A stretch of 64,000 nucleotides of DNA from a virus. The translations under genes and the position numbers were made by a program. Shown here piece after piece: positions 1-64,000 of this stretch. Numbering within the stretch: the stretch's first letter is position 1; every line of letters starts with the position of its first letter. The notes under the pieces are model-generated. The model was given only the letters and a program-made list of their open reading frames with translations, was not told the origin of the DNA and did not search any database. The stretch lies in the IMG/VR virus record IMGVR_UViG_3300017779_000001; one strand, written 5' to 3'.

Positions 1-594
1 AGAAATGGATGGCAATCTAATGATGGGTGTGAATCAAATCCTAGATTTCAAAAATTGATGAATAGAATTATACGTATGTTTGATGATGAAGTCTTACCCT
101 TCTATGGGTTTAACAAAGGAGATGTCAGTGTACAGATTGGTAATTCTTGGGCAAACATTAATGGTCACATGTGTTGGAACTCTCCTCACTTACATAATGG
201 TTGTTGGTATAGTGGAGTGTTTTATATACATGCAGACGGTGACGAGGGAGATATTGATTTCATAGACACAGATGAAAAAGTGGTACACGACATGCCACCA
301 TCACCCATGATACAGATGTCATCACATCAACAACCGACTACAGGTAAATTGATATTGTTCCCAAGTGGTTTGATGCATATGGTAGAACCCAACATGACAC
401 AGAAAGAGAGATACAGTATATCCTTTAACATCAATTATCAGATGAACAATCAAATAAAGATTGGTGAGTCATTATCAAATAGATATTATCCATGGATATT
501 TGAATTAGACCAAGAGGGGTATCCCTTAAATTATCAAGATATAACTGGAAATATGCCACCACTCGAACCCCTTGAGGACGATACGATTACCTAA
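1..594 (+). CDS. 2OG-Fe(II) oxygenase (TIGR02466-like), 5' truncated
   Basis: Frame open from base 1 (RNGWQS...); motifs WANIN, PHLH...SGVFY, G.LILFPS.L.H.V, RYSISFN. Confidence 0.8.
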   Translation, partial: RNGWQSNDGCESNPRFQKLMNRIIRMFDDEVLPFYGFNKGDVSVQIGNSWANINGHMCWNSPHLHNGCWYSGVFYIHADGDEGDIDFIDTDEKVVHDMPPSPMIQMSSHQQPTTGKLILFPSGLMHMVEPNMTQKERYSISFNINYQMNNQIKIGESLSNRYYPWIFELDQEGYPLNYQDITGNMPPLEPLEDDTIT

Positions 595-602
595 ATAATC
601 GT

Positions 603-869
603 ATGGAACAAGGAATATTCATCGACCCCCATCTTATATGGAATCTTTTTTTAACAATGGTGTTACTACCAGTGGGTTTTTTCGTGCGTAGTGCTTTGAA
701 CGAACAAAAAAGAATCGATATACTTCTAAACAAAACAAGAGAAGAGTTAGCAAAGGAATACGTATCTAAAGATGAATTCCAACAATCTATGGATAGATTA
801 ATAGATTCTATGGAAAGAATTGACGAAAAACTCGACAGACTCCAATCTCGCACTTACTTCCAAGAATAA
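603..869 (+). CDS. small membrane protein with coiled coil
   Basis: N-terminal hydrophobic helix then heptad-rich tail; late-type box CCTAAATA at 590-597. Confidence 0.6.
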   Translation: MEQGIFIDPHLIWNLFLTMVLLPVGFFVRSALNEQKRIDILLNKTREELAKEYVSKDEFQQSMDRLIDSMERIDEKLDRLQSRTYFQE

Positions 870-873
870 TTGT

Positions 874-881
874 TATAAATA
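874..881 (+). promoter_or_regulatory. T4-type late promoter TATAAATA
   Basis: Exact T4 late consensus upstream of gp13. Other exact copies at 5653, 8257, 10905, 10914, 14307, 22152, 31098, 33837, 45394. Confidence 0.75.
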
Positions 882-914
882 GTATTGAACATTTAAAAAA
901 ATGGAAATAGTACT

Positions 915-1730
915 ATGGCAATACCAAACTCAAGGGCATCATTTAAAGAATATATTCTAAGAAGTCTTGGAGCTCCAGTGATTGAAATCAACGTGGATGA
1001 TGACCAAGTAGATGATAGAATAGATGAAGCCTTGCAATACTACAACGAATACCATTACGATGGTTCTATTCGTACCTATCTAAAACATCAATTGACTCAA
1101 AGTCAAATTGATACCATGAAGACTAACGAAACACATACTGGTGTTAATAGTTCCAGTAATGCATATCAAAGTCAAGAGTTCAAAGAAGAACAATCATATG
1201 TAGTGTTACCCGAATCAGTATTATCAGTAGTACGAATATTTCCTTTCAACGATAAACACAACCTCAATATGTTTGACCTTAGATATCAACTAAGATTGAA
1301 TGATGTATATGACCTAACTGCAACTAATGTATTGTACTACGAACAAGTGCAACAACACATCAGTCTATTAGACCATATGTTAGTGGGTGAAATACCTATA
1401 AGATATAAACAAGTTACTAACAGGTTATACCTAGATATGGATAAAGATTCTGTTACTGCTGGTGAGTTTATCTTGATTGAGTGTTTTAGAAAACTAGACC
1501 CTACGACTTATACAGACATATACAATGACATGTGGTTAAAAAGATATACAACTGCATTAGTTAAATATCAATGGGGTTCAAACCTTTCCAAATTCGGTGG
1601 GATGCAATTGCCTGGCGGAGTTGAGTTAAACGGAAATGAAATAATGACACAAGCACAGGAGGAGATTCGAAGACTAGAAGAGGAATCAAGATTGAACTAT
1701 GAATTACCTCCTATAGATATGATAGGTTAA
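915..1730 (+). CDS. gp13: neck protein gp13
   Basis: LGAPVIEINVDDDQVDDRIDEALQ, QWGSNLSKF.G.QLPGG; T4 synteny. Confidence 0.95.
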   Translation: MAIPNSRASFKEYILRSLGAPVIEINVDDDQVDDRIDEALQYYNEYHYDGSIRTYLKHQLTQSQIDTMKTNETHTGVNSSSNAYQSQEFKEEQSYVVLPESVLSVVRIFPFNDKHNLNMFDLRYQLRLNDVYDLTATNVLYYEQVQQHISLLDHMLVGEIPIRYKQVTNRLYLDMDKDSVTAGEFILIECFRKLDPTTYTDIYNDMWLKRYTTALVKYQWGSNLSKFGGMQLPGGVELNGNEIMTQAQEEIRRLEEESRLNYELPPIDMIG

Positions 1731-1732
1731 TT

Positions 1733-2602
1733 ATGCCAACAAATGTATTTTTCAATCATGCAGTATCGTCTGAACAACACCTGTATGAAGACTTAGTTGT
1801 TGAGTCACTTAGAATGTATGGTCACAACATCTACTATCTTCCTAGGGAGATAATAGAAGAAGACACCATTTTAGGAGAAGATGTTGCATCAAAATTTGGA
1901 GATGCATATGAGATTGAAGCATATCTAGAAAACGTAGAAGGATTTGAAGGAGAAGGAGACTTATATTCTAAGTTTGGTGTAGAGATAAGAGACCAAGCAA
2001 CCTTTGTGATTGCACTTAGAACATGGGAAAGATTCGTATCTCTAGATAATAACCTCACCTCATCATTCAGACCAAACGAAGGTGATGTAATACACTTCCC
2101 TCTCAGTGGTTCTTTATTTGAAATTAAGTTTGTTGAACATGAAGACCCATTCTATCAAGTCGGTAAGCTCTTTGTATTCAAGTGTAGATGTGAATTATTT
2201 GAATATAGAGGAGAAGATTTTGACACTGGTACTAATGCAGACTTGGTTGAAGCAGAAAGAACATACACTATAAGTGCAACAATGACTGCTGGTTCAGGAG
2301 ACTCAGGTAATTACACAGAAAATGAAGAACTTAAGATTGGTGATAATGTTATTGGTGAAGTGTCTACATATAAAAGGTCTAACAGAACTCTTACAATCAT
2401 ACACAACAATACACCACTTGCAGTGGGTGACAGATTAGTAGGTGCAGTGTCAGGTGCAACTAGACAGATACAAACAATTACCGATGCACTTGATATGCCA
2501 AATGACCCGAATGCACAAAATAAAGAATTCGAAGATGCAGCTGATAATTACATAGACTTCAGTGAAACAAACCCTTTCGGTGAGATAGGAAATAATAGTT
2601 AA
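1733..2602 (+). CDS. gp14: neck protein gp14
   Basis: YYLPRE, SKFG.EIRD, RPNEGD.I.FP, FEIKFVEHEDPFYQ.GK, C-terminal DFSE.NPFG. Confidence 0.95.
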   Translation: MPTNVFFNHAVSSEQHLYEDLVVESLRMYGHNIYYLPREIIEEDTILGEDVASKFGDAYEIEAYLENVEGFEGEGDLYSKFGVEIRDQATFVIALRTWERFVSLDNNLTSSFRPNEGDVIHFPLSGSLFEIKFVEHEDPFYQVGKLFVFKCRCELFEYRGEDFDTGTNADLVEAERTYTISATMTAGSGDSGNYTENEELKIGDNVIGEVSTYKRSNRTLTIIHNNTPLAVGDRLVGAVSGATRQIQTITDALDMPNDPNAQNKEFEDAADNYIDFSETNPFGEIGNNS

Positions 2603-2604
2603 TC

Positions 2605-3639
2605 ATGTTTACATATTTTTACAATGAAACAATAAGACGTTCAGTATCTGTGTTTGGTACCATGTTTAATAATATCACAGTTAAACAGACTAAATCAGAT
2701 GGGACAGTTGTAAACAGTATTAAAGTTCCTTTGTCGTATGGTCAAAGACAGAAGTTCTTACAGAGATTAAAAGAAGAACCCGATTTGAATGACAACTTAA
2801 GAAGTGCAATATCACTTCCTAGAATGGGATTTGAAGTCAGTGGTTTCACCTACGACCAAAATAGACAACAAAATAAACTTATCCGTTCCACTAAAACTAC
2901 TATGGAGTCAGATAATGTTAGTAGAAAGTTTCAATATCAACCCACACCATATGATATAAACTTTACACTATCCATCTATGCAAAGAACATGACAGATGGT
3001 TTACAAATAGTAGAACAAATACTACCGTATTTTCAACCCGAATATACGGTTGCAATGAAAATGATTGATGATATGTCAGAAGTAAGAGACGTACCTATCA
3101 TTTTAACAGGTGTAAATATGGACGACCAATTCGAAGGGTCGTTTGAAGACAAGAGAGTAATTAACTTTACTCTAGATTTTACAATGAAAACTTATTTCTT
3201 TGGCCCAGTATATAAAGGTAAAGTTATTACTAAGGTTAGAGAGAAAACATTTATAAATGATGGAAGACATGGTTTCACATCATCAGAACTTACTACATCA
3301 GGCATCGTAAAGGACGTTAAGTTTTACGAACCAGCATTTGAAGGAACAGTTGCAAGTGCAGTGTCTAATAACACTACAGTGACTTTCTCAGCTGCAATAG
3401 ATAGTAATGTATCTGTAAATGATACTATGGAAGGTTCATCTACTAATCCCGACCCAACAGTCTCTTCTATAGCAGGAGACAGACTGTCTGTAGTGGTTTC
3501 TAGTAACGTTACTTTGTCCCAAGGTGATAAAGTATACTTCACAGGAAGTGCATCTGCAGAGGACAATTATGTTATATCAGAAGATGTATCATTCTTTGAT
3601 GAGGGATATGGTGGTAATGAAGCTTCAACCACAGACTAG
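2605..3639 (+). CDS. gp15: tail sheath stabilizer/terminator gp15
   Basis: YFYNETIRR...FGTMFN, VPLSYG, LPRMGFE, QIVEQILPYFQP. Confidence 0.93.
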   Translation: MFTYFYNETIRRSVSVFGTMFNNITVKQTKSDGTVVNSIKVPLSYGQRQKFLQRLKEEPDLNDNLRSAISLPRMGFEVSGFTYDQNRQQNKLIRSTKTTMESDNVSRKFQYQPTPYDINFTLSIYAKNMTDGLQIVEQILPYFQPEYTVAMKMIDDMSEVRDVPIILTGVNMDDQFEGSFEDKRVINFTLDFTMKTYFFGPVYKGKVITKVREKTFINDGRHGFTSSELTTSGIVKDVKFYEPAFEGTVASAVSNNTTVTFSAAIDSNVSVNDTMEGSSTNPDPTVSSIAGDRLSVVVSSNVTLSQGDKVYFTGSASAEDNYVISEDVSFFDEGYGGNEASTTD

Positions 3640-3648
3640 TGAAAAATT

Positions 3649-4071
3649 ATGACAGACAATGTTGACGATAAATTAAATCAAATATTAGATATAAACACGG
3701 ACATGAAGAAGGACTTAAAGAAAGTCCCTACAGTCCGTACAGACCTCTCTAAGGAGTCTTTAGAGACAGACTATAGATATGCAAGGGAAAATCTTTACGA
3801 CCTTGTAGAGAGGGGACAGGATGCATTAGACGGTATCCTAGACCTATCTAAAGAGATGGAGAATCCTCGTGCATATGAAGTGGCAGGACAGATACTTAAA
3901 ACCACCTCAGAGATTGCAGAAAAACTTTTAGACCTTCAGGTCAAAATGAAAAGTATCAACAAAGAAGAAATTGCAAAAGAAGGTGATACTCATAATCACT
4001 TATACGTTGGGTCAACATCAGACTTACAAAAATATTTGAAGAAAAACAAACATGGTAAATCCGAAGAATGA
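3649..4071 (+). CDS. gp16: terminase small subunit gp16
   Basis: DY.YARENLY.L.E.G, PRAYEVAGQ, L.VGST.DLQK. Confidence 0.92.
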   Translation: MTDNVDDKLNQILDINTDMKKDLKKVPTVRTDLSKESLETDYRYARENLYDLVERGQDALDGILDLSKEMENPRAYEVAGQILKTTSEIAEKLLDLQVKMKSINKEEIAKEGDTHNHLYVGSTSDLQKYLKKNKHGKSEE

Positions 4072-5641
4072 AGGTTATCTAGGTAACACTCAAATCAAAC
4101 GTGCAAACGTTGAGACGAAGTATACCAAAGAAGAACTAGACGAATATCTCAAGTGTCAACAAGACCCTTGTTATTTTATTGAATCTTATACACAGATTAT
4201 CTCTCTTGATGAGGGTATGGTTCCTTTTAAGTTACGTGGATATCAAGAAAGTTTAATAACACATTATAATGAAGAAAGATTCAGTATAGTACTTGCATCG
4301 AGACAAAGTGGTAAGTCTATTACGTCTTGTGCATATTTACTATGGTATCTATTGTTTACACCCGAAGTTACAGTAGCTGTTCTTGCAAACAAAGGTGCAA
4401 TTGCAAGAGAGATGGTTGCAAGGATAACTACTATGTTAGAATCTGTTCCTTTCTTTTTACAGCCTGGGGTTAAGATTCTAAACAAAGGTAATATAGAATT
4501 TGGTAATGATAGTAAACTAGTTGCAGCTGCAACATCATCATCATCAATTCGTGGACTTTCTATTAATATGTTGTACCTAGATGAGTTTGCATTCGTTGAA
4601 AATGCAGAAGAGTTCTACACTGCAACATATCCCGTGGTTACTTCAGGTAGAGATTCTAAGGTAATTATCACTTCTACTGCAAACGGTGTGGGTAATATGT
4701 TCCATAAAATATATGAAAGTGCAACTGTAGGTGAATCAGAATACAAATCGTTTCTGATAAACTGGTATGATGTTCCAGGCCGTGATGAAGAATGGAAGAA
4801 ACAAACTATTGCAAACACTTCTGAGTTACAGTTTCAACAAGAGTATGGTAATAGTTTCTTAGGAACGGGTAATACACTTATTGCATCTGATACACTGTTA
4901 GGATTACGTTCATCAAATCCTATCTGGCACAAGGAAGGTTTTAGTGTTTATAAAAAGCCAGAGAAGACTCACACCTATATATGTACTGTAGATGTATCGA
5001 AAGGGAGAGGTTTTGACTATTCAACCTTTACAATTTTCGATGTATCCACTGAACCATTTGAACAGGTTGCAGTATATAGAGACAATATGATATCTCCATT
5101 ACTGTATCCCGATGTAATTGCAAAATATTGTTCACACTATAACACTGCATTAGTGATTATAGAAAACAATGCAGAGGGAGCTGTGGTTGCACAACAGATG
5201 CATTATGATTTAGAATATGATAATGTATTCGTTCAGGGTGGTTTAAGATTAGAAGACATCGGGGTAACAATGACCCGAAAGATTAAAAGAATAGGAACTT
5301 CTACACTTAAGGAAGTGTTAGAAGAAAATAAATTGAAAATTTGTGATAGGGAGTTGATAAAAGAACTCTTAACTTATGTGAATAAAGGAATGTCTTTTGA
5401 AGCAGATAGAGGTTATCATGATGATTTAGTTATGAATTGTGTGGTGTTTAGTTGGTTTTTAACAACTCAATTTTTTGAACACCTAACAAACAATAAAGTT
5501 AAAGACTTACTATACGCAGGACAACAACAGGAAATATATGACGATGTCTTACCAGTAGGAGTTTTTGGAGAACTGGATAAAGAGTCTCACTCATTTGTAG
5601 ACACGAGTGGAGACCGATGGTATTTACAAGAGAACGACTAA
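4052..5641 (+). CDS. gp17: terminase large subunit gp17
   Basis: Walker A SRQSGKS, Walker B LYLDEFAF, ITSTANG, nuclease DVSKG.G.DYS, HDDLVM. Confidence 0.97.
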   Translation: MVNPKNEGYLGNTQIKRANVETKYTKEELDEYLKCQQDPCYFIESYTQIISLDEGMVPFKLRGYQESLITHYNEERFSIVLASRQSGKSITSCAYLLWYLLFTPEVTVAVLANKGAIAREMVARITTMLESVPFFLQPGVKILNKGNIEFGNDSKLVAAATSSSSIRGLSINMLYLDEFAFVENAEEFYTATYPVVTSGRDSKVIITSTANGVGNMFHKIYESATVGESEYKSFLINWYDVPGRDEEWKKQTIANTSELQFQQEYGNSFLGTGNTLIASDTLLGLRSSNPIWHKEGFSVYKKPEKTHTYICTVDVSKGRGFDYSTFTIFDVSTEPFEQVAVYRDNMISPLLYPDVIAKYCSHYNTALVIIENNAEGAVVAQQMHYDLEYDNVFVQGGLRLEDIGVTMTRKIKRIGTSTLKEVLEENKLKICDRELIKELLTYVNKGMSFEADRGYHDDLVMNCVVFSWFLTTQFFEHLTNNKVKDLLYAGQQQEIYDDVLPVGVFGELDKESHSFVDTSGDRWYLQEND

Positions 5642-5700
5642 GTTCAAAAAAATATAAATACATTAAAAGAATTGACTAAGGTCGCAAAAAGGAGAAAAAT

Positions 5701-7707
5701 ATGGCATTTCAAGTATCACCAGGCGTACAGGTTAAAGAAGTTGACCTTACAAATGTAGTACCTGCAGTAGCAGGGACAAGTGGTGCATTTGCTGGAACTT
5801 TTTCATGGGGCCCAGTTGATGAGGTTGTAACCGTATCAGGTCAACAAGAGTTAGTAGAGGTTTTTAATTCACCAGCAAATAATAACGCAGGTGCAGAAGA
5901 TTTCTTTACTGCAGAGGGTTTCCTAAGATATGGTTCATCATTAAGAGTAGTTAGAGTTAACTCAACAAACCTTGCAAACGCAAACGCTTCTTCAACCGCT
6001 TCACAAATTATTAAGAACGGTTCAGAATACATAGAGTCTTACAGAGACTTGAGTAATTCAGGAAGTGTTGGAGCATATGTTGCTAAGTTCGCAGGTGCAT
6101 TGGGTAATTCATTAAGTGTTCATGTTTGTGCATCTTCAAATGCATGGCAGGAAGCTTCAGCAGGTAACACAACTGCAGACAACGCTCTAAATGCAACGTC
6201 TATCACTGGTGTCACAAACGCATCAACACTATTTGTTGTTGGTGACGTTATCGTGTTTGACAATCACACTCAAGAGTATAAAGTAACTGCAGTAGCAGGA
6301 ACTTCACTAACTATTGAAGCACTTAACCAACCAGCTGGAACAGGTTTAACATCTGCAGTTGATGGTTCAGGTTCAGGTGCAGCAGTAGGTATTACTCGTA
6401 AGTGGGAATGGCAATCATATTTTGAAAAAGCACCTGGCACATCTGCACTAGCAGCTGCTAATGGTTCATCTAACGATGAAATTCATATAGTAATCGTAGA
6501 CGAAGACGGAGATATATCAGGAACTAAAAATACAGTTCTTGAATCATATGGATTTGTTTCATTAGCATCAGACGCAAAAAATTTAAACGGAGATTCAAAC
6601 TTTTACAGAGATGTATTAGAGAGAGACTCACAATGGGTATATGTTACTTCACACTTGGCAGCAATTGTGTCAAACACAAGTACTATATACACATCTTCAT
6701 CTTTAGGTTCAAATAACCTAACACCCGACTTACCACAGAAAACAGCATTCGGTGCTGGTAATGATGGTAACCTTCCTACAGCAGGACAAAAGTACGGTGC
6801 ATGGCAAGACCATTTCGAAGATGGAGAAACATCAGACATTTCATTCCTTATCGTAGGTTCAACAAGAACTGATAACGGAAGTGGAACAGAACAAGATACC
6901 CTTGCAGATTGGACAACAATCGTTAATCAGGGTATATTGGTTTGTGAAAAACGTAAGGATTGTCTATTATTAGCATCACCAAGAAGAGCATCAGTTGTTA
7001 ACGTTTCATCAGAAGCGACCCAATTGTCAAACGTACTAGCAGACGTTAATACTGCATCAAGTTCTTCATTCTGTGTCTTTGACTCAGGTTGGTTATATGT
7101 CTATGATAAGTACAATGATAGATACGTTTATGTTCCTGCTAACGGACACACAGGTGGAATTATGGCAAGGTCAGACTTATTGAATGACCCATGGTTCTCA
7201 CCAGCAGGTTTCAACAGAGGACAATACCTAGGAGTAACCAAACTTGCATTTAATCCTAAGAAGGCATCAAGAGATGACTTGTATAGAGCAAGAGTTAATC
7301 CAGTGGTAACATTCCCTGGCCAAGGAACCGTGTTGTTTGGAGATAAAACAGGACTAACACAACCATCAGCGTTCGATAGAATTAACGTACGAAGACTATT
7401 CATCGTATTAGAGAAAGCAATTTCAGCAGCAGCTAAAGGTAGACTCTTTGAATTCAATGACGGATTCACAAGAGCTCAGTTTAGAAGTGCAATTGAACCT
7501 TTCCTAAGAGATGTTAAAAATAGAAAAGGTATTTACGACTTCTCAGTAGTATGTGATGAGTCTAACAATACTGATTCGGTGGTAGATAGAAATGAGTTTG
7601 TCGCATCTATCTTCATTAAACCAGCTAAATCTATTAATTTCATCACTCTTAACTTCGTGGCTGCAAGGTCAGGTGTTGAGTTTGAAGAACTTTATGGTGC
7701 AATCTAA
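5701..7707 (+). CDS. gp18: tail sheath protein gp18
   Basis: SPGVQVKEVDLT, PWFSPAG.NRG, FDRINVRRLF, KP.KSINFI.LNF. Confidence 0.97.
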   Translation: MAFQVSPGVQVKEVDLTNVVPAVAGTSGAFAGTFSWGPVDEVVTVSGQQELVEVFNSPANNNAGAEDFFTAEGFLRYGSSLRVVRVNSTNLANANASSTASQIIKNGSEYIESYRDLSNSGSVGAYVAKFAGALGNSLSVHVCASSNAWQEASAGNTTADNALNATSITGVTNASTLFVVGDVIVFDNHTQEYKVTAVAGTSLTIEALNQPAGTGLTSAVDGSGSGAAVGITRKWEWQSYFEKAPGTSALAAANGSSNDEIHIVIVDEDGDISGTKNTVLESYGFVSLASDAKNLNGDSNFYRDVLERDSQWVYVTSHLAAIVSNTSTIYTSSSLGSNNLTPDLPQKTAFGAGNDGNLPTAGQKYGAWQDHFEDGETSDISFLIVGSTRTDNGSGTEQDTLADWTTIVNQGILVCEKRKDCLLLASPRRASVVNVSSEATQLSNVLADVNTASSSSFCVFDSGWLYVYDKYNDRYVYVPANGHTGGIMARSDLLNDPWFSPAGFNRGQYLGVTKLAFNPKKASRDDLYRARVNPVVTFPGQGTVLFGDKTGLTQPSAFDRINVRRLFIVLEKAISAAAKGRLFEFNDGFTRAQFRSAIEPFLRDVKNRKGIYDFSVVCDESNNTDSVVDRNEFVASIFIKPAKSINFITLNFVAARSGVEFEELYGAI

Positions 7708-7717
7708 GGAGTAAACA

Positions 7718-8215
7718 ATGGCAAGTATAGACAGTTTTAAAGCACAATTACTCGGTGGAGGCCCAAGAGCAAATAGATTTAAGGTTTTCCTACCTAGGTC
7801 AGGTGGTAAGATTGAGTTCCTTTGTAAGGCAGCTCAGATACCAGCATCAACTATCCCAGCATTTGAGGTGAACTTTAGAGGTTCAAAACTTAAAATCGCA
7901 GGTGATAGAACATTTGAAGATTGGACTGTTTCAATCATCAATGATGTGGAGTTCTCTGCAAGAACAGCTCTAGAAGCATGGCAGAGAGATATCCAAGAAC
8001 TAGATTCAGGAGAAGGTTTAACATCACTAGATTATCTATTAGATAGGGCTTTCGTTGAACAATTAAACAAAGACGATACTGTGTTGGCAAGATATGAGTT
8101 CTTCAACATGTTCCCTAACAATATTGGTGAAATCGCATTAGATTACGATACAACCGACCAGTTGGAGACATTTGATGTCACATTCTCATATTCACACTGG
8201 CAGAGAGTCGTTTAA
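7718..8215 (+). CDS. gp19: tail tube protein gp19
   Basis: GG.RANRF, KIAGDRTFEDWTV.IIND. Confidence 0.95.
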   Translation: MASIDSFKAQLLGGGPRANRFKVFLPRSGGKIEFLCKAAQIPASTIPAFEVNFRGSKLKIAGDRTFEDWTVSIINDVEFSARTALEAWQRDIQELDSGEGLTSLDYLLDRAFVEQLNKDDTVLARYEFFNMFPNNIGEIALDYDTTDQLETFDVTFSYSHWQRVV

Positions 8216-8272
8216 TTTAGAAGGATTATACTCCCCTAGACACATGTTTCGGGGAGTATAAATATATATATT

Positions 8273-9796
8273 ATGGAATTATTTGGATTCGAGATAACTC
8301 GTAAAACAGAAACACAACAGGGGAAAGAGAAAATCTCAGCCCCTTCATTCGTACCACCAGTTGAGGATGACGGAACACCCGTTATTCAACAACAAGCAGG
8401 GTATGTCTCAGGTGCAGCTTATGGTGCATATGTGGACATGGAAGGTGGTATCAAAAATGAGGTTGACCTCATTAGAAGGTATCGTGAAGTATCATTGATA
8501 CCCGAATGTGACTCTGCTATTGAAGACATTGTCAACGAGTGTATCACTTCTGATGTCAAGGATAATATAGTATCACTTGATTTGGGTAAAGTAAAGTTGA
8601 CTGCAAGTATAAAGTCAAAGATACAAGAAGAATTTGATTATCTTCTACACCTAATGAAGTTCCCTCAGAACTCTCATGAACTATTCAGAAAATGGTACGT
8701 TGATGGAAGAATATACTTCCATAAAGTCGTGGACAAAAATAATGTCAAGAAAGGTATTGTGGACTTGAGAAACATCGACCCTCTCAAAATTAAGAAGGTC
8801 AGAAACGTTGAGAAAGAAAAAGACGCAAAAACCAAAATCGAAAAGATTAAGAAAGTTGAAGAGTTCTTTATGTTCAATGATAAAGGATTCAACAAGACAG
8901 GTACCAGTGATGGTACAACTATGAGGATTGCACCCGAGGCAGTAACATATACAACATCGGGACTATTAGACTATAGTAAAAATGTAGTGATAGGATATCT
9001 TCATAAAGCATTGAAGACTGCAAATCAGTTATCAATGATGGAGGATGCACTTGTAATATACAGAATCACAAGAGCTCCTGAGAGAAGAATTTATTACATT
9101 GATGTAGGTAACCTTCCGAAAGCAAAAGCAGAACAGTACCTTGCAGATGTGATGAACAAGTATAGAAATAAACTTGTTTACAATGCAGCTACAGGGGAAA
9201 TCAAAGACGACAGAAAACATATGTCGATGATGGAAGATTACTGGTTACCACGTAGAGAAGGTGGTAGAGGTACAGAGATAACAACTTTGCCTGGCGGTCA
9301 GAACCTTGCAGAGATTGAAGATGTTGAATACTTTAAGAAGAAGTTATACAAGTCTTTAAGTGTACCAATATCTAGATTAGAATCCGATGCTGGTTTCTCT
9401 CTAGGAAGAGCATCAGAGATTAATAGGGATGAACTTAAATTTAACAAGTTCACCAACAGACTTCAAATGAAGTTTTCTAGATGTTTCACTGATATCCTAA
9501 GGACTCAGTTGATACTAAAGAACATAATGAAACCCGATGAATTTGACGGTGTTTCAGATTTTATTAAGTATGATTTTGCATCAGACAACCACTTTACAGA
9601 GTTGAAAGATTCAGAAATCATAAGAGAGAGGATTGACACTATGCAGAATATGTCAGAACTCGTAGGTAAATATTACTCTATCGATTATGTTAGAAAGAAT
9701 ATTCTCATGCAATCAGAACAAGAAATTGAGAAAATTAATAAACAGATAGAGTCAGAAAAAGAATTAGGTCTTTACGGAGATGACGAGGAGTACTAA
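8273..9796 (+). CDS. gp20: portal protein gp20
   Basis: WYVDGRIY, EDALVIYRITRAPERRIYYIDVGNLPK, EDYWLPRREGGRGTEI. Confidence 0.97.
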   Translation: MELFGFEITRKTETQQGKEKISAPSFVPPVEDDGTPVIQQQAGYVSGAAYGAYVDMEGGIKNEVDLIRRYREVSLIPECDSAIEDIVNECITSDVKDNIVSLDLGKVKLTASIKSKIQEEFDYLLHLMKFPQNSHELFRKWYVDGRIYFHKVVDKNNVKKGIVDLRNIDPLKIKKVRNVEKEKDAKTKIEKIKKVEEFFMFNDKGFNKTGTSDGTTMRIAPEAVTYTTSGLLDYSKNVVIGYLHKALKTANQLSMMEDALVIYRITRAPERRIYYIDVGNLPKAKAEQYLADVMNKYRNKLVYNAATGEIKDDRKHMSMMEDYWLPRREGGRGTEITTLPGGQNLAEIEDVEYFKKKLYKSLSVPISRLESDAGFSLGRASEINRDELKFNKFTNRLQMKFSRCFTDILRTQLILKNIMKPDEFDGVSDFIKYDFASDNHFTELKDSEIIRERIDTMQNMSELVGKYYSIDYVRKNILMQSEQEIEKINKQIESEKELGLYGDDEEY

Positions 9797-9981
9797 TGAG
9801 TAATGTAAAAGAAATTGTTAATGGAATAGAACGTGGTGAATTAAATGATGCAAGAGAACTCATCAATCAGACACTTAGTCAGAAAGCTGCAGAAGTGGTT
9901 GATATGAAAAGAGTCGAACAATCTATGGATTGGATGAATGCATCTGAAAATCAAGAAGTACCATTAGAGTCAGAAGACTAA
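9796..9981 (+). CDS. small prohead core protein (gp67 position)
   Basis: Position between gp20 and gp21; acidic 61 aa. Confidence 0.5.
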   Translation: MSNVKEIVNGIERGELNDARELINQTLSQKAAEVVDMKRVEQSMDWMNASENQEVPLESED

Positions 9982-10277
9982 TGAAAACGTTCTCTCAACT
10001 TACAAGAGACTTATATGAGGTAAAGATGTCTTTACCCACAGGTCATAAAGAAGTTAAAGTAGAGAAGATGAGAGTTGGTGGTAAAAATTATGATATCACC
10101 TATTCACAAAAGGGTCGTGAGGTATTTGCATACGTCAACGATAACGAAACAGGCCCCTATAGGAACATGAAAGAAGCAGAGAAGTCAGTAAAAGAAATGT
10201 CTAAACTGTTCAAACAAATGAACTTTGAGGGAGTAAAAATAGAGGAGATTTTCAATGAAATTAATTTCAGAGTTTAA
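9981..10277 (+). CDS. putative prohead core/internal protein
   Basis: Position before gp21; N-terminus MKTFSQL resembles the T4 capsid-targeting sequence. Confidence 0.5.
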   Translation: MKTFSQLTRDLYEVKMSLPTGHKEVKVEKMRVGGKNYDITYSQKGREVFAYVNDNETGPYRNMKEAEKSVKEMSKLFKQMNFEGVKIEEIFNEINFRV

Positions 10278-10902
10278 CGATATAGTTACACCTATCTGTG
10301 AATCAAAAGAAGATGGGAGTAAGGATTACTTCATTGAAGGGATTTTTATTCAGTCAGAGATTAAAAACAGAAATGGAAGAGTATATCCAAAAGAAGTAAT
10401 CAAAGAAGAAGTTGCACGTTACAATAAAGAGTTCGTACAGAAACAACGTGCATTCGGAGAGTTAGGTCATCCCGATGGCCCAACAATCAATTTGGACAAA
10501 GTGTCCCACTTAATTCAATCATTAGAAGAAGATGGTAACAATTATGTAGGACGTGCAAAAGTTTTATCTACACCAAACGGGCAAATCGTCAGAAACCTCA
10601 TTGATGACGGTGCTAAACTTGGTGTTTCATCTCGTGGTCTAGGTTCCCTAGAACAAAAGAATGGAGCTCAATACGTTAAAGATGACTTTCAATTAGCAAC
10701 AGCTGGAGACATTGTTGCTGACCCATCCGCTCCCGAGGCATTTGTCGAAGGGATAATGGAAGGTGTTGAATGGATTTTCGAAAACGGTGTACTAAAAGCA
10801 GTGGAAGCAGAAAAGATGAGAGACCAACTTATGTCTGCAAAACTGAATAAATTAGAGGAAACAAAGTTAATTATATGGAAAAAGTTTGTTGAAAGTTTGT
10901 AA
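10255..10902 (+). CDS. gp21: prohead protease gp21
   Basis: NRNGRVYP, GELGHP, GVSSRGLGS, DIVADPSAP.AFV. Confidence 0.97.
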   Translation: MKLISEFNDIVTPICESKEDGSKDYFIEGIFIQSEIKNRNGRVYPKEVIKEEVARYNKEFVQKQRAFGELGHPDGPTINLDKVSHLIQSLEEDGNNYVGRAKVLSTPNGQIVRNLIDDGAKLGVSSRGLGSLEQKNGAQYVKDDFQLATAGDIVADPSAPEAFVEGIMEGVEWIFENGVLKAVEAEKMRDQLMSAKLNKLEETKLIIWKKFVESL

Positions 10903-10949
10903 GATATAAATAATATAAATACAATAAACAGACCATAACAGGAGAAATT

Positions 10950-12326
10950 ATGTCTAACTTAGAAAAAATGATAGCAGAGGAGATGAAAAAAGACAGTTCT
11001 GCACCTGTGGCGAAAGCCGAGAAGGGTGATGCAAAACCAGTCAAACAAGGTTCATCAGACGCTGCTGTAATTGGTTCAGGTAAGGGCGAGATTGTTAAGC
11101 CTGAAGAAAATCCTGTTGACAAAGCTGTTAAATCCGTAAAAGGTGCTGAGGCTGGGTCAAAGGAAATTTCAGGAGACCCACAACAGAAGGGTGAAGCACC
11201 TGCCGAAAAACCAGTTCAATTAAAGAAAGTAAAAGAAGAAGAAGATTCTGAAGAGTCAAAACCTTCAAAAATGGAAATGATTAAGTCTATGGTTTCATCA
11301 ATGAAATCAATGGATAAAGAAAAACTCATGGCAATGTATATGAAGTCATCTAAAGATATGGAAGAAGAAGTCGAAGTATCTGAAGATTCTACTAAAGCAG
11401 AAATTGCTAGAGCATTCGTTGAAATGATGAAGAAGAAAGACGAAGATGACGTAGAAGAGTCATTCAACTCTTTATTTGTCGAAGAAGAAGACAAAGAAGA
11501 AGAGGACGAAGACGAAGATGAAGATGAGAAAAAAGAATCAACTAAGAAAGAAGAAGTCGAAGTTGAATCATCTCTCGTAGACATCGAAGTCGATGAAGAC
11601 CTAGCTGCAATATCTGAATCTCTAGAACTTTCTGAAGAGAATACAGAAAAAGCAAAAACAATTTTCAAAGCTGCAATCAACTCGAAGGCAGCAGAAATCA
11701 ACGAACAACTCAAGTCTCAATACGAGCAAGAGTTGAAAACCACGGTTGATTCCGTCAAATCTGATTTGACTGAAGCAGTTGATAAGTACCTTTCATATGT
11801 CGCTGAAGAGTGGGCATCTGAAAATGAACTTGCAATTGAACGTGGACTAAGAGCGGAAATGACTGAAAACTTTATCGAAGGTCTGAAAACATTGTTCACT
11901 GAACATTATGTTGACGTACCTGAAGACAAGTATAACGTTATTGACGAACTTGCAAATAAACTCGATGACATGGAACTAAAACTCGATGCAGAAGTATCTA
12001 AGAATATGGATATTTCAGAAGAGATGGATTCATTAAAACGAGCTAACGTGGTCAGAGAAACTAGTGATAGTCTATCCGATTCACAAGCTGAAAAACTATC
12101 TGCATTAGCAGAAGGTGTAGACTTCAAAAGCATCGAAGACTTTAGTGATAAAGTTAACGAGTTGAAAGAAGCTTACTTCCCTGCTACTGAAACAGAAAGT
12201 ATTTCAGAAGAAACCCTAGAAGTAGAAGGTATGGGTACTCTTGAAGAGGAATCTTCAGAACCAGTACTTGACCCTTCAATGTCTAGATATGCTAGCGCAT
12301 TAAGTAAACTAAAACCATTAGGTTAA
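10950..12326 (+). CDS. gp22: prohead scaffold gp22
   Basis: Acidic coiled coil, VDKYL.YV.EEW..ENELAIE.GL; synteny. Confidence 0.92.
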   Translation: MSNLEKMIAEEMKKDSSAPVAKAEKGDAKPVKQGSSDAAVIGSGKGEIVKPEENPVDKAVKSVKGAEAGSKEISGDPQQKGEAPAEKPVQLKKVKEEEDSEESKPSKMEMIKSMVSSMKSMDKEKLMAMYMKSSKDMEEEVEVSEDSTKAEIARAFVEMMKKKDEDDVEESFNSLFVEEEDKEEEDEDEDEDEKKESTKKEEVEVESSLVDIEVDEDLAAISESLELSEENTEKAKTIFKAAINSKAAEINEQLKSQYEQELKTTVDSVKSDLTEAVDKYLSYVAEEWASENELAIERGLRAEMTENFIEGLKTLFTEHYVDVPEDKYNVIDELANKLDDMELKLDAEVSKNMDISEEMDSLKRANVVRETSDSLSDSQAEKLSALAEGVDFKSIEDFSDKVNELKEAYFPATETESISEETLEVEGMGTLEEESSEPVLDPSMSRYASALSKLKPLG

Positions 12327-12345
12327 TTTCAAGGAGAAATAAAAA

Positions 12346-13656
12346 ATGTTCTTATCAGAAGATTTACAAAAGAAATGGGAACCTATCTTAGAGCATTCCG
12401 ATTTACCAAAAATCGAGGATAACTACAAGAGAGCAGTCACAGCTGTTATCTTGGAGAACCAAGAGAATGCACTTAACGAAGATAGAGCAACCTTATCAGA
12501 AGCAGCTCCATTGAATGCAACTGGTTCAAGTGCAATTAGCAACTGGGAGCCAATCCTTATATCATTGGTTAGAAGAGCAATGCCAAATCTCGTAGCTTAC
12601 GACATTTGCGGTGTTCAACCAATGACTGGCCCGACAGGTCTTATCTTCGCTATGAAAGCAAGATATAACGACTATCCATCAGTGGGTAGAGAGGGTAAAT
12701 CAGAAGCATTAGGAATCAACGAACCCGTTTCATCATATTCAAGTGCAGCACAATCATCAGCAGCAGGCGCACAGCAAGCTGCAATCGGTGACCCATTTGA
12801 TACATCATCACCATCATACGAATCAACAACTGGTTCAGGAATGTCTACAGCAACAGCTGAAGCATTAGGTGATAGTTCATCAAATAGTTTTGCAGAAATG
12901 TCTTTCACAATTGAGAAAGCAACTGTTACTGCGAAATCAAGAGCACTTAAAGCTGAATACACATTAGAATTAGCACAAGACCTTAAAGCAATTCATGGTC
13001 TTGACGCTGAGTCAGAACTTGCTAACATTCTTTCATCAGAAATTTTAGCAGAAATTAATAGAGAAGTTGTAAGAAGTGTTAACCTTCAAGCAAAAACTGG
13101 AGCAGAAGATACTGCATCAGCCGGTACATTCAACCTAGACGTTGATGCTAACGGAAGATGGTCAGTAGAGAAGTTCAAAGGTCTATTATTCCAAATCGAA
13201 AGAGAATCAAACAAGATTGCTAAAGAATCAAGAAGAGGTAAAGGTAACTTTATCCTATGTTCTTCAGACGTAGCATCTGCTCTTTCTATGGCAGGAGTAT
13301 TAGATTATGCACCAGCTTTAGCAACTAACTTAAACGTAGACGACACAGGTAATACATTTGCTGGTGTTCTTAACGGAAGAGTAAAGGTCTATATAGACCC
13401 TTATGCATCTGTTAACTACCTAACAGTTGGTTACAGAGGTTCAAACCCATACGACGCAGGTATGTTCTATTGCCCTTACGTTCCATTACAAATGGTACGT
13501 GCAGTTGGTGAGAACACATTCCAACCAAAAATCGGTTTCAAAACTAGATATGGAATGATTTCAAATCCATTCGTAGGTGATACACCTTCAAGTGGTCTTG
13601 CATCAAATGGTTCTAACTTCTACTATAGAAAAATGGCTGTAAGCAATATTCTATAA
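12346..13656 (+). CDS. gp23: major capsid protein gp23
   Basis: LVRRAMPNL.AYDICGVQPMTGPTGLIFAM, KSRALKAEY..ELAQDLKAIHGLDAE, FQPKIGFKTRYG. Confidence 0.98.
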   Translation: MFLSEDLQKKWEPILEHSDLPKIEDNYKRAVTAVILENQENALNEDRATLSEAAPLNATGSSAISNWEPILISLVRRAMPNLVAYDICGVQPMTGPTGLIFAMKARYNDYPSVGREGKSEALGINEPVSSYSSAAQSSAAGAQQAAIGDPFDTSSPSYESTTGSGMSTATAEALGDSSSNSFAEMSFTIEKATVTAKSRALKAEYTLELAQDLKAIHGLDAESELANILSSEILAEINREVVRSVNLQAKTGAEDTASAGTFNLDVDANGRWSVEKFKGLLFQIERESNKIAKESRRGKGNFILCSSDVASALSMAGVLDYAPALATNLNVDDTGNTFAGVLNGRVKVYIDPYASVNYLTVGYRGSNPYDAGMFYCPYVPLQMVRAVGENTFQPKIGFKTRYGMISNPFVGDTPSSGLASNGSNFYYRKMAVSNIL

Positions 13657-13675
13657 TTAAAAGTTTAGACTTTTT

Positions 13676-13703
13676 AAAAGGACTCTTCGGAGTCCTTTTT
13701 TTT
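13676..13703. terminator. bidirectional rho-independent terminator
   Basis: AAAAGGACTC-TTCG-GAGTCCTTTTTTTT: UUCG loop, with T-tracts on both strands. Confidence 0.9.
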
Positions 13704-13992
13704 GTTTAGTGACTCTAATCGTTCAATGTCTTGGGGATTAACCCAATTCTTTACACCGTGTCCTTCTAGTGAGGCCTTACCCCAATTTTATCTAGGTCAA
13801 TAGGTAGTGACCATAAAGAAATTCGTTTACCATACTTTCCCAATTCGTCAAAAATTTCAAGTACTTCTCTGTTCGGATTCTATCCACACCTCACGATTAT
13901 ATGCCACGTCTTAATTGACTTTAACAGTGTGAACACCTTTTCTATACGGAACAACCTCTCACAACCAACTTACTTCCGTCTCGATTTCCTAC
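13704..13992 (-). ncRNA. candidate ~290-nt structured non-coding RNA
   Basis: Lies between a minus-strand sigma70 promoter and the gp23 terminator; no ORF over 40 aa; several predicted helices. Confidence 0.5.
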
Positions 13993-13998
13993 TTTACT

Positions 13999-14028
13999 AG
14001 TATACCAAAAAGTTAGGTACATTGTCAA
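13999..14028 (-). promoter_or_regulatory. sigma70-type early promoter (minus strand)
   Basis: TTGACA-atgtacctaactttttgg(18)-TATACT; spacer resembles the four early promoters at 25-29 kb. Confidence 0.8.
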
Positions 14029-14086
14029 CCTAAATACAAGGTAAAGAATAATCTTTACATTACACATACACACACAGGAGAAAAAT

Positions 14087-14305
14087 ATGAGTAATTCAGG
14101 AAAATCGGGGTTCGAAATCAGAGCCGACTTATTATCACAAGCAGAAGGACTATTGTCTCTTAATTATCAGAGGGAGGTTGACGCTATCTATATGCATAAC
14201 GAAAACAATCCTAATAATAAGAAACCTTTACCACTAAGAGAAATCACTGGTGAAGAAGTTATACAAACTGCAAGAATGTTAAATGAGTTTGTAACCGAGA
14301 AGTAA
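14087..14305 (+). CDS. hypothetical protein
   Basis: AGGAG RBS; KSGFEIRADLL.QA N-terminus. Confidence 0.7.
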   Translation: MSNSGKSGFEIRADLLSQAEGLLSLNYQREVDAIYMHNENNPNNKKPLPLREITGEEVIQTARMLNEFVTEK

Positions 14306-14319
14306 CTATAAATACTACT

Positions 14320-14556
14320 ATGGACAAATACAAAAAACAAGTTACTATTAGTGAAGGGCCGTTCGAAAGAATTGGATTTCCTAATGGAGTTGAAACCAAA
14401 AATGTTTTATCTAGACAGATGAAAACAATCTATGTTCAAGATGGATATTTGTGTGAGTCTATAGTAGACCGTGAATACAGAGATGGTGACTATCATGACA
14501 CCACAAAGAACATTAGGGTAATCAAACTAAATGACAATAAACACATCAGTTCTTAA
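14320..14556 (+). CDS. hypothetical protein
   Basis: ORF 5 nt after TATAAATA at 14307. Confidence 0.65.
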   Translation: MDKYKKQVTISEGPFERIGFPNGVETKNVLSRQMKTIYVQDGYLCESIVDREYRDGDYHDTTKNIRVIKLNDNKHISS

Positions 14557-15058
14557 TCGAAATAATTTTCGATTTCTAATCGACAGAATTCCAAACGTGG
14601 AATACTTTTGTAGGACTGTACAATTACCAGGCTTGTCATTCACAGAAACAATACAAGCTGCTGGGGTTGGATTAGATGCATATTTTCCAGGCGACAAGTT
14701 AGAATTCGAAACACTTCAAGTGCAATTCTTAGTCGATGAGGATATGGCAAACTTCACTGAGTTGTATAACTGGATGACATCTATCGTCCCGTTAGACCCA
14801 AAGAACTATAACCCAGCAAAATCTGCTGAGACCGATACACTTAATCGTTACACTTCAAATGAATTCTTAAATGAAATATCGGATGCATCATTAGTTGTAA
14901 ACACAAACAAAAATGTTGCAAATAAGTTTATCAGATTTCATGACATATTCCCTACATCTTTAAGTGGTGTAGAGTTCCAATCAGGTGCAGATGGTGAAGC
15001 TGTAGTATGTGATGTAACCTTTAGAATAGGTAGATATACCATAGAAACAAAGTCATAA
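14531..15058 (+). CDS. gp3: tail tube terminator gp3
   Basis: F.F.I.RIP.VEYFC..V.LPG, PGDKL.F..L.V.FLVDEDM.NF.ELYNW, FP.SLS. Confidence 0.85.
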   Translation: MTINTSVLNRNNFRFLIDRIPNVEYFCRTVQLPGLSFTETIQAAGVGLDAYFPGDKLEFETLQVQFLVDEDMANFTELYNWMTSIVPLDPKNYNPAKSAETDTLNRYTSNEFLNEISDASLVVNTNKNVANKFIRFHDIFPTSLSGVEFQSGADGEAVVCDVTFRIGRYTIETKS

Positions 15059-15098
15059 ATACCTATACAAAATACACCTTTTAGGGTATAATTATATT

Positions 15099-15542
15099 AT
15101 GAATCTAGAACAATTAAAAGAAGAATGGAACAAAGATACTCAGATTGATGACATCGAATTAGATAAATCAAGTCTTGAGATTCCCAAACTTCATGCAAAA
15201 TACTCAAGTCTGTTATCAGACAAACTAATTACACTTAAGAAAATACAATTCGAATTATCCAAAATTACCAAACTGAAATGGTTATGGTACAGTGGTAAAC
15301 TTTCACAAGAAGAAATAAAAACATTGGGATGGGAAAATGACCCATTCGATGGTCTTAAAGTAATGAAGTCAGACTACAACTATTACTTCAATGCAGATGA
15401 GGATATTCAAAACTTGAATGGTAAAATCGAATACCTAAACGTCTGTATACAATTCTTACAAAAGTGTATGGAGAACATCACTTGGAGACACCAAACAATC
15501 AAGAACACGATTGATTGGAGAAAATTTATGGCAGGTCAATAA
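15099..15542 (+). CDS. uvsY: recombination mediator UvsY
   Basis: D.QIDD.ELD..SL.IPKLH.KY, W.WYSGK, IKN.IDWRKF. Confidence 0.9.
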   Translation: MNLEQLKEEWNKDTQIDDIELDKSSLEIPKLHAKYSSLLSDKLITLKKIQFELSKITKLKWLWYSGKLSQEEIKTLGWENDPFDGLKVMKSDYNYYFNADEDIQNLNGKIEYLNVCIQFLQKCMENITWRHQTIKNTIDWRKFMAGQ

Positions 15543-15543
15543 A

Positions 15544-16218
15544 ATGATTTTAGAAAACAATTGTATCATCTTAAATGAATACTTAACACCCGAAGAAGTT
15601 GCAAGAATACATGCATCTTCTGATACTATTCCATGGGATGAGGGAAGAACAGGTGGTAATCAAGATGACCCCGATGCATCAGGAGAAACAGAAGATGAAC
15701 ATGGGTTAAACGAAGACTTGAGAGTATCTCAAATTAAGTGGTTCGACAGAGACCATTTCATTCCACAAGATATAAACAACAAAATTATTGAAGGATTACA
15801 GATTGCAAATCAAAATGCAGATTGGAATGTGAATATAGATTATTTCGAAAACTTCCAATACACATCGTACACTGCAGATAGAGGTAAGCCTGGATTCTAC
15901 ACATGGCACACAGACCATGGTGGAATGAAAAATCAAGATGGTACTATAAGAAAATTATCAATTACCATACAACTAACAGAACCCGATGAATATAACGGTG
16001 GTCATTTTCAATGGTTAGAACCTGTGAATGAATTCAATCAGTTGACAAATGAGAGGGTAGTTGATGTACATAAGATGATACATACTGCACCTTTCAGTGC
16101 AAAGGCAATAGGTACTATGATTGTATTTCCATCATTTGTATACCACCAAGTAACACCAGTAACCATGGGGACAAGAACTTCTTTAGTAGGGTGGGCATGT
16201 GGACAACCATATGTGTAA
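15544..16218 (+). CDS. 2OG-Fe(II) oxygenase (PKHD-type)
   Basis: FY.WHTD, RKLS.TIQL..P.EY.GG, FPSFVYH.VTPV..G.R.SLVGW..G. Confidence 0.9.
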   Translation: MILENNCIILNEYLTPEEVARIHASSDTIPWDEGRTGGNQDDPDASGETEDEHGLNEDLRVSQIKWFDRDHFIPQDINNKIIEGLQIANQNADWNVNIDYFENFQYTSYTADRGKPGFYTWHTDHGGMKNQDGTIRKLSITIQLTEPDEYNGGHFQWLEPVNEFNQLTNERVVDVHKMIHTAPFSAKAIGTMIVFPSFVYHQVTPVTMGTRTSLVGWACGQPYV

Positions 16219-16221
16219 TTC

Positions 16222-17619
16222 ATGGTCGTATCAGCAAAACTAGACGAAGTATATCTACAAGTATCTTGTGAACCATCCATTGCAAAGGAACTTCATCAGT
16301 TCTTTTCATTCAACGTCCCTAATGCAAAGTTCATGCCATCATATAAAAACAAATGGTGGGATGGGAAGATATACTTATTTTCAATCAAGACAGGTAAACT
16401 CTACCTAGGACTTCATAAATACTTAGAATTATTCTGTGAGGAGAGAGGGTATGCTTACAAAACTGATATTCGAAAGTCTAAGGAGACGACAAAGGAGGTT
16501 CTTGAGAAACACATCAGTTCTCTTAACGTTCCTTTTAGTCCTCGTGATTATCAATTCGATTCTGTTCTAGACTGTATAAACTCAGAACGTAAACTACTAG
16601 TATCACCAACTGCAAGTGGTAAGTCATTCATCATCTATCTATTACATAGATGGTATCAAAAAAAATCATTAATCATAGTACCAACAACATCTCTAGTAGA
16701 ACAGATGACTAAAGATTTTGCAGACTATGGTTTCAAAGAAAAAATTTGTAAGGTCTATAGTGGTCAAGATATTTTTGAATCAAATGTAACTATTACTACA
16801 TGGCAGTCATTGAGTAGATTACCAAAAGAATATTACAATACATTTGATGTGGTTTTCGGAGATGAAGCTCATTTATTTAAAGCTAATGTTCTGAAGGGTA
16901 TCCTTGAAAAGATGAAAAATGTAAAGTACAGATTCGGTACTACAGGTACACTTGATGGTTCAGAGGTACATAAGTTACAACTAGAAGGATTGTTTGGTGA
17001 AGCAAAGAAGGTTATCAGTACTGATGAATTAATGCAGAAAGGTACCGTTGCAAAGTTAGAGATAGATTGTCTGATACTTAAACATCCAAAACAAAAGAAG
17101 ATGAAGTATCAAGACGAAATGGATTACATTGTTTCCAATCAGAAGAGAAATGAGTTCTTATGTAATTTAGTGTTCAGTCTGAAAGGGAACACACTAGTGT
17201 TATTTCAATATGTAGAAAAACACGGACAAGTTTTATATCCTATGTTAGATAAACGGGTGAAGAACTTACACTATGTTTACGGTGGTACAGATGCAGTAGA
17301 CCGTGAAGAAGTCAGAGAGAAAGTAGAGAAAAGTAATAACAGTGTAATACTTGCATCATACGGTGTCTTCTCTACAGGGGTCAATATTAAAAAGATAAAT
17401 AATATTGTATTTGCAAGTCCTACTAAATCAAGGATTAGAAATCTACAGTCTATAGGACGTGGTCTTAGAGTGTCAGATGATAAGAAGGACTTGAAACTTT
17501 TTGACATTGCAGATGATTTACAATGTGAGAATTATACACTTAACCACTTGAAAGAAAGAATAAATATCTATAACGAGGAGAAATTTGTATACAACATGCA
17601 TACAATTAACTTAAAGTAA
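16222..17619 (+). CDS. uvsW: helicase UvsW
   Basis: WDGKI.LF, SPTASGKS, GDEAH, QSIGRGLR. Confidence 0.95.
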   Translation: MVVSAKLDEVYLQVSCEPSIAKELHQFFSFNVPNAKFMPSYKNKWWDGKIYLFSIKTGKLYLGLHKYLELFCEERGYAYKTDIRKSKETTKEVLEKHISSLNVPFSPRDYQFDSVLDCINSERKLLVSPTASGKSFIIYLLHRWYQKKSLIIVPTTSLVEQMTKDFADYGFKEKICKVYSGQDIFESNVTITTWQSLSRLPKEYYNTFDVVFGDEAHLFKANVLKGILEKMKNVKYRFGTTGTLDGSEVHKLQLEGLFGEAKKVISTDELMQKGTVAKLEIDCLILKHPKQKKMKYQDEMDYIVSNQKRNEFLCNLVFSLKGNTLVLFQYVEKHGQVLYPMLDKRVKNLHYVYGGTDAVDREEVREKVEKSNNSVILASYGVFSTGVNIKKINNIVFASPTKSRIRNLQSIGRGLRVSDDKKDLKLFDIADDLQCENYTLNHLKERINIYNEEKFVYNMHTINLK

Positions 17620-18104
17620 TGGTATCACCAAAAGACTTAATTAAAACACCCGAAAAATATCAAGTTGTAAAACTTAAAAACGGACTAGAAATAGTAGGTA
17701 TGACTGTGGATAAGGGAGACAGTATTAGTGTTACACTTCCTATGCATTGTTCACTGTTACCTTCTAAGTATCAACAGGGTCATACGGTGTGTCAATTTTA
17801 TCCTTACATCCCTATGACTGATGAACCAGTCGTATCAATTGAAAAAGAAACAATCATGGCAACGGTATCTCTTGCAAAACAATACATTCCTATGTATGAC
17901 CAAGCATGTGTGAGATGGAGTAATTGGGTAGAGACCGAAACTATTCCAGTCATCGATAGAGAACCCGTGGACAGTAGAAGTATTCATGACCGCGTCTCAT
18001 CACTCATGGAAGAAATGCAAGCTAGTGGTGAATACGATGACATATTAGATGAAGAGTTCGATGATTTCGATGTCGAAGATGTGTCCAAAAAAATAATACA
18101 TTAA
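17619..18104 (+). CDS. hypothetical protein, conserved position after uvsW
   Basis: VVKLKNG.EIVG N-terminus (Sm-like pattern); translationally coupled. Confidence 0.65.
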   Translation: MVSPKDLIKTPEKYQVVKLKNGLEIVGMTVDKGDSISVTLPMHCSLLPSKYQQGHTVCQFYPYIPMTDEPVVSIEKETIMATVSLAKQYIPMYDQACVRWSNWVETETIPVIDREPVDSRSIHDRVSSLMEEMQASGEYDDILDEEFDDFDVEDVSKKIIH

Positions 18105-18198
18105 TTTAATAAAATCAATATCTTAGGTTTTCTATTTGTCTAAATATGGGTGTAATAACCCTACCCTATATTAAATTATCACTGGAACCTATATTATA

Positions 18199-18324
18199 AT
18201 GACTGAATTAATTAAAAGAAAAATCCGTAAAATCGATACGCAAGACGTAGATAACTTCTTTGAGATGCTTTTGCTCTCTGTTATCTTTGCAGTTTGTGTA
18301 TTAGCTATTGCACCCATCGTATAA
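18199..18324 (+). CDS. 41-aa single-TM peptide (not in ORF track)
   Basis: MTELIKRKIRKIDTQDVDNFFEMLLLSVIFAVCVLAIAPIV; stop abuts the next ATG. Confidence 0.55.
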   Translation: MTELIKRKIRKIDTQDVDNFFEMLLLSVIFAVCVLAIAPIV

Positions 18325-18519
18325 ATGCAACTTCCCCTACCCCTAAATAAATGTAGAGATGCTACTCCTAAGGAAGTAGAGGAATGGAGAGAAAAGGATT
18401 TCTTTTCCAAAGGTGATTTCGATGTGATGAAAGTTTTCGTATTATTCCCTTCCCTCATCCAACTTTTTATGTTAGGATTAATGTTAGTTATCTTCTTTAT
18501 AAATGGTAAAACTTTTTAA
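18325..18519 (+). CDS. 64-aa single-TM protein
   Basis: C-terminal hydrophobic helix; coupled to neighbours. Confidence 0.6.
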   Translation: MQLPLPLNKCRDATPKEVEEWREKDFFSKGDFDVMKVFVLFPSLIQLFMLGLMLVIFFINGKTF

Positions 18520-18670
18520 AACAACAATTCGATTATTGATGGGTCTTGGAAAAGAGACAGAATATGAATTCACACCCAATGAAGTATTTCTATTCAGTTT
18601 ATTTTTGGGAACATCATTTATGAGTATAATTGTATGTCTAATTCTTCTAGTAAATAATCTCTTTTTATAA
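18503..18670 (+). CDS. 55-aa membrane peptide (DUF2970-like pattern; not in ORF track)
   Basis: MVKLFKTTIRLLMGLGKETEYEFTPNEVFLFSLFLGTSFMSIIVCLILLVNNLFL. Confidence 0.5.
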   Translation: MVKLFKTTIRLLMGLGKETEYEFTPNEVFLFSLFLGTSFMSIIVCLILLVNNLFL

Positions 18671-18699
18671 TACTAAGAGTCTCCTTGTGGGACATAATT

Positions 18700-18728
18700 A
18701 TGATATCATGAGATTTTGATACTGTCAA
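18700..18728 (-). promoter_or_regulatory. minus-strand sigma70-like promoter
   Basis: TTGACA-17-TATCAT on the reverse strand, divergent from the gp55 promoter. Confidence 0.55.
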
Positions 18729-18808
18729 TAGACTTTTTAAAATAAATTAAATTAAAAAAACTTCAAAAACCTCTAGACACAGAGACAAATATACAGTATT
18801 ATAGTTAC

Positions 18809-19375
18809 ATGACTACTAAAACTAAAGCACAACAACAAGAACACTATGTGAATAACAAAGAGTTCACAGCAGCTGTTACTGAGTACAATCAACAAGTTAA
18901 AGAAGCTCTAGACAGAGAAGAAGAAAAACCTCAAATGTCAGAATACATTGGTGAATGCATCTATAAGATTGCAACCCGTCTATCGACACGTCCAAACTTT
19001 ATCAACTATACCTATAGAGATGAAATGATTTGTGATGCAATTGAGAACTGTCTACAGTACATCAACAATTTCAATCCCGAAAAATCCAGTAATGCATTTG
19101 CATACATTACACAGATATGTTACTATGCATTCTTAAGACGTATACAAAAAGAAAAGAAACAAGTATACATCAAACAGAAAACAATTGAGAAAGTAGGAAT
19201 CGAGGGGAGTGGATTTACCACAATCGATGGTCAACACGACCCTTCACTCGTCAATACTAATATCGAATGGATGCAAGAAAATATGAATCCAGTCGACTAC
19301 AAACCTAGAAAAGACAAAAAAACAACAACAACCAAAAAGAAAACTAAAAACAACCTAGATAAATTTACAGAATGA
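18809..19375 (+). CDS. gp55: late sigma factor gp55
   Basis: HYVNNKEF, RPNFINYTYRDEMICDAIENC, NAFAYITQI.YYAFLRRI.KEKKQ. Confidence 0.97.
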   Translation: MTTKTKAQQQEHYVNNKEFTAAVTEYNQQVKEALDREEEKPQMSEYIGECIYKIATRLSTRPNFINYTYRDEMICDAIENCLQYINNFNPEKSSNAFAYITQICYYAFLRRIQKEKKQVYIKQKTIEKVGIEGSGFTTIDGQHDPSLVNTNIEWMQENMNPVDYKPRKDKKTTTTKKKTKNNLDKFTE

Positions 19376-20439
19376 AAATAGCTCTATTGAATGACACCCA
19401 TGCTGGTGTCCGTGGAGATATGGTTGCAATGTCCGAGTACCAAGGACGTTTCTATGAAGAGGTATTCTTCCCATATCTAGATGAACATAATATCAAAAAC
19501 ATAATTCACTTAGGTGATTATTTTGATAGACGTAAGTACGTAAACTTTGCAAGTCTCAAAGCAAACAAAGAACACTTCATTGAACCTATGATTGAACGTG
19601 GTATTACTATGGATTTAATCTTAGGTAACCATGACACTTACTATAAGAATACCAATGATGTAAATGCACCCGAGTTGTTATTGTTCCAAGAGAGTAATAT
19701 AAACATCATCAGTGAACCCACTACTAAAGAGTATGATGGGTTTGAGTTATCATTAGTTCCGTGGATTAATCCCGAAAATTTTGCAGACACAATTGATTAC
19801 TTACGAAACTGTACTGCAACATGGTGTATGGGTCACTTTGAAATCGAAGGTGCATTGATGATGCCTGGCGTTGCATGTACTCATGGTTTTGACCATGTAC
19901 ATTTGAAAAGGTTTGAAAAGGTTTTGAGTGGTCACTTCCATCAGAAATCAGAAGTTCAGAATATTAAATACTTGGGTTCACAGATGCAGTTCACGTGGTC
20001 AGATTTTGGAGACAACAAATACTTCCACATATTTGATACGGATACACAAGAGTTATCTCCTATATTAAATCCACTTACAATGTTTGAAAAGATATTCTAT
20101 GATGACACAGATGAAACATTCGACACTATCAAAGACAAAGACTATTCACACTTAAAAGAAAAGTTTGTAAAAATTATTGTTGTCAATAAAGACAACCCGT
20201 ATTGGTTCGATGTATTCTTAGATGAAGTACACAAACAAGAACCATTGCACTTATCAGTAGTCGATGACCACAAGAACATCGACTTACTGGACGATGATGA
20301 AATCGAGAACGTAGAGGATACTCTCACAATACTAAACAAATATGTTGACAGTATGGACATCCAAGGAAAGAAGAGACCTCTAAACGATTTAATGAAAACA
20401 TTATATAATGAAGCTTTGGATGAACACAACTATCTATGA
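19372..20439 (+). CDS. gp47: recombination nuclease gp47 (Mre11/SbcD-like)
   Basis: DTH.G, HLGDYFDRR, GNHD, SGHFH. Confidence 0.95.
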   Translation: MKIALLNDTHAGVRGDMVAMSEYQGRFYEEVFFPYLDEHNIKNIIHLGDYFDRRKYVNFASLKANKEHFIEPMIERGITMDLILGNHDTYYKNTNDVNAPELLLFQESNINIISEPTTKEYDGFELSLVPWINPENFADTIDYLRNCTATWCMGHFEIEGALMMPGVACTHGFDHVHLKRFEKVLSGHFHQKSEVQNIKYLGSQMQFTWSDFGDNKYFHIFDTDTQELSPILNPLTMFEKIFYDDTDETFDTIKDKDYSHLKEKFVKIIVVNKDNPYWFDVFLDEVHKQEPLHLSVVDDHKNIDLLDDDEIENVEDTLTILNKYVDSMDIQGKKRPLNDLMKTLYNEALDEHNYL

Positions 20440-22151
20440 TAAAATTTGAAAAGGTAAGATACAAGAATTTACTATCTTCGGGAAACACATTTACAGAAAT
20501 TAATTTAGACACACATCAAACCACATTGGTTATTGGTGAGAATGGTGCTGGTAAATCCACCATGTTAGATGCATTATGCTTTGGACTCTATGGTAAAGGG
20601 TTCAGGAATCTAAAAAAAGATTTACTTATCAACTCTATCAATCAGAGAGAATTACTTGTAGAGGTAGAATTCTCGGTTGGTAGAAAAAAGTATAAGGTAG
20701 TGAGGGGTGCAAAACCAAATCGATTTGAATTGTATCTGAATGACACACTCATCAACCAAGAGGCAAACCAAAGAGACTACCAAGAGATGTTAGAGAAGAA
20801 CATCTTGAAGATGAGTTACAGGTCTTTTACACAGGTTGCAATTCTAGGTTCTGCAAACTTCACACCTTTTATGCAATTGAAAGCAAGAGACAGACGTAAG
20901 TTAGTAGAAGACTTATTAGACATTTCTATATTCAGTACCATGAGAGATATACTTAGAAAGAAGATATCGAATCATACAGTTGAACTAAGAGACACAGACT
21001 ATGAGGTAAAGATTCTAGAGGAAAGACTTCATGGTCTTAACGAACAACTAGAAGCATTGAGAGTCAATCGAGAATCTAAAATCACTAGATATGAGAGTAC
21101 AGTAAAAGAAACACAAGACAACATCGAAGACTTGATGACAAAGATTGGGTCTAACAATGACCACATCACATCTCTAAGAAAAACAATTAGTGATGTCGAC
21201 CCACAGAAAGACAGATTAAAACAAGCAGAAGACGTTACAAGACAACTAGAAGCTGCAAGAAAGAAAGCACTTCAAGAAGTAAAATTCTATGAAGACCATG
21301 ACAATTGTCCAACATGTAAACAGGGGTTAGATGAGGAACACAAGAAGAAACACATTGAAGAGAAATCAGCAAAGGTTACAGAGGTCAAGGAGGCAGTGGT
21401 TTCACTCGACAAAACTATTAAAGAAACAAGAGAACGACTCGAAGAAATCGGAATAGTACAAGATGAGATAAACCAAGTCCAAAAAGAAATTGGTGTTACT
21501 CAAACAGAAGTCGTATCCAATCAAAAATACATTACGAAGATACAAAAAGAAATTGATTTATTGAAAAGTGAAGTCAGTGCATCTTCTGATACAGAAACAA
21601 AGATATCAGACAGTGAGGATAAACTAGAAATCCTAGAAGGTAAAAAGAAGACACTTGTTGAACAAGGTCATTACTTTGACATAGCTGGTCTACTTCTTAA
21701 AGACCAAGGTGTGAAAGAAAAGATTATCAAACAGTATATTCCAATCATGAACAAACTAATCAATAAGTATCTTGCACAAATGGAATTCTATGTCGGGTTT
21801 GAAATAGACGAAGGTTTCGAAGAGACTATCAAGTCAAGACACAGAGACGAATTCAAATACGATAACTTCTCTCAAGGTGAGAAGATGAGAATCGACCTTG
21901 CACTTTTGTTTACTTGGAGAGGTATTGCAAGAATGAAGAACAGTGTAAACACCAACCTTCTTGTTCTTGATGAAGTGTTTGACAGTTCCCTTGATGTCAA
22001 TGGTACAGATGAATTTCTAAAACTTCTTACAACACTTACAGAGAAAACAAATGCATTTATCATTTCACATAAAGGTGATGCACTCTATGATAAGTTTGAG
22101 AACGTACTACGATTTGAGAAACATAAAAACTTCAGTCGTATAGCAGAATAG
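20436..22151 (+). CDS. gp46: recombination ATPase gp46 (Rad50/SbcC-like)
   Basis: GENGAGKST, zinc hook CPTC, FSQGEKMRIDLA, LDEVFDSSLD, ISHK. Confidence 0.96.
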   Translation: MIKFEKVRYKNLLSSGNTFTEINLDTHQTTLVIGENGAGKSTMLDALCFGLYGKGFRNLKKDLLINSINQRELLVEVEFSVGRKKYKVVRGAKPNRFELYLNDTLINQEANQRDYQEMLEKNILKMSYRSFTQVAILGSANFTPFMQLKARDRRKLVEDLLDISIFSTMRDILRKKISNHTVELRDTDYEVKILEERLHGLNEQLEALRVNRESKITRYESTVKETQDNIEDLMTKIGSNNDHITSLRKTISDVDPQKDRLKQAEDVTRQLEAARKKALQEVKFYEDHDNCPTCKQGLDEEHKKKHIEEKSAKVTEVKEAVVSLDKTIKETRERLEEIGIVQDEINQVQKEIGVTQTEVVSNQKYITKIQKEIDLLKSEVSASSDTETKISDSEDKLEILEGKKKTLVEQGHYFDIAGLLLKDQGVKEKIIKQYIPIMNKLINKYLAQMEFYVGFEIDEGFEETIKSRHRDEFKYDNFSQGEKMRIDLALLFTWRGIARMKNSVNTNLLVLDEVFDSSLDVNGTDEFLKLLTTLTEKTNAFIISHKGDALYDKFENVLRFEKHKNFSRIAE

Positions 22152-22164
22152 TATAAATAGTACT

Positions 22165-23646
22165 ATGAAGAGTTTTAACGAATACCTAACAGAGACACCA
22201 CTCAATTCAAACTTTGAAGATATCTATAAGAGAAAAAACAAAGATAACTTTAATAAGAAAGCATTGTCGGGTGAACTAGAACTAGAGAATGGTGGTAAAA
22301 TGTTACCCCTAGGTAAAGATGATTATGCTCTAGAAAAAATCATGAGTGTAAGTGATGTTGGTGATTTAAAACCTGAGATAGGAAATATCAGAAAACACAT
22401 CAAATCAAATTGGGGTGTTGATAAGATATCAGATATCAGTAAAGACCTCAATGGTTTTTCTCCAGGCGAGTCGGGTAACCCAAGTGGTGAAGACTGGGAA
22501 GCTCTAATTGCAGTTGCAGTTAAAAAAGAAAGTGGAAGAACATTCGTAGAGACAGATGAGTGGAATAGAATTTCAAAGTATTGGGGAGACTGGGGTGACA
22601 GTGCAATCAAAATTGGTAATGAGTTCATCAAGAGATTTAAAATCAATGACCTAAATCAATTAGGTTCATCTACACTTCCAACATCAACACACTGGACTAA
22701 GTATGGTGCAACAAATAAGACACCAAAGACAGACTTACTACAAGACAAACATAAGATATCATTAAAGAAAGCAGGTGGTTCACAGTTGATGTCTGCTGGT
22801 AAAGAAGAAGCAATTGCAACCGTCAATGCAGCTATGATGACATTTGGTCAGACCAAAGCAGGTAAGGTTAAAATTTCATCAGTCATCGATACCCTAGAAG
22901 AAAAAATGGTTAAACTTTCTGAGAAAGGTACCGTAGGAAGTATTGAAGCCTTGAAAGGTAAGAGTAATCTAACACAAAGAGAACTAGATAGAATTGCAGA
23001 ACTAGAAGACGGACACCTTAAAGCAAACGATATCAATAATAAATTAGATGATATTTTTACTGATTTAAAATTCAAATCACATTTCTGTTTCGAAGCTGCA
23101 ACTGGTAACATTAAGTTTATGGATTCACCTGAGGGTGCATCGAACATGATGGTAGTATTTAAAGATACTGGTAAAGTGTCTGATACACTTACACTTGACA
23201 ATGCAGATAAAGCAGGAATGGTTCTTGCAAAGGGAAACAAGTTTTATGTTTCATTTAAATCTAGTAGTGGGTCTAAACCATATCTTGCACTAAGGACTTC
23301 TAAGATGACTAAGAAAGACCTTGCAAGAATGAATGAAGAAACTAAGTCATTCAAACAGATTATAAATGAAGAGATAAATAATAGTGGTATCTTCTTAACA
23401 GAAGAACTACAGCAACTAGACGAGTTTGCAATCTTTTCGAAACTTGCAAACAAAGTCAAAAACGTTGCATCCAATGTACTTAATAAAATTAAAAAAGTAT
23501 GGGAAGCTATCATGGCAAGAGTCAAGATGGCATTCAACTATATTAAGAAACTTGGAAAGATGGCAATCCGAGGATTAATGAATTTCTTTGGATTAGATAT
23601 TAAAACAGTAAAAGTGAATGGGGGAGGAAAATATCCCCTAATGTAA
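22165..23646 (+). CDS. late protein with capsid-targeting-like N-terminus; possible PD-(D/E)xK nuclease
   Basis: TATAAATA at 22152; MKSFNEYLTE; E...TPKTD...ISLKK. Confidence 0.45.
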   Translation: MKSFNEYLTETPLNSNFEDIYKRKNKDNFNKKALSGELELENGGKMLPLGKDDYALEKIMSVSDVGDLKPEIGNIRKHIKSNWGVDKISDISKDLNGFSPGESGNPSGEDWEALIAVAVKKESGRTFVETDEWNRISKYWGDWGDSAIKIGNEFIKRFKINDLNQLGSSTLPTSTHWTKYGATNKTPKTDLLQDKHKISLKKAGGSQLMSAGKEEAIATVNAAMMTFGQTKAGKVKISSVIDTLEEKMVKLSEKGTVGSIEALKGKSNLTQRELDRIAELEDGHLKANDINNKLDDIFTDLKFKSHFCFEAATGNIKFMDSPEGASNMMVVFKDTGKVSDTLTLDNADKAGMVLAKGNKFYVSFKSSSGSKPYLALRTSKMTKKDLARMNEETKSFKQIINEEINNSGIFLTEELQQLDEFAIFSKLANKVKNVASNVLNKIKKVWEAIMARVKMAFNYIKKLGKMAIRGLMNFFGLDIKTVKVNGGGKYPLM

Positions 23647-23649
23647 ATT

Positions 23650-24291
23650 ATGTATGAATTAGTAGAAGAAGCTAGTAAAGTTTTACGAACCCCACCACCA
23701 CAATTTGATTTCGACAATCCGTCTCATGACCCAAAGGAAATATCAGACAAACTGATTGAGTTATGTACACAGTATAACGGTATAGGATTATCTGCAAATC
23801 AAGTGGGATTACCCGTGAAGTGTTGTGTCATGATGACAACAGAAGGTGCAAAGATATTCTTTAACCCCGAGTTGAAAGCAGTGTCACAAGAAACAGAGTT
23901 AGAGAAAGAAGGATGTCTATCATTTCCCGACATCTATGTCTCTATCAAAAGACCAAAAATAGTCGAAGTAGAATATCAAGATGTGAATGGTGAAACACAA
24001 AGTGAACAACTACAAGGACTTGCATCAAGATGTATACAGCATGAGATTGACCATTTGAATGGAATAGTATTTCTCCAACGTGCATCAAGATTAAAACTAG
24101 AACGTGCATTGAAAGCTCGTCCTAAAGAACAAAGAAAGAGATTAGAATATGAAGCCAGACTTAAAGTTGTTGAAGAAATCAGAAGAAGAGCCGAAGAAGC
24201 TAAAGTTCATCAAGAAAGTGAACGTACTGAGTTACACTCAGAGGAAGAACCTAATACACTTCCACAAGACTCATCCGAATCTTCTAAGTAA
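23650..24291 (+). CDS. def: peptide deformylase
   Basis: GIGLSANQVG, EGCLSFP, QHEIDHLNG. Confidence 0.95.
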   Translation: MYELVEEASKVLRTPPPQFDFDNPSHDPKEISDKLIELCTQYNGIGLSANQVGLPVKCCVMMTTEGAKIFFNPELKAVSQETELEKEGCLSFPDIYVSIKRPKIVEVEYQDVNGETQSEQLQGLASRCIQHEIDHLNGIVFLQRASRLKLERALKARPKEQRKRLEYEARLKVVEEIRRRAEEAKVHQESERTELHSEEEPNTLPQDSSESSK

Positions 24292-24826
24292 TTACGACAC
24301 TGCAGAACATTACAATAATCGTAAGATAGATTTATGTAATGTCAGAACACACATGGTTCGTGATTGTATGAGATATGTGGAAATGGTTGCACTCAATGAA
24401 GTTGCAAAACACGCAAAGAATATCATGTATCCCGAACAGACGGAACTGATGAGATTCCCATTAGGAAGTCACCAACCTACCCACATTGATACCTACTCTG
24501 ATTTAAGTTCAGACGACCCCGATGCACCACCCGTATATCCACAAACAGAATGGGCTGCAATATGTTATCTCAATGATAACTATGGTGGTGGTGAACTGTG
24601 GTTTCCAAAACAAGAAGGTATTGAAGAAGAATTTGTATATACACCTGTAGCAGGAGAGATGGTAATCTTTGAAGGATTAACTTTTGAACATGGTGTAAAG
24701 AAAGTTTATAAGGCAGATAGGTACACTATACCTATGTGGTTCACGTCCAACCCTATGGACATGAGACCCGACCAACCCATGGATGTGGGTGATGATGATT
24801 ACACATCATTTAATAGAATAACTTAG
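24149..24826 (+). CDS. 2OG-Fe(II) oxygenase (prolyl-4-hydroxylase-like)
   Basis: HID, YLNDNYGGGEL.F, HGV..V....RYT; start uncertain, overlaps def. Confidence 0.85.
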   Translation: MKPDLKLLKKSEEEPKKLKFIKKVNVLSYTQRKNLIHFHKTHPNLLSNYDTAEHYNNRKIDLCNVRTHMVRDCMRYVEMVALNEVAKHAKNIMYPEQTELMRFPLGSHQPTHIDTYSDLSSDDPDAPPVYPQTEWAAICYLNDNYGGGELWFPKQEGIEEEFVYTPVAGEMVIFEGLTFEHGVKKVYKADRYTIPMWFTSNPMDMRPDQPMDVGDDDYTSFNRIT

Positions 24827-24901
24827 GGGCTATAGCTCAGTTGGGAGAGCGACTGGTTTGCAATCAGTAGGTCGTGGGTTCGATTCCCTCTAGCTCCACC
24901 A
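24826..24901 (+). tRNA. tRNA-Ala(TGC)
   Basis: Acceptor GGGGCTA/TAGCTCC with G3:U70, anticodon loop TT-TGC-AA, GTTCGA, encoded CCA. Confidence 0.95.
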
Positions 24902-24906
24902 CTTAA

Positions 24907-24996
24907 GGAAGATTGGCAGAGTGGTTGAATGCACTGGTCTTGAAAACCAGCATACCTTTATCGGTATCGAAGGTTCGAATCCTTCATCTTCCGCCA
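24907..24996 (+). tRNA. tRNA-Ser(TGA)
   Basis: GGAAGAT/ATCTTCC acceptor, CT-TGA-AA loop, long variable arm, GCCA end. Confidence 0.95.
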
Positions 24997-25004
24997 CTTT
25001 CGTG

Positions 25005-25034
25005 TTGACAGTGGGTCACACTTTTTGTTAATAT
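25005..25034 (+). promoter_or_regulatory. early promoter copy 1
   Basis: TTGACA-gtgggtcacactttttgt-TAATAT. Confidence 0.75.
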
Positions 25035-25041
25035 ACAAACC

Positions 25042-25473
25042 ATGAAGGACTTTAAAAAGAACATATTGATTGATTTTCATGGGAGAATTGCACAAAAATC
25101 TCGTATTGAAAAATATGTCAAGAATGTAATACATCATTATTGTCCTAGAATGAGAAGAATAGTCGATGTGGATATCTATATTCACAACCTATTAGATAAT
25201 GAATGTTATGGATTCTGTAGTGGTGGTAAGAACCACATTGATATAGAACTTGCAAGAGGTACATCTGAGATTGATTTTGACTTAGATTATATGATGCTCA
25301 ACCTTGCACATGAGTTGATACATGCAAAACAATTTCTGTTAGGACAACTCAGTCCTACAAACTTTAGATGGAAGACCAAAGATTATGAGGGTGTACCATA
25401 TTCAAGAACCCCATGGGAACGAGAAGCATACCGAAAAGAAGATTGGGTGTATGAAACTTTTTGGCATAACTAA
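25042..25473 (+). CDS. zinc metallopeptidase-like protein
   Basis: LAHELIHAKQ (HExxH) and PWEREAY. Confidence 0.75.
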   Translation: MKDFKKNILIDFHGRIAQKSRIEKYVKNVIHHYCPRMRRIVDVDIYIHNLLDNECYGFCSGGKNHIDIELARGTSEIDFDLDYMMLNLAHELIHAKQFLLGQLSPTNFRWKTKDYEGVPYSRTPWEREAYRKEDWVYETFWHN

Positions 25474-25476
25474 AAC

Positions 25477-25506
25477 TTGACAATGGGTCTCACTTTTTTG
25501 TATACT
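25477..25506 (+). promoter_or_regulatory. early promoter copy 2
   Basis: TTGACA-atgggtctcacttttttg-TATACT. Confidence 0.85.
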
Positions 25507-25533
25507 ATAAGAGTAATAAAGAAAGGAGATAAA

Positions 25534-25731
25534 ATGTCAAACATTCACAACGACAACATTAAAGAAGAGATTCTTTCAGATATCTATGATATGGCAGATA
25601 AAGATATTTGGAATGTAATCTTTGCAATTCAAAACGAATTTGGTATTGAGAAATTACCAAACCCTGAGGGTGGTGAACACGGGTTCATTGCAAAACTTTT
25701 TGAACTTAGATATGAAGCGAGGTGCATTTAA
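25534..25731 (+). CDS. hypothetical early protein
   Basis: AAGGAG RBS then MSNIHND; start corrected from the track. Confidence 0.65.
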   Translation: MSNIHNDNIKEEILSDIYDMADKDIWNVIFAIQNEFGIEKLPNPEGGEHGFIAKLFELRYEARCI

Positions 25732-26030
25732 TGTTAGATATGGATTACATTGAAACTGGGTTAGATACCTGTCAATATACTTTAAATGGTGTAACAACTA
25801 CTGCAATAATCACAGAGGTTACACCCCATGAAATCTCAGTAAAACCCATCAGTAGAATGGGTAAGAATGTCTATGAGACTAATTTAGACACTACGTTTAT
25901 AGGACAGACATTCTCTTCAGAATGTTATGAATATATCAACCTAGAGATATGGATGGACGGTAGAGGATGTGATAACTCTGCAATTGGTGTCAGTGGTTGT
26001 TATGAACCATACACTAGGTTGGTTGCATAA
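25731..26030 (+). CDS. hypothetical early protein
   Basis: GAGGT RBS, TAATG coupling. Confidence 0.6.
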   Translation: MLDMDYIETGLDTCQYTLNGVTTTAIITEVTPHEISVKPISRMGKNVYETNLDTTFIGQTFSSECYEYINLEIWMDGRGCDNSAIGVSGCYEPYTRLVA

Positions 26031-26215
26031 TGAATACTTATCTTAAAGAAATAACAGAATGGGATAGTAATGTTTCTAACCACACCTACATTGTAAATAA
26101 AAAAACTGAACTTGTAGGGTACATCAAGAGTGGAACTAAAGAAGAGATAATTTTTAAATCCCCTATGAAACAATTTTCAAAAGCAAGGAGGAAGTTCGTA
26201 CAAATAAAAAGTTGA
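26030..26215 (+). CDS. hypothetical early protein
   Basis: TAATG coupling; EITEW...NHTY...F.KARRKF. Confidence 0.6.
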   Translation: MNTYLKEITEWDSNVSNHTYIVNKKTELVGYIKSGTKEEIIFKSPMKQFSKARRKFVQIKS

Positions 26216-26241
26216 CAATGGGTCTCACTTTTTTGTATACT
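26212..26241 (+). promoter_or_regulatory. early promoter copy 3
   Basis: Identical to copy 2 across -35/spacer/-10. Confidence 0.85.
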
Positions 26242-26247
26242 ATAAAC

Positions 26248-28593
26248 ATGACAAATTTACTAAGAAACCAAAAAGACTCTCTTGCAAAACTAATGGCATC
26301 AGAGAACATATCAATCCAACACAAGAAGGTACCTACTGCATCATTCGATGTTAAGAACAGGGTACTTACTTGTCCTATATTTAAAGAGGATATATCTGCA
26401 GAGTTGTATGATTTATTCATGGGTCACGAAGTGTCTCATGCATTGCACACTCCATATGAGGGGTTACACTCTACACTTATTGACAATAGAGTTCTTAAAG
26501 ACTATCTCAATGTGATTGAGGATATCAGAATTGAGAAGATGATTAAGAGTAAGTTCCCAGGCTTGAGGAAGTCTTTCTTCAAAGCATACGATGAGTTGAT
26601 GCAGAAAGATTTCTTTGGTATCAGTGGTAAGAATCTAGAAGAACTATCTGCAATTGATAGAATCAATCTCTATTCTAAAGTAGGTATGAGTTCAAACGTT
26701 GTTCTAAATGATATAGAACAAGACTTCTATGACAGGTCTTTCAATGCAAAAACCTTCGAAGAGGTTGTATCAATTGCACAAGAACTATATGACTGGTCTG
26801 CAGAAAACGAGAAGGGTGATGAAGAAGAAATTGTTAATATCACTGATTTAGACGACTTCGATTGGGAAGAAAACGAAGACGGAGACTATGAAAACAATGC
26901 ACCTAGTGGTGGTGGAGATGGTGACGAAGTAGAAGAAGAGAGTGACTCAGAAACCCCCTCTAGAGGGAACGGAGAGACCTCTGAAGAGACTTCAGAAGAT
27001 ACCCTACCCGATATATCAAACAATGATAATGATGGACAGGAACCCCTGTTTGAAGATGCAGATGATGGTAATGAGGGTGGTAAAGCATCCCCGACTGCAA
27101 GGAAGTCTATTACTGAAAGAAATGCACACAATAACGAACAAATATTCCAAGTTGACAAAGAGAACTGGAAAGTCAACGACAGACTCTATACTAACATGGA
27201 TGTCAAGACTGATGAACAACTACAATACTTTTTAAAGAATGCAATCGTCAGTGTAGATGATATGGAAAAAGATATCCAAAAGTCAATTGATGAAAGTCTT
27301 AAAGATTATCAAGACAAATCTAAATCTGATTCATACTGGAATTTTGCATCATCATCTTTCAAGAAGTTAGAAGCAAAGAACAAAAAGATTGTCAATCACA
27401 TGGCAAAAGAATTTGAGATGAAGAAGTCTGCATATCTTTCTAAGAGAGCAATGTCTTCTAAGACTGGAAGAATTGACCTAACAAAACTTTCTAAGTATCA
27501 AATCTCAGAAGACATCTTCAAGAGAATGACTTACTTACCTCAAGGTAAGAATCACGGTCTCGTTGTCTTCATTGACCACAGTGGTTCAATTGCAGATACA
27601 CTATGTGACTTACTAGAACAGGCATTCATTCTAATGATGTTCTGTAAAAAAGTTAACATCCCATTCAAGATTCTATCATTCTCAGATGTTTACGGTGACG
27701 ACAATAACGAAACTGATGAAGAGAGAAGTTGGTTTAGAACTGATACTGTTAGACTACTTGAGTGGTTCTCAAGTGACATGTCCAAATCACAATACCTAAA
27801 AGCAGGTAAAGTATTCGGTGCAATTTACAATGCAAAGAAAGCTGACTCTGCATACGGTTGGTTAAACGAAAAGAAATACAATGAAATCATTGATTGGTTT
27901 GATATTGACCATGAAGGGTTTGAGTACTATGACCCATACAGCAGTGACCTAGGTCTAAAAGAATTAGACTGGTGGACTCCAAGAAAACTTGGACTAGGTG
28001 GAACACCTCTAGATGCAAGTATTGTTTGGGCAAGATACACATTACCCAAGTTACAAAAAGCATGGGGTGTTGACCTCATGAATGCAACGTTCATTACGGA
28101 TGGTTATTCACATGTCTACGATGGATTCAAGTTCGAAGGTGGTTATGGTAGAGACAAATATATCACTGATACAGTTTCAAGAAGAACCTACAAGTATGAT
28201 ATCAGTAATGAAAGTAACTTCTTAAGAACATGTAATCTAATTGACTGGATGAAATCAGAGACAGGTACAAAAGTAAATGGGTACTTCATTCTAGGTAAGA
28301 AGCAAGAATTCAACAACCTAAAAAGTTGTATCAATGATGGTTACTATTCTTACACACAGTGTGACGAAGAGTGGAAAGATATCAAAAAAACAGGTTCGGT
28401 TTTACCATGTCACGGATATGGTAAACTGTTCGTTGCACAATCAAAAGTTTTAGAAGTCACTGGGGATGATGAACTCTCAGATGAAATGGTAGGTGAGTCA
28501 AGAGCAAAATTGACCACTGCATTCAAAAGAAATCAGATGAACAAGTCGACTTCTAGATACTTAATGAATCAATTTATACAGGAGATAGCATGA
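26248..28593 (+). CDS. metallopeptidase-like + VWA protein (CobT-like)
   Basis: GHEVSHALHT, NVIEDIRIE, acidic linker, MIDAS-like FIDHSGS, GGTPL, FITDG. Confidence 0.8.
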   Translation: MTNLLRNQKDSLAKLMASENISIQHKKVPTASFDVKNRVLTCPIFKEDISAELYDLFMGHEVSHALHTPYEGLHSTLIDNRVLKDYLNVIEDIRIEKMIKSKFPGLRKSFFKAYDELMQKDFFGISGKNLEELSAIDRINLYSKVGMSSNVVLNDIEQDFYDRSFNAKTFEEVVSIAQELYDWSAENEKGDEEEIVNITDLDDFDWEENEDGDYENNAPSGGGDGDEVEEESDSETPSRGNGETSEETSEDTLPDISNNDNDGQEPLFEDADDGNEGGKASPTARKSITERNAHNNEQIFQVDKENWKVNDRLYTNMDVKTDEQLQYFLKNAIVSVDDMEKDIQKSIDESLKDYQDKSKSDSYWNFASSSFKKLEAKNKKIVNHMAKEFEMKKSAYLSKRAMSSKTGRIDLTKLSKYQISEDIFKRMTYLPQGKNHGLVVFIDHSGSIADTLCDLLEQAFILMMFCKKVNIPFKILSFSDVYGDDNNETDEERSWFRTDTVRLLEWFSSDMSKSQYLKAGKVFGAIYNAKKADSAYGWLNEKKYNEIIDWFDIDHEGFEYYDPYSSDLGLKELDWWTPRKLGLGGTPLDASIVWARYTLPKLQKAWGVDLMNATFITDGYSHVYDGFKFEGGYGRDKYITDTVSRRTYKYDISNESNFLRTCNLIDWMKSETGTKVNGYFILGKKQEFNNLKSCINDGYYSYTQCDEEWKDIKKTGSVLPCHGYGKLFVAQSKVLEVTGDDELSDEMVGESRAKLTTAFKRNQMNKSTSRYLMNQFIQEIA

Positions 28594-28820
28594 GAATTAA
28601 CACAATAGATTTAACACCAGTGTATTACACTTCAACACCCACAATGAGTTTTGCAGATGCAATTCAAAACGTGGGCCCATCTCCCTGTGAGAAGTTCAAG
28701 TGTGACAAAGTAAGTACATGTGCAACCAAAGCTGAAGAGTGTTTTGCATTTAGGATTTGGGTGAACACTGGAAAGTTTAAAGAAGATAAATTACAAAGAA
28801 TAATGAAACCTGTGAAATAG
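28590..28820 (+). CDS. small Cys-rich hypothetical protein
   Basis: C..F.C....TC......C pattern; ATGA coupling. Confidence 0.55.
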   Translation: MRINTIDLTPVYYTSTPTMSFADAIQNVGPSPCEKFKCDKVSTCATKAEECFAFRIWVNTGKFKEDKLQRIMKPVK

Positions 28821-28822
28821 GG

Positions 28823-28852
28823 TTGACAATGGGTCACACTTTTTTGTATACT
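28823..28852 (+). promoter_or_regulatory. early promoter copy 4
   Basis: TTGACA-atgggtcacacttttttg-TATACT. Confidence 0.85.
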
Positions 28853-28887
28853 AATAACTGATGAGAAAAACCAAAGGAGACTATATT

Positions 28888-30123
28888 ATGGATAAAAGAA
28901 GTTACGATAGAAATGAGTCGATTGACATCAATGGGAAGATGTTTCATTTCACCCCCGACAGGAAGGAGTTCTTAGCAACCCTTACTGGCACATACCCCAA
29001 CAAGACCTCGTTTACTGCAGAGGACTTGAAGAACCTTGGACATGTACCTTACTGGGTAAAGTCTGCAAGGTACAACTTTAGAGACAATGGTGTCTTTAAT
29101 TTACAGGCAGTAGTTGGTGGTTACACAGGAAGTTCTATTCCAGTGTCCACAGTCAAAATGACTAAACCTAGTCAGACTAACGTAGGATTTAATTCACCAG
29201 TTGCAGTTGCAACTGAAGCATCTTCAATGAATATCATTGAGGATAGTGTAAAAGTTATCCCCGAGAAGATGAGCAACTATGTTCCTTTTGGACATTTCAA
29301 AGATGTCAAAAGTATTATCAAGTCTAAAATCTTCTTCCCTGTCTTTGTCACTGGTCTAAGTGGTAACGGGAAGACACTGATGGTCGAACAAGTTTGTGCT
29401 CAACTCAAGAGAGAGTGTTACAGAGTCAACGTCACCATCGAGACTGATGAAGATGATTTGATGGGTGGACACACTCTCAAAGGTGGGGACTTAATGTTCA
29501 GAGAAGGCCCTGTCCTCAAAGCAATGAGAAAAGGTGCAGTCCTTCTTCTAGACGAAGTTGATTTGGGTTCTAACAAGTTGATGTGTCTACAGTCAGTTCT
29601 TGAAGGTAAAGGATACCTTATCAAGAAGACTGGTGAGTACGTGACACCTAAAGAAGGGTTCACTATCATCGGTACTGCAAACACTAAAGGTCAAGGGTCA
29701 GACGATGGTAAATTCATCGGGACTCAGTTGATGAACGAAGCAATGTTGGAAAGGTTTGCAATTACTATGCAACAGGAATACCCACCATTAGTTACTGAGA
29801 GAAAAATCGTTGAGAAAGAAATGGCTCTCAATGGTCATGAGGTTGACAAGGAGTTCGTTGAGAATCTTGTTGACTGGGCATCAGTTATCAGAAAGACTTT
29901 CTATGAAGGTGCAATCGATGATGTCATTACTACAAGAAGGTTGGTTCACATTGTCAATGCATGGAAAATGTTTGGTGACAGAATGAAGTCAATCCAACTA
30001 TGTATTTCAAGGTTCGATGAAGAAACTAGAGATAGTTTCCTTGACCTCTACACTAAGGTTGACGCAGGTGTCAGCATGGGTGATGATGATTACGAAAACC
30101 CTATTGACTCAAATGAAGTTTAA
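28888..30123 (+). CDS. CobS/MoxR-like AAA+ ATPase
   Basis: GLSGNGKT, LLLDEVD, TANTKG.G, NEA.LERF, TTRRLVH; AAGGAG RBS. Confidence 0.9.
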   Translation: MDKRSYDRNESIDINGKMFHFTPDRKEFLATLTGTYPNKTSFTAEDLKNLGHVPYWVKSARYNFRDNGVFNLQAVVGGYTGSSIPVSTVKMTKPSQTNVGFNSPVAVATEASSMNIIEDSVKVIPEKMSNYVPFGHFKDVKSIIKSKIFFPVFVTGLSGNGKTLMVEQVCAQLKRECYRVNVTIETDEDDLMGGHTLKGGDLMFREGPVLKAMRKGAVLLLDEVDLGSNKLMCLQSVLEGKGYLIKKTGEYVTPKEGFTIIGTANTKGQGSDDGKFIGTQLMNEAMLERFAITMQQEYPPLVTERKIVEKEMALNGHEVDKEFVENLVDWASVIRKTFYEGAIDDVITTRRLVHIVNAWKMFGDRMKSIQLCISRFDEETRDSFLDLYTKVDAGVSMGDDDYENPIDSNEV

Positions 30124-30142
30124 TAGTACAATGTCAGTACCT

Positions 30143-30445
30143 ATGAAAAATATAGACTACAAGTACAATGAGGGAGAACTCTTAAATGAGTTCTCCAAGT
30201 ACATTGACAAAACTTATGACCAACACTATAGTTTGAACAAGTATCAATCTACTGAGTTTATTATAGACAGTGGTCATGGTGAAGGATTCTGTGTCGGAAA
30301 CATACTCAAGTATGCACAAAGATACGGTAAGAAAAACGGAAAAAACAGAGCAGACATTTTAAAGGTTATGCACTATGCTTTGTTTATGTTGCATGTGCAT
30401 GACCGTGAAATTATAATGGAGAAAGTGAAAAATGAAGTTATCTAA
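30143..30445 (+). CDS. DUF3310-like protein
   Basis: TY.QHYS, GFC.GNILKYAQRYGKK.G.N..DILK..HYA. Confidence 0.75.
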   Translation: MKNIDYKYNEGELLNEFSKYIDKTYDQHYSLNKYQSTEFIIDSGHGEGFCVGNILKYAQRYGKKNGKNRADILKVMHYALFMLHVHDREIIMEKVKNEVI

Positions 30446-31097
30446 TCAAACGAAAGATATACTCAAAAACTTTGCAACCATCAACAGTGGTATCAAAGTG
30501 TCAGAAGGTAATGAGATTAAAACAATCTCTGCAATGAAAAATGTTCTTGCAAGAGCATCAATAAGTGAAGAGTTCCCACAAGGGTTTTCTATCTATAACC
30601 TACAAGAATTCTTGGGTGCAACTTCCTTACTGGAAGACCCCGATTTTCAATTTAACGAAACTAATTTGAGTGTGTCAGATACAGACTCATCTATGTCTTA
30701 CTTCTATGCAAGTGAAGGAATGGTTATCACCCCCGAGAAGATGGTGACTATGCCCGAGACTGAAATTAGTCTTAGTATCAATGTAGACTTACTACAGGAT
30801 TTGCAGAAAGCTGCAAGTGTATTGGGTGTAACAGATTTAATCCTAGAATCAGATGGAACTAATCTTACACTTACAGTGAGAGACAAAAAGAATTCAACAT
30901 CGAATGCATTTTCTAGAATCGTTGGACAAGGAAACGGTAAAAGATTTGAGATGTATTTCAAAATTGAGAATCTGAAAATACTACAAGGTAACTATGATGT
31001 TCAAGTATCATCTAAAGGTGTATCACACTTTAAGAACAAAGACATCGACCTTGAATATTTTATTGCATTGGAACCCGATTCAAAATATGACATCTAA
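30432..31097 (+). CDS. gp45: sliding clamp gp45
   Basis: MKLS..T..ILKNFA.IN, F.IY.L.EFL, YFIALEPDS. Confidence 0.95.
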   Translation: MKLSNQTKDILKNFATINSGIKVSEGNEIKTISAMKNVLARASISEEFPQGFSIYNLQEFLGATSLLEDPDFQFNETNLSVSDTDSSMSYFYASEGMVITPEKMVTMPETEISLSINVDLLQDLQKAASVLGVTDLILESDGTNLTLTVRDKKNSTSNAFSRIVGQGNGKRFEMYFKIENLKILQGNYDVQVSSKGVSHFKNKDIDLEYFIALEPDSKYDI

Positions 31098-31118
31098 TAT
31101 AAATAGTATTAAGATGAA

Positions 31119-31229
31119 AATAAGTGTGAGTGTTATGCCAGTCTCTGTAATACCCACGGGAGTCACTATATCTCATCAAACCTCTAGGGTTAGTGGCACA
31201 GTAAATTCGGTGGGGAGTTTACACCTATT
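31119..31229 (+). promoter_or_regulatory. candidate structured RNA leader of gp44
   Basis: Three hairpins in a closing stem, possible pseudoknot; GGGGAG partly sequestered. Confidence 0.55.
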
Positions 31230-32174
31230 ATGAATACAGAATTTCTATGGGTAGAAAAGTATAGACCTCAAAATATTGAGGAATGTATTTTACCCGAATC
31301 AATCAAAAAAAGTTTCCAAGAGTTCGTTGGACAGAATCAGATACCTAATCTTTTATTGAGTGGTACAGCAGGAGTCGGTAAGACAACAGTTGCAAAAGCT
31401 TTATGTAATGAACTAGGTGCAGATTTTATCGTAATAAATGGTTCAGATGAGGGAAGACTTATCGAAACCTTACGAGTTAAAATCAAGAACTTTGCATCAA
31501 CAGTGTCTTTATCCAATTCCCCAAAGGTAGTAATACTGGACGAAGCAGACTACATCAATGCAGATTCTGTTCAACCCGCTCTTCGAAATTTTATTGAAGA
31601 ATTTAGTAATAACTGTAGATTCATTTTCACTTGTAATTACAAGAACAGAATCATTGCACCACTACACTCAAGATGTGTAAACATTGATTTCAAAATTACA
31701 AACGATGATAAACCAGTTCTTGCATCACAGTTTATGAAACGTGTGGAGAATATACTAGGTAACGAACAGATTAAGTTTGAAACACCAGTAGTTGCAGAAT
31801 TGATATTCAAGTTCTTCCCCGATTTCCGAAGAGTGTTGAATGAACTACAAAGATACAGTGTGGCAGGTGTAATTGACAGTGGAGTATTGTCTACACTTGC
31901 AGATGAAAAATTAACACCACTAATCTCATGCATCAAAGAAAAACGATGGGGTGACATGAGGAAGTGGGTAGGACAAAATTCAAATCAAGACTTCTCAGTG
32001 TTATTCAGAAAAGTATTCGATGCACTTGAGAAAAGAATAGTACCCGAATCGATACCAGCAGCAGTGTTAGTGATTGCAGACTATCAATATAAGAATGCTT
32101 TCTCTGCAGATGCAGAGATTAACTTTGTTGCATGTATGACAGAACTCATGACAGAGTGTAAATTTAAGGAGTAG
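31230..32174 (+). CDS. gp44: clamp loader large subunit gp44
   Basis: LWVEKYRP, GTAGVGKTT, ILDEAD, PLHSRC. Confidence 0.97.
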   Translation: MNTEFLWVEKYRPQNIEECILPESIKKSFQEFVGQNQIPNLLLSGTAGVGKTTVAKALCNELGADFIVINGSDEGRLIETLRVKIKNFASTVSLSNSPKVVILDEADYINADSVQPALRNFIEEFSNNCRFIFTCNYKNRIIAPLHSRCVNIDFKITNDDKPVLASQFMKRVENILGNEQIKFETPVVAELIFKFFPDFRRVLNELQRYSVAGVIDSGVLSTLADEKLTPLISCIKEKRWGDMRKWVGQNSNQDFSVLFRKVFDALEKRIVPESIPAAVLVIADYQYKNAFSADAEINFVACMTELMTECKFKE

Positions 32175-32176
32175 AT

Positions 32177-32485
32177 ATGGGACAATATGATGAAGTAGTT
32201 GAAAGACAAAGACATTTACTGATAGCTGAAGAAATGAGAGATACAGTTATGCAGATACATGTCCATAGTCTAAACTCAATGTGGTATGACGACAGACCCG
32301 AAGACACTGAAGGTGGCAAGGGTGTGAGTGATGTTCAATATATGGACGGTAGAGTCATTAGAGAAATCTTATCCACTAGAGAAAAAATTACTATGGTCGA
32401 AGGACTATTCGGAGATGATTTGATTCATCATGTAGCAAGACAACTACATGATAGAGGAGAAACACTTGAAGATAAATCCGTTTGA
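32177..32485 (+). CDS. hypothetical protein
   Basis: AAGGAG RBS; inserted between gp44 and gp62. Confidence 0.6.
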   Translation: MGQYDEVVERQRHLLIAEEMRDTVMQIHVHSLNSMWYDDRPEDTEGGKGVSDVQYMDGRVIREILSTREKITMVEGLFGDDLIHHVARQLHDRGETLEDKSV

Positions 32486-32855
32486 TTATGTAAAAGCAGT
32501 ATCATCTACCAAGAAAGACATCATGGTAGATGACATATCTGAGAAACAATACGCACCCTTTTTAACAAACAAATCTCTATCGTACCATAGAGATTCTATA
32601 TATTTTGTACAGGAGATGAACACCTATCACCACCTAGATAATCGTCTACAGTTCTCTTTTTTCCTAAATACTCTTCGTAGTAAACAAAGGTTCTCCAAAT
32701 GGAGTAAACCCTACATAAGTAAAAAAATAGAGGTAGTTAAAGAATACTATAAGTGTAATGACAACAAAGCACACGAATACGTAAATATTTTGACTGACTC
32801 TCAAATAAAAGAATTGAAGAAAAGAATGAATAAAGGTGGTACAAATAATGGATAG
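32448..32855 (+). CDS. gp62: clamp loader small subunit gp62
   Basis: Y.PFLTNKSLS...D.I....EMN, R...RFSKW; synteny. Confidence 0.9.
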   Translation: MIEEKHLKINPFDYVKAVSSTKKDIMVDDISEKQYAPFLTNKSLSYHRDSIYFVQEMNTYHHLDNRLQFSFFLNTLRSKQRFSKWSKPYISKKIEVVKEYYKCNDNKAHEYVNILTDSQIKELKKRMNKGGTNNG

Positions 32856-33252
32856 TTTTGAAGATATTTCCAATCTAGTCGAGATAACTTTCCCCGAAAA
32901 AGATGACTTCTTAAAGATAAGGGAGACACTCACCCGTATAGGTGTAGCTTCTCGGAGAGAAAAGGAACTCTTCCAAAGCTGTCACATACTACACAAAAGA
33001 GGTAAGTATTATATCGTACACTTCAAAGAGTTGTTTAAACTAGACGGAAAACCTAGTACAATTGATGAGACAGATGTCGGTAGAAGAAACAGTATCGTAA
33101 TTCTCCTTGAACAATGGAAATTATTATCAATAGTAGATAAAGATAAGGTAAAAGAACCCCTTACACCTTTGTCTCAGATAAAAATTATCCCGTTCAAACA
33201 GAAGAGAGAATGGAAACTCACCTCCAAGTATAGTATTGGAAACAAGGAATAG
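32848..33252 (+). CDS. regA: translational repressor RegA
   Basis: DDFLKIRETLTRIGVAS, LFQSCHILHKRGKYYIVHFKELF.LDG. Confidence 0.97.
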   Translation: MDSFEDISNLVEITFPEKDDFLKIRETLTRIGVASRREKELFQSCHILHKRGKYYIVHFKELFKLDGKPSTIDETDVGRRNSIVILLEQWKLLSIVDKDKVKEPLTPLSQIKIIPFKQKREWKLTSKYSIGNKE

Positions 33253-33260
33253 GAGGAAAT

Positions 33261-33467
33261 ATGTTTCAAGGTATAATAGATTTTGTTATGGGTATATGGA
33301 ATTTGTTGATGATAGTCCCAGTGGTTATCTCAATTTGTTCAGTGGTCGTAGCAATAACACCAACCCCACACGATGATAAGGTATGGGCAAAGGTGTATAA
33401 ATACTTAGAGATTTTAGCACTTGCCGTAGGTAAAGCTAAAGATAAGAATCCATTATTGGATAAATAA
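33261..33467 (+). CDS. small membrane protein (holin-like)
   Basis: Hydrophobic helix then TPTP.DD..W.K.YK..E.LAL. Confidence 0.5.
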   Translation: MFQGIIDFVMGIWNLLMIVPVVISICSVVVAITPTPHDDKVWAKVYKYLEILALAVGKAKDKNPLLDK

Positions 33468-33492
33468 ATATAACTAACGTTAGGAGTATATT

Positions 33493-33768
33493 ATGGAATA
33501 TTTAATTGGAGCAATAGTATTGGGTGTCTTAGGATACGCAGTCTATGAATCATTAAGTAAAAGTGATACCAGTTCTAGTGTAGTACCAGTATCGAAACCA
33601 ACACCTGTAAAAAGGAAAGTTGCAGTTAAGAAAACGGTACCACCAGTTGCAGATTTGAAAACAATGACAAAGCAACAGTTAGTCGAGTTTGCAGACAAGA
33701 ACAACATTAAAGTTGTGAAGTCTAAAACAAAAGCTGACATCATTAGAACTATTTCTTCAGTAAAATAA
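33493..33768 (+). CDS. membrane-anchored protein with HeH/Rho-N-like C-terminus
   Basis: N-terminal TM; L..MTK.QL.EFA....I......TKADII. Confidence 0.55.
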   Translation: MEYLIGAIVLGVLGYAVYESLSKSDTSSSVVPVSKPTPVKRKVAVKKTVPPVADLKTMTKQQLVEFADKNNIKVVKSKTKADIIRTISSVK

Positions 33769-33787
33769 GAAGAACACACTTGAAGAG

Positions 33788-33814
33788 AGGGACTCACATG
33801 AGTCCCTTTTTTTT
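33788..33814 (+). terminator. rho-independent terminator
   Basis: AGGGACTC-ACAT-GAGTCCCT then T-run. Confidence 0.85.
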
Positions 33815-33849
33815 ATCCCGAAGAAACGAGTATTCTTATAAATAACAGT

Positions 33850-34146
33850 ATGGACTTTGTTTTTGAATTGATAAGTGAATTGGGATTTCCTATAGCAGGT
33901 GGAATTGTTATGGGCATTTTTATATTCGTTATCATCAAACAAATACTACAAGGCATTGTAGACCAAATTAAAACACTAACAATGTTCTGTACGTCATTAG
34001 AAAATCGTGCAAGAACCATGTCAAATGAAATGACAAAGATAGACATGTTAGTCTCGTCAGCTCTCCAACTAAGACCCGACATTGAAAGGGTTGCTAGGGC
34101 AGAGAACTTTATAGAAGATGGGAAACTAGATGTAAGGAGAGACTAG
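33850..34146 (+). CDS. membrane protein A of curli-associated pair
   Basis: ELISELGFPIAGG TM then coiled coil; 5 nt after TATAAATA. Confidence 0.65.
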   Translation: MDFVFELISELGFPIAGGIVMGIFIFVIIKQILQGIVDQIKTLTMFCTSLENRARTMSNEMTKIDMLVSSALQLRPDIERVARAENFIEDGKLDVRRD

Positions 34147-34433
34147 TGGAAGAAGTAAACATAGTCGAACTTATATCACAGTATGGATTTCCTATCGTCA
34201 TGGCAGTTGGTTTAGGTTACTTTATATATTATGTGTGGTGGTTTATTGGTGAACACATAGAACCCGAAATTGAAAAGATGCATATAGCATTGATTCGTGT
34301 AATCGACCAAACAAGGATGTTAGACCAAGACCTTATACGACTGAAAACAAAAGTGGACGTTGTGTTAGAATATAAAGAAAATGAGAAAAAAAAGGGAAAA
34401 GGTAAAACGAATGAAAAACATAATTCTAATTAG
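34146..34433 (+). CDS. membrane protein B of curli-associated pair
   Basis: ELISQYGFPIVMA TM, similar to the previous gene; GTG start. Confidence 0.65.
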   Translation: MEEVNIVELISQYGFPIVMAVGLGYFIYYVWWFIGEHIEPEIEKMHIALIRVIDQTRMLDQDLIRLKTKVDVVLEYKENEKKKGKGKTNEKHNSN

Positions 34434-34890
34434 TGGACTTCTTTTATTCAGTATAAGTGCAAGTTCTGATATAGTTCACAAATTCAAGAACCCCAGTTTC
34501 AGTGGGGTAGGTACTGGAGCTCATTATCTCACAATTGAGAATCAAGAAAGCTCAAGAAAAAAAACAATTAAAGATGCTCTTGAAGCTGCAAGGAAAGCTG
34601 CATTAAGAGAAGAAGAAAATTCTACACTTGCAAAATTTATTAGAAATTTAGAATCAAGAATTTACTCACAGTTATCAAAACAATTAGTAGAATCAATGTT
34701 CAGTAATGATAATGCATCAAACTTTGGTTCATTTGTTTTGGAAGGAAGCACTATAACATGGGAAGTTATCACTGGTGCAGATGGAACAGATTTTATTAAA
34801 ATGACCATTGTTGATAGTGACGGAACAACAACAGTTATAGAAATACCTGTAGGAACAGGTAACTTTGGTCAAGACCCCGATGGAGGGTAA
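34411..34890 (+). CDS. csgF: curli assembly protein CsgF-like
   Basis: Signal peptide, then IVHKFKNPSFSG (CsgF NPxFxG), F.RNLESRIYSQLS.QL. Confidence 0.8.
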   Translation: MKNIILISGLLLFSISASSDIVHKFKNPSFSGVGTGAHYLTIENQESSRKKTIKDALEAARKAALREEENSTLAKFIRNLESRIYSQLSKQLVESMFSNDNASNFGSFVLEGSTITWEVITGADGTDFIKMTIVDSDGTTTVIEIPVGTGNFGQDPDGG

Positions 34891-34891
34891 A

Positions 34892-35857
34892 GTGGTACGA
34901 TGTTTGCATGTATTACTAAGTGTCATTTTAATGACGGGGTGTGCATCATTTCCACAATGGAGTGAGAACCCCCAAGACTGTAATGACACAGCAGGGAAGT
35001 ACACTGAAGGTTTTAATAGACACTTGCAAATGGGTATACAGAAATCCATGGCACGAAAGTATATTTGTGTCGACAACCCTGAGGTAGTAAGTCTACCATC
35101 GTATATAGAACTTTTAGAACTACCACCAGCAAAAGACAAACCAGTCGTTGCAGTATATAATTTTTTAGATAAGACTGGTCAAAGAAAAGCAAGAGAAGGT
35201 ATTGCAGACTTTTCAACTGCAGTCACACAGGGTGCAACCGAAATGGTTATTGATGCACTCAAGACAGCAGGTGGTGGAACATGGTTTCGTGTTGTGGAAA
35301 GAAATGGTATAGACAATCTCGTAAGAGAAAGACAAATCATTCGTTCTGCAAGACAGGATTATGCAACAGCAACTGAGACATCAGCAAAGGGTGTACAACC
35401 CTTATTATTCGCAGGAATAATTATTGAAGGTGGTGTTATAGGTTATGATACAAATCTTATGTCAGGTGGACGAGGCGCACGAACACTAGGCATAGGATAT
35501 GCAAAACAATATCGTAAAGATGTTGTTACTATAAGCATGAGAGCAGTATCTGTTCTCACGGGTGAAGTATTATTAAACGTTCAAACACGTAAGTCTGTAT
35601 TGTCTTACGGTTCTTCAGGTGACATTTTTAGATTCATCGAACAGGGAACACAACTTGTTGAATATGAGGACGGAGTGGGAAATAATGAATCAGTGACGTA
35701 TGCAGTACGTACAGCTATTGAAGCTGCAGTACTGGAATTAATATACCAAGGACACGATAGAGGTTTTTGGAAAATAGAGGATGGACATCGTCATCCCCAC
35801 CAATCTAATGGGACTAACGATTTACATTCAACAAAAGAGGTAAACGAAAATGAATAA
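34892..35857 (+). CDS. csgG: curli secretion channel CsgG-like lipoprotein
   Basis: Lipobox LMTGC; VAVY.F.DKTGQRK, FSTAVTQG, WFRVVER.G.DNL..ERQIIR, IIEGG.IGYDTN; start uncertain. Confidence 0.92.
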   Translation: MVRCLHVLLSVILMTGCASFPQWSENPQDCNDTAGKYTEGFNRHLQMGIQKSMARKYICVDNPEVVSLPSYIELLELPPAKDKPVVAVYNFLDKTGQRKAREGIADFSTAVTQGATEMVIDALKTAGGGTWFRVVERNGIDNLVRERQIIRSARQDYATATETSAKGVQPLLFAGIIIEGGVIGYDTNLMSGGRGARTLGIGYAKQYRKDVVTISMRAVSVLTGEVLLNVQTRKSVLSYGSSGDIFRFIEQGTQLVEYEDGVGNNESVTYAVRTAIEAAVLELIYQGHDRGFWKIEDGHRHPHQSNGTNDLHSTKEVNENE

Positions 35858-36590
35858 ACTAATTAGTTTAGTATTATTAATGTCGACAACATTCGTATTC
35901 GCACAAGCCACTGATGATAATGAAATTAAAATCACACAATCAGGTGATACGTTGAAACTTTACATCGACCAAATCGGTTTTGGTAACAAAATCGGTGGAG
36001 ACAATGGTTCTTCAGGTAGTGTATCAAGTGCAATGGCAATTACTGGTAGTTCTTTAGAATTTGATTTAGATTTCAACGGTAACAATAATGTCCTATTCGG
36101 GCCTGTTACTGCAGACAGTTCTATTTACAAGTTAGATTTCACAGGAGATTCTAACGTAATAGACTGGAAAATTGGTGATACAGGTAGTGCAGATTCATCG
36201 GACATCAACTTTGATGTAACAGGAAGTAGTAATACTTTTGATATAGACCAAGGTAGTGTAGCGAGTTCCGAATCTTTAGATGCAGACTTAATATTAATCG
36301 GTAGTTCAAATATTTTTGATATAGATTGGGAAGCAGATAACTTGACATGGAATTTTGATGTCACTGGTTCTTCTAATAACATAAACACTTTACAGAATGA
36401 TGCTAGTGACTCTTCACTAACATTCACTCACGATGGTGATAGTGCAGATGTAGACATCAATCAGATGACAGGAACTTGTCCGACTGGTGTTACAGGGTGT
36501 TCTTCACCAACTAGTATTATAACACTAGATGTTACAAGTGATAATGCAGTTATTCAAATCAATCAAAAAGATTCAGCTAACGATTCTTAA
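35850..36590 (+). CDS. secreted curlin-like beta-repeat protein 1
   Basis: Signal peptide; DNEIKITQSG...IDQIG..N; ~23-aa G.SN.F.I repeats. Confidence 0.7.
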   Translation: MNKLISLVLLMSTTFVFAQATDDNEIKITQSGDTLKLYIDQIGFGNKIGGDNGSSGSVSSAMAITGSSLEFDLDFNGNNNVLFGPVTADSSIYKLDFTGDSNVIDWKIGDTGSADSSDINFDVTGSSNTFDIDQGSVASSESLDADLILIGSSNIFDIDWEADNLTWNFDVTGSSNNINTLQNDASDSSLTFTHDGDSADVDINQMTGTCPTGVTGCSSPTSIITLDVTSDNAVIQINQKDSANDS

Positions 36591-37692
36591 CATTTTATTA
36601 TTCAGTGGGGTTGCATTAAGTAACCCCATTGGTGATGTTAAAGAATTGACAGGATTCGCAACACTCCTACGCGAAGATAATCCACAAGATATAAACGAAG
36701 GGTACGAAGTAGTCTTATACGATGAGGCACGTACTGGAGACGGTAGAATGTTAATAGAGTTCTTAGACGAAGAAGAACTTGCACTTACTGAACACTCCAT
36801 AGTGTATATCGATGAAGCATACTATGACCCCGACCCATCAAAATCTAAGATGGCAATCAATATGGTTCAGGGTACAGCTCGATTTGCATCAGGAACTGGA
36901 AGTAGAATACGTAAATCAAACATAAGTGTAACAACACCTACAGCACAAATTGCCATTAGAGGCACAAATTTTACAACAACAATAGATGAATTAGGTAGAA
37001 CACTTGTGATATTACTACCTGATGAAGATGGTGTGACACCTTCAGGTGAGATAGATGTATCAAACGAAGGTGGAACAATTACACTTAGTAAAGCTTTTGA
37101 AGCAACAATGGTTTCAACAGTTGAGTCACCTCCAAGTAGAAGTGTCGTTATAAATAATATCACCACATCATTAATCGACAATATGTTTATTGTAAATCCC
37201 CCCGAGGAAGTACAAAAGGTTGTCGAAGAAGAAGCAATCAGTGACTTGGAAGAAGACCAAGGAATATTAGACATAGACTTTCTAGAGTTTGATGACCTTG
37301 AGAGTGATTCTCTTGCAGACACAACAGTTGATTTAGAATACTCAGAATTAGATATCGACATGTTAGATGTTGATTTCTTAACCGACCTACTAGATGTGGT
37401 CGAAGAATTAGAAAGGACTACACTCAGTCTTAGAGACACACAAACACAAACAGGAAGTGGTGCATTCAACATACAGGGTGCAACAACAGGATTTAACAAA
37501 GATTCACAATATAATGTTTTTGTTCAAGATGGAGATTTATATCTCTTCAGAAACGTAAACGGAGTGATTGAGATAATCATTGCACAAGGTGGAAGCGGTT
37601 ACGTTGAAACGATTGTTGATGGATATGAGGGAGTTATTCAATTTGGTAACGGTGACCCTAGTATTGAAATATTTATCAATCAGTCAAACTAA
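36544..37692 (+). CDS. FecR-domain protein
   Basis: Signal/TM; D..RTG.GRM.IEFLD...L.LTEHS, V.TPTA.IAIRGT.F; acidic D/L-rich C-terminus. Confidence 0.8.
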   Translation: MQLFKSIKKIQLTILNILLFSGVALSNPIGDVKELTGFATLLREDNPQDINEGYEVVLYDEARTGDGRMLIEFLDEEELALTEHSIVYIDEAYYDPDPSKSKMAINMVQGTARFASGTGSRIRKSNISVTTPTAQIAIRGTNFTTTIDELGRTLVILLPDEDGVTPSGEIDVSNEGGTITLSKAFEATMVSTVESPPSRSVVINNITTSLIDNMFIVNPPEEVQKVVEEEAISDLEEDQGILDIDFLEFDDLESDSLADTTVDLEYSELDIDMLDVDFLTDLLDVVEELERTTLSLRDTQTQTGSGAFNIQGATTGFNKDSQYNVFVQDGDLYLFRNVNGVIEIIIAQGGSGYVETIVDGYEGVIQFGNGDPSIEIFINQSN

Positions 37693-37706
37693 ATATAGGA
37701 GAATAT

Positions 37707-37847
37707 ATGTTAAGTAAGATAAAGGAATGGCACGAGAACTCTTTATACAGTTTTCAAAAAGGGTTACGACTAGATGACTATCACATGATGTGGTTAGCAT
37801 TTGGTAAAGGTGTCCTTTTGGTATTATTATTACAATGGATATTTTAA
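37707..37847 (+). CDS. 46-aa membrane peptide (not in ORF track)
   Basis: AGGAG RBS; MLSKIKEWHENSLYSFQKGLRLDDYHMMWLAFGKGVLLVLLLQWIF. Confidence 0.6.
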   Translation: MLSKIKEWHENSLYSFQKGLRLDDYHMMWLAFGKGVLLVLLLQWIF

Positions 37848-38563
37848 CTAAATTGAAGTCAGTATTTGTGGGGATGTTAATCATCCCCATGATTACTATA
37901 GCTGACGATAATGAAATCAATATCACACAGACAGGTGATAACTTTCAGTTGGGTATTGACCAAATTGGATATGATAATAAGATACAAATGTTAGATATCA
38001 ATTCATTCATTACTGCATCAAGTTTAGATATGTATTTGGTACAAGTAAATACGAATGCAAATGCTAATCCTAATACAATTACTTTTGACGAAATCAGTGG
38101 TTCGAATAATCAAATGAAACTTGCACAAGGAGTTGCATGGACTACACTTGATTCTGATACTGATTTAACTTGGTATGGTGATAGTTATGAGTCAGGTGGA
38201 CATGAGATAGATATTACTCTTTATGGTGACTACAACAAGTTAGCAGTCCAACAAACTAATCAGACAGGTGCAACAGATGGACATGATTTTGATTTACACT
38301 TAGCTGGGGATTATAACGAAGTTAAAATTAAACAACAAAGTAATGGTGCAAAAAATATAGGTCTTACAATTTACAATGACTATAACGATGTATTCATTCG
38401 TCAAAAAGGTAATGGTGCTACTCATAATGCAAACATAACTCTTGACGGATTATACGGTACCGATTTAATCCTAAAACAAATGAGTACTACAAATCAAACA
38501 TACAATCTAAGTCTTGATTGTATGACAGTTGGTGGTTGTGGAGTGACAGTTACACAGGAATAA
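37835..38563 (+). CDS. secreted curlin-like repeat protein 2
   Basis: Signal peptide; DNEINITQTG...IDQIG; GDYNKLAVQQ, GDYNEVKIKQ, NDYNDVFIRQKG repeats. Confidence 0.75.
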   Translation: MDILTKLKSVFVGMLIIPMITIADDNEINITQTGDNFQLGIDQIGYDNKIQMLDINSFITASSLDMYLVQVNTNANANPNTITFDEISGSNNQMKLAQGVAWTTLDSDTDLTWYGDSYESGGHEIDITLYGDYNKLAVQQTNQTGATDGHDFDLHLAGDYNEVKIKQQSNGAKNIGLTIYNDYNDVFIRQKGNGATHNANITLDGLYGTDLILKQMSTTNQTYNLSLDCMTVGGCGVTVTQE

Positions 38564-38565
38564 TT

Positions 38566-38877
38566 ATGAATTTAGATATGTTCGGAAATCCTATAGGAAC
38601 TAAATACCCAGGCGAGGAGGGTTGTCCTGAAGGTATGATGTGTATTCCTGAGAATGAATTCCACTTGATGCTTACAGATAATAATATGCAATATACTGTG
38701 GAAGGAAATATTGAACCTGCTCAAGGTGATGCTGAAGCGATTATTGATTTTACAAAGGATTTACTCTTTTTAGATATTAGTGTAATCCTGAATATGGCAG
38801 TTCCCTTAACGATATTTGCAATATATGGTTTAACAATTTACGCTGCAGTAAAATACATTCAAAAGAGATTAAGTTAA
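38566..38877 (+). CDS. hypothetical protein with C-terminal TM
   Basis: ORF between curlin 2 and iscU. Confidence 0.6.
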   Translation: MNLDMFGNPIGTKYPGEEGCPEGMMCIPENEFHLMLTDNNMQYTVEGNIEPAQGDAEAIIDFTKDLLFLDISVILNMAVPLTIFAIYGLTIYAAVKYIQKRLS

Positions 38878-39281
38878 TGGCATATTCACAGAAAGTTATA
38901 GACAGATTCGAGGGTGTTCTCAATGCACCCGAACAATTTTCAGTTGGTAGATTCGACCCCAACGACCCAAACGTTGCAACAGGAATGACAGGAGCCCCAG
39001 CATGTGGTGATGTCATGAAACTGCAACTCAAACTTGACGAAAAAGAGATGATAATAGATGTCAAATTCAAAACCTATGGATGTGGAAGTGCAATTGCAAG
39101 CAGTTCGTTGTTCGTTGATTTACTCAAAGGTAAAACGATTGCAGAAGCAAAACAGATTAAAGATAAAGAGATTGCAGAAATCCTTGAATTACCTCCAATC
39201 AAATTACACTGTTCAGTCCTTGCAGAAGACTCAATCAAAAAAGCAATAGAGGATTGGGAATCTAAGAACGAGAATGTATAG
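38877..39281 (+). CDS. iscU: Fe-S cluster scaffold IscU
   Basis: GAPACGDVMKLQ, FKTYGCGSAIASSS, LPPIKLHCSVLAED. Confidence 0.95.
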   Translation: MAYSQKVIDRFEGVLNAPEQFSVGRFDPNDPNVATGMTGAPACGDVMKLQLKLDEKEMIIDVKFKTYGCGSAIASSSLFVDLLKGKTIAEAKQIKDKEIAEILELPPIKLHCSVLAEDSIKKAIEDWESKNENV

Positions 39282-41136
39282 TTGGAAAACTGTATTAGTA
39301 ACGATAAGTTTACTAGTCGGTATTAAAGTATGGAACCCATACATCGTAGAGAATATACAATGGTCATGGTTTGATTTTTTACATCAACAACACAAAGAAG
39401 TACAAGTAGACGACATTGTTCTAGTCAACATAGATGAGAAATCTATAGAGAAGTATGGTCAATACCCGTTTCCTAGAAACGTTTATGGTGATACACTATG
39501 GGACACTCATCACACTAACACCCATGTTTTTTCAATTATTTTTTCAGAACCTGATAGGTTCTCAGGAGATGAAGTATTTGCAAATGGATTAGTCAATCGA
39601 TTATCTATTTTAGGAGCTGCACCCACTACACAAAAAGATACAGGTTCTGCACCATATGTTAGAACAAGTGTGTTTGGTGGTGGAGATATTACACTTCATG
39701 CATGGAATTACGATGGAATTTTAAATCCCGTCTCTACGCTAATGGATAACACATATGGTGTGGGGGTAACGGTTGCAACTCCATCAATCTCAGGAACACC
39801 AAATTTTGACGGTACAGTACGTTCTGCACCACTCCTAGTCACTGCAAATGACGTAGTGTATCCGAGTGTAGTTTTAGAGACTCTCAGAGCATTTTATGAC
39901 CAACCCAACTACCAAACTAGAGTTACACCCGAGACAGGTATTGAGTGGATTAGAATGGGTAGAGAGAAACCTATTGAGACAACATCCACTGCAGATGTAA
40001 TGATATCTTACTGGAATAAGTTTCCCTCTATTTCTTTTGCAGACTTACCTAGTTCTGATGTTCAGAATAAGATTCTAATCTATGGTCTAACTGCAGAGGG
40101 TTTGAATAATCCAGTTTCAACCCCAGTGGGTGTAATGTATCCCCACGAAGTTCAAGCCTCTCTTTTACAAACCGTTTTGACAGGAGTTCAAATACAACAA
40201 TCCTACTATCTTGAATTCTTAGAGATTGTTCTTTTAATGACAGTCCTTCTAATGACTCTTCTTGTGGTCTACAACGTTCCCACAACTCTTGCGGCTCTAG
40301 TCTCTTTAGGAATAGTAGGTCTTCAGGTGTATGGGGGATATTGGTTATGGACTTCAAGTTACGTTCTTTTCGATACCTTCTTTTCATCGGTAGCCTCCTT
40401 GATAGTTTTTGGACATGCATCTTTCAACAAATACTATAAAACATTTCAACTCAAAGAACAAATTAAGAAACAGTTCCAAAAGTATTTATCCCCCGACATG
40501 GTTGACCAACTTGCAAAAGACCCATCAAAATTAAAGTTAGGTGGAGAGAGAAAAGAAATGACTTTCATGTTCATGGACATCTGTGGATTTACTCCAATCA
40601 GTGAACACTACAAGAACAATGATGACCCCGAAGGATTAGTTGAATTGGTAAATAAGTTTTTGGACATGCAAACTAAGATAATCCTAAATAACAATGGAAC
40701 CATTGACAAGTATATGGGCGACTGCATCATGGCATTTTGGAATGCACCTTTGGATTGTCCCGACCATTCAGAACTTGCAGTCAAATCGTCAATAGAAATA
40801 CTCGAAGCAACCAAGGAACTTAATGAAGAACTTTCTCCTCTCAATCTACCTCCTATTAATGTCGGCATCGGCATTTCCACAGGAACCTGTATTGTCGGGA
40901 ACATGGGTTCAGAACTTAGATTTGACTATTCCGTCATTGGAGATGCCGTCAACCTCGGTGCTAGACTCGAAGGCCAAACGAGAAATTATGATGGGGTTGA
41001 CGTGTTGTTATCAGAAGAAACATATAGACAGTGTACATCAAGAGCATTTTCTGAAGTCGATAGAATACTCGTTAAAGGTAAATCCGAAAAAGTTCGTATC
41101 TTCACTCCACTGGAACTTTCAAGAAAGACCATCTAG
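39274..41136 (+). CDS. CHASE2-domain class III adenylate/guanylate cyclase
   Basis: N-terminal TM, IVLVNIDEKSI..YGQYPFPR (CHASE2), 3 TMs, FMDICGFT, IDKYMGDCIMAFWNAP, DYSVIGDAVNLGARLE, VKGK. Confidence 0.92.
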   Translation: MYSWKTVLVTISLLVGIKVWNPYIVENIQWSWFDFLHQQHKEVQVDDIVLVNIDEKSIEKYGQYPFPRNVYGDTLWDTHHTNTHVFSIIFSEPDRFSGDEVFANGLVNRLSILGAAPTTQKDTGSAPYVRTSVFGGGDITLHAWNYDGILNPVSTLMDNTYGVGVTVATPSISGTPNFDGTVRSAPLLVTANDVVYPSVVLETLRAFYDQPNYQTRVTPETGIEWIRMGREKPIETTSTADVMISYWNKFPSISFADLPSSDVQNKILIYGLTAEGLNNPVSTPVGVMYPHEVQASLLQTVLTGVQIQQSYYLEFLEIVLLMTVLLMTLLVVYNVPTTLAALVSLGIVGLQVYGGYWLWTSSYVLFDTFFSSVASLIVFGHASFNKYYKTFQLKEQIKKQFQKYLSPDMVDQLAKDPSKLKLGGERKEMTFMFMDICGFTPISEHYKNNDDPEGLVELVNKFLDMQTKIILNNNGTIDKYMGDCIMAFWNAPLDCPDHSELAVKSSIEILEATKELNEELSPLNLPPINVGIGISTGTCIVGNMGSELRFDYSVIGDAVNLGARLEGQTRNYDGVDVLLSEETYRQCTSRAFSEVDRILVKGKSEKVRIFTPLELSRKTI

Positions 41137-41425
41137 AGCTTTGATGGCAGTGTATTACACACTGCAGATTGCAGACATTTGGACGACACAACGGGGAATG
41201 GATTATGAATGTGTGTACGAACAGAATCCTTTACTACCTAGAGTCCCAAGTACAGAAAGATTAATACTACACAAAGTTGTATTCACATCACCTGTGTGGA
41301 TACTAGACAAAGAAAATCTTCTCAAAAAAGGAGATGTTATATTCCCTACCATGTTAATGACATATGTTATACACCATAATTTAAAAGTTATAGATAGAGC
41401 ATCTAAAAGATGTAACAAAAGGTAA
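40823..41425 (+). CDS. secreted/membrane protein overlapping the cyclase
   Basis: AAGGA RBS, signal peptide MKNFLLSIYLLLMSASA; C-terminal ADIWTT..G......EQNPL. Confidence 0.55.
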   Translation: MKNFLLSIYLLLMSASAFPQEPVLSGTWVQNLDLTIPSLEMPSTSVLDSKAKREIMMGLTCCYQKKHIDSVHQEHFLKSIEYSLKVNPKKFVSSLHWNFQERPSRALMAVYYTLQIADIWTTQRGMDYECVYEQNPLLPRVPSTERLILHKVVFTSPVWILDKENLLKKGDVIFPTMLMTYVIHHNLKVIDRASKRCNKR

Positions 41426-41458
41426 CACTAAATAATATACAAATTATGGAGATATATT

Positions 41459-41665
41459 ATGCCAGTGAAATTCGGTAAAACTTCTGTACAGATTGACAGA
41501 AATACAAAAAAGAAAACCATAGTTCATGATTACATGAAAACTAAAACTAATCAAGAACTCATGGATGCATACAATAAACCAGTAATTCCTAAACTTCGTC
41601 AGAAGGTAAAGAATGAAATAGTGAGAAGAAGTAAAAAAGGTCTTGCAAATATAGTATTCAGTTGA
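41459..41665 (+). CDS. small basic hypothetical protein
   Basis: GGAG RBS; K/R-rich. Confidence 0.6.
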   Translation: MPVKFGKTSVQIDRNTKKKTIVHDYMKTKTNQELMDAYNKPVIPKLRQKVKNEIVRRSKKGLANIVFS

Positions 41666-41788
41666 TATAATGTCTAAATACTAATGTGACACACAATTGT
41701 CACATAATAGAAACAATTACGACACAAAGAGTAAGTAACGAAAGTGAAGTCCATGTGTCAGATAGTTTCAACATAACAGGAGATAACA

Positions 41789-41899
41789 ATGCGACATTAT
41801 GCATCATTGTCTGCCGAGTATCTAAGGACGCAAGCAGACCGACTACACAACCTCATGAAATGTGGTAGATTACAGAATGTAATCAGAGAAATTTATTAG
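41789..41899 (+). CDS. 36-aa peptide downstream of a structured leader
   Basis: AGGAG RBS; MRHYASLSAEYLRTQADRLHNLMKCGRLQNVIREIY. Confidence 0.55.
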   Translation: MRHYASLSAEYLRTQADRLHNLMKCGRLQNVIREIY

Positions 41900-41960
41900 G
41901 TTTTTTTCAAAAAACCCCTTGACTTTTATGTAAAAGTCCCTATATAATATAGTATGAGAA

Positions 41961-42016
41961 CTTCAAAAGAGCTCGGGTATTGACCTTCGGGAAGATATAT
42001 CTTCAAAAGAGCTCGG
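41961..42016 (+). repeat. 16-bp direct repeat in the hsp20 leader
   Basis: CTTCAAAAGAGCTCGG at 41961 and 42001. Confidence 0.9.
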
Positions 42017-42060
42017 TTCTCTACACCTAATGCCCAGTAGGGGTTAGGTATTAACATTAA

Positions 42061-42078
42061 CTTGCTTTTAAAAAGGAG
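42061..42078 (+). promoter_or_regulatory. ROSE-like RNA thermometer hairpin
   Basis: CTTGCTTT pairs with AAAGGAG (SD) leaving a bulged G, upstream of a small heat-shock gene. Confidence 0.55.
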
Positions 42079-42084
42079 AAAATT

Positions 42085-42498
42085 ATGACAAGTATAGACG
42101 CTTTCGGTCGCTTCAGACCACTAACCATCGGATTTGATAGACTCTTCGAAGACCTCGACAGAGTAACAACTCAATCAGATAATTACCCACCATACAACTT
42201 AATCAAAGTAGATGAAGATTCATTCTTTATTGAACTTGCAGTAGCAGGATTTGCTAAAGACGAGATATCGATTGAGTTTAAAGATAGAGTTTTAACTATC
42301 ACAGGTGATTCATCCCCAAGAGTCGATGGTGTCGATTTTGTTCATAAGGGAATCTCAGAAAGAAACTTCATTAGAAAATTCACACTTGCAGAACATATTG
42401 TTATCAAGAGTGCAAAAGTAACCAATGGTTTACTAGTGATTTCACTGGACAGAGAAATTCCCGAAGAAGAAAAACCTCAAGTAATTAAAATTAAATAA
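42085..42498 (+). CDS. small heat shock protein Hsp20 (IbpA-like)
   Basis: IGFDRLF, NYPPYN, IELAVAGF, HKGISER.F.RKF.LA, NGLL.I.L.R.IPEE.KP. Confidence 0.95.
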   Translation: MTSIDAFGRFRPLTIGFDRLFEDLDRVTTQSDNYPPYNLIKVDEDSFFIELAVAGFAKDEISIEFKDRVLTITGDSSPRVDGVDFVHKGISERNFIRKFTLAEHIVIKSAKVTNGLLVISLDREIPEEEKPQVIKIK

Positions 42499-42572
42499 GA
42501 AAACGTATTGACTAAATACACGGATAGTAGTATACTAGAGTATATTAACGTATATATTATGGAGACTTAATT

Positions 42573-43082
42573 ATGAGTTTTGTTACAGCAGGAGAAACTA
42601 GAATACCGAAGACCCATCTCACACAGAGAGTTGAAGATAACTTTGATGTTATCAACACTCAGAAAATGTTTGAGACAGGTAAGAATGTATTCTTCACTTT
42701 GCCAGGCGCATACACACCAACTTGTTCGACTAGACAACTTCCTCGTTATGAAGAATTATTCGAAGAGTTCCAAGGTAAGGGTGTTGACAACATTTACTGT
42801 TTTTCAGTGAATGATGGTTTCGTTATGAACGCATGGTCAAACGACCTAAATATAACAAAGGTCAAGATGATTGCAGATGGAAATGGTTCCTTTGCAAATA
42901 AACTTGGTATTTTGGTTGATAAATTAAACTTAGGATTTGGTAAACGTGCATGGAGATGTGCAGCTGTCGTTGAAGACGGACTAATCACTCAATGGTATGA
43001 AGAGCCTGGTATCTCTCAAGATGCTAGTAATGACCCATACAAGGTTACTAACCCTGAAAACATCCTTTCAAACTTGGAGTAA
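42573..43082 (+). CDS. peroxiredoxin (Prx5-type)
   Basis: LPGAYTPTCS, SVNDGFVMNAW, DGNG.F, GFG.R.WR. Confidence 0.92.
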   Translation: MSFVTAGETRIPKTHLTQRVEDNFDVINTQKMFETGKNVFFTLPGAYTPTCSTRQLPRYEELFEEFQGKGVDNIYCFSVNDGFVMNAWSNDLNITKVKMIADGNGSFANKLGILVDKLNLGFGKRAWRCAAVVEDGLITQWYEEPGISQDASNDPYKVTNPENILSNLE

Positions 43083-43085
43083 AAA

Positions 43086-43316
43086 ATGGCATTTAGAGCA
43101 ACAATCGAAAGAGCAGCAAATGGTTATGCAGTTGTTATTGAACATGATGATAAAGAGGCAACTCCTAATCATTTATCAGTACACGGTCTATTAGACGACG
43201 CAGTAAACTTTGTATCAGAATTCTTTACAGACGTAGAGGGTAACGAAGGCAAAGAAGAGTCAAAAGACGGTGAAGCTGAAGTTTTAACAGAAGCAGAAGC
43301 ACCTGTTCAATCTTAA
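43086..43316 (+). CDS. hypothetical acidic protein
   Basis: GGAG RBS; IERAANGY. Confidence 0.6.
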   Translation: MAFRATIERAANGYAVVIEHDDKEATPNHLSVHGLLDDAVNFVSEFFTDVEGNEGKEESKDGEAEVLTEAEAPVQS

Positions 43317-43331
43317 TCTAAAAGAGTTCTC

Positions 43332-43360
43332 GGGGGTTCTCTTACCAACCCCCATTTTTA
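43332..43360 (+). terminator. probable terminator
   Basis: GGGGGTT-N8-AACCCCC then ATTTTT. Confidence 0.65.
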
Positions 43361-43409
43361 TTTTAAAAAACATCTAGACAACACGTCTAGATTATTATAT
43401 AATGAATCT

Positions 43410-43844
43410 ATGTATCGAGTAATCAAAACTTACGGAAATGACAGAGGTCTATCTTGTGCATTCAGACAATGGAAAGCAGATAGTCACTGTAATTTAATTC
43501 ACGGGTATTCCCTTGGTTTTAAAATCACTTTCGAAGCAGACACACTAGACTCTAGAAATTGGGTAATTGACTTTGGAGATTTCTCTAAACTTAAGAACTT
43601 CCTAGAGGATACATTTGACCACACAACTGCAGTCGCAGAAGACGACCCTCATATCTACACTTTCAGAAAGTTATCACATGACGGTTTAATCAGATTGGTG
43701 ATGATGGAAAATGTAGGATGTGAAATGTTTGCTAAATATGTTTACGATTACTGTGTACAAGAGTACAACGATGACAGAGTAAAAGTACACTCAGTAGAGT
43801 GTTTTGAACATGGAGCAAACAGTGCTATATTCGGAAATTTTTAA
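43410..43844 (+). CDS. queD: 6-carboxytetrahydropterin synthase QueD-like
   Basis: SHC.LIHGY, WVIDFG, FDHT, GCE.FA, EHGANSA. Confidence 0.88.
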   Translation: MYRVIKTYGNDRGLSCAFRQWKADSHCNLIHGYSLGFKITFEADTLDSRNWVIDFGDFSKLKNFLEDTFDHTTAVAEDDPHIYTFRKLSHDGLIRLVMMENVGCEMFAKYVYDYCVQEYNDDRVKVHSVECFEHGANSAIFGNF

Positions 43845-44643
43845 AAGTATTCAAGGAGAAGGACATTACACTGGAGTCCCAACTGCATGGTTGAGATTCT
43901 TTGGATGTAATCTTGAGTGCAATGGTTTCGGTCAGAATGACCCAACAGACCCATCCACATACGAATTACCTTTCGAAAAGATAAGCTTAACAGACATTAC
44001 ACAAGTAGAAGAGTTACCTGTATTTAAGTATGGGTGTGACTCATCTTACTCTTGGTCAAAGAAGTTTGCACATCTACAACACAAAGAGACACCCGAAGAA
44101 GTTGCAGATAGATTAGATGACTTGTTAAAAGACAACTGGCATCTTGCATTTACTGGTGGAGAACCATTACTTAGAGCTGCACAGAAGAACATGGTAAAGA
44201 TACTCAACAGAATACCAAAACAGAATTACATTACCATAGAAACAAATGGTACACAAATCATACGTGAAGAACTAGAAACGTATATCAGTCACTACCCACA
44301 TAAAGAATTTTTCTTTTCTATCAGTCCCAAAATCTTCAATACTAGTGGAGAAAAGGATGCAGTCAAACCCGAAGTTGTAAAACAATACCATGACCTATCA
44401 CGACATGGTCAACTTAAGTTTGTATGTAATGGAACAGATGAATCATGGGAAGAGATTGAAAATGCAATCCAATCCTTCCGTGACGTTGGTGTCAGATATC
44501 CTATATGGATTATGCCTGTAGGTGCATTAGAAGAAACACAACAAGAGAATGCAGCTATGATTGCAGAACAAACAATGGATAGAGGATATAATGTATCTGC
44601 AAGAGTTCACTGTTACATATGGGGTAACCAAATCGGAACATGA
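43810..44643 (+). CDS. queE: 7-carboxy-7-deazaguanine synthase QueE (radical SAM)
   Basis: EIF.SIQGEG..TG.P...LRFFGCNLEC...GCDS, FTGGEP, IETNGT, SISPK. Confidence 0.92.
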   Translation: MEQTVLYSEIFKSIQGEGHYTGVPTAWLRFFGCNLECNGFGQNDPTDPSTYELPFEKISLTDITQVEELPVFKYGCDSSYSWSKKFAHLQHKETPEEVADRLDDLLKDNWHLAFTGGEPLLRAAQKNMVKILNRIPKQNYITIETNGTQIIREELETYISHYPHKEFFFSISPKIFNTSGEKDAVKPEVVKQYHDLSRHGQLKFVCNGTDESWEEIENAIQSFRDVGVRYPIWIMPVGALEETQQENAAMIAEQTMDRGYNVSARVHCYIWGNQIGT

Positions 44644-45398
44644 GTGTAAATATGATAACAAATAATAGAGAGAAAGTCAGAGGTAAGACTGTTCTTCTCT
44701 ATAGTGGTGGACAAGACTCAATAATCATTGACCACCTTTTACAACCCGATGTCTTACTGAACATTAGTATGAAATCTAATTATGACCATAGAGAAAGAAT
44801 GTCTATGAGTGGATTGGATGAGAGGATGATATTTCTTGATGATGTGTTAAACCTAGGACAATTTGAAAGAGACGATGCAATAGTTCCAAACAGAAATGCA
44901 CACTTGGTTTTGATTGCATCTTACTATGGTGAACATATCATGATGGGTTCAGTCAGTGGTGACAGGTCATATGATAAAGATGAGGTATTCTATCTAAGGA
45001 TGATGGACTTACTTAATCACATGTGGCAAGAACAACACTGGACTGAGGAAAGAAGATTTACAATTGAATCACCATACAAAGACAAAACAAAAACAGAATT
45101 AGTAAAAGAGTTTATCGAAGTAAAAGGTATAGACTTTGCAACGAAAGAACTATTCCAATCCTATTCATGTTATGAAGGTAGATTGAAACACTGTGGTCAG
45201 TGTAAAGCATGTTTTAGAAAATGGGTATCACTAGTGAACAACGATATATTTTTTGATGAAGACTACTGGGAAAATAATCCAATTAAAGCAAAATGGCTTG
45301 ACGATATAAAAGACTCAGTGTATAATAGAACATACCGTGGTAAAGAAGACAGTGACATACAGAGAGCATTGGTTCTTAATGGAGACTGGAAGATATAA
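44640..45398 (+). CDS. queC: 7-cyano-7-deazaguanine synthase QueC-like
   Basis: LLYSGGQDS, VPNRN, SYSCY...HCGQCKAC. Confidence 0.85.
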   Translation: MSVNMITNNREKVRGKTVLLYSGGQDSIIIDHLLQPDVLLNISMKSNYDHRERMSMSGLDERMIFLDDVLNLGQFERDDAIVPNRNAHLVLIASYYGEHIMMGSVSGDRSYDKDEVFYLRMMDLLNHMWQEQHWTEERRFTIESPYKDKTKTELVKEFIEVKGIDFATKELFQSYSCYEGRLKHCGQCKACFRKWVSLVNNDIFFDEDYWENNPIKAKWLDDIKDSVYNRTYRGKEDSDIQRALVLNGDWKI

Positions 45399-45460
45399 AT
45401 ATATGTGTTACACAAAGGTAACAACATATCACAAAACATAACCGAGTAAGGAAGGTAAAA

Positions 45461-46144
45461 ATGGCATATAACAAAACCAAAACAGACCCAGCATTGGGTT
45501 TGGAAATTCACAACCATCTACATAAAGTTGGTGTAGAAACACCAACGAAACAGAATGGTCTAAGTCGTACAGACAAAATAGAAAACATAGAAAGACACAT
45601 GGAACAAATCATGAAGACCCTTGGTCTAGATTTATCCGATGACAGTCTAATTGATACACCAAAAAGAGTTGCAAAGATGTATGTCAATGAAGTCTTTTGG
45701 GGTCTTGACTATGAAGCATTCCCTAAGTGTACTGCAGTAGATAACAAGATGAAGTATGAGAACATGATTGTTGAAACAAACATAAGTGTTCAATCAAACT
45801 GTGAACATCACTTCGTAGTAATTGATGGTACTGCAACAGTAGCTTACATACCAAAACAAAAAGTCTTAGGTCTTAGTAAGATGAATCGTATCGTAGAATA
45901 CTTTTCTAAGAGACCACAAATACAAGAGAGACTAACAGAACAAATCTATCATGCATTATCATACATTCTTGATACAGAAGATGTTGCAGTCGTAGTTGAT
46001 GCACAACACTACTGTGTAAAGAGTAGAGGTGTAGAAGATACAGGGTCATCAACAATCACATCTAGATTAGGTGGTGCATTTTTTGATGATGATAAAACAA
46101 GAACAGAGTTCATGCAAATAGTTTGGGGAAAAAGATGTCAGTAA
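45461..46144 (+). CDS. folE: GTP cyclohydrolase I
   Basis: TPKRVAKMY, S.CEHHF, GLSK.NR.V....KRPQIQERLT, HYCVKSRG. Confidence 0.97.
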   Translation: MAYNKTKTDPALGLEIHNHLHKVGVETPTKQNGLSRTDKIENIERHMEQIMKTLGLDLSDDSLIDTPKRVAKMYVNEVFWGLDYEAFPKCTAVDNKMKYENMIVETNISVQSNCEHHFVVIDGTATVAYIPKQKVLGLSKMNRIVEYFSKRPQIQERLTEQIYHALSYILDTEDVAVVVDAQHYCVKSRGVEDTGSSTITSRLGGAFFDDDKTRTEFMQIVWGKRCQ

Positions 46145-46377
46145 CAATACCCGATATTATTGGTTTTGTAGGAGTAGGATTACTGATAGTAACCTATGCA
46201 CTACTACAGTTAGACCGTATTGACCCGAAAGGTTTTTGGTACAGTTTCAACAATATGATGGTTGCAATACTTGTGACTGTGAGTTTAGTTTACACACCTA
46301 ACCTTGCAAGTCTAGTGATTGAATTCTTTTGGTTTTTTATTAGTGTGTTTGGATTATGGAAGTTTTACACTAGATGA
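46135..46377 (+). CDS. small 3-TM membrane protein (CBU_0592-like)
   Basis: D.IG.VGV.L....YALLQ...I......YS..N; N.AS.VIE.FW..IS. Confidence 0.65.
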   Translation: MSVTIPDIIGFVGVGLLIVTYALLQLDRIDPKGFWYSFNNMMVAILVTVSLVYTPNLASLVIEFFWFFISVFGLWKFYTR

Positions 46378-47660
46378 ATTTTGAATATGTAATATCGGGA
46401 ATGACAATGGGTACAGGGGACTTGTACTATAAACCAAGTTCACTTCAACCTTATGTATCTGTGTTCAATGATAAGATATCATACATGGATGACAAGTACA
46501 AGAATCAGAATATATCAATGTTATTCAACTCACACTGTGAACCAAAACATGGAGAATGTATTCATGACTTGATGCCTTCATGGTGTAATCTTTTTGCAGA
46601 TAGTGGTGGTCTACAATTGTCAAGGACAAAGAAAGGACTCACTGGTGAAATTAAAGATAAGATATACAGACACCAAGCTCAGTACTCAGATGTGGGTATG
46701 ATATTTGATGATATCCCTACAGAATTTGATGGTAGTAATACAGGTTGGTCAATGAAAACTTCTACAACAGGTAGAAGATTTGCAAAAGAATTGATACAAC
46801 AGAAAGCAAACTCTACACTTGCAAATGTTAGGAGACAGATAAGTGTGTTCGATGCAATGGAGTCAGACACTAAAGTGTCACTGATTGTACAGGGTCAAGA
46901 TGTAGATTCATACAGACAATACATTGAAACTATCGTCAATGGTTTAACGGATGAAGAACTACAACGATGTGCATCAATATCATTATCATCTGCATGTTCA
47001 GGTACTGGATTTGTAAACAGAATGGAGATGTGTTATGCAGTATCTGAGTTTCAGATACCTATGGAACTTAAAAAGAATATACACTTACTAGGTGTAGGGT
47101 CACATGAGATGATGACTGCATTCTTTGTATCACCCGAATACTTTTCATTTGTAGAGAATCTATCATATGATTCATCGACACAAGCAAACTCTTGGTTCTT
47201 CTCTAGATACAGAACACAAGAATGGGTGAACATCGATATCGATTCACCATCAAGAAACTACAACAGTGAACAGATTTATAACGAACAGTTGATTCCGTCT
47301 ATTGGAGATATCTACAATAAGAATAAGGATGCATTCCTAACATTCGGAATCAACTCCTTTGATACACTTATCGAGGAGTCAACCAAGTGGTCTAGTAAGA
47401 ACACTGAAAGAGAAAGACTGTACAACAGTCCCGAAGGAGAAGATGGTGCAAAACTTTTACCATTCTTCAATCAGATGCAAGTAGTTGAACACTTCATGGA
47501 TAGAGTTGATACACTATCAAACAAACCATCAAGTGTAAATGACAGAGGTCTAAGACAAATTAAAGATTGGGATATGTTTAAAAACTGGTTAGGATATCAA
47601 GGTACACAAGATAAACTACCAACAGAATTTGGAGGAAATTTAGATGAGTTCTTCGGTTAG
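46374..47660 (+). CDS. DNA deazaguanine transglycosylase (TGT fold, DpdA2-like)
   Basis: FADSGGLQ, MIFDDIP, IVQG, IHLLGVG, SYDSST; lies next to folE/queDEC. Confidence 0.8.
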   Translation: MNFEYVISGMTMGTGDLYYKPSSLQPYVSVFNDKISYMDDKYKNQNISMLFNSHCEPKHGECIHDLMPSWCNLFADSGGLQLSRTKKGLTGEIKDKIYRHQAQYSDVGMIFDDIPTEFDGSNTGWSMKTSTTGRRFAKELIQQKANSTLANVRRQISVFDAMESDTKVSLIVQGQDVDSYRQYIETIVNGLTDEELQRCASISLSSACSGTGFVNRMEMCYAVSEFQIPMELKKNIHLLGVGSHEMMTAFFVSPEYFSFVENLSYDSSTQANSWFFSRYRTQEWVNIDIDSPSRNYNSEQIYNEQLIPSIGDIYNKNKDAFLTFGINSFDTLIEESTKWSSKNTERERLYNSPEGEDGAKLLPFFNQMQVVEHFMDRVDTLSNKPSSVNDRGLRQIKDWDMFKNWLGYQGTQDKLPTEFGGNLDEFFG

Positions 47661-47982
47661 TCCACTATTTGATGGGGGATTCTACAGAGTTGTAGAAAGT
47701 CCATATGAGAAAGAAGCTGGTATAGAAATTATGCATGGTGAGTTTACAGGTGTCATTTATCAATATGGTAATGTAGATTTTGTAGATGGTAAACCCGAAC
47801 TAAACTTTCAGAGAACTATTAGAAAATGGGATGATGAAAGGTGGGATTTAGAGTCACTTGAACAGAACGAAGAACTAAATAATACCATGGGTGATATACT
47901 GGTAGAGCTCATCCAAACACAAATTAAGAAGGACACAGAAAATGAACCAAGAATTATTGAAGGAACAGATAAAGAGACATGA
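47644..47982 (+). CDS. hypothetical protein
   Basis: G.F.GVIYQYG.V.F, MGDILVELI. Confidence 0.65.
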   Translation: MSSSVSPLFDGGFYRVVESPYEKEAGIEIMHGEFTGVIYQYGNVDFVDGKPELNFQRTIRKWDDERWDLESLEQNEELNNTMGDILVELIQTQIKKDTENEPRIIEGTDKET

Positions 47983-48397
47983 GGGTGAAGTCCTCGAAAT
48001 ATATGAAGACTCATTAGGGTATCTAACATTTGGAGTAGGTCACCTAGTAAAAGATGACGACCCCGAACACGGTCAACCAGTTGGTACACCAGTATCACAA
48101 GAAAGAGTTGATGATGTTTATGCAATTGACTTTGTAAAACATGTTAACGAAACTGTTCATTTATTTGAATCAAAAGGTGGTGAAGACTTCTACAGTCTAC
48201 CCGAAGATATTCAACACGTTCTTGTCAATATGACTTTTAATCTAGGAGGAACTAGATTTAGTAAGTTCAACAACATGTGGAAAGGTGTTGTATCATGTGA
48301 CTGGGAAAAGGTTGCAGTAGAAATGGAAGACTCTAAGTGGTTCGGACAAGTCGGAAGACGAAGTGTTGAATTACAAGAAATGGTAAGAAATGTTTAA
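47942..48397 (+). CDS. T4-type lysozyme (GH24)
   Basis: HEG....YEDSLGYLTFGVGHL, NM.FNLG, EMEDSKW..QVG.R. Confidence 0.9.
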   Translation: MNQELLKEQIKRHEGEVLEIYEDSLGYLTFGVGHLVKDDDPEHGQPVGTPVSQERVDDVYAIDFVKHVNETVHLFESKGGEDFYSLPEDIQHVLVNMTFNLGGTRFSKFNNMWKGVVSCDWEKVAVEMEDSKWFGQVGRRSVELQEMVRNV

Positions 48398-48671
48398 GAC
48401 AGAAATTAAGTGTCTAAGATTAGATACAGGTGAAACACTTATATCACATGTCAAAAAAGGATGGGGAGTATATAAACTATACGAACCTAAAGTTTTAATA
48501 CAAGAATACGATGAAGAAAATTCTAGACTTGATGTCAATCTAGGTGTATGGTGTCCGTATGCAGAGAAGTATGAATTTAATTTGAAGAAAAAAACTGTGG
48601 TTGCAGTATTCAAACCACGTTATAACCTAGAGAGAAACTATTTGAACTCTCTTGCAAGGATTAGTCAATGA
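48390..48671 (+). CDS. hypothetical protein
   Basis: IK.LRL.TGE.LI N-terminus (Sm-like pattern). Confidence 0.6.
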   Translation: MFKTEIKCLRLDTGETLISHVKKGWGVYKLYEPKVLIQEYDEENSRLDVNLGVWCPYAEKYEFNLKKKTVVAVFKPRYNLERNYLNSLARISQ

Positions 48672-48883
48672 GAGATAAATTATTAGAAGCACAAAAGTTG
48701 TGGGCATTAGGAAACATGAAGAGACATGAAGCTAACGTTGAAAATCTTCTAACTAATCCCATGGGTATCGGTGAACACCCCGACCTATCAGAAACAATCT
48801 CAGAAGAGATTAAGAAAGTTGCAGAGTACGTGGACATTCTAGAAGTCATAGAAGATTTAATAGAAAGAACAGAAAACAACTAG
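48668..48883 (+). CDS. hypothetical protein
   Basis: H.ANVE..L.NP.GIGEHPD. Confidence 0.65.
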   Translation: MRDKLLEAQKLWALGNMKRHEANVENLLTNPMGIGEHPDLSETISEEIKKVAEYVDILEVIEDLIERTENN

Positions 48884-48916
48884 ACTTGATACCACTACCT
48901 GTGGTATAATTACATT

Positions 48917-51427
48917 ATGGATTTTTACACTAACGTCACCCGTTTCGGGAACAAACTCCTCGTCAGAGGATATCAAAAAGGTAAACCTAAGAAGATGTCT
49001 GTTAACTACAGACCAAATCTTTATGTGTTATCTAAAACACCCTCATCCCATAGAACGATTGATGGGAGATATCTCGAACCCGTAAACCTAGACTCTATGT
49101 CAGGTGCAAGAAAGTTCAAAGAGAAGTATGATGGTATCGCAGGATTTGAAGTACATGGATACGACAAGTGGATGTACAACTGGATATCAGATAGGTTCCA
49201 AGGTGAAATCAAATACGACCCAAGTCAAATCAAGATTGCAACACTTGACATTGAGTGTGAGTGTGAGAATGGGTTTCCCGACCCACTCATTGCAATGGAA
49301 AAGGTCAATGCAATATCAATCAAACCATTTGGTAAAGACACTATCGTACTAGGATACGGTGAGTGGAATCATAACCAAGACAATGTAATCTATATCCCAT
49401 GTGGTTCAGAGTCAGACTTGTTAATGAAGTTCGTCAAAGTGTGGAGAGAACTAAACCTTGACATCGTCACAGGTTGGAACGTAGATAGTTTCGACATCAC
49501 ATATCTTTGTAATCGTATCGATAGGATATTGGGTGAGAATGAACACAAGAAACTATCACCATGGGGTTCATCAGAAACACGTGAGTTCACAACTTATGGA
49601 TATCAAAAGAATGTAAACTATACACTTCATGGTATCAATATCATTGACTATCTAGAACTATACAAGAAGAATACTTTTGTCAATCAAGAGTCATACAAAC
49701 TTGACCACATTGCAAAGGTAGAACTTGGTAAACAGAAACTAGATTACTCTGAGTATGGTTCACTCCATATGTTGTATCAAAAGAACTATGAGAAGTTTCT
49801 AGAATACAATATACGTGACGTTGTTCTTGTTGAAGAACTAGAAGACAAACTAGGTCTCATGGAACTTATCATGTCACAAGCTTACACTGCAAAGTGTAAT
49901 TTCAGTGACACCTTTGGTATGGTAAAGTATTGGGAAACTATCATCTACAACTTCCTCAAAGAACGTGGTATTCAGATGCCTCCTAAGAAAATACAGGGTG
50001 AAGACAAATCAAAACAGATTGTCGGTGCATATGTAAAGGAACCACATGTAGGTAAACATGATTGGGTAGTGTCATTTGACTTGAACAGTCTATACCCACA
50101 TTTGATTATGCAATATAACATCTCACCCGAGACTATGCAGAAAGGTTCATATGGAGATGCAAGTGTAAAGAAACTCTTAAACAAAGAGTGTGACTTATCT
50201 TATCTCAAGAAACAGAATCTATCGATGACAGCAAACGGTGCAATGTTCAGTAGAAAGAAACAAGGATTCCTTCCCGAACTCATGGAAACATTCTATGATG
50301 AACGTAAGATGTGGAAGAAGAAGATGATTGAGTATCAGATTGAGAAAGAACAGACATCGGATGTCAAACGACTGAGGGAACTTGATACACTTATCAAACG
50401 TGCATACAACAATCAACAGGTCAGAAAGATTGCACTTAACTCAGCTTATGGTGCATTAGCAAACAGATGGTTTGCATTCTTTAGTGTACCGATGGCAGAA
50501 GGAATTACGACCAGTGGACAGTTATCTATTCAGTGGGCAGAAAAACAAATCAACGGTTACTTACAAAGTGTTCTTGATGATGATAAGGACAGAGTTATTG
50601 CAATCGACACAGACTCTGTGTACATCACACTAGATGACTTAGTGCAAAAAGTGTTTCCCGAAGAAACAGACAAGCAAAAAATTATTACGTTTATCGACAC
50701 TGTTGCAAACACGAAGATTAAACCAATCATCGATGAAGGTTACGAAGACCTTGCAGAATACATGAACTCATATCAACAAAAGATGGAGATGGGTAGAGAG
50801 GTGATTGCAGACAGGGGTGTATGGACTGCAAAGAAAAGATATATTCTTAATGTACATGACAACGAAGGTGTACGACTTGCAAAACCTAAACTCAAAATGA
50901 TGGGTATTGAAACTGCAAAGTCCTCAACTCCACAGTGGGTTAGAACAAAACTGGAAGAAGGTTTCAATGTTGCAATGACAGGAACAGAACAAGAACTGTG
51001 GGACTTCGTAGAGAATGCAAGGACTGAGTTCTTTTCTCTACCACCCGAGGTGGTTGCATTCCCTAGAGGAGTGAGAAACCTCAAACAGTATCAAGGTGAG
51101 AATACAGTATATCGTAAGTCCACACCGATACATGTTAGAGGGTCACTACTGTTTAATCATTACCTTGAAGAAAAGAATCTCAAGGGTAAGTATGAGACTA
51201 TCAAAGAAGGTGAGAAGATACACTTCTGTTATCTTACACTCCCGAATCCAATCAACGAAAATGTTATTGGTTTTGTTGGAGAGTTACCAAAAGAGTTTGA
51301 TTTACACAAGTTTACAGACTATGATATGCAATTCAACAAAGCATTTCTAGACCCATTGAGAGTGGTGGTGCATTTAATGGGGTGGAATACAGAACCGACT
51401 GCATCCCTAGATAGTTTCTTTACATAA
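48917..51427 (+). CDS. gp43: family B DNA polymerase gp43
   Basis: Exo DIE, GWN...FD; SFDLNSLYP, K..LNSAYG, DTDS, KKRY. Confidence 0.98.
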   Translation: MDFYTNVTRFGNKLLVRGYQKGKPKKMSVNYRPNLYVLSKTPSSHRTIDGRYLEPVNLDSMSGARKFKEKYDGIAGFEVHGYDKWMYNWISDRFQGEIKYDPSQIKIATLDIECECENGFPDPLIAMEKVNAISIKPFGKDTIVLGYGEWNHNQDNVIYIPCGSESDLLMKFVKVWRELNLDIVTGWNVDSFDITYLCNRIDRILGENEHKKLSPWGSSETREFTTYGYQKNVNYTLHGINIIDYLELYKKNTFVNQESYKLDHIAKVELGKQKLDYSEYGSLHMLYQKNYEKFLEYNIRDVVLVEELEDKLGLMELIMSQAYTAKCNFSDTFGMVKYWETIIYNFLKERGIQMPPKKIQGEDKSKQIVGAYVKEPHVGKHDWVVSFDLNSLYPHLIMQYNISPETMQKGSYGDASVKKLLNKECDLSYLKKQNLSMTANGAMFSRKKQGFLPELMETFYDERKMWKKKMIEYQIEKEQTSDVKRLRELDTLIKRAYNNQQVRKIALNSAYGALANRWFAFFSVPMAEGITTSGQLSIQWAEKQINGYLQSVLDDDKDRVIAIDTDSVYITLDDLVQKVFPEETDKQKIITFIDTVANTKIKPIIDEGYEDLAEYMNSYQQKMEMGREVIADRGVWTAKKRYILNVHDNEGVRLAKPKLKMMGIETAKSSTPQWVRTKLEEGFNVAMTGTEQELWDFVENARTEFFSLPPEVVAFPRGVRNLKQYQGENTVYRKSTPIHVRGSLLFNHYLEEKNLKGKYETIKEGEKIHFCYLTLPNPINENVIGFVGELPKEFDLHKFTDYDMQFNKAFLDPLRVVVHLMGWNTEPTASLDSFFT

Positions 51428-51435
51428 ATAAGACT

Positions 51436-51816
51436 ATGAAATCCTTTTTGGAATACATTACTGAAGTCGATTCATACTCAACACGTATGAAAAAACGTGC
51501 AGCTTTTCGTAAGAACAAGGCAAAGATACTTTTAAAAAGAAAAAAGGCAATGAAGAAAGCAAACTTCGACCCTAAGTCTCTAGAAAGGAAAGCACGTAAA
51601 CGAGCAAGAATGATTCTTATCAAGAAGATGATAAAGGATAAAGATTATAACACATTTTCAATCGGACAGAAGAAAGATATAGAATCAAAACTTGAGAAAA
51701 AGAAAGCTGCAATAGAAAAAATTGCAAGGAAACTGATACCACAAGTTAAGAAGAGTGAAGCTGCAAAGAGAAAACCGAAAGTGAAGATGGATAAAAACGG
51801 AGTAGCAAAAGGATAA
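51436..51816 (+). CDS. highly basic late protein with capsid-targeting-like N-terminus
   Basis: MKSFLEYITE; K/R-rich; CATAAATA 5 nt upstream. Confidence 0.55.
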   Translation: MKSFLEYITEVDSYSTRMKKRAAFRKNKAKILLKRKKAMKKANFDPKSLERKARKRARMILIKKMIKDKDYNTFSIGQKKDIESKLEKKKAAIEKIARKLIPQVKKSEAAKRKPKVKMDKNGVAKG

Positions 51817-52262
51817 TGTATCAGTATAACGTAAAGGTTGTCAAAGTAGTAGACGGTGACACCATCGATGTAGATATCGATTTAGGATTTTCTACAGTAT
51901 TAAAAAAACAAAGAGTTAGATTTTTAGGAATTGACACACCTGAAAGCAGAACTAGAGATTTAGTGGAGAAGAAGTTTGGTAAAGCTTCGAAGAAACATTT
52001 AAAAAATTTATTAGAGAGTGCAGAAAGTTTATCTTTAATATCACACGACAAGGGTAAATTTGGTCGAATCCTTGGTGAGATAATTGCACACTTTGATGAA
52101 GGTCATCCAGTATATGAGACTGAAATAAATGTCAATCAACAAATGATTGTAGACGGACATGCAGTTAAATATACAGGTGAGAATAAAGACCTAGTGGAAG
52201 AACAACACTTGGTAAACAGAGAACGACTCATATCAGAGGGTGTAGTTGTTTTAGAAGAATAA
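51816..52262 (+). CDS. thermonuclease (SNase-like)
   Basis: VVDGDTID, RVRFLGIDTPE, KGKFGRILG. Confidence 0.88.
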   Translation: MYQYNVKVVKVVDGDTIDVDIDLGFSTVLKKQRVRFLGIDTPESRTRDLVEKKFGKASKKHLKNLLESAESLSLISHDKGKFGRILGEIIAHFDEGHPVYETEINVNQQMIVDGHAVKYTGENKDLVEEQHLVNRERLISEGVVVLEE

Positions 52263-52310
52263 ATGAAAAAACCTCTTGACGAAAGACCATAAGGTATATT
52301 ATAATTAGAT

Positions 52311-52505
52311 ATGGAAATTAGTATTTTAGATTGTGTTTATATAATCTCTATTGGAGTAATCATCTCATGGTTATTCTATATGGAAGTCCAAATTAGTCAG
52401 ATTAAGGCTATGATGGAAGAACATGTCAAATGTACTAATAAATTACAAAATGAAGGAGTGAAGGATGGACTTTCTAAATCAAATAATAAAGAGCAGTGGA
52501 AATGA
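52311..52505 (+). CDS. small membrane protein
   Basis: Hydrophobic N-half; TTGACG-18-TATAAT upstream. Confidence 0.55.
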
Positions 52506-53517
52506 GTATGCATCTGTAGTATCTGAAGGAGTTGCAGCAGGTGATGTTGATAGCTTTATCGATACAGGGTCATACATTTTTAATGCACTACTAAGTGGTT
52601 CACTACATGGTGGACTTCCCTCAAACAAAATTACTGCAATAGCAGGTGAATCTGCAACTGGTAAAACCTATTTCGCATTAGGAATGGTTAAACAGTTCTT
52701 AGAAGATAACCCCAACGCTGCAGTAATCTATTTCGAATCCGAATCTGCAATCACAAAAGAAATGATTGAAGAGAGAGGAATCGATTCAAACAGAATCGTA
52801 ATTGTCCCAGTTGTGACAGTTCAAGAATTCAGAACCCAATCTATCAAAATGTTAGATAGTTATCTTGAGACAGATGAATCAGAGAGACCTCCGATGTTAT
52901 TTGTACTTGATTCACTGGGTATGTTATCTACAACAAAAGAAATCGAAGACACTGCAGACGGTAAAGAGACTAGAGATATGACTAGAGCTCAGATTGTCAA
53001 AGGTGCATTCAGAGTGTTGACACTTAAACTGGGACGTGCAAAAGTTCCTATGATTGTGACTAACCACACTTATGATGTTATCGGTTCAATGTTCCCTCAA
53101 AAAGAAATGGGTGGTGGTAGTGGATTGAAGTATGCAGCTTCATCTATCATCTATCTATCTAAGAAGAAAGAAAAAGAAGGAACAGAAGTTATTGGTAACA
53201 TAATCCATTGTAAGAATGCAAAGTCAAGATTGACAGTAGAAAACAGAATGGTAGATGTGAGACTTAACTATGACACAGGACTTGACAGGTATTATGGTCT
53301 TCTAGACCTTGCACTTGCAAGTGGTGTATTTGAGAAATCATCTACAAGAGTTAAATTACCAAACGGTAAAACTGAATTCGGAAAAACTATTAACAACAAC
53401 CCCGAAAAATATTTCACACCCGAAGTGATGGAAGAACTTAACAAGGTTGCACAACAGCATTTTAAATATGGAAACACGACTAGAACAGACGATACTGAAG
53501 AATCTGATACAGAGTGA
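52465..53517 (+). CDS. uvsX: recombinase UvsX
   Basis: [35 protein letters not shown]. Confidence 0.96.
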
Positions 53518-54853
53518 GTCTTTTACACGGAAGGTAATTCCTTTTGTTAAAGAAGAGTATTTCTCTGAAGATGATGAACGTAATGTGTACAAACACATCA
53601 AACAGTATTTTGACAATTACAATAATCCACCAACACCCGAAGCACTCCTCATAAATCTTGAGAGTGATTCAAAGATAAACGAGAACATTCTCAAGTTATC
53701 AACACAGTTGGTAAAAAACATTCGGGCAGATGTAGAATCCACACCCCATGACTGGTTAGTCGATGAGACTGAAAAGTGGTGTAAGGATAGAGCAATTTAT
53801 ATTGCAGTAATGGATTCCATCGAAGTAATTGACAAAAACTCAAAACGTTCAACAGGTGAAATACCCGAGTTACTTAAGGAAGCACTTTCCGTGTCTTTTG
53901 ATTCTCACATTGGTCATGATGTATTGGAAGATGCAGAAGAACGACATGACTTCTATACTAGAGAGGAAGAGAAACTACCATTCGATTTGGAATACTTTAA
54001 CAAGATTACCAAAGGTGGTTTACCAAACAAGACACTGAACATTTGTTTGGCAGGTACTGGTGTTGGTAAGTCATTGTTTATGTGTCATTGTGCAAGTGCA
54101 AATCTTGTGGCAGGTAAGAATGTATTGTACCTCACTATGGAAATGAGTGAAGAGAAAATTGCAGAAAGAATTGATTCAAATGTTCTTAACATTCCAATCA
54201 AAGAATTACCCGACATCTCAAAGAAAATGTTTACCAAGAAAGTTGATAGACTAAAAGAGAAGACACATGGTAAACTGATTGTCAAAGAGTATCCGACTGC
54301 ATCTGCACATGTAGGACACTTCAGACACTTACTACAAGAACTGAATCTAAAGAAGGATTTCAAACCCGATGTAATTTATATTGACTATCTAAATATCTGT
54401 GCATCTTACAGAATTAGACCTGGCCAAGGTGCAAACTCATATACACTAGTCAAAAGTATTGCAGAAGAACTTAGAGGACTTGCAGTTGAGTTTGATATAC
54501 CAATCATGAGTGCAACACAGACAACACGTAGTGGATTTGGTTCAACAGATATTGGTCTAGAAGACACTTCAGAGTCTTTTGGATTACCAGCAACTGCAGA
54601 CTTGATGTTTGCATTGATTACATCGGAAGAACTAGAAGACTTAGACCAACTTGTTGTTAAACAATTAAAGAACAGGTATAACGACCCAACTATATTCAAG
54701 AGGTTTGTTATAGGAATAGACAGAAGTAGGATGAAACTATATGACTGTGAACAAGAAGCACAGGAGGAATTATTTGATTCAGAATCATATAATGATAACA
54801 CTCCAGTCTTTGACAGAGGTCAGAATAAGAAATATAATGACTTCAAAATATAG
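53468..54853 (+). CDS. gp41: replicative helicase gp41
   Basis: [42 protein letters not shown]. Confidence 0.96.
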
Positions 54854-54876
54854 ATATGTAAAGGAATAATCCTTTT

Positions 54877-54953
54877 ACCCTCGTAGCTCAATTGGATAGA
54901 GCAACGGCCTTCTAAGCCGTAGGTTACAGGTTCGACCCCTGTCGAGGGTGCCA
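54877..54953 (+). tRNA. tRNA-Arg(TCT)
   Basis: ACCCTCG/CGAGGGT acceptor, ACGGC-CT-TCT-AA-GCCGT, GTTCGA, CCA. Confidence 0.95.
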
Positions 54954-55004
54954 AATCACAAAAAGGGGTTGACAGTAAACCCCTTCTTTTAGTATAATTA
55001 TATA

Positions 55005-56504
55005 ATGAATAAACTTACAACATTATACCTTACAATATTTTTAACATCATGTGGAGGAGGTGGAAGTCTCGGTACTACAATGTTAGAGACTAATAGTATT
55101 CCCCCAACTACACCACCCACTAATACCAGTCTACCCGAAGGAGGAATGTCGGGTAAAGTAATCGATGGTTACATTGATGGTGCAACAGTCATTTTTGATT
55201 TGAATTCTAATGGTGTATTAGATGACGGAGAACCCTATACAGTAACAGGAAGTGATGGTGATTGGTCTTTTGACCAATACGACCTTGCAGACTTCTATGA
55301 TTTACCATATGATGCAATCCAAGCAAATGCATATTTTGAATCAAACTTTGGTGTTAAAACTCGTGAGATGTTAATTTGTATCGAAGACACCATCAAGGTT
55401 GCAGAAGTACCTGTGGGTGCATATGACAGTGACAGGGGATATGTAAATGAATCCTATACACTTTATATGATACCTCAAGGTTCAACTGCATATGAAGCTC
55501 AATTCATTACACCCTTTACTACAATATTGGGTAACATGATTGCATCTGAAAACTCTCAACTCACCCCCTATCAAGGATGTAGTTCTGAAGGTGAAAGTGT
55601 CAGAACAAACATAAGGAGAAATGTAAGTGTCTTTGAGACTGAATTGTACACAGGTACAGGATTATCCTTAGAAGACTTTTACGTTGACTACATTGCAACA
55701 GGAGAGACGGATAAACAACAGATTGCAGAAAGATTGACTGATGTACTCATAGATATATACAAAGTCAAAGATGCATACGTGGGTACTGATTATACTAAAT
55801 TCCAGTTTATAATTGAAACTAATAGTATAACTACTCTACTATCAACCAACCCTATAACAGACATAGGAGTACAAATAGAAATGTCTTCCGAACCAGTAAG
55901 TAATGGTGAATGGGAATCTAGATATCAGAAAGTATGGAATGTTACAATAAACTATGTAAACGATACAATAGATTCTGCACCTATAACACTAACAGAACTT
56001 GACAACTTATCTGTAACCAATGAAGAAAATTATTCATACTCAGTTATACAAAATACTGATGTCAATCTTATAAATAGTAATACATGGACTTTTAATCTAA
56101 AAGACTATGATGGTGACTATGGTACTTGTTCAGATTGGATGAGGAATGAAAAGATGCACGATGATATGGTACGTCTTGAATTACAGGATTGCACAGGTGA
56201 AAATATTACAACCTATTTTAAATCCCCATACAACACAGTCAACTCATACGTTAAAGAGGATGTAGTCAGTGTACATGAGGAATTATCCTTATTGAATAGA
56301 GGAATGAATAACTTTGAAAGTTTAATACTTCCATCCCTAGGTACAGGTGATAGTGTTAACATTACAAAAGTAGTAGGTAATACCATATACTCTTACAACT
56401 TTACATATAGTTATGAAATGTGTGATGTTTGGGTGGATGGTGAGAACACAGAATCAACTTTTGGGTATGATGGATATTTAAACTGTTTGAACTACATGCA
56501 GTGA
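55005..56504 (+). CDS. lipoprotein, acidic
   Basis: Lipobox FLTSC-GGGGS; GKVIDGYIDGATV.FD.N.NG.LD.GEP; own TTGACA-18-TATAAT promoter. Confidence 0.75.
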   Translation: MNKLTTLYLTIFLTSCGGGGSLGTTMLETNSIPPTTPPTNTSLPEGGMSGKVIDGYIDGATVIFDLNSNGVLDDGEPYTVTGSDGDWSFDQYDLADFYDLPYDAIQANAYFESNFGVKTREMLICIEDTIKVAEVPVGAYDSDRGYVNESYTLYMIPQGSTAYEAQFITPFTTILGNMIASENSQLTPYQGCSSEGESVRTNIRRNVSVFETELYTGTGLSLEDFYVDYIATGETDKQQIAERLTDVLIDIYKVKDAYVGTDYTKFQFIIETNSITTLLSTNPITDIGVQIEMSSEPVSNGEWESRYQKVWNVTINYVNDTIDSAPITLTELDNLSVTNEENYSYSVIQNTDVNLINSNTWTFNLKDYDGDYGTCSDWMRNEKMHDDMVRLELQDCTGENITTYFKSPYNTVNSYVKEDVVSVHEELSLLNRGMNNFESLILPSLGTGDSVNITKVVGNTIYSYNFTYSYEMCDVWVDGENTESTFGYDGYLNCLNYMQ

Positions 56505-56505
56505 T

Positions 56506-56682
56506 ATGAACAAGAAAAAACACATTAACAACGTTATAACGACAATCAACAAAAAGATTATCTTAAAACGAAAACTGAAAGAAGCTAAGACACAAAAGGA
56601 TGATGCAATGGTTTCTTTTTATCAAAAACAAATTCAAGAAATAAACGAGAAACTTGCATCTCGACCACTTATAAAAACATAA
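56506..56682 (+). CDS. 58-aa basic protein (not in ORF track)
   Basis: MNKKKHINNVITTINKKIILKRKLKEAK... Confidence 0.5.
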   Translation: MNKKKHINNVITTINKKIILKRKLKEAKTQKDDAMVSFYQKQIQEINEKLASRPLIKT

Positions 56683-56712
56683 ATAGTAGACAAACAGGTA
56701 AAGTTTACTATT

Positions 56713-57918
56713 ATGGCAGTTAAGAATCTACATTTAGAACATCTCGAAGACGAAATCATTAATAATGGAATTGATGGTGGAAGAGCAGCTATCAACTTCC
56801 TTCGTGGTCTTCGTGACATGATGAAGGGAAACTCCAAGAAAGGAGTCAACATGACTGTAAAGTGGGATGGAGCTCCTGCTATATTCTGTGGTCTACATCC
56901 CGAAACAAATCAATTCTTTGTTGCAAAGAAATCACTCTTCAACAAGGAACCTAAATACTACACTTCCGAACAACAAATCAAAGATGCAGATGAACTAAGT
57001 GGAGACTTAGAAACAAAGTTCATTGAATCATACAAACACTTATCTAAACTAACATGGACTAATGTCATGCAAGGTGACTTGATGTTTACAGAGTCAGATA
57101 AGAAAGAAAAGAACATCGATGGTACACAATGTATCACATTCCAACCCAACACTATCTTATATGCAGTAGACAAAACTTCTCAGTTGGGTCTAACTATTGA
57201 TGATGCAAAATATGGTATTGTGTTTCACACTACTTACAGTGGTGACACTATAGAAGACCTATCTGCATCATTCGGTGCATCCACTAGTTCATTAGGTTCA
57301 AACAGAGATGTGTGGATAGATGATGCATCATATAAAGATGAGAGTGGTAAGTCATCAATGACTGCAAAAGAAACACTTGAACTGTCCAAACACCTTACAC
57401 TATCGGGTAGAAACTTTCATCAGATAAAAAGAAAAGACTTGACTAAGTTCAATAAAGTCCAACAAGAATTTGCAAACAAAGGTATGGTAGGTGCATCATA
57501 TAAGACATACTGTAATTCAATGATTCGTACTGGTAAGTACAATCCTACTACATTAGGATATCTAAAACACGTAGAAGATAAGTGGAATGCAAAAATTAAA
57601 ACATACAAACAAGAAAAAACTAAACAAGCAAAAACTGAAATCAGAGACCAATTACTGAGAGAACTAAAATCAATCAAGAGAATGATTGATGGACTCACTG
57701 CATTCCAAAAAGGTTTGATGGATGCAAAACAATCAATCATCGTTGCACTCAACAGAGTTAAGAGTATTGGTACTTTTGTAAAAACTGATACAGGATACAA
57801 GGTAGTAAACCCCGAAGGATACGTTGCAATTGATAGAGATGGTAAAGCTGTCAAGTTAGTAGACCGTATGGAATTCTCACTAAATAACTTTACAGTTGCA
57901 AAGAACTGGGACAAATAA
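56713..57918 (+). CDS. conserved T4-like phage protein (ligase/nucleotidyltransferase-like motifs)
   Basis: KNLHLEHLED, TVKWDGAPA (KxDG), QGDLMF, PEGYVA, KLVDR.EFS. Confidence 0.6.
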   Translation: MAVKNLHLEHLEDEIINNGIDGGRAAINFLRGLRDMMKGNSKKGVNMTVKWDGAPAIFCGLHPETNQFFVAKKSLFNKEPKYYTSEQQIKDADELSGDLETKFIESYKHLSKLTWTNVMQGDLMFTESDKKEKNIDGTQCITFQPNTILYAVDKTSQLGLTIDDAKYGIVFHTTYSGDTIEDLSASFGASTSSLGSNRDVWIDDASYKDESGKSSMTAKETLELSKHLTLSGRNFHQIKRKDLTKFNKVQQEFANKGMVGASYKTYCNSMIRTGKYNPTTLGYLKHVEDKWNAKIKTYKQEKTKQAKTEIRDQLLRELKSIKRMIDGLTAFQKGLMDAKQSIIVALNRVKSIGTFVKTDTGYKVVNPEGYVAIDRDGKAVKLVDRMEFSLNNFTVAKNWDK

Positions 57919-59228
57919 TGAAAGAGTTTAAATCATTTATATCAGAAGCAAAAAGTAAACCAGCAGTGTTTACTTTTGGTCGTTTCAATCCACCTACAAA
58001 CGGACATGAAAAACTTGTAGACCAAATGGTCAAAGTGTCTAAACAAGTAGGAGGGGAACCCATCCTGTTCTCATCACACTCTAGTGACAAAGTAAAGAAT
58101 CCACTTACACATAAAGACAAAGTCAAATTTTTAAAATCATTCTTTGGTAGAAAAGTAAACGTAGTAAACGAAGACGTAAAACAGATATTTCAAATACTAG
58201 TGTTCTTATATGACAAAGGATACAGAAACATAGTTATGATTGTAGGTTCAGATAGGATTGCAGAATTCAAAAACATAATAACAAAATATAACAGTGTAAA
58301 AGGTAGACATGGTTTCTATAAGTTTGATGACATTTCAGTTGTATCAGCAGGAGAGAGAGACCCCGATGCAGATGATGTAAGTGGGATGTCTGCATCTAAG
58401 ATGAGAATGTTTGCAGAGAAAGGTGACCTTGAGTCATTCACAGAAGGTGTTCCATCTTCAGGTAAGAGACTTGCAAAGAAATTATACAATGCAGTAAGAA
58501 AGGGAATGGGTATCAAAGAGGTTACACAATTTCCAAAGTATATGATTGATGACATGTTGAATGAAGGACTGTTAACTGAAGGAGTGTACGACCAAGGTAT
58601 CTTCAAGGCAGTGTTCCTCATGGGTGGGCCAGGTTCAGGTAAGTCAACTGTGGTTGATAAACTTGCACTACCATCACTAGGTTTAAAACTAGTAAACACT
58701 GATAGAGCATTTGAGAATGGTTTGAAGAAAGCAGGTATGTCATTAGATTTAAGAAAAGCATCTGATGATGACTATGCACCTATCAGAGCAAAGGCAAAGA
58801 AGATTACAGGTAAACAAATGGGTGCATATATCAATGCAAGATTAGGAATGATATTTGACACTACAGCTGCAAAGAAATCTAAGATTCAAGATTACAAAGA
58901 TTTACTAGACCAAGCAGGATATGAATATAAAATGGTCTATGTAAAAACATCACTTAAGAATGCACTCAAAAGAAATCAGATGAGACCAAGAAAACTCAGA
59001 GACGACATAGTCATAAACGATTGGAATAATGCAGAGAAGAATGCAAAACAATTTAAACAGATGTTTGGAAGAGACTTCATTGAAGTAGTCAATGACGATG
59101 ACCTTGCATCATTAGATACAAAGGTAAACAAACTGTTTGGTAAAGTCATGACATGGGCATCTAAGTTCCCTACAAATGATAAAGCACAAGATTGGAAACA
59201 ATCAGAACTCACCAAGAAAAAACGATAA
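57918..59228 (+). CDS. cytidyltransferase-like domain fused to P-loop kinase
   Basis: FTFGRFNPPT.GH, VGSDR, MSASKMR; second domain LMGGPGSGKST, IFDTT. Confidence 0.8.
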   Translation: MKEFKSFISEAKSKPAVFTFGRFNPPTNGHEKLVDQMVKVSKQVGGEPILFSSHSSDKVKNPLTHKDKVKFLKSFFGRKVNVVNEDVKQIFQILVFLYDKGYRNIVMIVGSDRIAEFKNIITKYNSVKGRHGFYKFDDISVVSAGERDPDADDVSGMSASKMRMFAEKGDLESFTEGVPSSGKRLAKKLYNAVRKGMGIKEVTQFPKYMIDDMLNEGLLTEGVYDQGIFKAVFLMGGPGSGKSTVVDKLALPSLGLKLVNTDRAFENGLKKAGMSLDLRKASDDDYAPIRAKAKKITGKQMGAYINARLGMIFDTTAAKKSKIQDYKDLLDQAGYEYKMVYVKTSLKNALKRNQMRPRKLRDDIVINDWNNAEKNAKQFKQMFGRDFIEVVNDDDLASLDTKVNKLFGKVMTWASKFPTNDKAQDWKQSELTKKKR

Positions 59229-59236
59229 ATAGTATT

Positions 59237-59878
59237 ATGTTAGATTTAATTAGAGAAAAGATAAAGACTGCACAAGACAAAGATGTCGAGGACAAGAAAG
59301 GTACCCAACCTAAAAGATACTACGCTGCAGATGCAGATGGTGATAAGATGTCTAAGAAGACAAAAGATAAACGTGCAGCTCATTTTGCAAAGAATTCTAA
59401 AAAGGACGATGATGACTCAAGTGCATATAAGAAAGCACCAGGCGATGCAAAGGCAGACACTAAACCATCACAGTACACTAAACAATACAAGAAGATGTTC
59501 GGTGAAGAACAATACACAGACTTAGACGAAGGAAAACTCGTAGGTAATACAGGTTTCATTATAGACACTCTTGCAAAAATGGTAAAGAGAGAAGTCGGTA
59601 AAGAGATGAGCTCAAGTAGAGAAAAGGGTGTAGTGTTAATGAACAAGATTGCACGTATGGTAGGTGCAAGTGTATCAATGTCACATAAAAGACCAACTAC
59701 AGACTTATTCATTAAATCAAGTTATGCATTCATAAATGACGGTGAAAACGTTGACGAAGAATGTTGGGACACACACATGCAAAAAGGTATGAAAAAGAAG
59801 GGAAACAAGATGGTTCCTAATTGTGTACCCAAAGAAGATAAGGATGCAGATAAAAAAATTAAGAAGGAGAAAAAATGA
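59237..59878 (+). CDS. modular basic late protein
   Basis: GATAAATA 5 nt upstream; APGD...TKPSQYT..YKKMFGE and CW...GMKKK....VPNCVP modules. Confidence 0.65.
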   Translation: MLDLIREKIKTAQDKDVEDKKGTQPKRYYAADADGDKMSKKTKDKRAAHFAKNSKKDDDDSSAYKKAPGDAKADTKPSQYTKQYKKMFGEEQYTDLDEGKLVGNTGFIIDTLAKMVKREVGKEMSSSREKGVVLMNKIARMVGASVSMSHKRPTTDLFIKSSYAFINDGENVDEECWDTHMQKGMKKKGNKMVPNCVPKEDKDADKKIKKEKK

Positions 59879-60795
59879 GTGGTAATAAACACGACAATGG
59901 TGTACATGAGATAGGTACATCAGAAATGAAAAATGCATATATGGAAGATACTCCAGGCCAAATGGTTGAGAGATACATCAAAGAAGCAAAAAAGAAAAAT
60001 GATGATGTAAAACAAAAGTTACACTTTAGTCAGAAGTTTGATAATCCTTTGAAAGGTTTCCCATATAACGAATCAGTAGAGGTTGATGAAGGTGCATTCT
60101 ATGGTAGAGATGATTTGGTAAAACAATTTGCACCCACTAAAGCACAGAAAAAACTCAATGTCAGATTAGTTAAAAATGACAAAAAGGGATACTCACGTGC
60201 AACTTTAAACATCAAGAAAGACAAGAAGAAGATTGCACAACTTAAGAAGGATGGGTATAAAGTAGACCCAACATACTACACTGAAGAATACATAGAAGAA
60301 GATGTTATGAGTTTTCTTTCAGTTGCACTACCAGCTTATATAGCAGTAAATACAGTCGCACTTGTAGGTCTTATAGCATCCGAAATGGCAGGAATTGATA
60401 TTATTGGTAAAACTGAAAAAGCAATAGAAAACATAAAAAGTAAATTCAAAAGAAATAAAAATTATAAACCTTCAAATAGTGAACTAGAAACTCTTAAAAA
60501 AGTTGGTCAGGAAATTAAAAAGAAAGACCCCAGTGCATATAAAAAGGCACAACAAAAAGTAAACAGCATGAAAGAATCTTTTGAACCTCTAGAAGAAGAT
60601 TCATTCGATGACAAGTCAAAGAAAAGTGGTATCAGTGTTGGTGTACTTAAGAAAGTATATAAACGTGGAGTCGCTGCATGGAAGACAGGACATAGGCCTG
60701 GTACAACACCTGAACAGTGGGGTCATGCAAGAGTGAATGCATTTATTGTCAAGAAGAAAAAAGGTAATTTAAACCACGACAAGGACTTAGCATGA
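59875..60795 (+). CDS. modular late protein
   Basis: C-terminal SGI....LKKVY.RG.AAW.TGHRPGTT..QWG.ARVN.F module. Confidence 0.65.
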   Translation: MSGNKHDNGVHEIGTSEMKNAYMEDTPGQMVERYIKEAKKKNDDVKQKLHFSQKFDNPLKGFPYNESVEVDEGAFYGRDDLVKQFAPTKAQKKLNVRLVKNDKKGYSRATLNIKKDKKKIAQLKKDGYKVDPTYYTEEYIEEDVMSFLSVALPAYIAVNTVALVGLIASEMAGIDIIGKTEKAIENIKSKFKRNKNYKPSNSELETLKKVGQEIKKKDPSAYKKAQQKVNSMKESFEPLEEDSFDDKSKKSGISVGVLKKVYKRGVAAWKTGHRPGTTPEQWGHARVNAFIVKKKKGNLNHDKDLA

Positions 60796-61391
60796 AGACG
60801 TTGAGAGAACAAGGTGTTGATTTAGTTATTGAATCACTACAAGAAAACAACACCAACTTTTTAGACAATCCATATAGATTGGGGTCTACAATGTATTTTG
60901 AAGTAATTAAAGAAGTAAAACGATTAGTTGCAGAAGATAGATACAGATTAACAGAAGTTGACAAGATGACTATTGAAACAGACATAGGTCAATTTGAAAT
61001 TTTTGAAGGTGAATTAGTACCATTGGATTGTCCTATGGAAGAGACTGAACCTTCAATTTTCGAAAAGTTAAATCTAAAAGGTTTAACATTCGAAGAAAAG
61101 GATGAGAAGGAAAAGGAACTAAACAAACCTAAAAGGGGTGGAGCTAAGAAGTTCTATGTTTATGTCAAAGACCCTTCTTCAGGTAATGTAAAGAAAGTTA
61201 GTTTCGGTGCAAAAGACGGAGGGAGTAATCTATCAGTTAAGTTAGATGACCCCGAAGCAAGAAAGTCATTTGCAGCTAGACATAACTGTTCATCCCAAAC
61301 GGATAAAACATCAGCTGCCTATTGGAGTTGCAGACTACCACGTTATGCAAAACAATTAGGACTATCAGGTGGTGGTTCATTCTTTTGGTAA
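60792..61391 (+). CDS. modular late protein
   Basis: KKFYVYVK....NVKKVSFG....ARKSF.ARH.C.....KT.A.YWSC module. Confidence 0.65.
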   Translation: MKTLREQGVDLVIESLQENNTNFLDNPYRLGSTMYFEVIKEVKRLVAEDRYRLTEVDKMTIETDIGQFEIFEGELVPLDCPMEETEPSIFEKLNLKGLTFEEKDEKEKELNKPKRGGAKKFYVYVKDPSSGNVKKVSFGAKDGGSNLSVKLDDPEARKSFAARHNCSSQTDKTSAAYWSCRLPRYAKQLGLSGGGSFFW

Positions 61392-61405
61392 GATAGGAGT
61401 ATATT

Positions 61406-61630
61406 ATGAGTGGGGTGAGAACACTATATCACAATTACACATATGATAATAGACGTGCAAACGTTTATTCGACAGAACAAGGTTTCGAAGTAGACCTATA
61501 TATATCAGACAAACAAATTGCAACACGACAGGTTCACAACCATAGTGAATCTTATGCAGAAGACGTTGCAGATAATTGGTGTCAGAATTTTATTAAACAA
61601 ATTGATTTGAAAAAAGAGGAATTAGTATAA
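61406..61630 (+). CDS. hypothetical protein
   Basis: AGGAG RBS; HSE.YAED.A.NW. Confidence 0.6.
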   Translation: MSGVRTLYHNYTYDNRRANVYSTEQGFEVDLYISDKQIATRQVHNHSESYAEDVADNWCQNFIKQIDLKKEELV

Positions 61631-61992
61631 TGGCTATATCATTGAAAAAAAAGAAAGTGGTTGAAGAAACAAAACCACAACAACACTCGACTGTGGAGTA
61701 CGACCCCGATACATTGGAAGTTGAAGACCACTCGTTTGAGTTTGAGGCTCATCTAAGAGATGACACTAACGACAGATTATTACATATCTACAGTAGTAAC
61801 ACTAATCGTAGACATGCATGTATCTATGTAGTCGAAGGTAATCCACTAAACGGTTATGAAATCGATTTAGTAGAAAACGGTGATTTAATTGCAACAAACC
61901 CGATGCCTGATGAGACAGAATTTTACTGTCAATCATGGGCAGACAGATGGTCTGAAAAGAAAATCGAAGAGGGTGATAGAATAGAACTGTAA
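61630..61992 (+). CDS. hypothetical protein, paralogous to the previous ORF in its C-half
   Basis: NRRHA...GYEIDL...IAT...E.Y....AD.W mirrors NRRAN...GFEVDL...IAT...E.Y....AD.W. Confidence 0.55.
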   Translation: MAISLKKKKVVEETKPQQHSTVEYDPDTLEVEDHSFEFEAHLRDDTNDRLLHIYSSNTNRRHACIYVVEGNPLNGYEIDLVENGDLIATNPMPDETEFYCQSWADRWSEKKIEEGDRIEL

Positions 61993-62351
61993 TGGATTTT
62001 CCTTTCGAAGACATTGATAGAAGGAAGTACGGAACAGAACAAATCTACAAGATACGTAGATTTAAAGGTGAAGTAAATCCCGATGATTTGATATGGCATA
62101 GAGACAAAGAAACAAGACTTGTCACAGTGTTAAAATCAGTAGGATGGAAGTTTCAGTTTGACGAAAAACTACCATTCGAACTTGAGGTTGGAGAAAAGTT
62201 TGAAATTACTAGAGAAGTTTATCACAGAATAATAAAAGGAACAGGAGATTTGATACTAAGGATAGAAAACTTAGATAGATTTCCACCAACAAAGTATAAT
62301 AAAGACGGTTCTCCAAAGGACGGGTCGATTATACCACGAGGTAAGTTTTAA
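61992..62351 (+). CDS. cupin-like protein
   Basis: L.WHRD.E.R, GW.FQFD..LP, YHRIIKG. Confidence 0.55.
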   Translation: MDFPFEDIDRRKYGTEQIYKIRRFKGEVNPDDLIWHRDKETRLVTVLKSVGWKFQFDEKLPFELEVGEKFEITREVYHRIIKGTGDLILRIENLDRFPPTKYNKDGSPKDGSIIPRGKF

Positions 62352-62372
62352 AAAAACATAAATAATAGTACT

Positions 62373-62942
62373 ATGAGTTATAAATCAGAAAACTGGAAAG
62401 AAAAACTAGAACAAGTCCGTGGACACATAACTTTCAAAGAAGGTAGTGTAGAGAAGACAGCTGACGACATCTTAAACGAAGAGATAGAAAACGAACTAAC
62501 CACTGGATTTGAAGAAGATTCACTTCCTGAATTAGATGACGTAGAAGTAATTCTAGAGGCATCTGCTGGTGGAATGATTGATAAGTTATTCAATCTCAAG
62601 GGTGATAAAGATTCACAATACGGTGTTGCAAAGATGTTATCTATGACTGGTGTCAAAGTAGTCCAGTCAATGCAGAAACAAAATCCACAAGGATTTGCAA
62701 AGTTAGTTGCACAATTAGGTAAAGAGAAAAAGATTACATTACCTACCAACAACAAACTAATGAAAATGTTCAAAGATGCTGGTGTAAAACCTCTTCCTGA
62801 GGAAACCGAAACACCCGAAAAAACTATAGAAAAACTAACAGAAAGAAACATGTTAGGTAGACTTGCAAAACAATTACATTTAACAAAGGAAGGAAAGAGG
62901 AAAATGTTCAAGTACTTCGAAGAGGGGAGAGAAAATGATTGA
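62373..62942 (+). CDS. hypothetical late protein
   Basis: CATAAATA upstream; acidic linkers. Confidence 0.6.
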   Translation: MSYKSENWKEKLEQVRGHITFKEGSVEKTADDILNEEIENELTTGFEEDSLPELDDVEVILEASAGGMIDKLFNLKGDKDSQYGVAKMLSMTGVKVVQSMQKQNPQGFAKLVAQLGKEKKITLPTNNKLMKMFKDAGVKPLPEETETPEKTIEKLTERNMLGRLAKQLHLTKEGKRKMFKYFEEGREND

Positions 62943-63258
62943 TGAACTAACCAAATCATTAATTTTAACATCACGTGATATCTTAGAGGGTAAGAAACTT
63001 GACCCTGTAGGAAAAGAAGACGGTGATGTCGATAATGACGGAGACAAGGACGATTCAGATAACTATCTTGCAAAGAGAAGAGAAGCTATTGGTAAGGCAA
63101 TGAATGACGAAGGTAATGAATTCACTAAAGCACTTTCAGATGCAAGAAAAAACGGAGATAAAGACTTCGTAGTATCAGGTAAAAAGTACACATGTTCAGA
63201 AGTAGAAGACTACGAAGCTGACATGAAGAAGAAAGAGAAACTCAAAGAGAACGACTAA
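62935..63258 (+). CDS. hypothetical protein with Ca-binding-like loop
   Basis: LDPVGKEDGDVDNDGDKDDSD.YL.KRR.AI. Confidence 0.6.
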   Translation: MIDELTKSLILTSRDILEGKKLDPVGKEDGDVDNDGDKDDSDNYLAKRREAIGKAMNDEGNEFTKALSDARKNGDKDFVVSGKKYTCSEVEDYEADMKKKEKLKEND

Positions 63259-64000
63259 TGAACCTATTTCACGAAGCAAAAAAAGTTTTAGATACAGACG
63301 GAAAGGTAAACCCCTTAGGCCCGTATGGAAGACAGAAGTTAACAGGTAGAGAAATATCTACTTATTTCCGTAGGAATCCTGTTAAAGATGCAAACTTAAA
63401 GAAAGCAGTGCAAGTTGCACTTGATTTAGGTGGTGCAGATTCTATTGCTCGAAAAGAAATCAAAAGTTTTTACGGTGATAAAATTCTCAAAGCAAAAGAA
63501 GTACAAAATGCATTACAATATGCAAACGAATCAGTAAATCTAGGTGAGAACTACAGGACTGCAGCTAGACATGGTATGGGTACTGAAGGTAAGAAAGAGG
63601 CAAGAGTCGGTTTAGAATTAGACTATTACGATAAAACTGGTACAAAGTACATGGGTAAAATCGTAAAGAAAGATTCAAAAGGTTACACAGTCAAAGATGA
63701 CAAAAGTGGTAAGATGCATACGTTTGTCTATCACGACAGAATCAAGGCAAGAAAATTCTTACAGAAAGTTGGTGAAGAAGGTGATGCAGAAGCCAAAGCA
63801 AAATTAAACCTTAAACATGTGCAAGACATGGAGAAGTTAAAGGGTAAACAGACAAGAGAAAAAGAAAATATGTCTGAACACAAAAATATTTTAGATGCTT
63901 ACAAACAAATGTGGGAAGATGGTGTGAAATATGCACCTATAGATGAGAACATGGAACGGAAAATCATGTCTAAGATGAGAAAAGGAAAAGCACCTAAAGG
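63258..64000 (+). CDS. modular late protein, 3' truncated (not in ORF track)
   Basis: TAATG coupling; open to window end (MNLFHEAKKVLDTDGKVNPLGPYG...). Confidence 0.65.
   Translation, partial: MNLFHEAKKVLDTDGKVNPLGPYGRQKLTGREISTYFRRNPVKDANLKKAVQVALDLGGADSIARKEIKSFYGDKILKAKEVQNALQYANESVNLGENYRTAARHGMGTEGKKEARVGLELDYYDKTGTKYMGKIVKKDSKGYTVKDDKSGKMHTFVYHDRIKARKFLQKVGEEGDAEAKAKLNLKHVQDMEKLKGKQTREKENMSEHKNILDAYKQMWEDGVKYAPIDENMERKIMSKMRKGKAPK

Follow-up and report, generated by a model that had tools for sequence, protein, structure and literature searches.

We report that an uncultured marine T4-like phage has purged several restriction-type words from its genome and keeps the unavoidable copies only where they overlap GGC/GCC. 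The rule holds throughout the stretch of DNA analysed here (64,000 nt, hereafter the window), which also encodes FolE, QueD, QueE and QueC, the complete pathway to preQ0 (7-cyano-7-deazaguanine), next to a candidate DNA-guanine transglycosylase of the DpdA2 type. To judge from the sequence, the overlap with GGC/GCC probably marks the site modified by a 7-deazaguanine-inserting enzyme, and we put the probability that dPreQ0 at GGC shields the unavoidable sites at roughly 0.55.

A full count returned 21 CCWGG sites, at the same coordinates as in a preliminary description of this DNA, which had claimed that all of them overlap GGC (Table 1). All 21 indeed read GCCWGG or CCWGGC, with a 3' C in 16 and a 5' G in the remaining five, and all 21 encode Pro-Gly in frame. 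Glycine is otherwise mostly not encoded by GGC, as had been noted before: GGC makes up 40 of 1,259 Gly codons overall (3.2%), compared with 16 of 21 directly after Pro in the CCWGG sites. The five cases with another Gly codon follow CAG, AAG, GAG, GGG and AGG, in line with the earlier observation that the preceding codon ends in G. The next base is C after 10 of 285 DCWGG words and after 16 of 21 CCWGG words. CCSGG does not occur in the window, and its sole CCGG, already described as GCCGG, remained the only one on full counting. The 12 Gly-Pro pairs were likewise correctly described as GGC-CC or GGG-CC (nine and three, respectively), and GGWCC is absent. The three surviving copies of CCAGA/TCTGG all read GCCAGA, a flank that the preliminary description did not contain. 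For comparison, a 5' G precedes other CC-words in approximately 5% of cases. A single asymmetric motif, HCCAGR/YCTGGD, was considered and rejected, because it needs the G on one set side and is violated at 4463, 4775 and 15889. An unbiased scan for 5'-flank skew over all 4-5-mers, run per cassette class, revealed only secondary effects of the purge and no other flank rule.

Table 1 Surviving restriction-type words and genes of the modification hot spot in the window.
Feature	Position	Strand	Remarks
Surviving CCWGG (part 1)	1611, 4463, 4775, 5719, 6433, 7315, 9290	.	in-frame Pro-Gly, GGC-overlapping
Surviving CCWGG (part 2)	14627, 14687, 15889, 19864, 22462, 26557, 38608	.	in-frame Pro-Gly, GGC-overlapping
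Surviving CCWGG (part 3)	42702, 43005, 54419, 58629, 59438, 59953, 60697	.	in-frame Pro-Gly, GGC-overlapping
Span of the 21 surviving CCWGG sites	1611..60701	.	full count and codon shuffles
Sole CCGG of the window	13121..13124	.	context GCCGG; codon-shuffle null expects 32
Surviving CCAGA	4923..4927	-	TCTGG on + strand, then C (TCTGGC = GCCAGA)
Surviving CCAGA	4958..4962	+	G before it (GCCAGA)
Surviving CCAGA	24155..24159	+	G before it (GCCAGA)
Redoxin/AhpC-like gene	42573..43082	+	conserved left border of hot spot
queD (6-pyruvoyl-tetrahydropterin synthase family)	43410..43844	+	PF01242, 4e-18
queE (radical SAM)	43804..44643	+	PF04055; phrog_2076 QueE-like, 1.5e-56
queC	44640..45398	+	PF06508; TIGR00364 below cut-off
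folE (GTP cyclohydrolase I)	45461..46144	+	PF01227, 8e-62
Small ORF between folE and dpdA	46123..46377	+	kept in DpdA-class relatives
DpdA2-like DNA-guanine transglycosylase candidate, 428 aa	46374..47660	+	phrog_10773, homology, fold
Small conserved gene	47644..47982	+	phrog_3998; right border of hot spot
Family-B DNA polymerase (gp43-like)	48917..51427	+	anchor for relatives

As a null we used 1,000 synonymous-codon shuffles that keep the protein sequence and codon usage, a control that the preliminary description had proposed and that bore it out. Shuffled sequences contain on average 32.3 CCWGG sites, of which 4.8 are flanked (15%; maximum 12) and 27.5 unflanked (minimum 15); the window has 21 flanked sites and no unflanked one. 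The exempt, flanked form thus lies approximately four-fold above the null. Other words are depleted as well: GATC (0 observed against a shuffle mean of 187), CCAGA (3 against 96, with 8% of shuffled sites G-flanked), CCGG (1 against 32), GGWCC (0 against 25), CCTGCA (1 against 24), CCSGG (0 against 9.4) and GTGCAC (0 against 9.1). By depletion relative to a protein- and codon-preserving null, the window therefore shows restriction-site avoidance. The effect extends to the proteins, in which Pro-Gly and Gly-Pro dipeptides are at 24-57% of expectation.

The putative modification genes sit at a hot spot upstream of polB, bordered on the left by the redoxin gene and on the right by a conserved small gene. 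In the window it holds queD-queE-queC-folE and the TGT-fold, DpdA2-like enzyme; in relatives it holds one of three alternatives, namely a C5-methylase with TET, a DruA-like gene with glycosyltransferases, or an N4-methylase-like gene. The C5-methylase (PF00145) and Tet_JBP dioxygenase occupy the same locus in the relatives L016, L057 and G013 and were found neither in the window nor in G011 or the near-complete class-A genome G014. The N4-methylase-like gene of L043 codes for 508 aa, and L071 has the DruA-like cassette. The small ORF between folE and dpdA is 72% identical in G014, and its counterpart in L105 carries PF26604. Our searches for a writer cover the window, to the left of which lie ~64 kb of the same genome. 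Among its ~65 scanned ORFs (Pfam; six by PHROGs only) there is no methylase and no QueF, ArcS, Gat-QueC or further que-type family, and the window has no homologues of the relatives' other cassettes.

The preliminary description had named the product of the ORF at 46374 as the modifying enzyme, and we find it to be a TGT/DpdA-fold protein adjoining the preQ0 genes. Searches with tblastn place it at 27-32% identity (E 1e-21 to 3e-33) to genes of KVP40, VH7D, phi-ST2, pf16 and Moby-type phages, and its matches in KVP40, pf16 and Moby-type phages are annotated 'queuine tRNA-ribosyltransferase'. It thus shows both features of the nt-1/KVP40 type of DpdA2: detectable homology, and queD, queE, queC and folE directly upstream. 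No Pfam profile (including TGT PF01702) or NCBIfam DpdA profile matches it, and sequence searches of the PDB returned nothing, whether with the single sequence or with a profile; among PDB searches, only the fold search placed the protein. With an AlphaFold2 model (pLDDT 88.9) as query, Foldseek ranks nothing but TGTs and DpdA 7ui4 among its 50 best PDB matches (probability 1.0, E ~1e-7, TM ~0.5), so the model assigns the enzyme a predicted TGT-type TIM-barrel fold within the DpdA/tRNA-guanine transglycosylase superfamily. The family's invariant motifs are DSGG, HLLG and S-x-DS; residues D76-S-G-G79, D112 and D266 are invariant among 30 homologues and may include counterparts of the catalytic Asp residues of a TGT, one in its DSGG-type motif and another elsewhere. 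In the DpdA2-like alignment no Cys is invariant or nearly so, as the Cys/His cluster of the TGT zinc site would require.

Syntenic relatives were gathered with the family-B DNA polymerase gene as anchor; near-identical cultured relatives were not among them, the best polB matches being cyanophages at 48% identity, and a search for a close relative spanning the region left of the window found none. In five DpdA-bearing lineages, with DpdA 67-77% identical among themselves, 77 of 80 unique CCWGG sites are flanked, as are 15 of 17 CCAGA (by G) and all three CCGG. Orthologous Pro-Gly sites alternate among relatives between xxG|CCW GGT and xxA|CCW GGC, and this switching between two solutions indicates that selection is ongoing. 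The footprint is equally strict in relatives with other cassettes: flanked CCWGG account for 68/68 in the C5-methylase and TET class, 32/35 in the DruA-like and glycosyltransferase class, and 31/31 in the N4-methylase-like class. Hence, the rule is not specific to DpdA. The preliminary description had held that the same pattern in relatives lacking dpdA/que genes or a methylase would speak against it; the pattern does occur without dpdA and que genes, yet other modification cassettes then occupy the same locus, so the proposal is not refuted on this count. In non-purging relatives just 28 of 136 CCWGG are flanked, and L017, with the sole visible empty hot spot, has 0 of 3 flanked and no purge. 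Of the 42 CCWGG in G014, the near-complete DpdA-class (class A) genome of 153.5 kb, 39 are flanked; this genome lacks PF00145, PF01555 and PF14236, encodes neither a C5- or N4/N6-methylase nor a DruA-like protein, and has no homologues of the other cassettes' proteins. A more distant DpdA-bearing clade does not show the rule (L108, 2/7 flanked; L110, 3/11); it was set aside as motif evidence, because it does not purge either and is uninformative about the motif. Taken together, the proposal that sites are purged unless they overlap the modified context is strongly supported: CCWGG, CCGG and CCAGA share one 5'-G exemption, relatives show compensatory codon changes, and the rule is absent in relatives that do not purge.

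We propose the following mechanism. Host nucleases, the presumed selective agent, would cut CCNGG/CCWGG, CCGG, CCAGA, GGWCC, GATC, GTGCAC and TGCAGG-type words, and the phage would have eliminated them through synonymous and, in part, amino-acid substitutions. Where Pro-Gly forces CCNGG, it would place a G:C pair 5' of CC, giving GCC/GGC. FolE, QueD, QueE and QueC would make preQ0, which the DpdA2-like enzyme, as candidate writer, would exchange for a guanine in GGC after replication. The guanine predicted to be replaced would pair with C inside the target word, with its 7-cyano group in the major groove, and a single modified half-site would be enough to prevent cleavage. The cassettes that replace que-dpdA in relatives would mark the same trinucleotide from the same locus (C5-methylase/TET on G-C*-C, and others), and the site grammar of the genome and the address of the modification would thus be co-adapted. 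More tentatively, at somewhat under even odds, unrelated cassettes (7-deazaguanine; 5mC/5hmC via TET; DruA-like with glycosyltransferases; N4-methylase-like) may be interchangeable and all write on one GCC/GGC base pair, the codon-level grammar locking the address such that only same-address cassettes interchange.

Four unrelated chemistries sharing one address would be a notable coincidence, which an unrecognised shared writer or a host-encoded mark would explain more simply; the low published DpdA2 insertion, the weak effect in KVP40 and the lack of an invariant Cys for the zinc site also weigh against DpdA. The shield could accordingly be written by an unrecognised enzyme, either a phage gene common to the four classes or a host methylase, with que-dpdA serving another purpose, for example low-level modification of a different motif or the counteraction of some other defence. 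No convergence would then be needed for an identical rule across four unrelated cassettes, ~64 kb of genome lies outside the scanned window, and published DpdA2 enzymes insert little, with KVP40 lacking a clear shield. We nevertheless consider such a writer unlikely, given that the GpC[C/T] target published for the class B enzyme type matches the rule and would make a second writer redundant there. Furthermore, in each of the near-complete genomes G014 and G013 the hot spot carries the only modification cassette that could be recognised, with no PF00145, PF01555 or PF14236 genes found elsewhere; G014 ORFs without a G013 homologue gave no methylase domain; and the sole visible empty hot spot comes without the rule.

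That DpdA targets every G before C, or the flanking G, instead of GGC is an alternative to which we give little credence. The preliminary description had left the choice between GGC and GC open, and all protected words start with CC, so GC and GCC are inseparable at those sites. GTGCAC and CCTGCA contain GC but not GGC and are purged, which disfavours a general GC motif and favours GGC; moreover, GC accounts for 10.7% of all G, far above reported DpdA2 levels. It is also very improbable that there is no modification at all and that host nucleases simply fail after a 5' G, the words truly avoided being HCCWGGD, HCCGGD and HCCAGA. HCCWGGD is a symmetric pattern, CCGG/CCNGG-family enzymes with specified flanks exist, and common hosts would impose the rule on phages regardless of cassette. 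However, a single flank exemption would then have to apply to three words, including an asymmetric one, and this exemption coincides with the target of the relatives' methylase type and with a published DpdA motif. Moreover, one flank of two is enough, which hemi-modification fits better than half-site reading by a nuclease.

A close counterpart is Escherichia phage CAjan (DpdA1; Kot et al. 2020, PMC7544227; Hutinet et al. 2019, PMC6884629), which shares FolE, QueD, QueE, QueC and a TGT-fold transglycosylase and likewise has no amidotransferase. Its dPreQ0 is inserted sequence-specifically, was mapped at GA and GGC, as the preliminary description correctly stated, and makes the DNA resistant to type II enzymes, HaeIII among them (PMC7544227). 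CAjan differs in being an E. coli siphovirus in which GA is also modified and ~32% of all G are replaced, whereas the window phage has a predicted load of ~0.9% of G and a DpdA2-type enzyme that the Pfam TGT profile does not match. GATC is fully purged in the window, so GA is probably not shielded, unlike in CAjan. A genome-wide, flank-conditional purge is unreported for CAjan; with GA and GGC as motifs, ~75% of flanks would be protected by chance, and a flank test there has no power.

The nearest cultured sequence relatives of the enzyme are the DpdA2 proteins of Vibrio phages nt-1, VH7D and KVP40 (Hutinet et al. 2019; Cui et al. 2023, PMC10516641), likewise T4-like myoviruses with dpdA adjoining preQ0 genes, although the identity to KVP40-type DpdA2 is only ~29%. 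These enzymes insert post-replicatively and at low levels, very low in nt-1 (~0.11% of G; PMC6884629), and we found no DpdA2 target motif in this literature (Hutinet et al. 2019; Cui et al. 2023). The KVP40 genome as a whole shows weak enrichment of flanked sites (38/68 against a 41% baseline, P=0.011), no flank effect at CCGG and a purge of GGCC; as a DpdA2 positive control it was set aside, because it neither supports nor refutes the proposal.

Where phage C5-methyltransferases adjoin TET genes, they act mostly on GpC[C/T] (Burke et al. 2021, PMC8256090), which lies opposite GGC in the duplex, and their carriers among the close relatives are those with the 68/68 footprint. These 5mYOX clusters (PMC8256090; bioRxiv 10.1101/2023.12.21.572611) also occur on marine viral contigs and make sparse, post-replicative marks, albeit at cytosine C5 and not at guanine C7 as proposed here. 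Strong depletion of short restriction-type words is shared with classical palindrome avoidance in lytic phages, from which the window phage differs by the dependence on one flanking base pair and by an effect that reaches the proteome.

A study of virus-encoded DNA glycosyltransferases (bioRxiv 10.1101/2023.12.21.572611) asks how marks on short motifs protect against nucleases of other specificities, and the authors of the C5-methyltransferase and TET work were sceptical that a genome could be protected by GpC-limited marks. One answer, suggested by the footprint, is that the genome is rewritten until the remaining restriction targets are those under the sparse mark, and that GpC-limited marks can protect because the genome is adapted to them. 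We predict dPreQ0 at GGC, at ~1.7 x 10^3 per 10^6 nt, made by a DpdA2-type enzyme; if all cassettes do share one address, this would be the first DpdA2-like enzyme with a predicted target motif. Through the depletion of Pro-Gly and Gly-Pro, anti-restriction selection reaches the protein level, and the sequence by itself can tell us which host nucleases confront a phage in the wild and where its counter-measure is addressed.

All 21 CCWGG sites in the window overlap GGC on one strand, as the preliminary description had reported: a regular-expression count and a pattern search return the same sites at the same coordinates, 16 with a 3' C, the other five with a 5' G and none with neither. A full window count also bears out its single CCGG (13121, in the form GCCGG) and finds no CCCGG or CCGGG. 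All window genes lie on the + strand, and every CCWGG site is an in-frame Pro-Gly pair in which the Gly codon is GGC in 16 of 21 cases despite the rarity of this codon (GGT 735, GGA 390, GGG 94, GGC 40). In the five other pairs the preceding codon does end in G (CAG, AAG, GAG, GGG and AGG), and the 12 Gly-Pro pairs said to use GGC or GGG comprise nine with GGC and three with GGG. The base after CCWGG is C in 16/21 sites, and after DCWGG in 10/285. In 1000 synonymous-codon shuffles inside the called genes of the window, CCWGG averaged 32.3 copies, of which 4.8 were flanked by the G or C (15%; maximum 12); unflanked copies averaged 27.5 (minimum 15), compared with none observed. The exempt form is thus enriched approximately fourfold and the bare form eliminated, and the pattern is highly non-random.

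Other words are purged from the window as well. Observed counts against codon-shuffle means are 0 versus 187 for GATC, 3 versus 96 for CCAGA/TCTGG, 1 versus 32 for CCGG, 0 versus 25 for GGWCC (full count), 1 versus 24 for CCTGCA, 0 versus 9.4 for CCSGG and 0 versus 9.1 for GTGCAC; the purge of GATC, CCAGA, GGWCC, CCTGCA and GTGCAC implies that host nucleases of several kinds are at work, including an asymmetric one. All three remaining CCAGA, whose flank the preliminary description did not mention, read GCCAGA (chance 5' G rate 8%), and among the 64 CCNNN words a 5'-G excess is confined to the CCAGA, CCWGG and CCGG words, the others standing at about 5%. One exemption common to three target words, one of which is asymmetric, is as predicted by modification at GCC/GGC, and individual nucleases could hardly produce it through their own flank preferences. 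There is good support for the reading that sites escape the purge where they are covered by a modification.

This nucleotide-level avoidance has altered protein sequences. The window encodes 21 Pro-Gly pairs and, by two sets of ORF calls, 9 or 12 Gly-Pro pairs, versus 37 of each expected from composition. In a comparison covering the window, G014, G013, G001 and G002, the dipeptides stand at 24-57% of the composition expectation in purging phages and close to 100% in relatives that do not purge. Even the presumed target motif is kept rare (214 GGC+GCC in the window versus 334 in shuffles), with cost, limited enzyme capacity and modified-base-sensing defences as candidate causes. GGC+GCC density is lowest in the DpdA class (3.1-3.9 per kb), followed by the N4-methylase-like class (4.2-5.5 per kb) and classes B and C (5.7-6.8 per kb); GGC accounts for 3% of the window's Gly codons and for 1.6-4.3% of those in a distant DpdA clade.

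The window carries T4-like myovirus core genes, both structural (neck, gp15, terminase, sheath, tube, portal, prohead protease, scaffold, gp23) and other (UvsY, UvsW, gp46/47, gp45, gp44/62, RegA, gp43, UvsX, gp41-like helicase). Its closest cultured relatives are cyanophages, at a polB identity of only 48%, which places it in an uncultured marine lineage. QueD, QueE, QueC and FolE genes precede a 428-aa ORF without a sequence match in Pfam, NCBIfam or PDB. This ORF is 27-32% identical to genes of KVP40, VH7D, phi-ST2, pf16 and Moby-type phages, some of whose records label the gene a queuine tRNA-ribosyltransferase; these genes correspond to the DpdA2 group (Hutinet et al. 2019, PMC6884629). 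The best matches of the ORF's AlphaFold2 model (pLDDT 88.9) are tRNA-guanine transglycosylases and DpdA (7ui4), which inserts preQ0 into DNA, with a probability of 1.0. As no QueF, ArcS or Gat-QueC was seen, the expected cassette product is dPreQ0. An 84-aa ORF between folE and dpdA, overlapping both, is kept in DpdA-class relatives and may be a DpdA partner; its L105 counterpart has PF26604 (CBU_0592). Elsewhere, a conserved 436-aa fusion of cytidylyltransferase-like and AAA_33/zeta-toxin-like kinase domains occurs in all cassette classes (59-67% identity), and three separate 2OG-Fe(II) oxygenase genes (PF13759/PF13640) give no Tet_JBP match.

Coordinates of the hot spot, modification cassettes and other genes in the window and in loci of relatives
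Feature	Sequence	Coordinates
Hot spot	window	43083-47643
Hot spot	L016	5396-8718
Hot spot	L043	7217-8743
Hot spot	L071	5843-8740
Hot spot	L053	3421-7141
QueD, QueE, QueC, FolE	window	43410-46144
84-aa ORF	window	46123-46377
DpdA2-like candidate (+)	window	46374-47660
436-aa fusion	window	57918-59228
2OG-Fe(II) oxygenases	window	1-594; 15511-16218; 24149-24826
G014 wrapped cassette	L209; L216	8-688; 11185-13514
Second-clade cassette	L108; L110	6102-11860; 6463-11692

DpdA relatives drawn from IMG/VR and the protein collection form five lineages of 67-77% mutual identity, in whose pooled unique sites 77/80 CCWGG, 15/17 CCAGA and 3/3 CCGG are flanked. Some do not avoid GATC (27 copies in L006, 59 in L105) and still keep the GCC rule, so the rule does not follow from the complete enzyme repertoire of a single host. 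In the helicase and redoxin genes, lineages switch at orthologous Pro-Gly positions between the 5'-G and the 3'-C solution (AGA|CCT GGC, AGG|CCA GGT, AAG|CCT GGT, TTG|CCT GGA, CTA|CCT GGC), and none of the sites compared lacks both flanks; assuming that synonymous sites are saturated at 63-68% polB identity, this argues for continuing selection, not inheritance. A second marine T4-like clade (L108, L110), with DpdA about 48% identical, carries queD/queE/queC/folE/dpdA in the interval between gp44 and gp62, which encode the clamp loader, with a phosphoribosyltransferase-like gene after the cassette. It shows neither a CCWGG or CCAGA purge nor the rule, and is uninformative, not contrary.

In polB-anchored loci of relatives, the rule is equally strict in many phages without dpdA or que genes. 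Synteny accounts for this: between the redoxin gene and the small phrog_3998 gene, upstream of polB, lies a variable cassette, so that this hot spot is occupied across phages by at least four DNA-modification cassettes unrelated to one another and is empty in one (L017, a 34-nt gap; 0/3 CCWGG flanked).

Cassette classes at the hot spot, with pooled unique sites
Class	Cassette	Examples	CCWGG flanked	CCAGA with 5' G
A	queD-queE-queC-folE-dpdA	window		
B	C5-cytosine methylase + Tet_JBP dioxygenase (+ P-loop kinase)	L016, L057, G013	68/68	37/51
C	DruA-like (370 aa) + cytidylyltransferase-like + glycosyltransferase-like; L053 also TET-associated glycosyltransferase	L071, L034, L053	32/35	26/29
D	508-aa protein, viral N4-cytosine-methylase-like family	L043, L045, L066	31/31	11/11
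Non-purging		L017 included	28/136	23/279

Two contigs, G018 (locus L189) and G006 (L064), each have two DruA-like (PF14236) genes, with no rule in L189 (2/19 flanked) and a partial one in L064 (5/10); a candidate writer alone is therefore insufficient for the footprint, and restriction pressure is also needed.

DpdA acting at GGC is the best available explanation for the footprint in the window, with a probability of roughly 0.55. That four chemistries have one address is a strong claim, and the exemption may instead come from a mark encoded by the host or from an unrecognised writer common to all classes. Searches for such a writer found no homologues of other-class cassette proteins in the window, no methylase family among approximately 65 window ORFs scanned (Pfam; six by PHROGs only), and no PF00145 or PF01555 in G011, a contig 95% identical to the window that reaches about 19 kb past its right end. 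The DpdA-bearing contig G014 (153.5 kb) is probably an essentially complete, circularly permuted genome, because its que-dpdA cassette, with a DUF6884/YaaA-like gene and an unassigned 226-aa gene in place of queC, runs across the two ends of the contig. G014 lacks PF00145, PF01555 and PF14236 and has no homologue of other cassettes and no methylase domain in ORFs lacking a counterpart in the class B genome G013; its counts are CCWGG 39/42 flanked, CCSGG 0, CCGG 0, CCAGA 8/10 and GATC 1. G013 (146 kb; CCWGG 51/51 flanked) has the C5-methylase/TET cassette only, and the two scans point to one recognisable modification cassette per near-complete genome, at the hot spot.

KVP40, a complete genome with DpdA2 and without a C5-methylase, calls for caution over the assignment to DpdA: its CCWGG flank enrichment is weak, with 38/68 flanked versus a 41% baseline, and CCGG shows no flank effect. 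KVP40 (NC_005083; L111-L121) strongly purges GGCC (64 versus a Markov expectation of 440) and many 6-bp palindromes, with zero copies of ACGCGT, CTGCAG, CAGCTG, CGATCG and CTCGAG. Published DpdA2 insertion levels are also low, about 0.11% of G in phage nt-1 (PMC6884629); full GGC modification in the window phage would be about 0.9%.

Phage C5-methylases adjoining TET genes have GpC[C/T] as their main target, which was then a new specificity (Burke et al. 2021, PMC8256090) and that fits the rule in class B, and dPreQ0 of CAjan was mapped to GA and GGC, with HaeIII blocked (Kot et al. 2020, PMC7544227). The complement of GCC is GGC, and the methylated C of G-C*-C lies opposite the middle G of GGC; the C5-methyl and 7-deazaguanine chemistries could thus both sit on one base pair, in its major groove. 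Specific to this case is the footprint alongside a preQ0/DpdA2-like cassette that is allelic to cytosine-modifying cassettes. The literature searched contained no description of a flank-conditional purge of this kind. A follow-up preprint considers broad genome protection by GpC-limited marks unlikely (10.1101/2023.12.21.572611). The footprint suggests the opposite: a sparse mark can protect a genome, because the genome has adapted to the mark.

Follow-up and report, generated by a model that had tools for sequence, protein, structure and literature searches.

The locus and its transcription unit

The window, a stretch of DNA of 64,000 nucleotides, derives from an uncultured marine T4-like myovirus, and its nearest named relatives by gp23 are the Pelagibacter phages Mosig and HTVC008M and the Methylophilales phage Melnitz (approximately 64% amino-acid identity). 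In this region, gp22 (10950-12326) is followed by the capsid gene gp23 (12346-13656), a pair of small ORFs (14087-14305, 14320-14556), a tail-tube/gp3-like gene and UvsY. The gap between gp23 and the next gene is 430 nt, and it harbors a unit that is read on the minus strand, convergent with gp23, which an earlier note had described as a non-coding RNA with its own promoter. The features of this unit are collected in Table 1.

Table 1. Positions of the promoter, the 3' hairpin and the structural elements of the RNA in the window
Feature	Position	Strand	Remark
-35 hexamer TTGACA	14023..14028	-	promoter-like site search
Extended -10 TGgTATACT	13999..14007	-	same cassette at 25477, 26212, 28823
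P1, 5' strand GGAAAU (leader)	13984..13989	-	partner 13817-13822; 6/6 pairs change on both sides
H1 ACGGAA...UUCCGU with conserved 22-nt GU-rich loop GUAAGUUGGUUGUGAGAGGUUG	13946..13979	-	comparison of clades
Helix A, 5' strand UCACAC (UCCACAC in all other copies)	13927..13932	-	partner 13883-13889
Core stem UGUUA:UGGCA with apical loop AAAGUCAAUUAAGACG	13899..13926	-	identical in 57 distinct cores
Helix B, 5' strand UAAUCGU (pseudoknot)	13893..13899	-	partner 13716-13722
Helix A, 3' strand GUGUGGA	13883..13889	-	covariation
H4 GUACUU:AAGUAU enclosing H5 AAUU:AAUU, with conserved GAAAUU and UUGGG	13832..13864	-	
Conserved AAACGA, then P1 3' strand AUUUCU	13817..13828	-	comparison of clades
H7 GGUCA...UGACC	13795..13812	-	99.4% paired
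PK2 (probable), H7 loop UACC with 3' strand GGUG	13803-13806 with 13754-13757	-	variant pairs
H8 UGGGG-UAAGG-CCUCA	13770..13784	-	100% paired, 4/5 pairs compensatory
H9 UUGGG...CCCAA	13731..13746	-	closing pair U-A, A-U or C-G; loop varies freely
Helix B, 3' strand ACGAUUA	13716..13722	-	family similarity ends here
Hairpin common to gp23 and the RNA	13676-13699	both	strong gp23 terminator; RNA side only UUUU

The promoter that the earlier note had read as TTGACA-18-TATACT, pointing against the genome polarity, was found at 14028-13999 of the minus strand, where it matched 11 of the 12 consensus positions with a spacer of 18 nt and the extended form TGgTATACT, and it was the best promoter-like site within 4 kb. 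Moreover, TTGACAAT was invariant in all 18 distinct close copies that were aligned, the spacer being variable, and the promoter pattern was present in approximately 95 copies of the window type. The promoter spacing predicts a start site at about 13992-13993. The end of the unit at the bidirectional gp23 terminator was likewise borne out, the hairpin being followed on the minus strand by just four U; in relatives, this position is occupied by different terminators or a tRNA.

The cassette TTGACAATG...CTTTTT.GTATACT is common to the RNA promoter and three promoters of the plus strand, and matches to the cassette pattern numbered 7 in the window, as compared with 0.64 expected. The plus-strand cassettes, TTGACAATGGGTC.CACTTTTTTGTATACT, are near-identical to one another (25477-25506, 26212-26241 and 28823-28852), and their ends are common to the RNA promoter. 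With their 18-nt spacer, these plus-strand cassettes resemble an early-promoter class specific to the phage. We infer the early timing of the RNA from its sigma-70-type promoter alone, a type common to the other early-type promoters of this phage.

Related copies and database searches

Viral contigs were searched for copies of the RNA in four word or pattern scans and metagenome contigs in a single such scan, and the copies were confirmed with nhmmer and a covariance model. The resulting family comprises approximately 165 copies on marine viral or metagenome contigs, some of the contigs occurring in both collections, and its distinct cores number more than 57. The nhmmer search gave 152 matches, 151 of which carried the core word, and the covariance model added 16. 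The comparison with Rfam that the earlier note had proposed was made with the RNA by itself against the 4227 models of Rfam 15, which include ROOL, GOLLD, manA, raiA, HEARO, RNase P, tmRNA, 6S, group I and GIR1, and it gave no match at E <= 10. Rfam searches of the surrounding 1.8-kb region returned chance-level matches to the terminator only, and those of L156 returned a match to the neighboring tRNA only. Furthermore, no copy was found in 50,697 deposited phage genomes (chance matches only at E <= 1) or downstream of gp23 in approximately 70 more distant gp23 relatives, and none of 185,579 prokaryote species genomes contained the 19-base core word. The candidates listed in a survey of viral structured RNAs (PMC10690425) measure only 29-151 nt, and the RNA in its full length therefore cannot be among them.

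Among the eleven closest gp23 relatives, the element was present in L005 only. In the other ten, the next gene begins approximately 70-125 nt after gp23, except in L009, where a gap of 480 nt holds unrelated sequence. The RNA is thus missing from several close relatives (L001-L004 and L006-L011) and is therefore dispensable. In L005, the similarity starts exactly at the -35 hexamer and ends at ...GAACGAUU (approximately window position 13715), and both flanks are unrelated. The DNA identity of the RNA was 89-99%, whereas the neighboring proteins of the same phages shared approximately 50-85%.

Secondary structure

Comparison of the copies showed a predicted fold of about ten helices, namely P1, H1, A, the core stem, H4, H5, H7, H8, H9 and the pseudoknot B, with PK2 probably forming a second, loop-to-strand pseudoknot. 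The most conserved elements are unpaired: the 16-nt apical loop, the 22-nt GU-rich loop and the A-rich junctions. The leader helix P1 occurs as GGAAGU:ACUUCC, AGGAAUC:GAUUCUU, ACAAGUA:UACUUGU and GCGAUU:AGUCGU. The stem of H1 becomes ACCCCU:AGGGGU in L173, which keeps all 22 loop nucleotides despite the different stem, and GAAGAGCU:AGCUCU in other clades, where only the loop core GUUGGUUG or GAUGGUUG is kept.

In helix A, 99.1% of cells pair, and the variants include CCACAA:UUGUGG, CCUAAC:GUUAGG, UCUAGU:ACUAGA and GUUAUAAC:GUUAUAAC. The core of clade 3 reads AAAAUC...GUGAUAU, with the outer stem kept and the GUC:GAC mini-stem broken; this mini-stem was dropped as a candidate, an A.C standing there in clade 3. 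Helix B paired in 97.5% of cells with compensatory changes in 5 of its 7 pairs (UAGUUGU:ACAACUA, UGGUAGU:ACUACUG, UGGCAUU:AAUGCCA and UGGUGUU:AACACCA), and it is absent from the covariance model, in which it could not be placed because it crosses helices A and P1. All 6 pairs of H4 showed compensatory changes, and its cognate strands taken at fixed anchors formed 5.2 of 6 pairs, as against 2.9 for non-cognate strands. H7 appears as GGUGC:GCACC, GGUGG:CCACC and GGUCG:CGACC. PK2 was 77% paired, with the variants ACC:GGU, AGC:GCU and GCC:GGC, and it was not evident in copies without H8, an optional peripheral module that clade 2, L091 and L173 lack.

Of the six helices that the earlier note had predicted, ACGGAA/UUCCGU (H1), GGUCA/UGACC (H7) and the local hairpin UUGGG/CCCAA (H9) proved real and covary. 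The enclosing helix UUCUUUAU/GUAAAGAA fails because UUCUUU pairs with the leader GGAAAU instead, the CCU/AGG hairpin gives way to the true hairpin at that place, UGGGG-UAAGG-CCUCA, and the UUGGGG:CCCCAA pseudoknot found no support, since UGGGG pairs locally, and covaries, with CCUCA. As a whole, the earlier description was confirmed in part.

A module swap was also observed. Copies that lack H8 and the GGACACGG segment (L091/L110/L231, clade 2 and L173) have an H7 loop different from that of the window type. In L091 and the majority of clade 2, this loop reads AAGGCCGAAA and includes the palindrome GGCC; GACC takes its place in some clade 2 copies, and L173 has AGAGCCGG. Because L091 is otherwise of the window type, this pattern points to recombination between variants of the RNA.

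Comparative support for the fold

The helices were first read from clade-to-clade differences and tested afterwards. The alignment A5 contained 35 representatives, realigned with a covariance model that represented none but the nested helices, and 93.3% of its structure cells paired as compared with 75.0% in shuffles, none of 500 shuffles reaching the observed value; because A5, like A4, was fitted to the nested structure, this percentage is inflated for the nested helices, and not for helix B and PK2. Changes on both sides were seen in 40 of 63 pairs, as against 8-16 in controls in which the partner columns were slid, with far fewer independent changes than the cell counts suggest because the sequences fall into approximately five clades. 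The covariation score was 0.487, compared with 0.18 for shuffles and 0.06-0.11 for the slid controls. A plain MAFFT alignment of 42 sequences, which was not fitted to any structure, gave 91.3% paired cells versus 83.6% in shuffles. Moreover, when strands were taken at fixed offsets from invariant anchors, they paired far better with their own partners than with those of other clades.

A blind scan of all column pairs for stacked, compensatory runs with at least 90% canonical pairs recovered the columns of P1, A, B, H4 and H7, register-shifted pairs of H1 and a few short runs that were taken as spurious, and it revealed no further long-range helix. The energy of the single-sequence fold was unremarkable (z = -1.0), and therefore the evidence for the structure is the comparison with relatives and not the energy. 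Covariation of this kind fits intramolecular and intermolecular pairing alike.

Coding potential

The longest ORF inside the transcript has 31 aa and a GTG start, in agreement with the earlier claim that the unit holds none above 40 aa; a 13-codon ATG frame is present too, and the start of a 43-aa ORF (13942-14073) lies upstream of the promoter. No ORF was conserved across the relatives: reading frames were broken by 1-nt indels, a stop codon was replaced in the small frames, most changes altered amino acids and no frame was common between clades. A tmRNA-like tag frame, VNEFLYGHYLLT-stop, was considered and dropped, as the frame is not kept.

The earlier note had regarded a conserved ORF in homologs, in place of covariation, as the outcome that would overturn its reading. 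The relatives showed the reverse, as is expected of a structured non-coding RNA gene: compensatory base changes keep the helices, and no ORF is conserved. Together with the lack of Rfam 15 matches, this supports its placement of the RNA in an unrecognised class. The claim that the RNA has no tRNA-like ends was also upheld. ARAGORN predicted three tRNAs elsewhere in the window and none in the unit, the Rfam tRNA model gave no match on the RNA, and neither an acceptor-like end nor a CCA is present in it.

Genomic contexts

Approximately 95 copies are arranged as in the window, with their own promoter, convergent with gp23 at 55-420 nt from its stop codon. Approximately 30 copies, from a clade with approximately 62% gp23 identity, lie on the gp23 strand in the order terminator, TTGACA-17-TATAAT promoter (12/12), approximately 145 nt, tRNA-Asp, 2-3 nt, RNA and terminator, the last being followed in most of them by an IscU-like gene. 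In other copies, tRNA-Asp stands 6 nt after the RNA or tRNA-Glu 3-21 nt after it, and some have tRNA-Ser and tRNA-Thr just upstream; approximately 45 copies adjoin tRNA-Asp, tRNA-Glu or tRNA-Thr at a distance of 2-50 nt on the same strand. In a third clade, the RNA lies behind an IscU-cyclase gene pair or between unrelated genes, and in several of these copies the RNA is preceded by a TGnTATAAT promoter of its own, which stands only a few bases ahead of P1.

Across the clades, a sigma-70-type promoter of its own nearly always precedes the RNA. An early-type promoter and a defined RNA body are constant in all contexts, and the neighboring gene and the orientation relative to gp23 vary. Pfam scans of the neighbors, among them an IscU-like protein, a methyltransferase, DUF7220 and a CxxCxxCC protein, revealed no partner gene that is kept across contexts. 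Judged by these arrangements, the unit is a portable cassette that consists of the promoter, the RNA and sometimes a tRNA.

Several further observations concern the surroundings of the RNA. In clade 2, L153 has approximately 145 ORF-free bases (9996-10141) between the 12/12 promoter and tRNA-Asp; this stretch gave no Rfam match and has no ORF above 28 codons on that strand, and it could be another small RNA or a leader. In one sub-clade (L005 and its relatives L092, L093, L101 and L105), the RNA promoter and the following head-region gene are separated by an inserted gene for a 265-aa protein with a methyltransferase domain (Pfam Methyltransf_23; 3777-4574 in L005), and the spot behind gp23 appears to be an insertion hot spot. 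On the other side, between the 3' end of the RNA and gp23, extra sequence of approximately 60 nt occurs in L086, L108 and L087 and of approximately 320-420 nt in L085, L112 and L091, and L202 and L226 have a tRNA-Asp between the RNA and the gp23 terminator.

In other phages (L159, L283, L248, L266 and the clade 2 loci), the RNA lies beside an IscU-like gene or the cyclase pair. It either immediately precedes an IscU-like gene (NifU_N) that shares 72-88% identity with window 38877-39281 or immediately follows homologues of the cyclase gene pair that neighbors the IscU-like gene of the window. In the window itself, this IscU/cyclase block (38877-41425) is approximately 25 kb from the RNA. The association may reflect either a functional link or another common insertion spot.

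RNA-library contigs

The stretch was contained in at least 11 RNA-library runs from at least ten studies. Positions 13712-13983 are covered by contigs of four studies, and these contigs, which give no strand, level or true ends, are consistent with expression. Two whole contigs measure 273 nt (13712-13983) and 267 nt (13713-13978), and a third covers 13712-13973 and then runs into a different flank; on one side the contigs end at 13712-13715, and their ends coincide with conservation borders, where assembly graphs break anyway. Positions 13596-13683 and most of 14000-14500 were uncovered in four RNA runs, which cannot be taken for silence, since the flanks differ from strain to strain and contigs give no ranking of expression.

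At 13930-13931, in helix A, the window reads UUCACAC, compared with UUCCACAC in every other aligned copy, a private deletion of 1 nt. All three spanning RNA-library contigs, from three of four runs, carry one extra base after 13930, and therefore the CC-to-C difference is private to the window copy. It may be either a private variant or an assembly error, and helix A of the window copy is still able to form through a U.G pair.

Discussion

In the present study, the flagged stretch behind gp23 was found to be, very probably, a functional structured RNA gene of a new family. As an explanation of the whole, we favor, tentatively and with nearly as much to be said for it as against it, a free-standing gene at window 13712-13993 (minus strand) that encodes a stable, trans-acting structured RNA of approximately 285 nt belonging to an uncatalogued family. 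Host RNA polymerase would start at the sigma-70-type promoter early in infection, and either the common hairpin or trimming down to the foot of helix B would define the 3' end. In relatives, tRNA-processing enzymes would cut the same RNA out of tRNA operons, so that it would be handled like a tRNA and not like an mRNA or an antisense RNA. The RNA would then act in trans as a folded particle that presents the near-invariant 16-nt apical loop and the 22-nt GU-rich loop to a partner, which may be a protein, a tRNA-related RNA or further copies of the RNA, as in ROOL, GOLLD and manA. This mechanism, a folded particle that binds a partner or self-assembles, is put forward by analogy as a plausible but somewhat doubtful proposal, and self-assembly, by analogy with ROOL, GOLLD and the phage manA RNA, is a live option within it. 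It is conceivable, although we consider it rather unlikely, that the family represents a new functional class of 'ornate' RNA of marine T4-like phages, either catalytic or assembled with itself or with tRNA-related partners into a defined particle, and carried on an early, portable promoter-RNA-(tRNA) cassette. The RNA is patchily distributed among close relatives, as accessory or counter-defence genes typically are, and this suits an accessory function, perhaps in host takeover or counter-defence.

The tRNA neighbors of approximately 45 copies, the early-type promoters of all clades, the patchy presence and a D-loop-like GUUGGUU in the H1 loop would also suit an accessory RNA directed at tRNAs, a decoy or modulator made early with the phage's own tRNAs and acting on tRNA-acting enzymes such as anticodon nucleases of host defence, tRNA-processing enzymes or tRNA-modifying enzymes. 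Such a role is unlikely, however: the RNA has no tRNA-like domain, approximately 95 copies have no tRNA within 400 nt, and the adjacency may reflect shared processing only. A new large ribozyme, in which the invariant core and the pseudoknots would form an active site, for example for tRNA-linked cleavage or ligation, is improbable. The size, helix B, the probable second pseudoknot and the many near-invariant unpaired bases match the complexity of large ribozymes, and the strand order is A 5', small domain, B 5', 3-nt linker, A 3', large insert and B 3'. The Rfam models of group I, GIR1, RNase P and the self-cleaving families nevertheless gave no match at E <= 10, the domain equivalent to P4-P6 is only a 27-nt hairpin, and the RNA interrupts no gene and displays no visible signature of a splice site or cleavage site.

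The remaining explanations are set against the fold and the contexts. The convergent arrangement of the window and approximately 95 relatives, with only four U behind the hairpin on the minus strand, would permit read-through into gp23 and thereby antisense regulation of, or transcription interference with, this late gene. The approximately 30 copies on the gp23 strand and the copies relocated far from gp23 rule out such regulation as the general function; the conserved part ends before the terminator and has no sequence in common with gp23, and the compensatory changes show selection on the fold itself, so that we regard this regulator as very improbable. That the RNA is a leader or riboswitch acting in cis on a gene or tRNA downstream is scarcely credible. 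In its favor, one may cite the hairpin with a U run and the IscU-like gene that follow the RNA in clade 2, as well as the tRNA 3-21 nt downstream in some copies. No downstream gene is constant, which rules out such a role as the general function: the window type has nothing downstream but the convergent gp23, the downstream neighbor differs with each context and tRNA-Asp stands before the RNA or after it. Finally, a decayed or very small protein-coding gene, to which the 31-codon GTG and 13-codon ATG frames might belong, has a practically negligible probability, since these frames are broken by 1-nt indels, have their stop replaced and are not common to any two clades.

Comparison with known RNAs

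The pseudoknotted arrangement of helices A and B invites comparison with catalytic RNAs. In group I introns, P3 and P7 form a pseudoknot with a strand order of this kind, and the strand order of helices A and B with their 3-nt linker resembles P3, J7/3 and P7 in topology only. In contrast to a group I intron, the RNA lacks a P4-P6 domain, a guanosine-site signature and flanking exons, and it matched none of the corresponding Rfam models. Motifs reminiscent of RNase P RNA were noticed, namely AAAGUC, ACAGAGA and UAGAUAAAA (P4 being a CR-I/CR-V pseudoknot). RNase P RNA was rejected, as the covariation-supported helices differ from the strand order P2 5', P4 5', P2 3', P4 3' and no model matched. 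The look-alikes of CR-I, CR-II and J18/2 were dropped, their strand order or variable positions being a misfit and no model matching, and those of the group I P/Q/R/S elements and of an 11-nt tetraloop receptor (UAUGG/CCUAGA) were dropped for the same reasons. By model or by strand order, the RNA is not an RNase P RNA, a group I intron, a tmRNA or manA.

In lifestyle, the RNA has its closest analogues in ROOL, GOLLD, manA and rnaC/rnaD of T4. ROOL and GOLLD measure roughly 580 and 800 nt, are often found next to tRNA genes and have no known function. They are like the present RNA in that they are free-standing, highly structured, phage-borne ncRNAs with many conserved unpaired bases. They differ from it in that they share no similarity of sequence or model with it, the RNA being approximately 285 nt long and found in marine T4-like myoviruses. 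ROOL and GOLLD have been described as large ornate RNAs of phages and prophages that form RNA-only assemblies in cryo-EM (bioRxiv 10.1101/2024.12.08.627333). The manA motif (RF01745; PMC2864571) is likewise a structured RNA of marine T4-like phages, but its Rfam model gave no match to the RNA at E <= 10, and it is smaller than 200 nt and catalogued as 5' leaders; RNA-only cages of manA are reported to assemble through kissing loops (bioRxiv 10.64898/2026.07.01.735769).

The rnaC and rnaD RNAs of T4 (species 1 and 2) are, similarly, small and stable RNAs that a T4-type phage encodes and that have no known function. They are cut out of a tRNA transcript in which the order is tRNA-Arg, rnaD, rnaC, and this position, directly beside a tRNA in one transcription unit, is found in the relatives and not in the window copy. 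They measure 119 and 139 nt and have tRNA-like 3' parts, which the present RNA does not have, and the nhmmer profile of the family found nothing in the T4 tRNA region even at E <= 100.

Large RNAs with intricate and strongly conserved folds are rare, and those that have been solved are ribozymes, guide RNAs or RNA-only cages. The present family adds a pseudoknotted example of approximately 285 nt that is widespread in uncultured marine T4-like phages, occurs in contigs of ocean RNA libraries and, as its contexts suggest, travels as a self-contained cassette from one genome position or tRNA operon to another. It offers a compact, well-defined target for probing, cryo-EM and searches for partners, and it may help to explain the stable RNAs that lie unexplained beside phage tRNAs, a question that has stood since rnaC and rnaD of T4.

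Follow-up and report, generated by a model that had tools for sequence, protein, structure and literature searches.

The closest described system is a gene region of myo- and podo-pelagiphages, csgF-csgG-curlin-FecR-curlin-AC, which Wittmers et al. 2022 characterised in silico as globally distributed and expressed in metatranscriptomes (PMC9599517); it is exemplified by Pelagibacter phage HTVC008M (gp011-019) and Methylophilales phage Melnitz (gp97-104) (PMC9599517; Zaragoza-Solas et al. 2020, PMC7029224). In these papers the CHASE2 domain is unnamed, FecR is taken as iron-related, the small proteins are termed histidine kinases, and aggregation and superinfection are both already put forward as functions. 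Podophage versions often lack the cyclase and the second curlin (PMC9599517), which implies that the two arms are separable, and Melnitz infections showed no clumping (PMC9004378). In proteobacteria, FecR beside CHASE2 has been reported (PMC5192318, PMC5498481), and CHASE2 cyclases of S. meliloti are activated through an outer-membrane beta-barrel (PMC13001267).

The window (the whole 64,000-nt stretch of viral DNA analysed here) comes from an uncultured T4-like marine myophage and carries, at 33850-41425 (+), a single tightly packed, intact run of genes (Table 1). This block almost certainly belongs to the viral T8SS/curli module published from pelagiphages: the window, HTVC008M and Melnitz share one set of genes in one order (a pair of small membrane proteins, then csgF, csgG, curlin, fecR, second curlin and cyclase), as well as the absence of CsgE and a T4-like marine myophage as carrier. 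Unlike the cultured HTVC008M and Melnitz, the window represents a large uncultured clade; its block contains an IscU insert, and a gene overlapping the cyclase 3′ end, found in the clade of the window, is absent from both cultured phages. The cyclase is 43% identical to that of HTVC008M and 35% to that of Melnitz.

Table 1 Features of the gene block and its upstream signals in the window.
Feature	Position	Strand	Basis or remark
Intrinsic terminator hairpin + T-run, closes upstream unit	33782..33814	+	folding energy, related loci
T4-type late-promoter motif TATAAATA	33837..33844	+	13 nt 5′ of first ATG
Small membrane protein 1, 98 aa	33850..34146	+	phrog_18771, PHROGs E 1.9e-24
Small membrane protein 2, 95 aa	34146..34433	+	phrog_18771, E 2.1e-25
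CsgF homolog, exported, probable start 34411	34381..34890	+	Pfam CsgF E 6e-16; phrog_35372 E 6.7e-41
CsgG lipoprotein pore, probable start 34880	34865..35857	+	Pfam E 7.7e-51
Curlin-like protein 1, conserved copy, exported, ~7 repeats	35850..36590	+	Curlin_rpt 17.8 bits, sub-cut-off
Exported FecR-domain protein, probable start 36544	36529..37692	+	Pfam FecR E 2e-9; phrog_37870 full length E 3e-59
46-aa peptide, C-terminal TM helix, accessory	37707..37847	+	hydropathy
Curlin-like protein 2, hypervariable copy, exported, ~6 repeats	37835..38563	+	hhalign to curlin-1 family
Small protein, C-terminal TM anchor, accessory, probable start 38566	38518..38877	+	hydropathy
IscU/NifU_N Fe-S scaffold	38877..39281	+	Pfam E 2.9e-39; phrog_8429
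CHASE2 sensor / class IIIb adenylate cyclase	39274..41136	+	Pfam CHASE2 E 4.4e-30, Guanylate_cyc E 8.6e-18; phrog_35576 E 1e-179
Overlapping gene, 200 aa	40823..41425	+	+1 frame over last ~105 cyclase codons

Every gene and signal listed in a first-pass annotation of this DNA was confirmed in place, including the terminator and exact late promoter, the CHASE2-3TM class III cyclase with intact motifs and the overlapping secreted protein. The combined system, of which it was aware of no characterisation, is not new, having been described in SAR11/OM43 phages in 2022 (PMC9599517). True starts are probably the internal ATGs given in Table 1 for CsgF, CsgG, FecR and the small TM protein.

The first-pass annotation had named a lack of co-conservation of FecR and cyclase with csgFG as grounds for rejecting its reading. 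All eight core genes are present, in strict order, in 48/48 myophage loci (those with enough upstream flank among at least 595 related loci), and FecR and cyclase also occur in the 6/6 CsgG-selected phage-like contigs with enough flank; the genes of the block thus form one co-conserved module. The upstream hairpin (dG -19.7 kcal/mol, z -6.1; 0/200 shuffles as good) has a GC hairpin and T-run counterpart at the equivalent site in most related loci. The exact TATAAATA was found in 21 of 37 loci, and (T/C)ATAAATA or CCTAAATA at the equivalent offset in nearly all of them. With both signals conserved, the block is predicted to be transcribed as a late unit.

By sequence, the first arm of the operon encodes an outer-membrane CsgG lipoprotein pore with a CsgF cap and a pair of curlin-type repeat proteins exported via Sec, of which the first is conserved and the second hypervariable. 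CsgG matches E. coli CsgG structures (E 1.6e-49; E. coli curli CsgG/CsgF/CsgA/CsgB/CsgE, PDB 4uv3, 6l7a), and by alignment to E. coli CsgG it has a lipobox (LMTGC) and retains the constriction Phe, with Asn changed to Asp. As read from its sequence, CsgF has a signal peptide followed by a mature N-terminus with FKNPSFSG, and it shares with bacterial CsgF a conserved NP-x-F-(G/S)-G segment near the N-terminus. Unlike the E. coli curli system, the phage module has no CsgE, CsgC or CsgD (for CsgE, as the first-pass annotation had remarked) and has the extra FecR/cyclase arm. Secreted proteins of short Q/N/G-rich repeats are common to both systems, but the 6-7 phage repeats, known here from sequence, are longer and less regular (22-34 residues); they score 17.8 and 13.8 bits against Pfam Curlin_rpt, under its 20.7-bit cut-off, which relatives of both proteins exceed (curlin-1 relatives, 20-26 bits). 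The two curlin-like proteins are homologous over almost their full length (hhalign 99.1%, E ~1e-18), with identities across loci of 44-89% for the first and 28-76% for the second, which in HTVC008M carries an extra, adhesin-type PA14 domain. By sequence, the curlin-1 profile had no match among solved structures.

The second arm encodes an exported FecR-fold protein and, for the inner membrane, a class IIIb adenylate cyclase with a CHASE2 sensor. The former consists of a beta domain, an acidic disordered linker and a small C-terminal beta domain; in the AF2 model (N-domain pLDDT ~80-88; linker 217-311 <50) it resembles the PupR periplasmic domain 6ovk (Z 15.2, rmsd 2.5 over 136 residues) and 4m0n (Z 13.8). 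The periplasmic FecR fold is thus shared with FecR/PupR anti-sigma regulators of TonB-dependent cell-surface signalling, but a signal peptide replaces their cytoplasmic anti-sigma domain and TM helix, and neither a sigma factor nor a TonB-dependent transducer lies near the phage gene. The cyclase (one TM, CHASE2, three TM, catalytic domain) has adenylate cyclases as its best solved relatives and 6/6 catalytic residues (D435, D483, K479, S553, N560, R564; from alignments with CyaB 3r5g and 6fht, which are adenylate cyclases). The present analysis adds that the ‘AC’ of the published phage module is a CHASE2 sensor cyclase.

A FecR gene with a full-length CHASE2 cyclase gene after it was identified in Rhizobiales, Devosia and Jiella loci, in line with the first-pass annotation and with published reports (PMC5192318, PMC5498481), and the pair is a stand-alone alphaproteobacterial cassette. 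As in the phage, an exported FecR-domain protein is encoded beside a CHASE2 sensor in S. meliloti (cyaD1-smc02178-smc02177, with outer-membrane NsrA), where the CHASE2 adenylate cyclase answers an extracellular protein signal via an outer-membrane protein; Burkholderia BiofilmReg likewise pairs LysM-FecR with a CHASE2 kinase. Unlike the phage module, these cassettes lack T8SS genes within ~9-10 kb; the cyclases are just 27-38% identical, and the output of the cassettes goes to known CRP-type regulators, whereas a search of five near-complete related phage genomes turned up no cNMP-binding (cAMP receptor) domain PF00027. Conversely, alphaproteobacterial csgG loci (~66) as a rule have a T8SS without FecR/cyclase. 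An exception is a Henriciella sp. MAG (locus L167, 396,755-bp contig), with csgF, csgG, a gene for a 504-aa curlin-like repeat protein, fecR and a CHASE2 cyclase gene in one operon with bacterial chromosomal surroundings (GC ~0.5). CsgG and cyclase here are 53% and 39% identical to those of the window, but the small TM paralogs and overlapping gene are absent and there is a single curlin. Henriciella CsgG groups with those of the phages at a support of 0.999, separately from 43 further CsgGs of Alphaproteobacteria. The operon is rare: among 301 genomes of the order, no other had the FecR ortholog, except for one weak match.

The reading favoured here, held at slightly better than even confidence, is of a published-module member in a late-transcribed T4-like myophage, with FecR/CHASE2-coupled sensing; taken by itself, the coupled-sensor mechanism (a trans-envelope secretion and cAMP device), suggested by gene content, is possible rather than probable. 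In the first-pass annotation, such coupling through FecR to cAMP output would let infected cells sense contact or superinfection. A competing and rather unlikely explanation is that two functions travel together, csgFG/curlin forming fibres on the cell surface that serve aggregation (‘sibling capture’) or shield against superinfection, and FecR/CHASE2 cyclase separately reprogramming the host via cAMP, with no signal between the arms. Hypotheses of this kind are in the literature (PMC7029224, PMC9599517), and the explanation is consistent with how commonly each arm occurs alone in bacteria, with the cyclase often missing from podophages (PMC9599517) and with the PA14 domain in HTVC008M. However, order is strict across the myophage loci, the whole block is also one operon in Henriciella, fecR is placed between both curlin genes rather than solely beside the cyclase, and Melnitz cultures did not clump (PMC9004378).

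The two leading proteins are paralogs, each with one TM helix and a coiled coil. The published ‘histidine kinase’ label is not supported: they have neither a conserved His nor a kinase domain. Protein 2 weakly matches holin phrog_4898 (E 2.9e-4, over 18 residues), the nearest named Atlas clusters of protein 1 are YvrJ and Holin_BhlA (0.84-0.87; leads only), and a weak YvrJ match occurs in 3/28 members of the family, so that a holin-like nature is faintly hinted at. Among 50,697 cultured-phage records, the small TM paralogs are restricted to curli-carrying phages (HTVC008M and Melnitz strains), directly 5′ of csgF. These proteins enter an improbable explanation proposed for Melnitz by Buchholz et al. 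(PMC9004378), a lysis-timing device in which the CsgG/CsgF pore and two holin-like proteins govern how permeable the envelope is or when lysis occurs, with envelope information from the sensor cyclase. Late expression (promoter motif), the BhlA/YvrJ-type build and the lack of a T-type holin in five relatives (a search run without a positive control) agree with it, but every holin hint is under accepted thresholds, no endolysin or spanin adjoins the unit, a ~1 nm outer-membrane pore on its own does not lyse a cell, and two conserved secreted repeat proteins are left unexplained. Very improbable is an ungated CsgG channel admitting nutrients or cofactors to the periplasm to feed phage replication (PMC7029224, PMC9599517): it accommodates the missing CsgE, but not the conserved CsgF, curlin-like proteins, FecR and cyclase, and the host outer membrane already has porins. 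That the repeat proteins are virion fibres and their neighbours unrelated morons is scarcely credible despite the late promoter and the adjoining tail and baseplate genes in HTVC008M and Melnitz, since both have Sec-type signal peptides (read from their N-termini), are homologous to curlin-repeat proteins and in every locus lie after csgG and before the cyclase.

The overlapping 200-aa gene is judged real from its reading frame: +1 is open in 58/60 distinct cyclase genes, where synonymous shuffles average 7.0 stops and leave the frame open in ~1e-4 of trials. AAGGA lies 5 nt 5′ of its ATG, and the gene is present in 66/69 loci. Its product has a signal-peptide-like N-terminus, four invariant Cys and a C-terminal three-helix bundle (AF2, residues 100-200 pLDDT >93), with a sub-cut-off match to DUF5658 (E 0.0057). 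IscU, which the first-pass annotation had listed in the run of genes, adjoins the cyclase in only 8/48 loci and lies elsewhere, ~10 kb off, in 4; it is a movable auxiliary insert in the operon, outside the core. The 46-aa TM peptide is present in 25/48 loci and the small C-terminal-TM protein, without a Pfam or PHROGs family match, in 20/48.

Counted against the coupled-sensing reading were the lack of PF00027 in five relatives, the unclumped Melnitz cultures, sub-cut-off Curlin_rpt scores, curlin-1 without a structure match, CsgE absence and separable arms in podophages; counted for it were the Henriciella operon of matching order, the FecR-CHASE2 loci and the S. meliloti beta-barrel route. 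Under this reading, the curlin-like proteins would be exported by CsgG/CsgF to the surface of the infected cell, and the FecR-fold protein would be the periplasmic partner of the CHASE2 domain, a contact suggested by gene neighbourhood; this pairing would match the alphaproteobacterial stand-alone cassettes and be analogous to NsrA feeding S. meliloti CHASE2 cyclases. The state of the pore, fibre or envelope would in this way set cytoplasmic cAMP synthesis. The leading one-TM coiled-coil paralogs and the overlapping periplasmic four-Cys protein are phage-specific additions.

On the evidence of its genes, the curli-type secretion system of the window belongs, as one more member, to a published pelagiphage module and adds some new anatomical detail to it. 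Curli genes of pelagimyophages were described by Zaragoza-Solas et al. 2020 (PMC7029224), and Buchholz et al. 2022 suggested a pore that times lysis in phage Melnitz and observed no clumping (PMC9004378). The entire cluster (small ‘HK’, CsgF, CsgG, CsgA/B, FecR, a second CsgA/B and an adenylate cyclase, AC) was reported in podo- and myophages by Wittmers et al. 2022, together with its global distribution and expression, its share of assembled ocean viral proteins (~0.1%) and a discussion of aggregation, superinfection and import hypotheses (PMC9599517). The assumption of novelty for the combined system in the first-pass annotation therefore fails, the whole cluster having already been described in silico (PMC9599517), in a text that mentions neither CHASE2 nor the overlapping gene nor IscU. 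The window shares csgF-csgG-curlin, FecR, the second curlin, AC, the small proteins upstream (one or two in the published module, two paralogs here) and the absence of CsgE with the published module, known carriers of which are T4-like myophages or HTVC023P-type podophages. New here are the CHASE2 identity of the cyclase, a bacterial combined operon, leading proteins that are not kinases and a verified overlapping gene, details that make the question of FecR-CHASE2 sensing testable in E. coli.

The window derives from a T4-like marine myophage, with the gp44/gp62 clamp loader and RegA directly upstream of the module and the Kyanoviridae phages HTVC008M and Melnitz as closest cultured relatives. 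The module comprises twelve genes with overlapping or almost abutting ends, and the gene content first listed for 33837–41425 was confirmed, with the help of Pfam, PHROGs and alignments to solved structures. Firm family calls (E-values; Pfam/PHROGs) were obtained for five gene products: CsgF (6e-16), CsgG (7.7e-51), FecR (2e-9), IscU (2.9e-39; NifU_N, residues 3–132) and the cyclase (CHASE2, 4.4e-30; catalytic domain, 8.6e-18). The terminator and late promoter noticed ahead of the run are also borne out: the motif (T/C)ATAAATA lies 13 nt 5′ of the first ATG, preceded by the hairpin, and this arrangement recurs in ~35 loci, indicating that the module is an autonomous late unit. Rfam at gathering threshold gave no match between 33000 and 43000, a stretch that takes in a candidate glutamine-riboswitch-like leader. 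Downstream of the module lie genes for Hsp20, a small heat-shock protein (E 2.5e-17), and for a protein of redoxin/AhpC type (E 1.7e-21).

Features of the module, its surroundings and related loci (window coordinates unless a locus handle is given: L001, HTVC008M; L002, Melnitz; L167, Henriciella sp. MAG contig)
Feature	Position	Strand	Remarks
Hairpin terminator			ahead of module; dG -19.7, z -6.1
Late-promoter motif TATAAATA	33837		after terminator, before module genes
1, membrane paralog	33850–34146	+	95–98 aa
2, membrane paralog	34146–34433	+	95–98 aa
3, CsgF		+	
4, CsgG		+	
5, curlin-like 1		+	
6, FecR-domain protein		+	
7, TM peptide		+	46 aa
8, curlin-like 2		+	
9, small C-terminally anchored protein		+	
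10, IscU		+	
11, CHASE2 class III cyclase	39274–41136	+	620 aa
12, overlapping ORF	40823–41425	+	200 aa; +1 frame of cyclase 3′ end
Cyclase codons 279–368	40111–40380		low synonymous variation
Antisense ORF	40049–40420		123 aa
Candidate riboswitch-like leader	41673–41899		
Hsp20 and redoxin genes	42085–43082		downstream of module
HTVC008M gp018	L001:6649–7974		second curlin, 441 aa
Melnitz cyclase	L002:7983–10034		~680 aa
Henriciella operon	L167:6466–12489		single operon; ordinary metabolic genes on flanks; GC ~0.5

An IMG/VR scan with the cyclase as query revealed at least 595 related loci, 80 of which were kept for comparison; core genes were counted in the 48 with ≥5.6 kb upstream. All eight (the two leading paralogs, csgF, csgG, curlin-like 1, fecR, curlin-like 2 and the cyclase gene) are present in 48/48, the FecR-domain gene always following the first curlin, with the second curlin and AC further on. 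Gene order by best match is identical in 46, while in the remaining two the second-curlin query matches the first curlin. This gene-neighbourhood comparison upholds the co-conservation of FecR and cyclase with csgFG, on which the first-pass annotation depended, and phage-like contigs picked through CsgG agree with the cyclase-selected loci on module content. The 46-aa TM peptide (25/48) and the small anchored protein (20/48) are accessory. The full phage module was also found on contigs binned in MAGs labelled Sphingobacteriales, Rhodobacterales, Synechococcus, Saprospirales, Flavobacteriales, Polynucleobacter and Pirellulales (loci L083–L086, L159–L166, L168, L171–L173 and L175); these contigs are most likely of phage origin and wrongly binned with bacteria.

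IscU, which has three Cys in conserved cluster-binding motifs, adjoins the cyclase in 8/48 loci and lies ~10 kb away in four, marking it as a movable auxiliary gene rather than part of the system; its position beside the cyclase in the window was correctly noticed, its membership was not. Its closest cellular relatives in GTDB genomes are from SAR86 (62–63% identity), and the matches, SAR86 and others at up to 63%, included no Pelagibacter, perhaps a weak hint of gene origin or host.

csgF adjoins csgG in the window and a curlin-repeat gene follows. The CsgG lipoprotein pore is common to bacterial curli (T8SS) and the module, and window CsgG aligns with solved E. coli CsgG, lipobox included (E 1.6e-49). 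In contrast, the periplasmic gate/adaptor CsgE is absent from the phage module: as first noticed, none is recognisable among the window’s ORFs (Pfam), nor was PF10627 found in five related genomes (E. coli control positive). The curlin-like proteins are homologs of one another (hhalign 99.1%, E 1e-18) and contain 6–7 repeats of 22–34 residues. Their Curlin_rpt scores (17.8 and 13.8 bits) fall below the cut-off of 20.7, which homologs from Melnitz, HTVC008M and viral contigs pass with 22–33 bits, and a curlin-1 profile matched no PDB sequence, giving no solved relative. HTVC008M gp018 carries a PA14 domain (adhesin/carbohydrate-binding type; E 2.7e-6) N-terminal to its Curlin_rpt repeats (33 bits), which suggests a surface-adhesin role for the hypervariable second curlin.

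The FecR protein begins with a signal peptide, its FecR domain starting at residue ~31, and its AF2 model has three parts: a confident beta domain, an acidic disordered linker and a small C-terminal beta domain. The first of these resembles PupR (6ovk, Z 15.2) and BDI_1681 (4m0n, Z 13.8). The periplasmic FecR-domain fold is thus common to FecR/PupR anti-sigma factors and the phage protein, but the latter lacks the cytoplasmic anti-sigma domain and TM helix, and no ECF sigma or TonB-dependent transducer gene neighbours phage fecR. Although the C-terminal domain ends I-x-I-N-Q like the curlins, its identification as a curlin repeat was rejected (hhalign probability <3%). A FecR-profile search gave 150 matches.

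The best alignments of the cyclase are with bacterial adenylate cyclases (CyaB 3r5g and 6fht), and Pfam places CHASE2 at residues 14–327 and the catalytic domain at 427–605. With hydrophobic segments at 7–25 and ~312–390, the predicted build is an N-terminal TM helix, periplasmic CHASE2, three TM helices and a cytoplasmic catalytic domain. D435, D483, K479, S553, N560 and R564, covering the two metal Asp, substrate Lys and Thr/Ser, and transition-state Asn and Arg, are all kept in the class IIIb ATP pattern; the alignment to 3r5g and 6fht agrees with the initial reading of a class III enzyme with intact catalytic motifs that suggest ATP. The Melnitz-type cyclases, found also in L168 and L173 (two of the MAG-binned contigs), are ~680 aa long and have a helical C-terminal extension of ~70 aa that is missing from the window enzyme, and the overlapping gene is absent there. 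At codons 279–368, over the CHASE2 end and TM helices, synonymous differences drop to 0.19–0.36 (vs ~0.5 elsewhere) and an antisense ORF is found. A second hidden gene here, considered for the low synonymous variation and few +2-frame stops, was set aside, the pattern probably reflecting TM-helix codon composition.

The secreted protein first read as overlapping the cyclase gene is verified by comparison as a real gene, as judged from codon patterns. Across the last 90 codons of 60 distinct cyclase genes, a 30-codon bin of the +1 frame holds 0.02–0.13 stops, against 0.9–4.5 elsewhere, and the frame is open in 58/60. Synonymous-codon reshuffling of the last 95 codons gave a mean of 7.0 stops, with the frame open in ~1e-4 of trials. 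A conserved ATG lies 290–320 nt upstream of the cyclase stop (preceded by AAGGA in the window), and the N-terminus, variable in sequence, is signal-peptide-like throughout. The product has four invariant Cys, weak DUF5658 likeness and a confident three-helix bundle at residues 100–200 (AF2); a fold search with the model of the protein returned generic helical bundles only (Z ≤6.8). Cross-locus comparison rejected a mis-call of a 94-aa gene beginning past the cyclase stop. The gene is present in 66/69 loci, but neither HTVC008M nor Melnitz nor any other cultured phage has it.

Each leading paralog combines one TM helix with a coiled coil. HTVC008M and Melnitz are the only cultured phages that carry them, directly 5′ of csgF. 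Their published label, ‘histidine kinase’, is unsupported, since no His is invariant in 28 aligned members and no Pfam kinase family matches at E up to 1; they have neither a conserved phospho-accepting HisKA His nor a HATPase_c domain. Weak matches (phrog_4898; YvrJ; YvrJ/BhlA in Atlas) are all to small holin-like families and provide leads only to a possible identity. A Phage_holin_T search of the five relatives, run without a positive control, gave no match.

A FecR-domain gene followed by a full-length CHASE2 cyclase gene, without any T8SS gene, was identified in Rhizobiales, Devosia, Phyllobacteriaceae and Jiella, in line with published pairings (PMC5192318, PMC5498481) and with the first-pass statement that the two accompany each other in proteobacteria. 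In S. meliloti, CHASE2 cyclases answer an extracellular protein via the outer-membrane protein NsrA (PMC13001267). No FecR or cyclase gene lies within 10 kb of csgG in ~66 alphaproteobacterial csgG loci, and no csgG/csgF at the 20 best alphaproteobacterial CHASE2-cyclase loci. The exception is a Henriciella sp. MAG contig (396,755 bp) with csgF, csgG, a gene for a 504-aa curlin-like repeat protein, fecR and a CHASE2 cyclase gene, without the leading paralogs. In trees its CsgG groups with phage CsgGs (support 0.999), apart from 43 bacterial CsgGs, joining the window’s clade at only 0.857, and the Henriciella cyclase branches immediately outside the phage one (95/96). The FecR ortholog was found in 1/301 genomes of the order, plus one weak match. 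These placements tie the operon specifically to the phage module and indicate that the block has moved as one unit between phage and bacterium, in one direction or the other. In the light of this operon, the published claim that FecR and AC do not occur inside bacterial T8SS operons needs qualification.

The analysis shows that the parts are all present, intact and inherited together. CsgG/CsgF would serve as exporter of the curlin-like proteins, in the periplasm the FecR-fold protein would pair with the CHASE2 domain, and cAMP would be the output; the cAMP receptor domain PF00027 was not found in five relatives. From the initial interpretation, one co-conserved module and the pairing of FecR with CHASE2 in proteobacteria stand; novelty and IscU membership do not. 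Fibre and cAMP functions may be independent, or the module may serve lysis timing, or the pore may serve uptake. That the repeat proteins are virion fibres is unlikely given their signal peptides. We consider it improbable that the whole module works as one envelope sensor, coupled to secretion and timing the end of infection, in which the FecR-fold protein would sense the CsgG/CsgF pore or the curlin fibre and switch the CHASE2 cyclase according to its state, cAMP or the cyclase itself would act on the two phage-specific, holin-like leading paralogs, the overprinted four-Cys periplasmic protein would be an extra modulator, and the Henriciella-type operon would represent an ancestral secretion-sensing device captured whole by phages.

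The module supplies SAR11/OM43-type hosts with an envelope machine missing from the hosts themselves. If the FecR-CHASE2 arm reads pore or fibre state, it would offer a compact phage-borne model of poorly understood CHASE2 signal reception and, if true, a virus that installs a surface structure together with its sensor.
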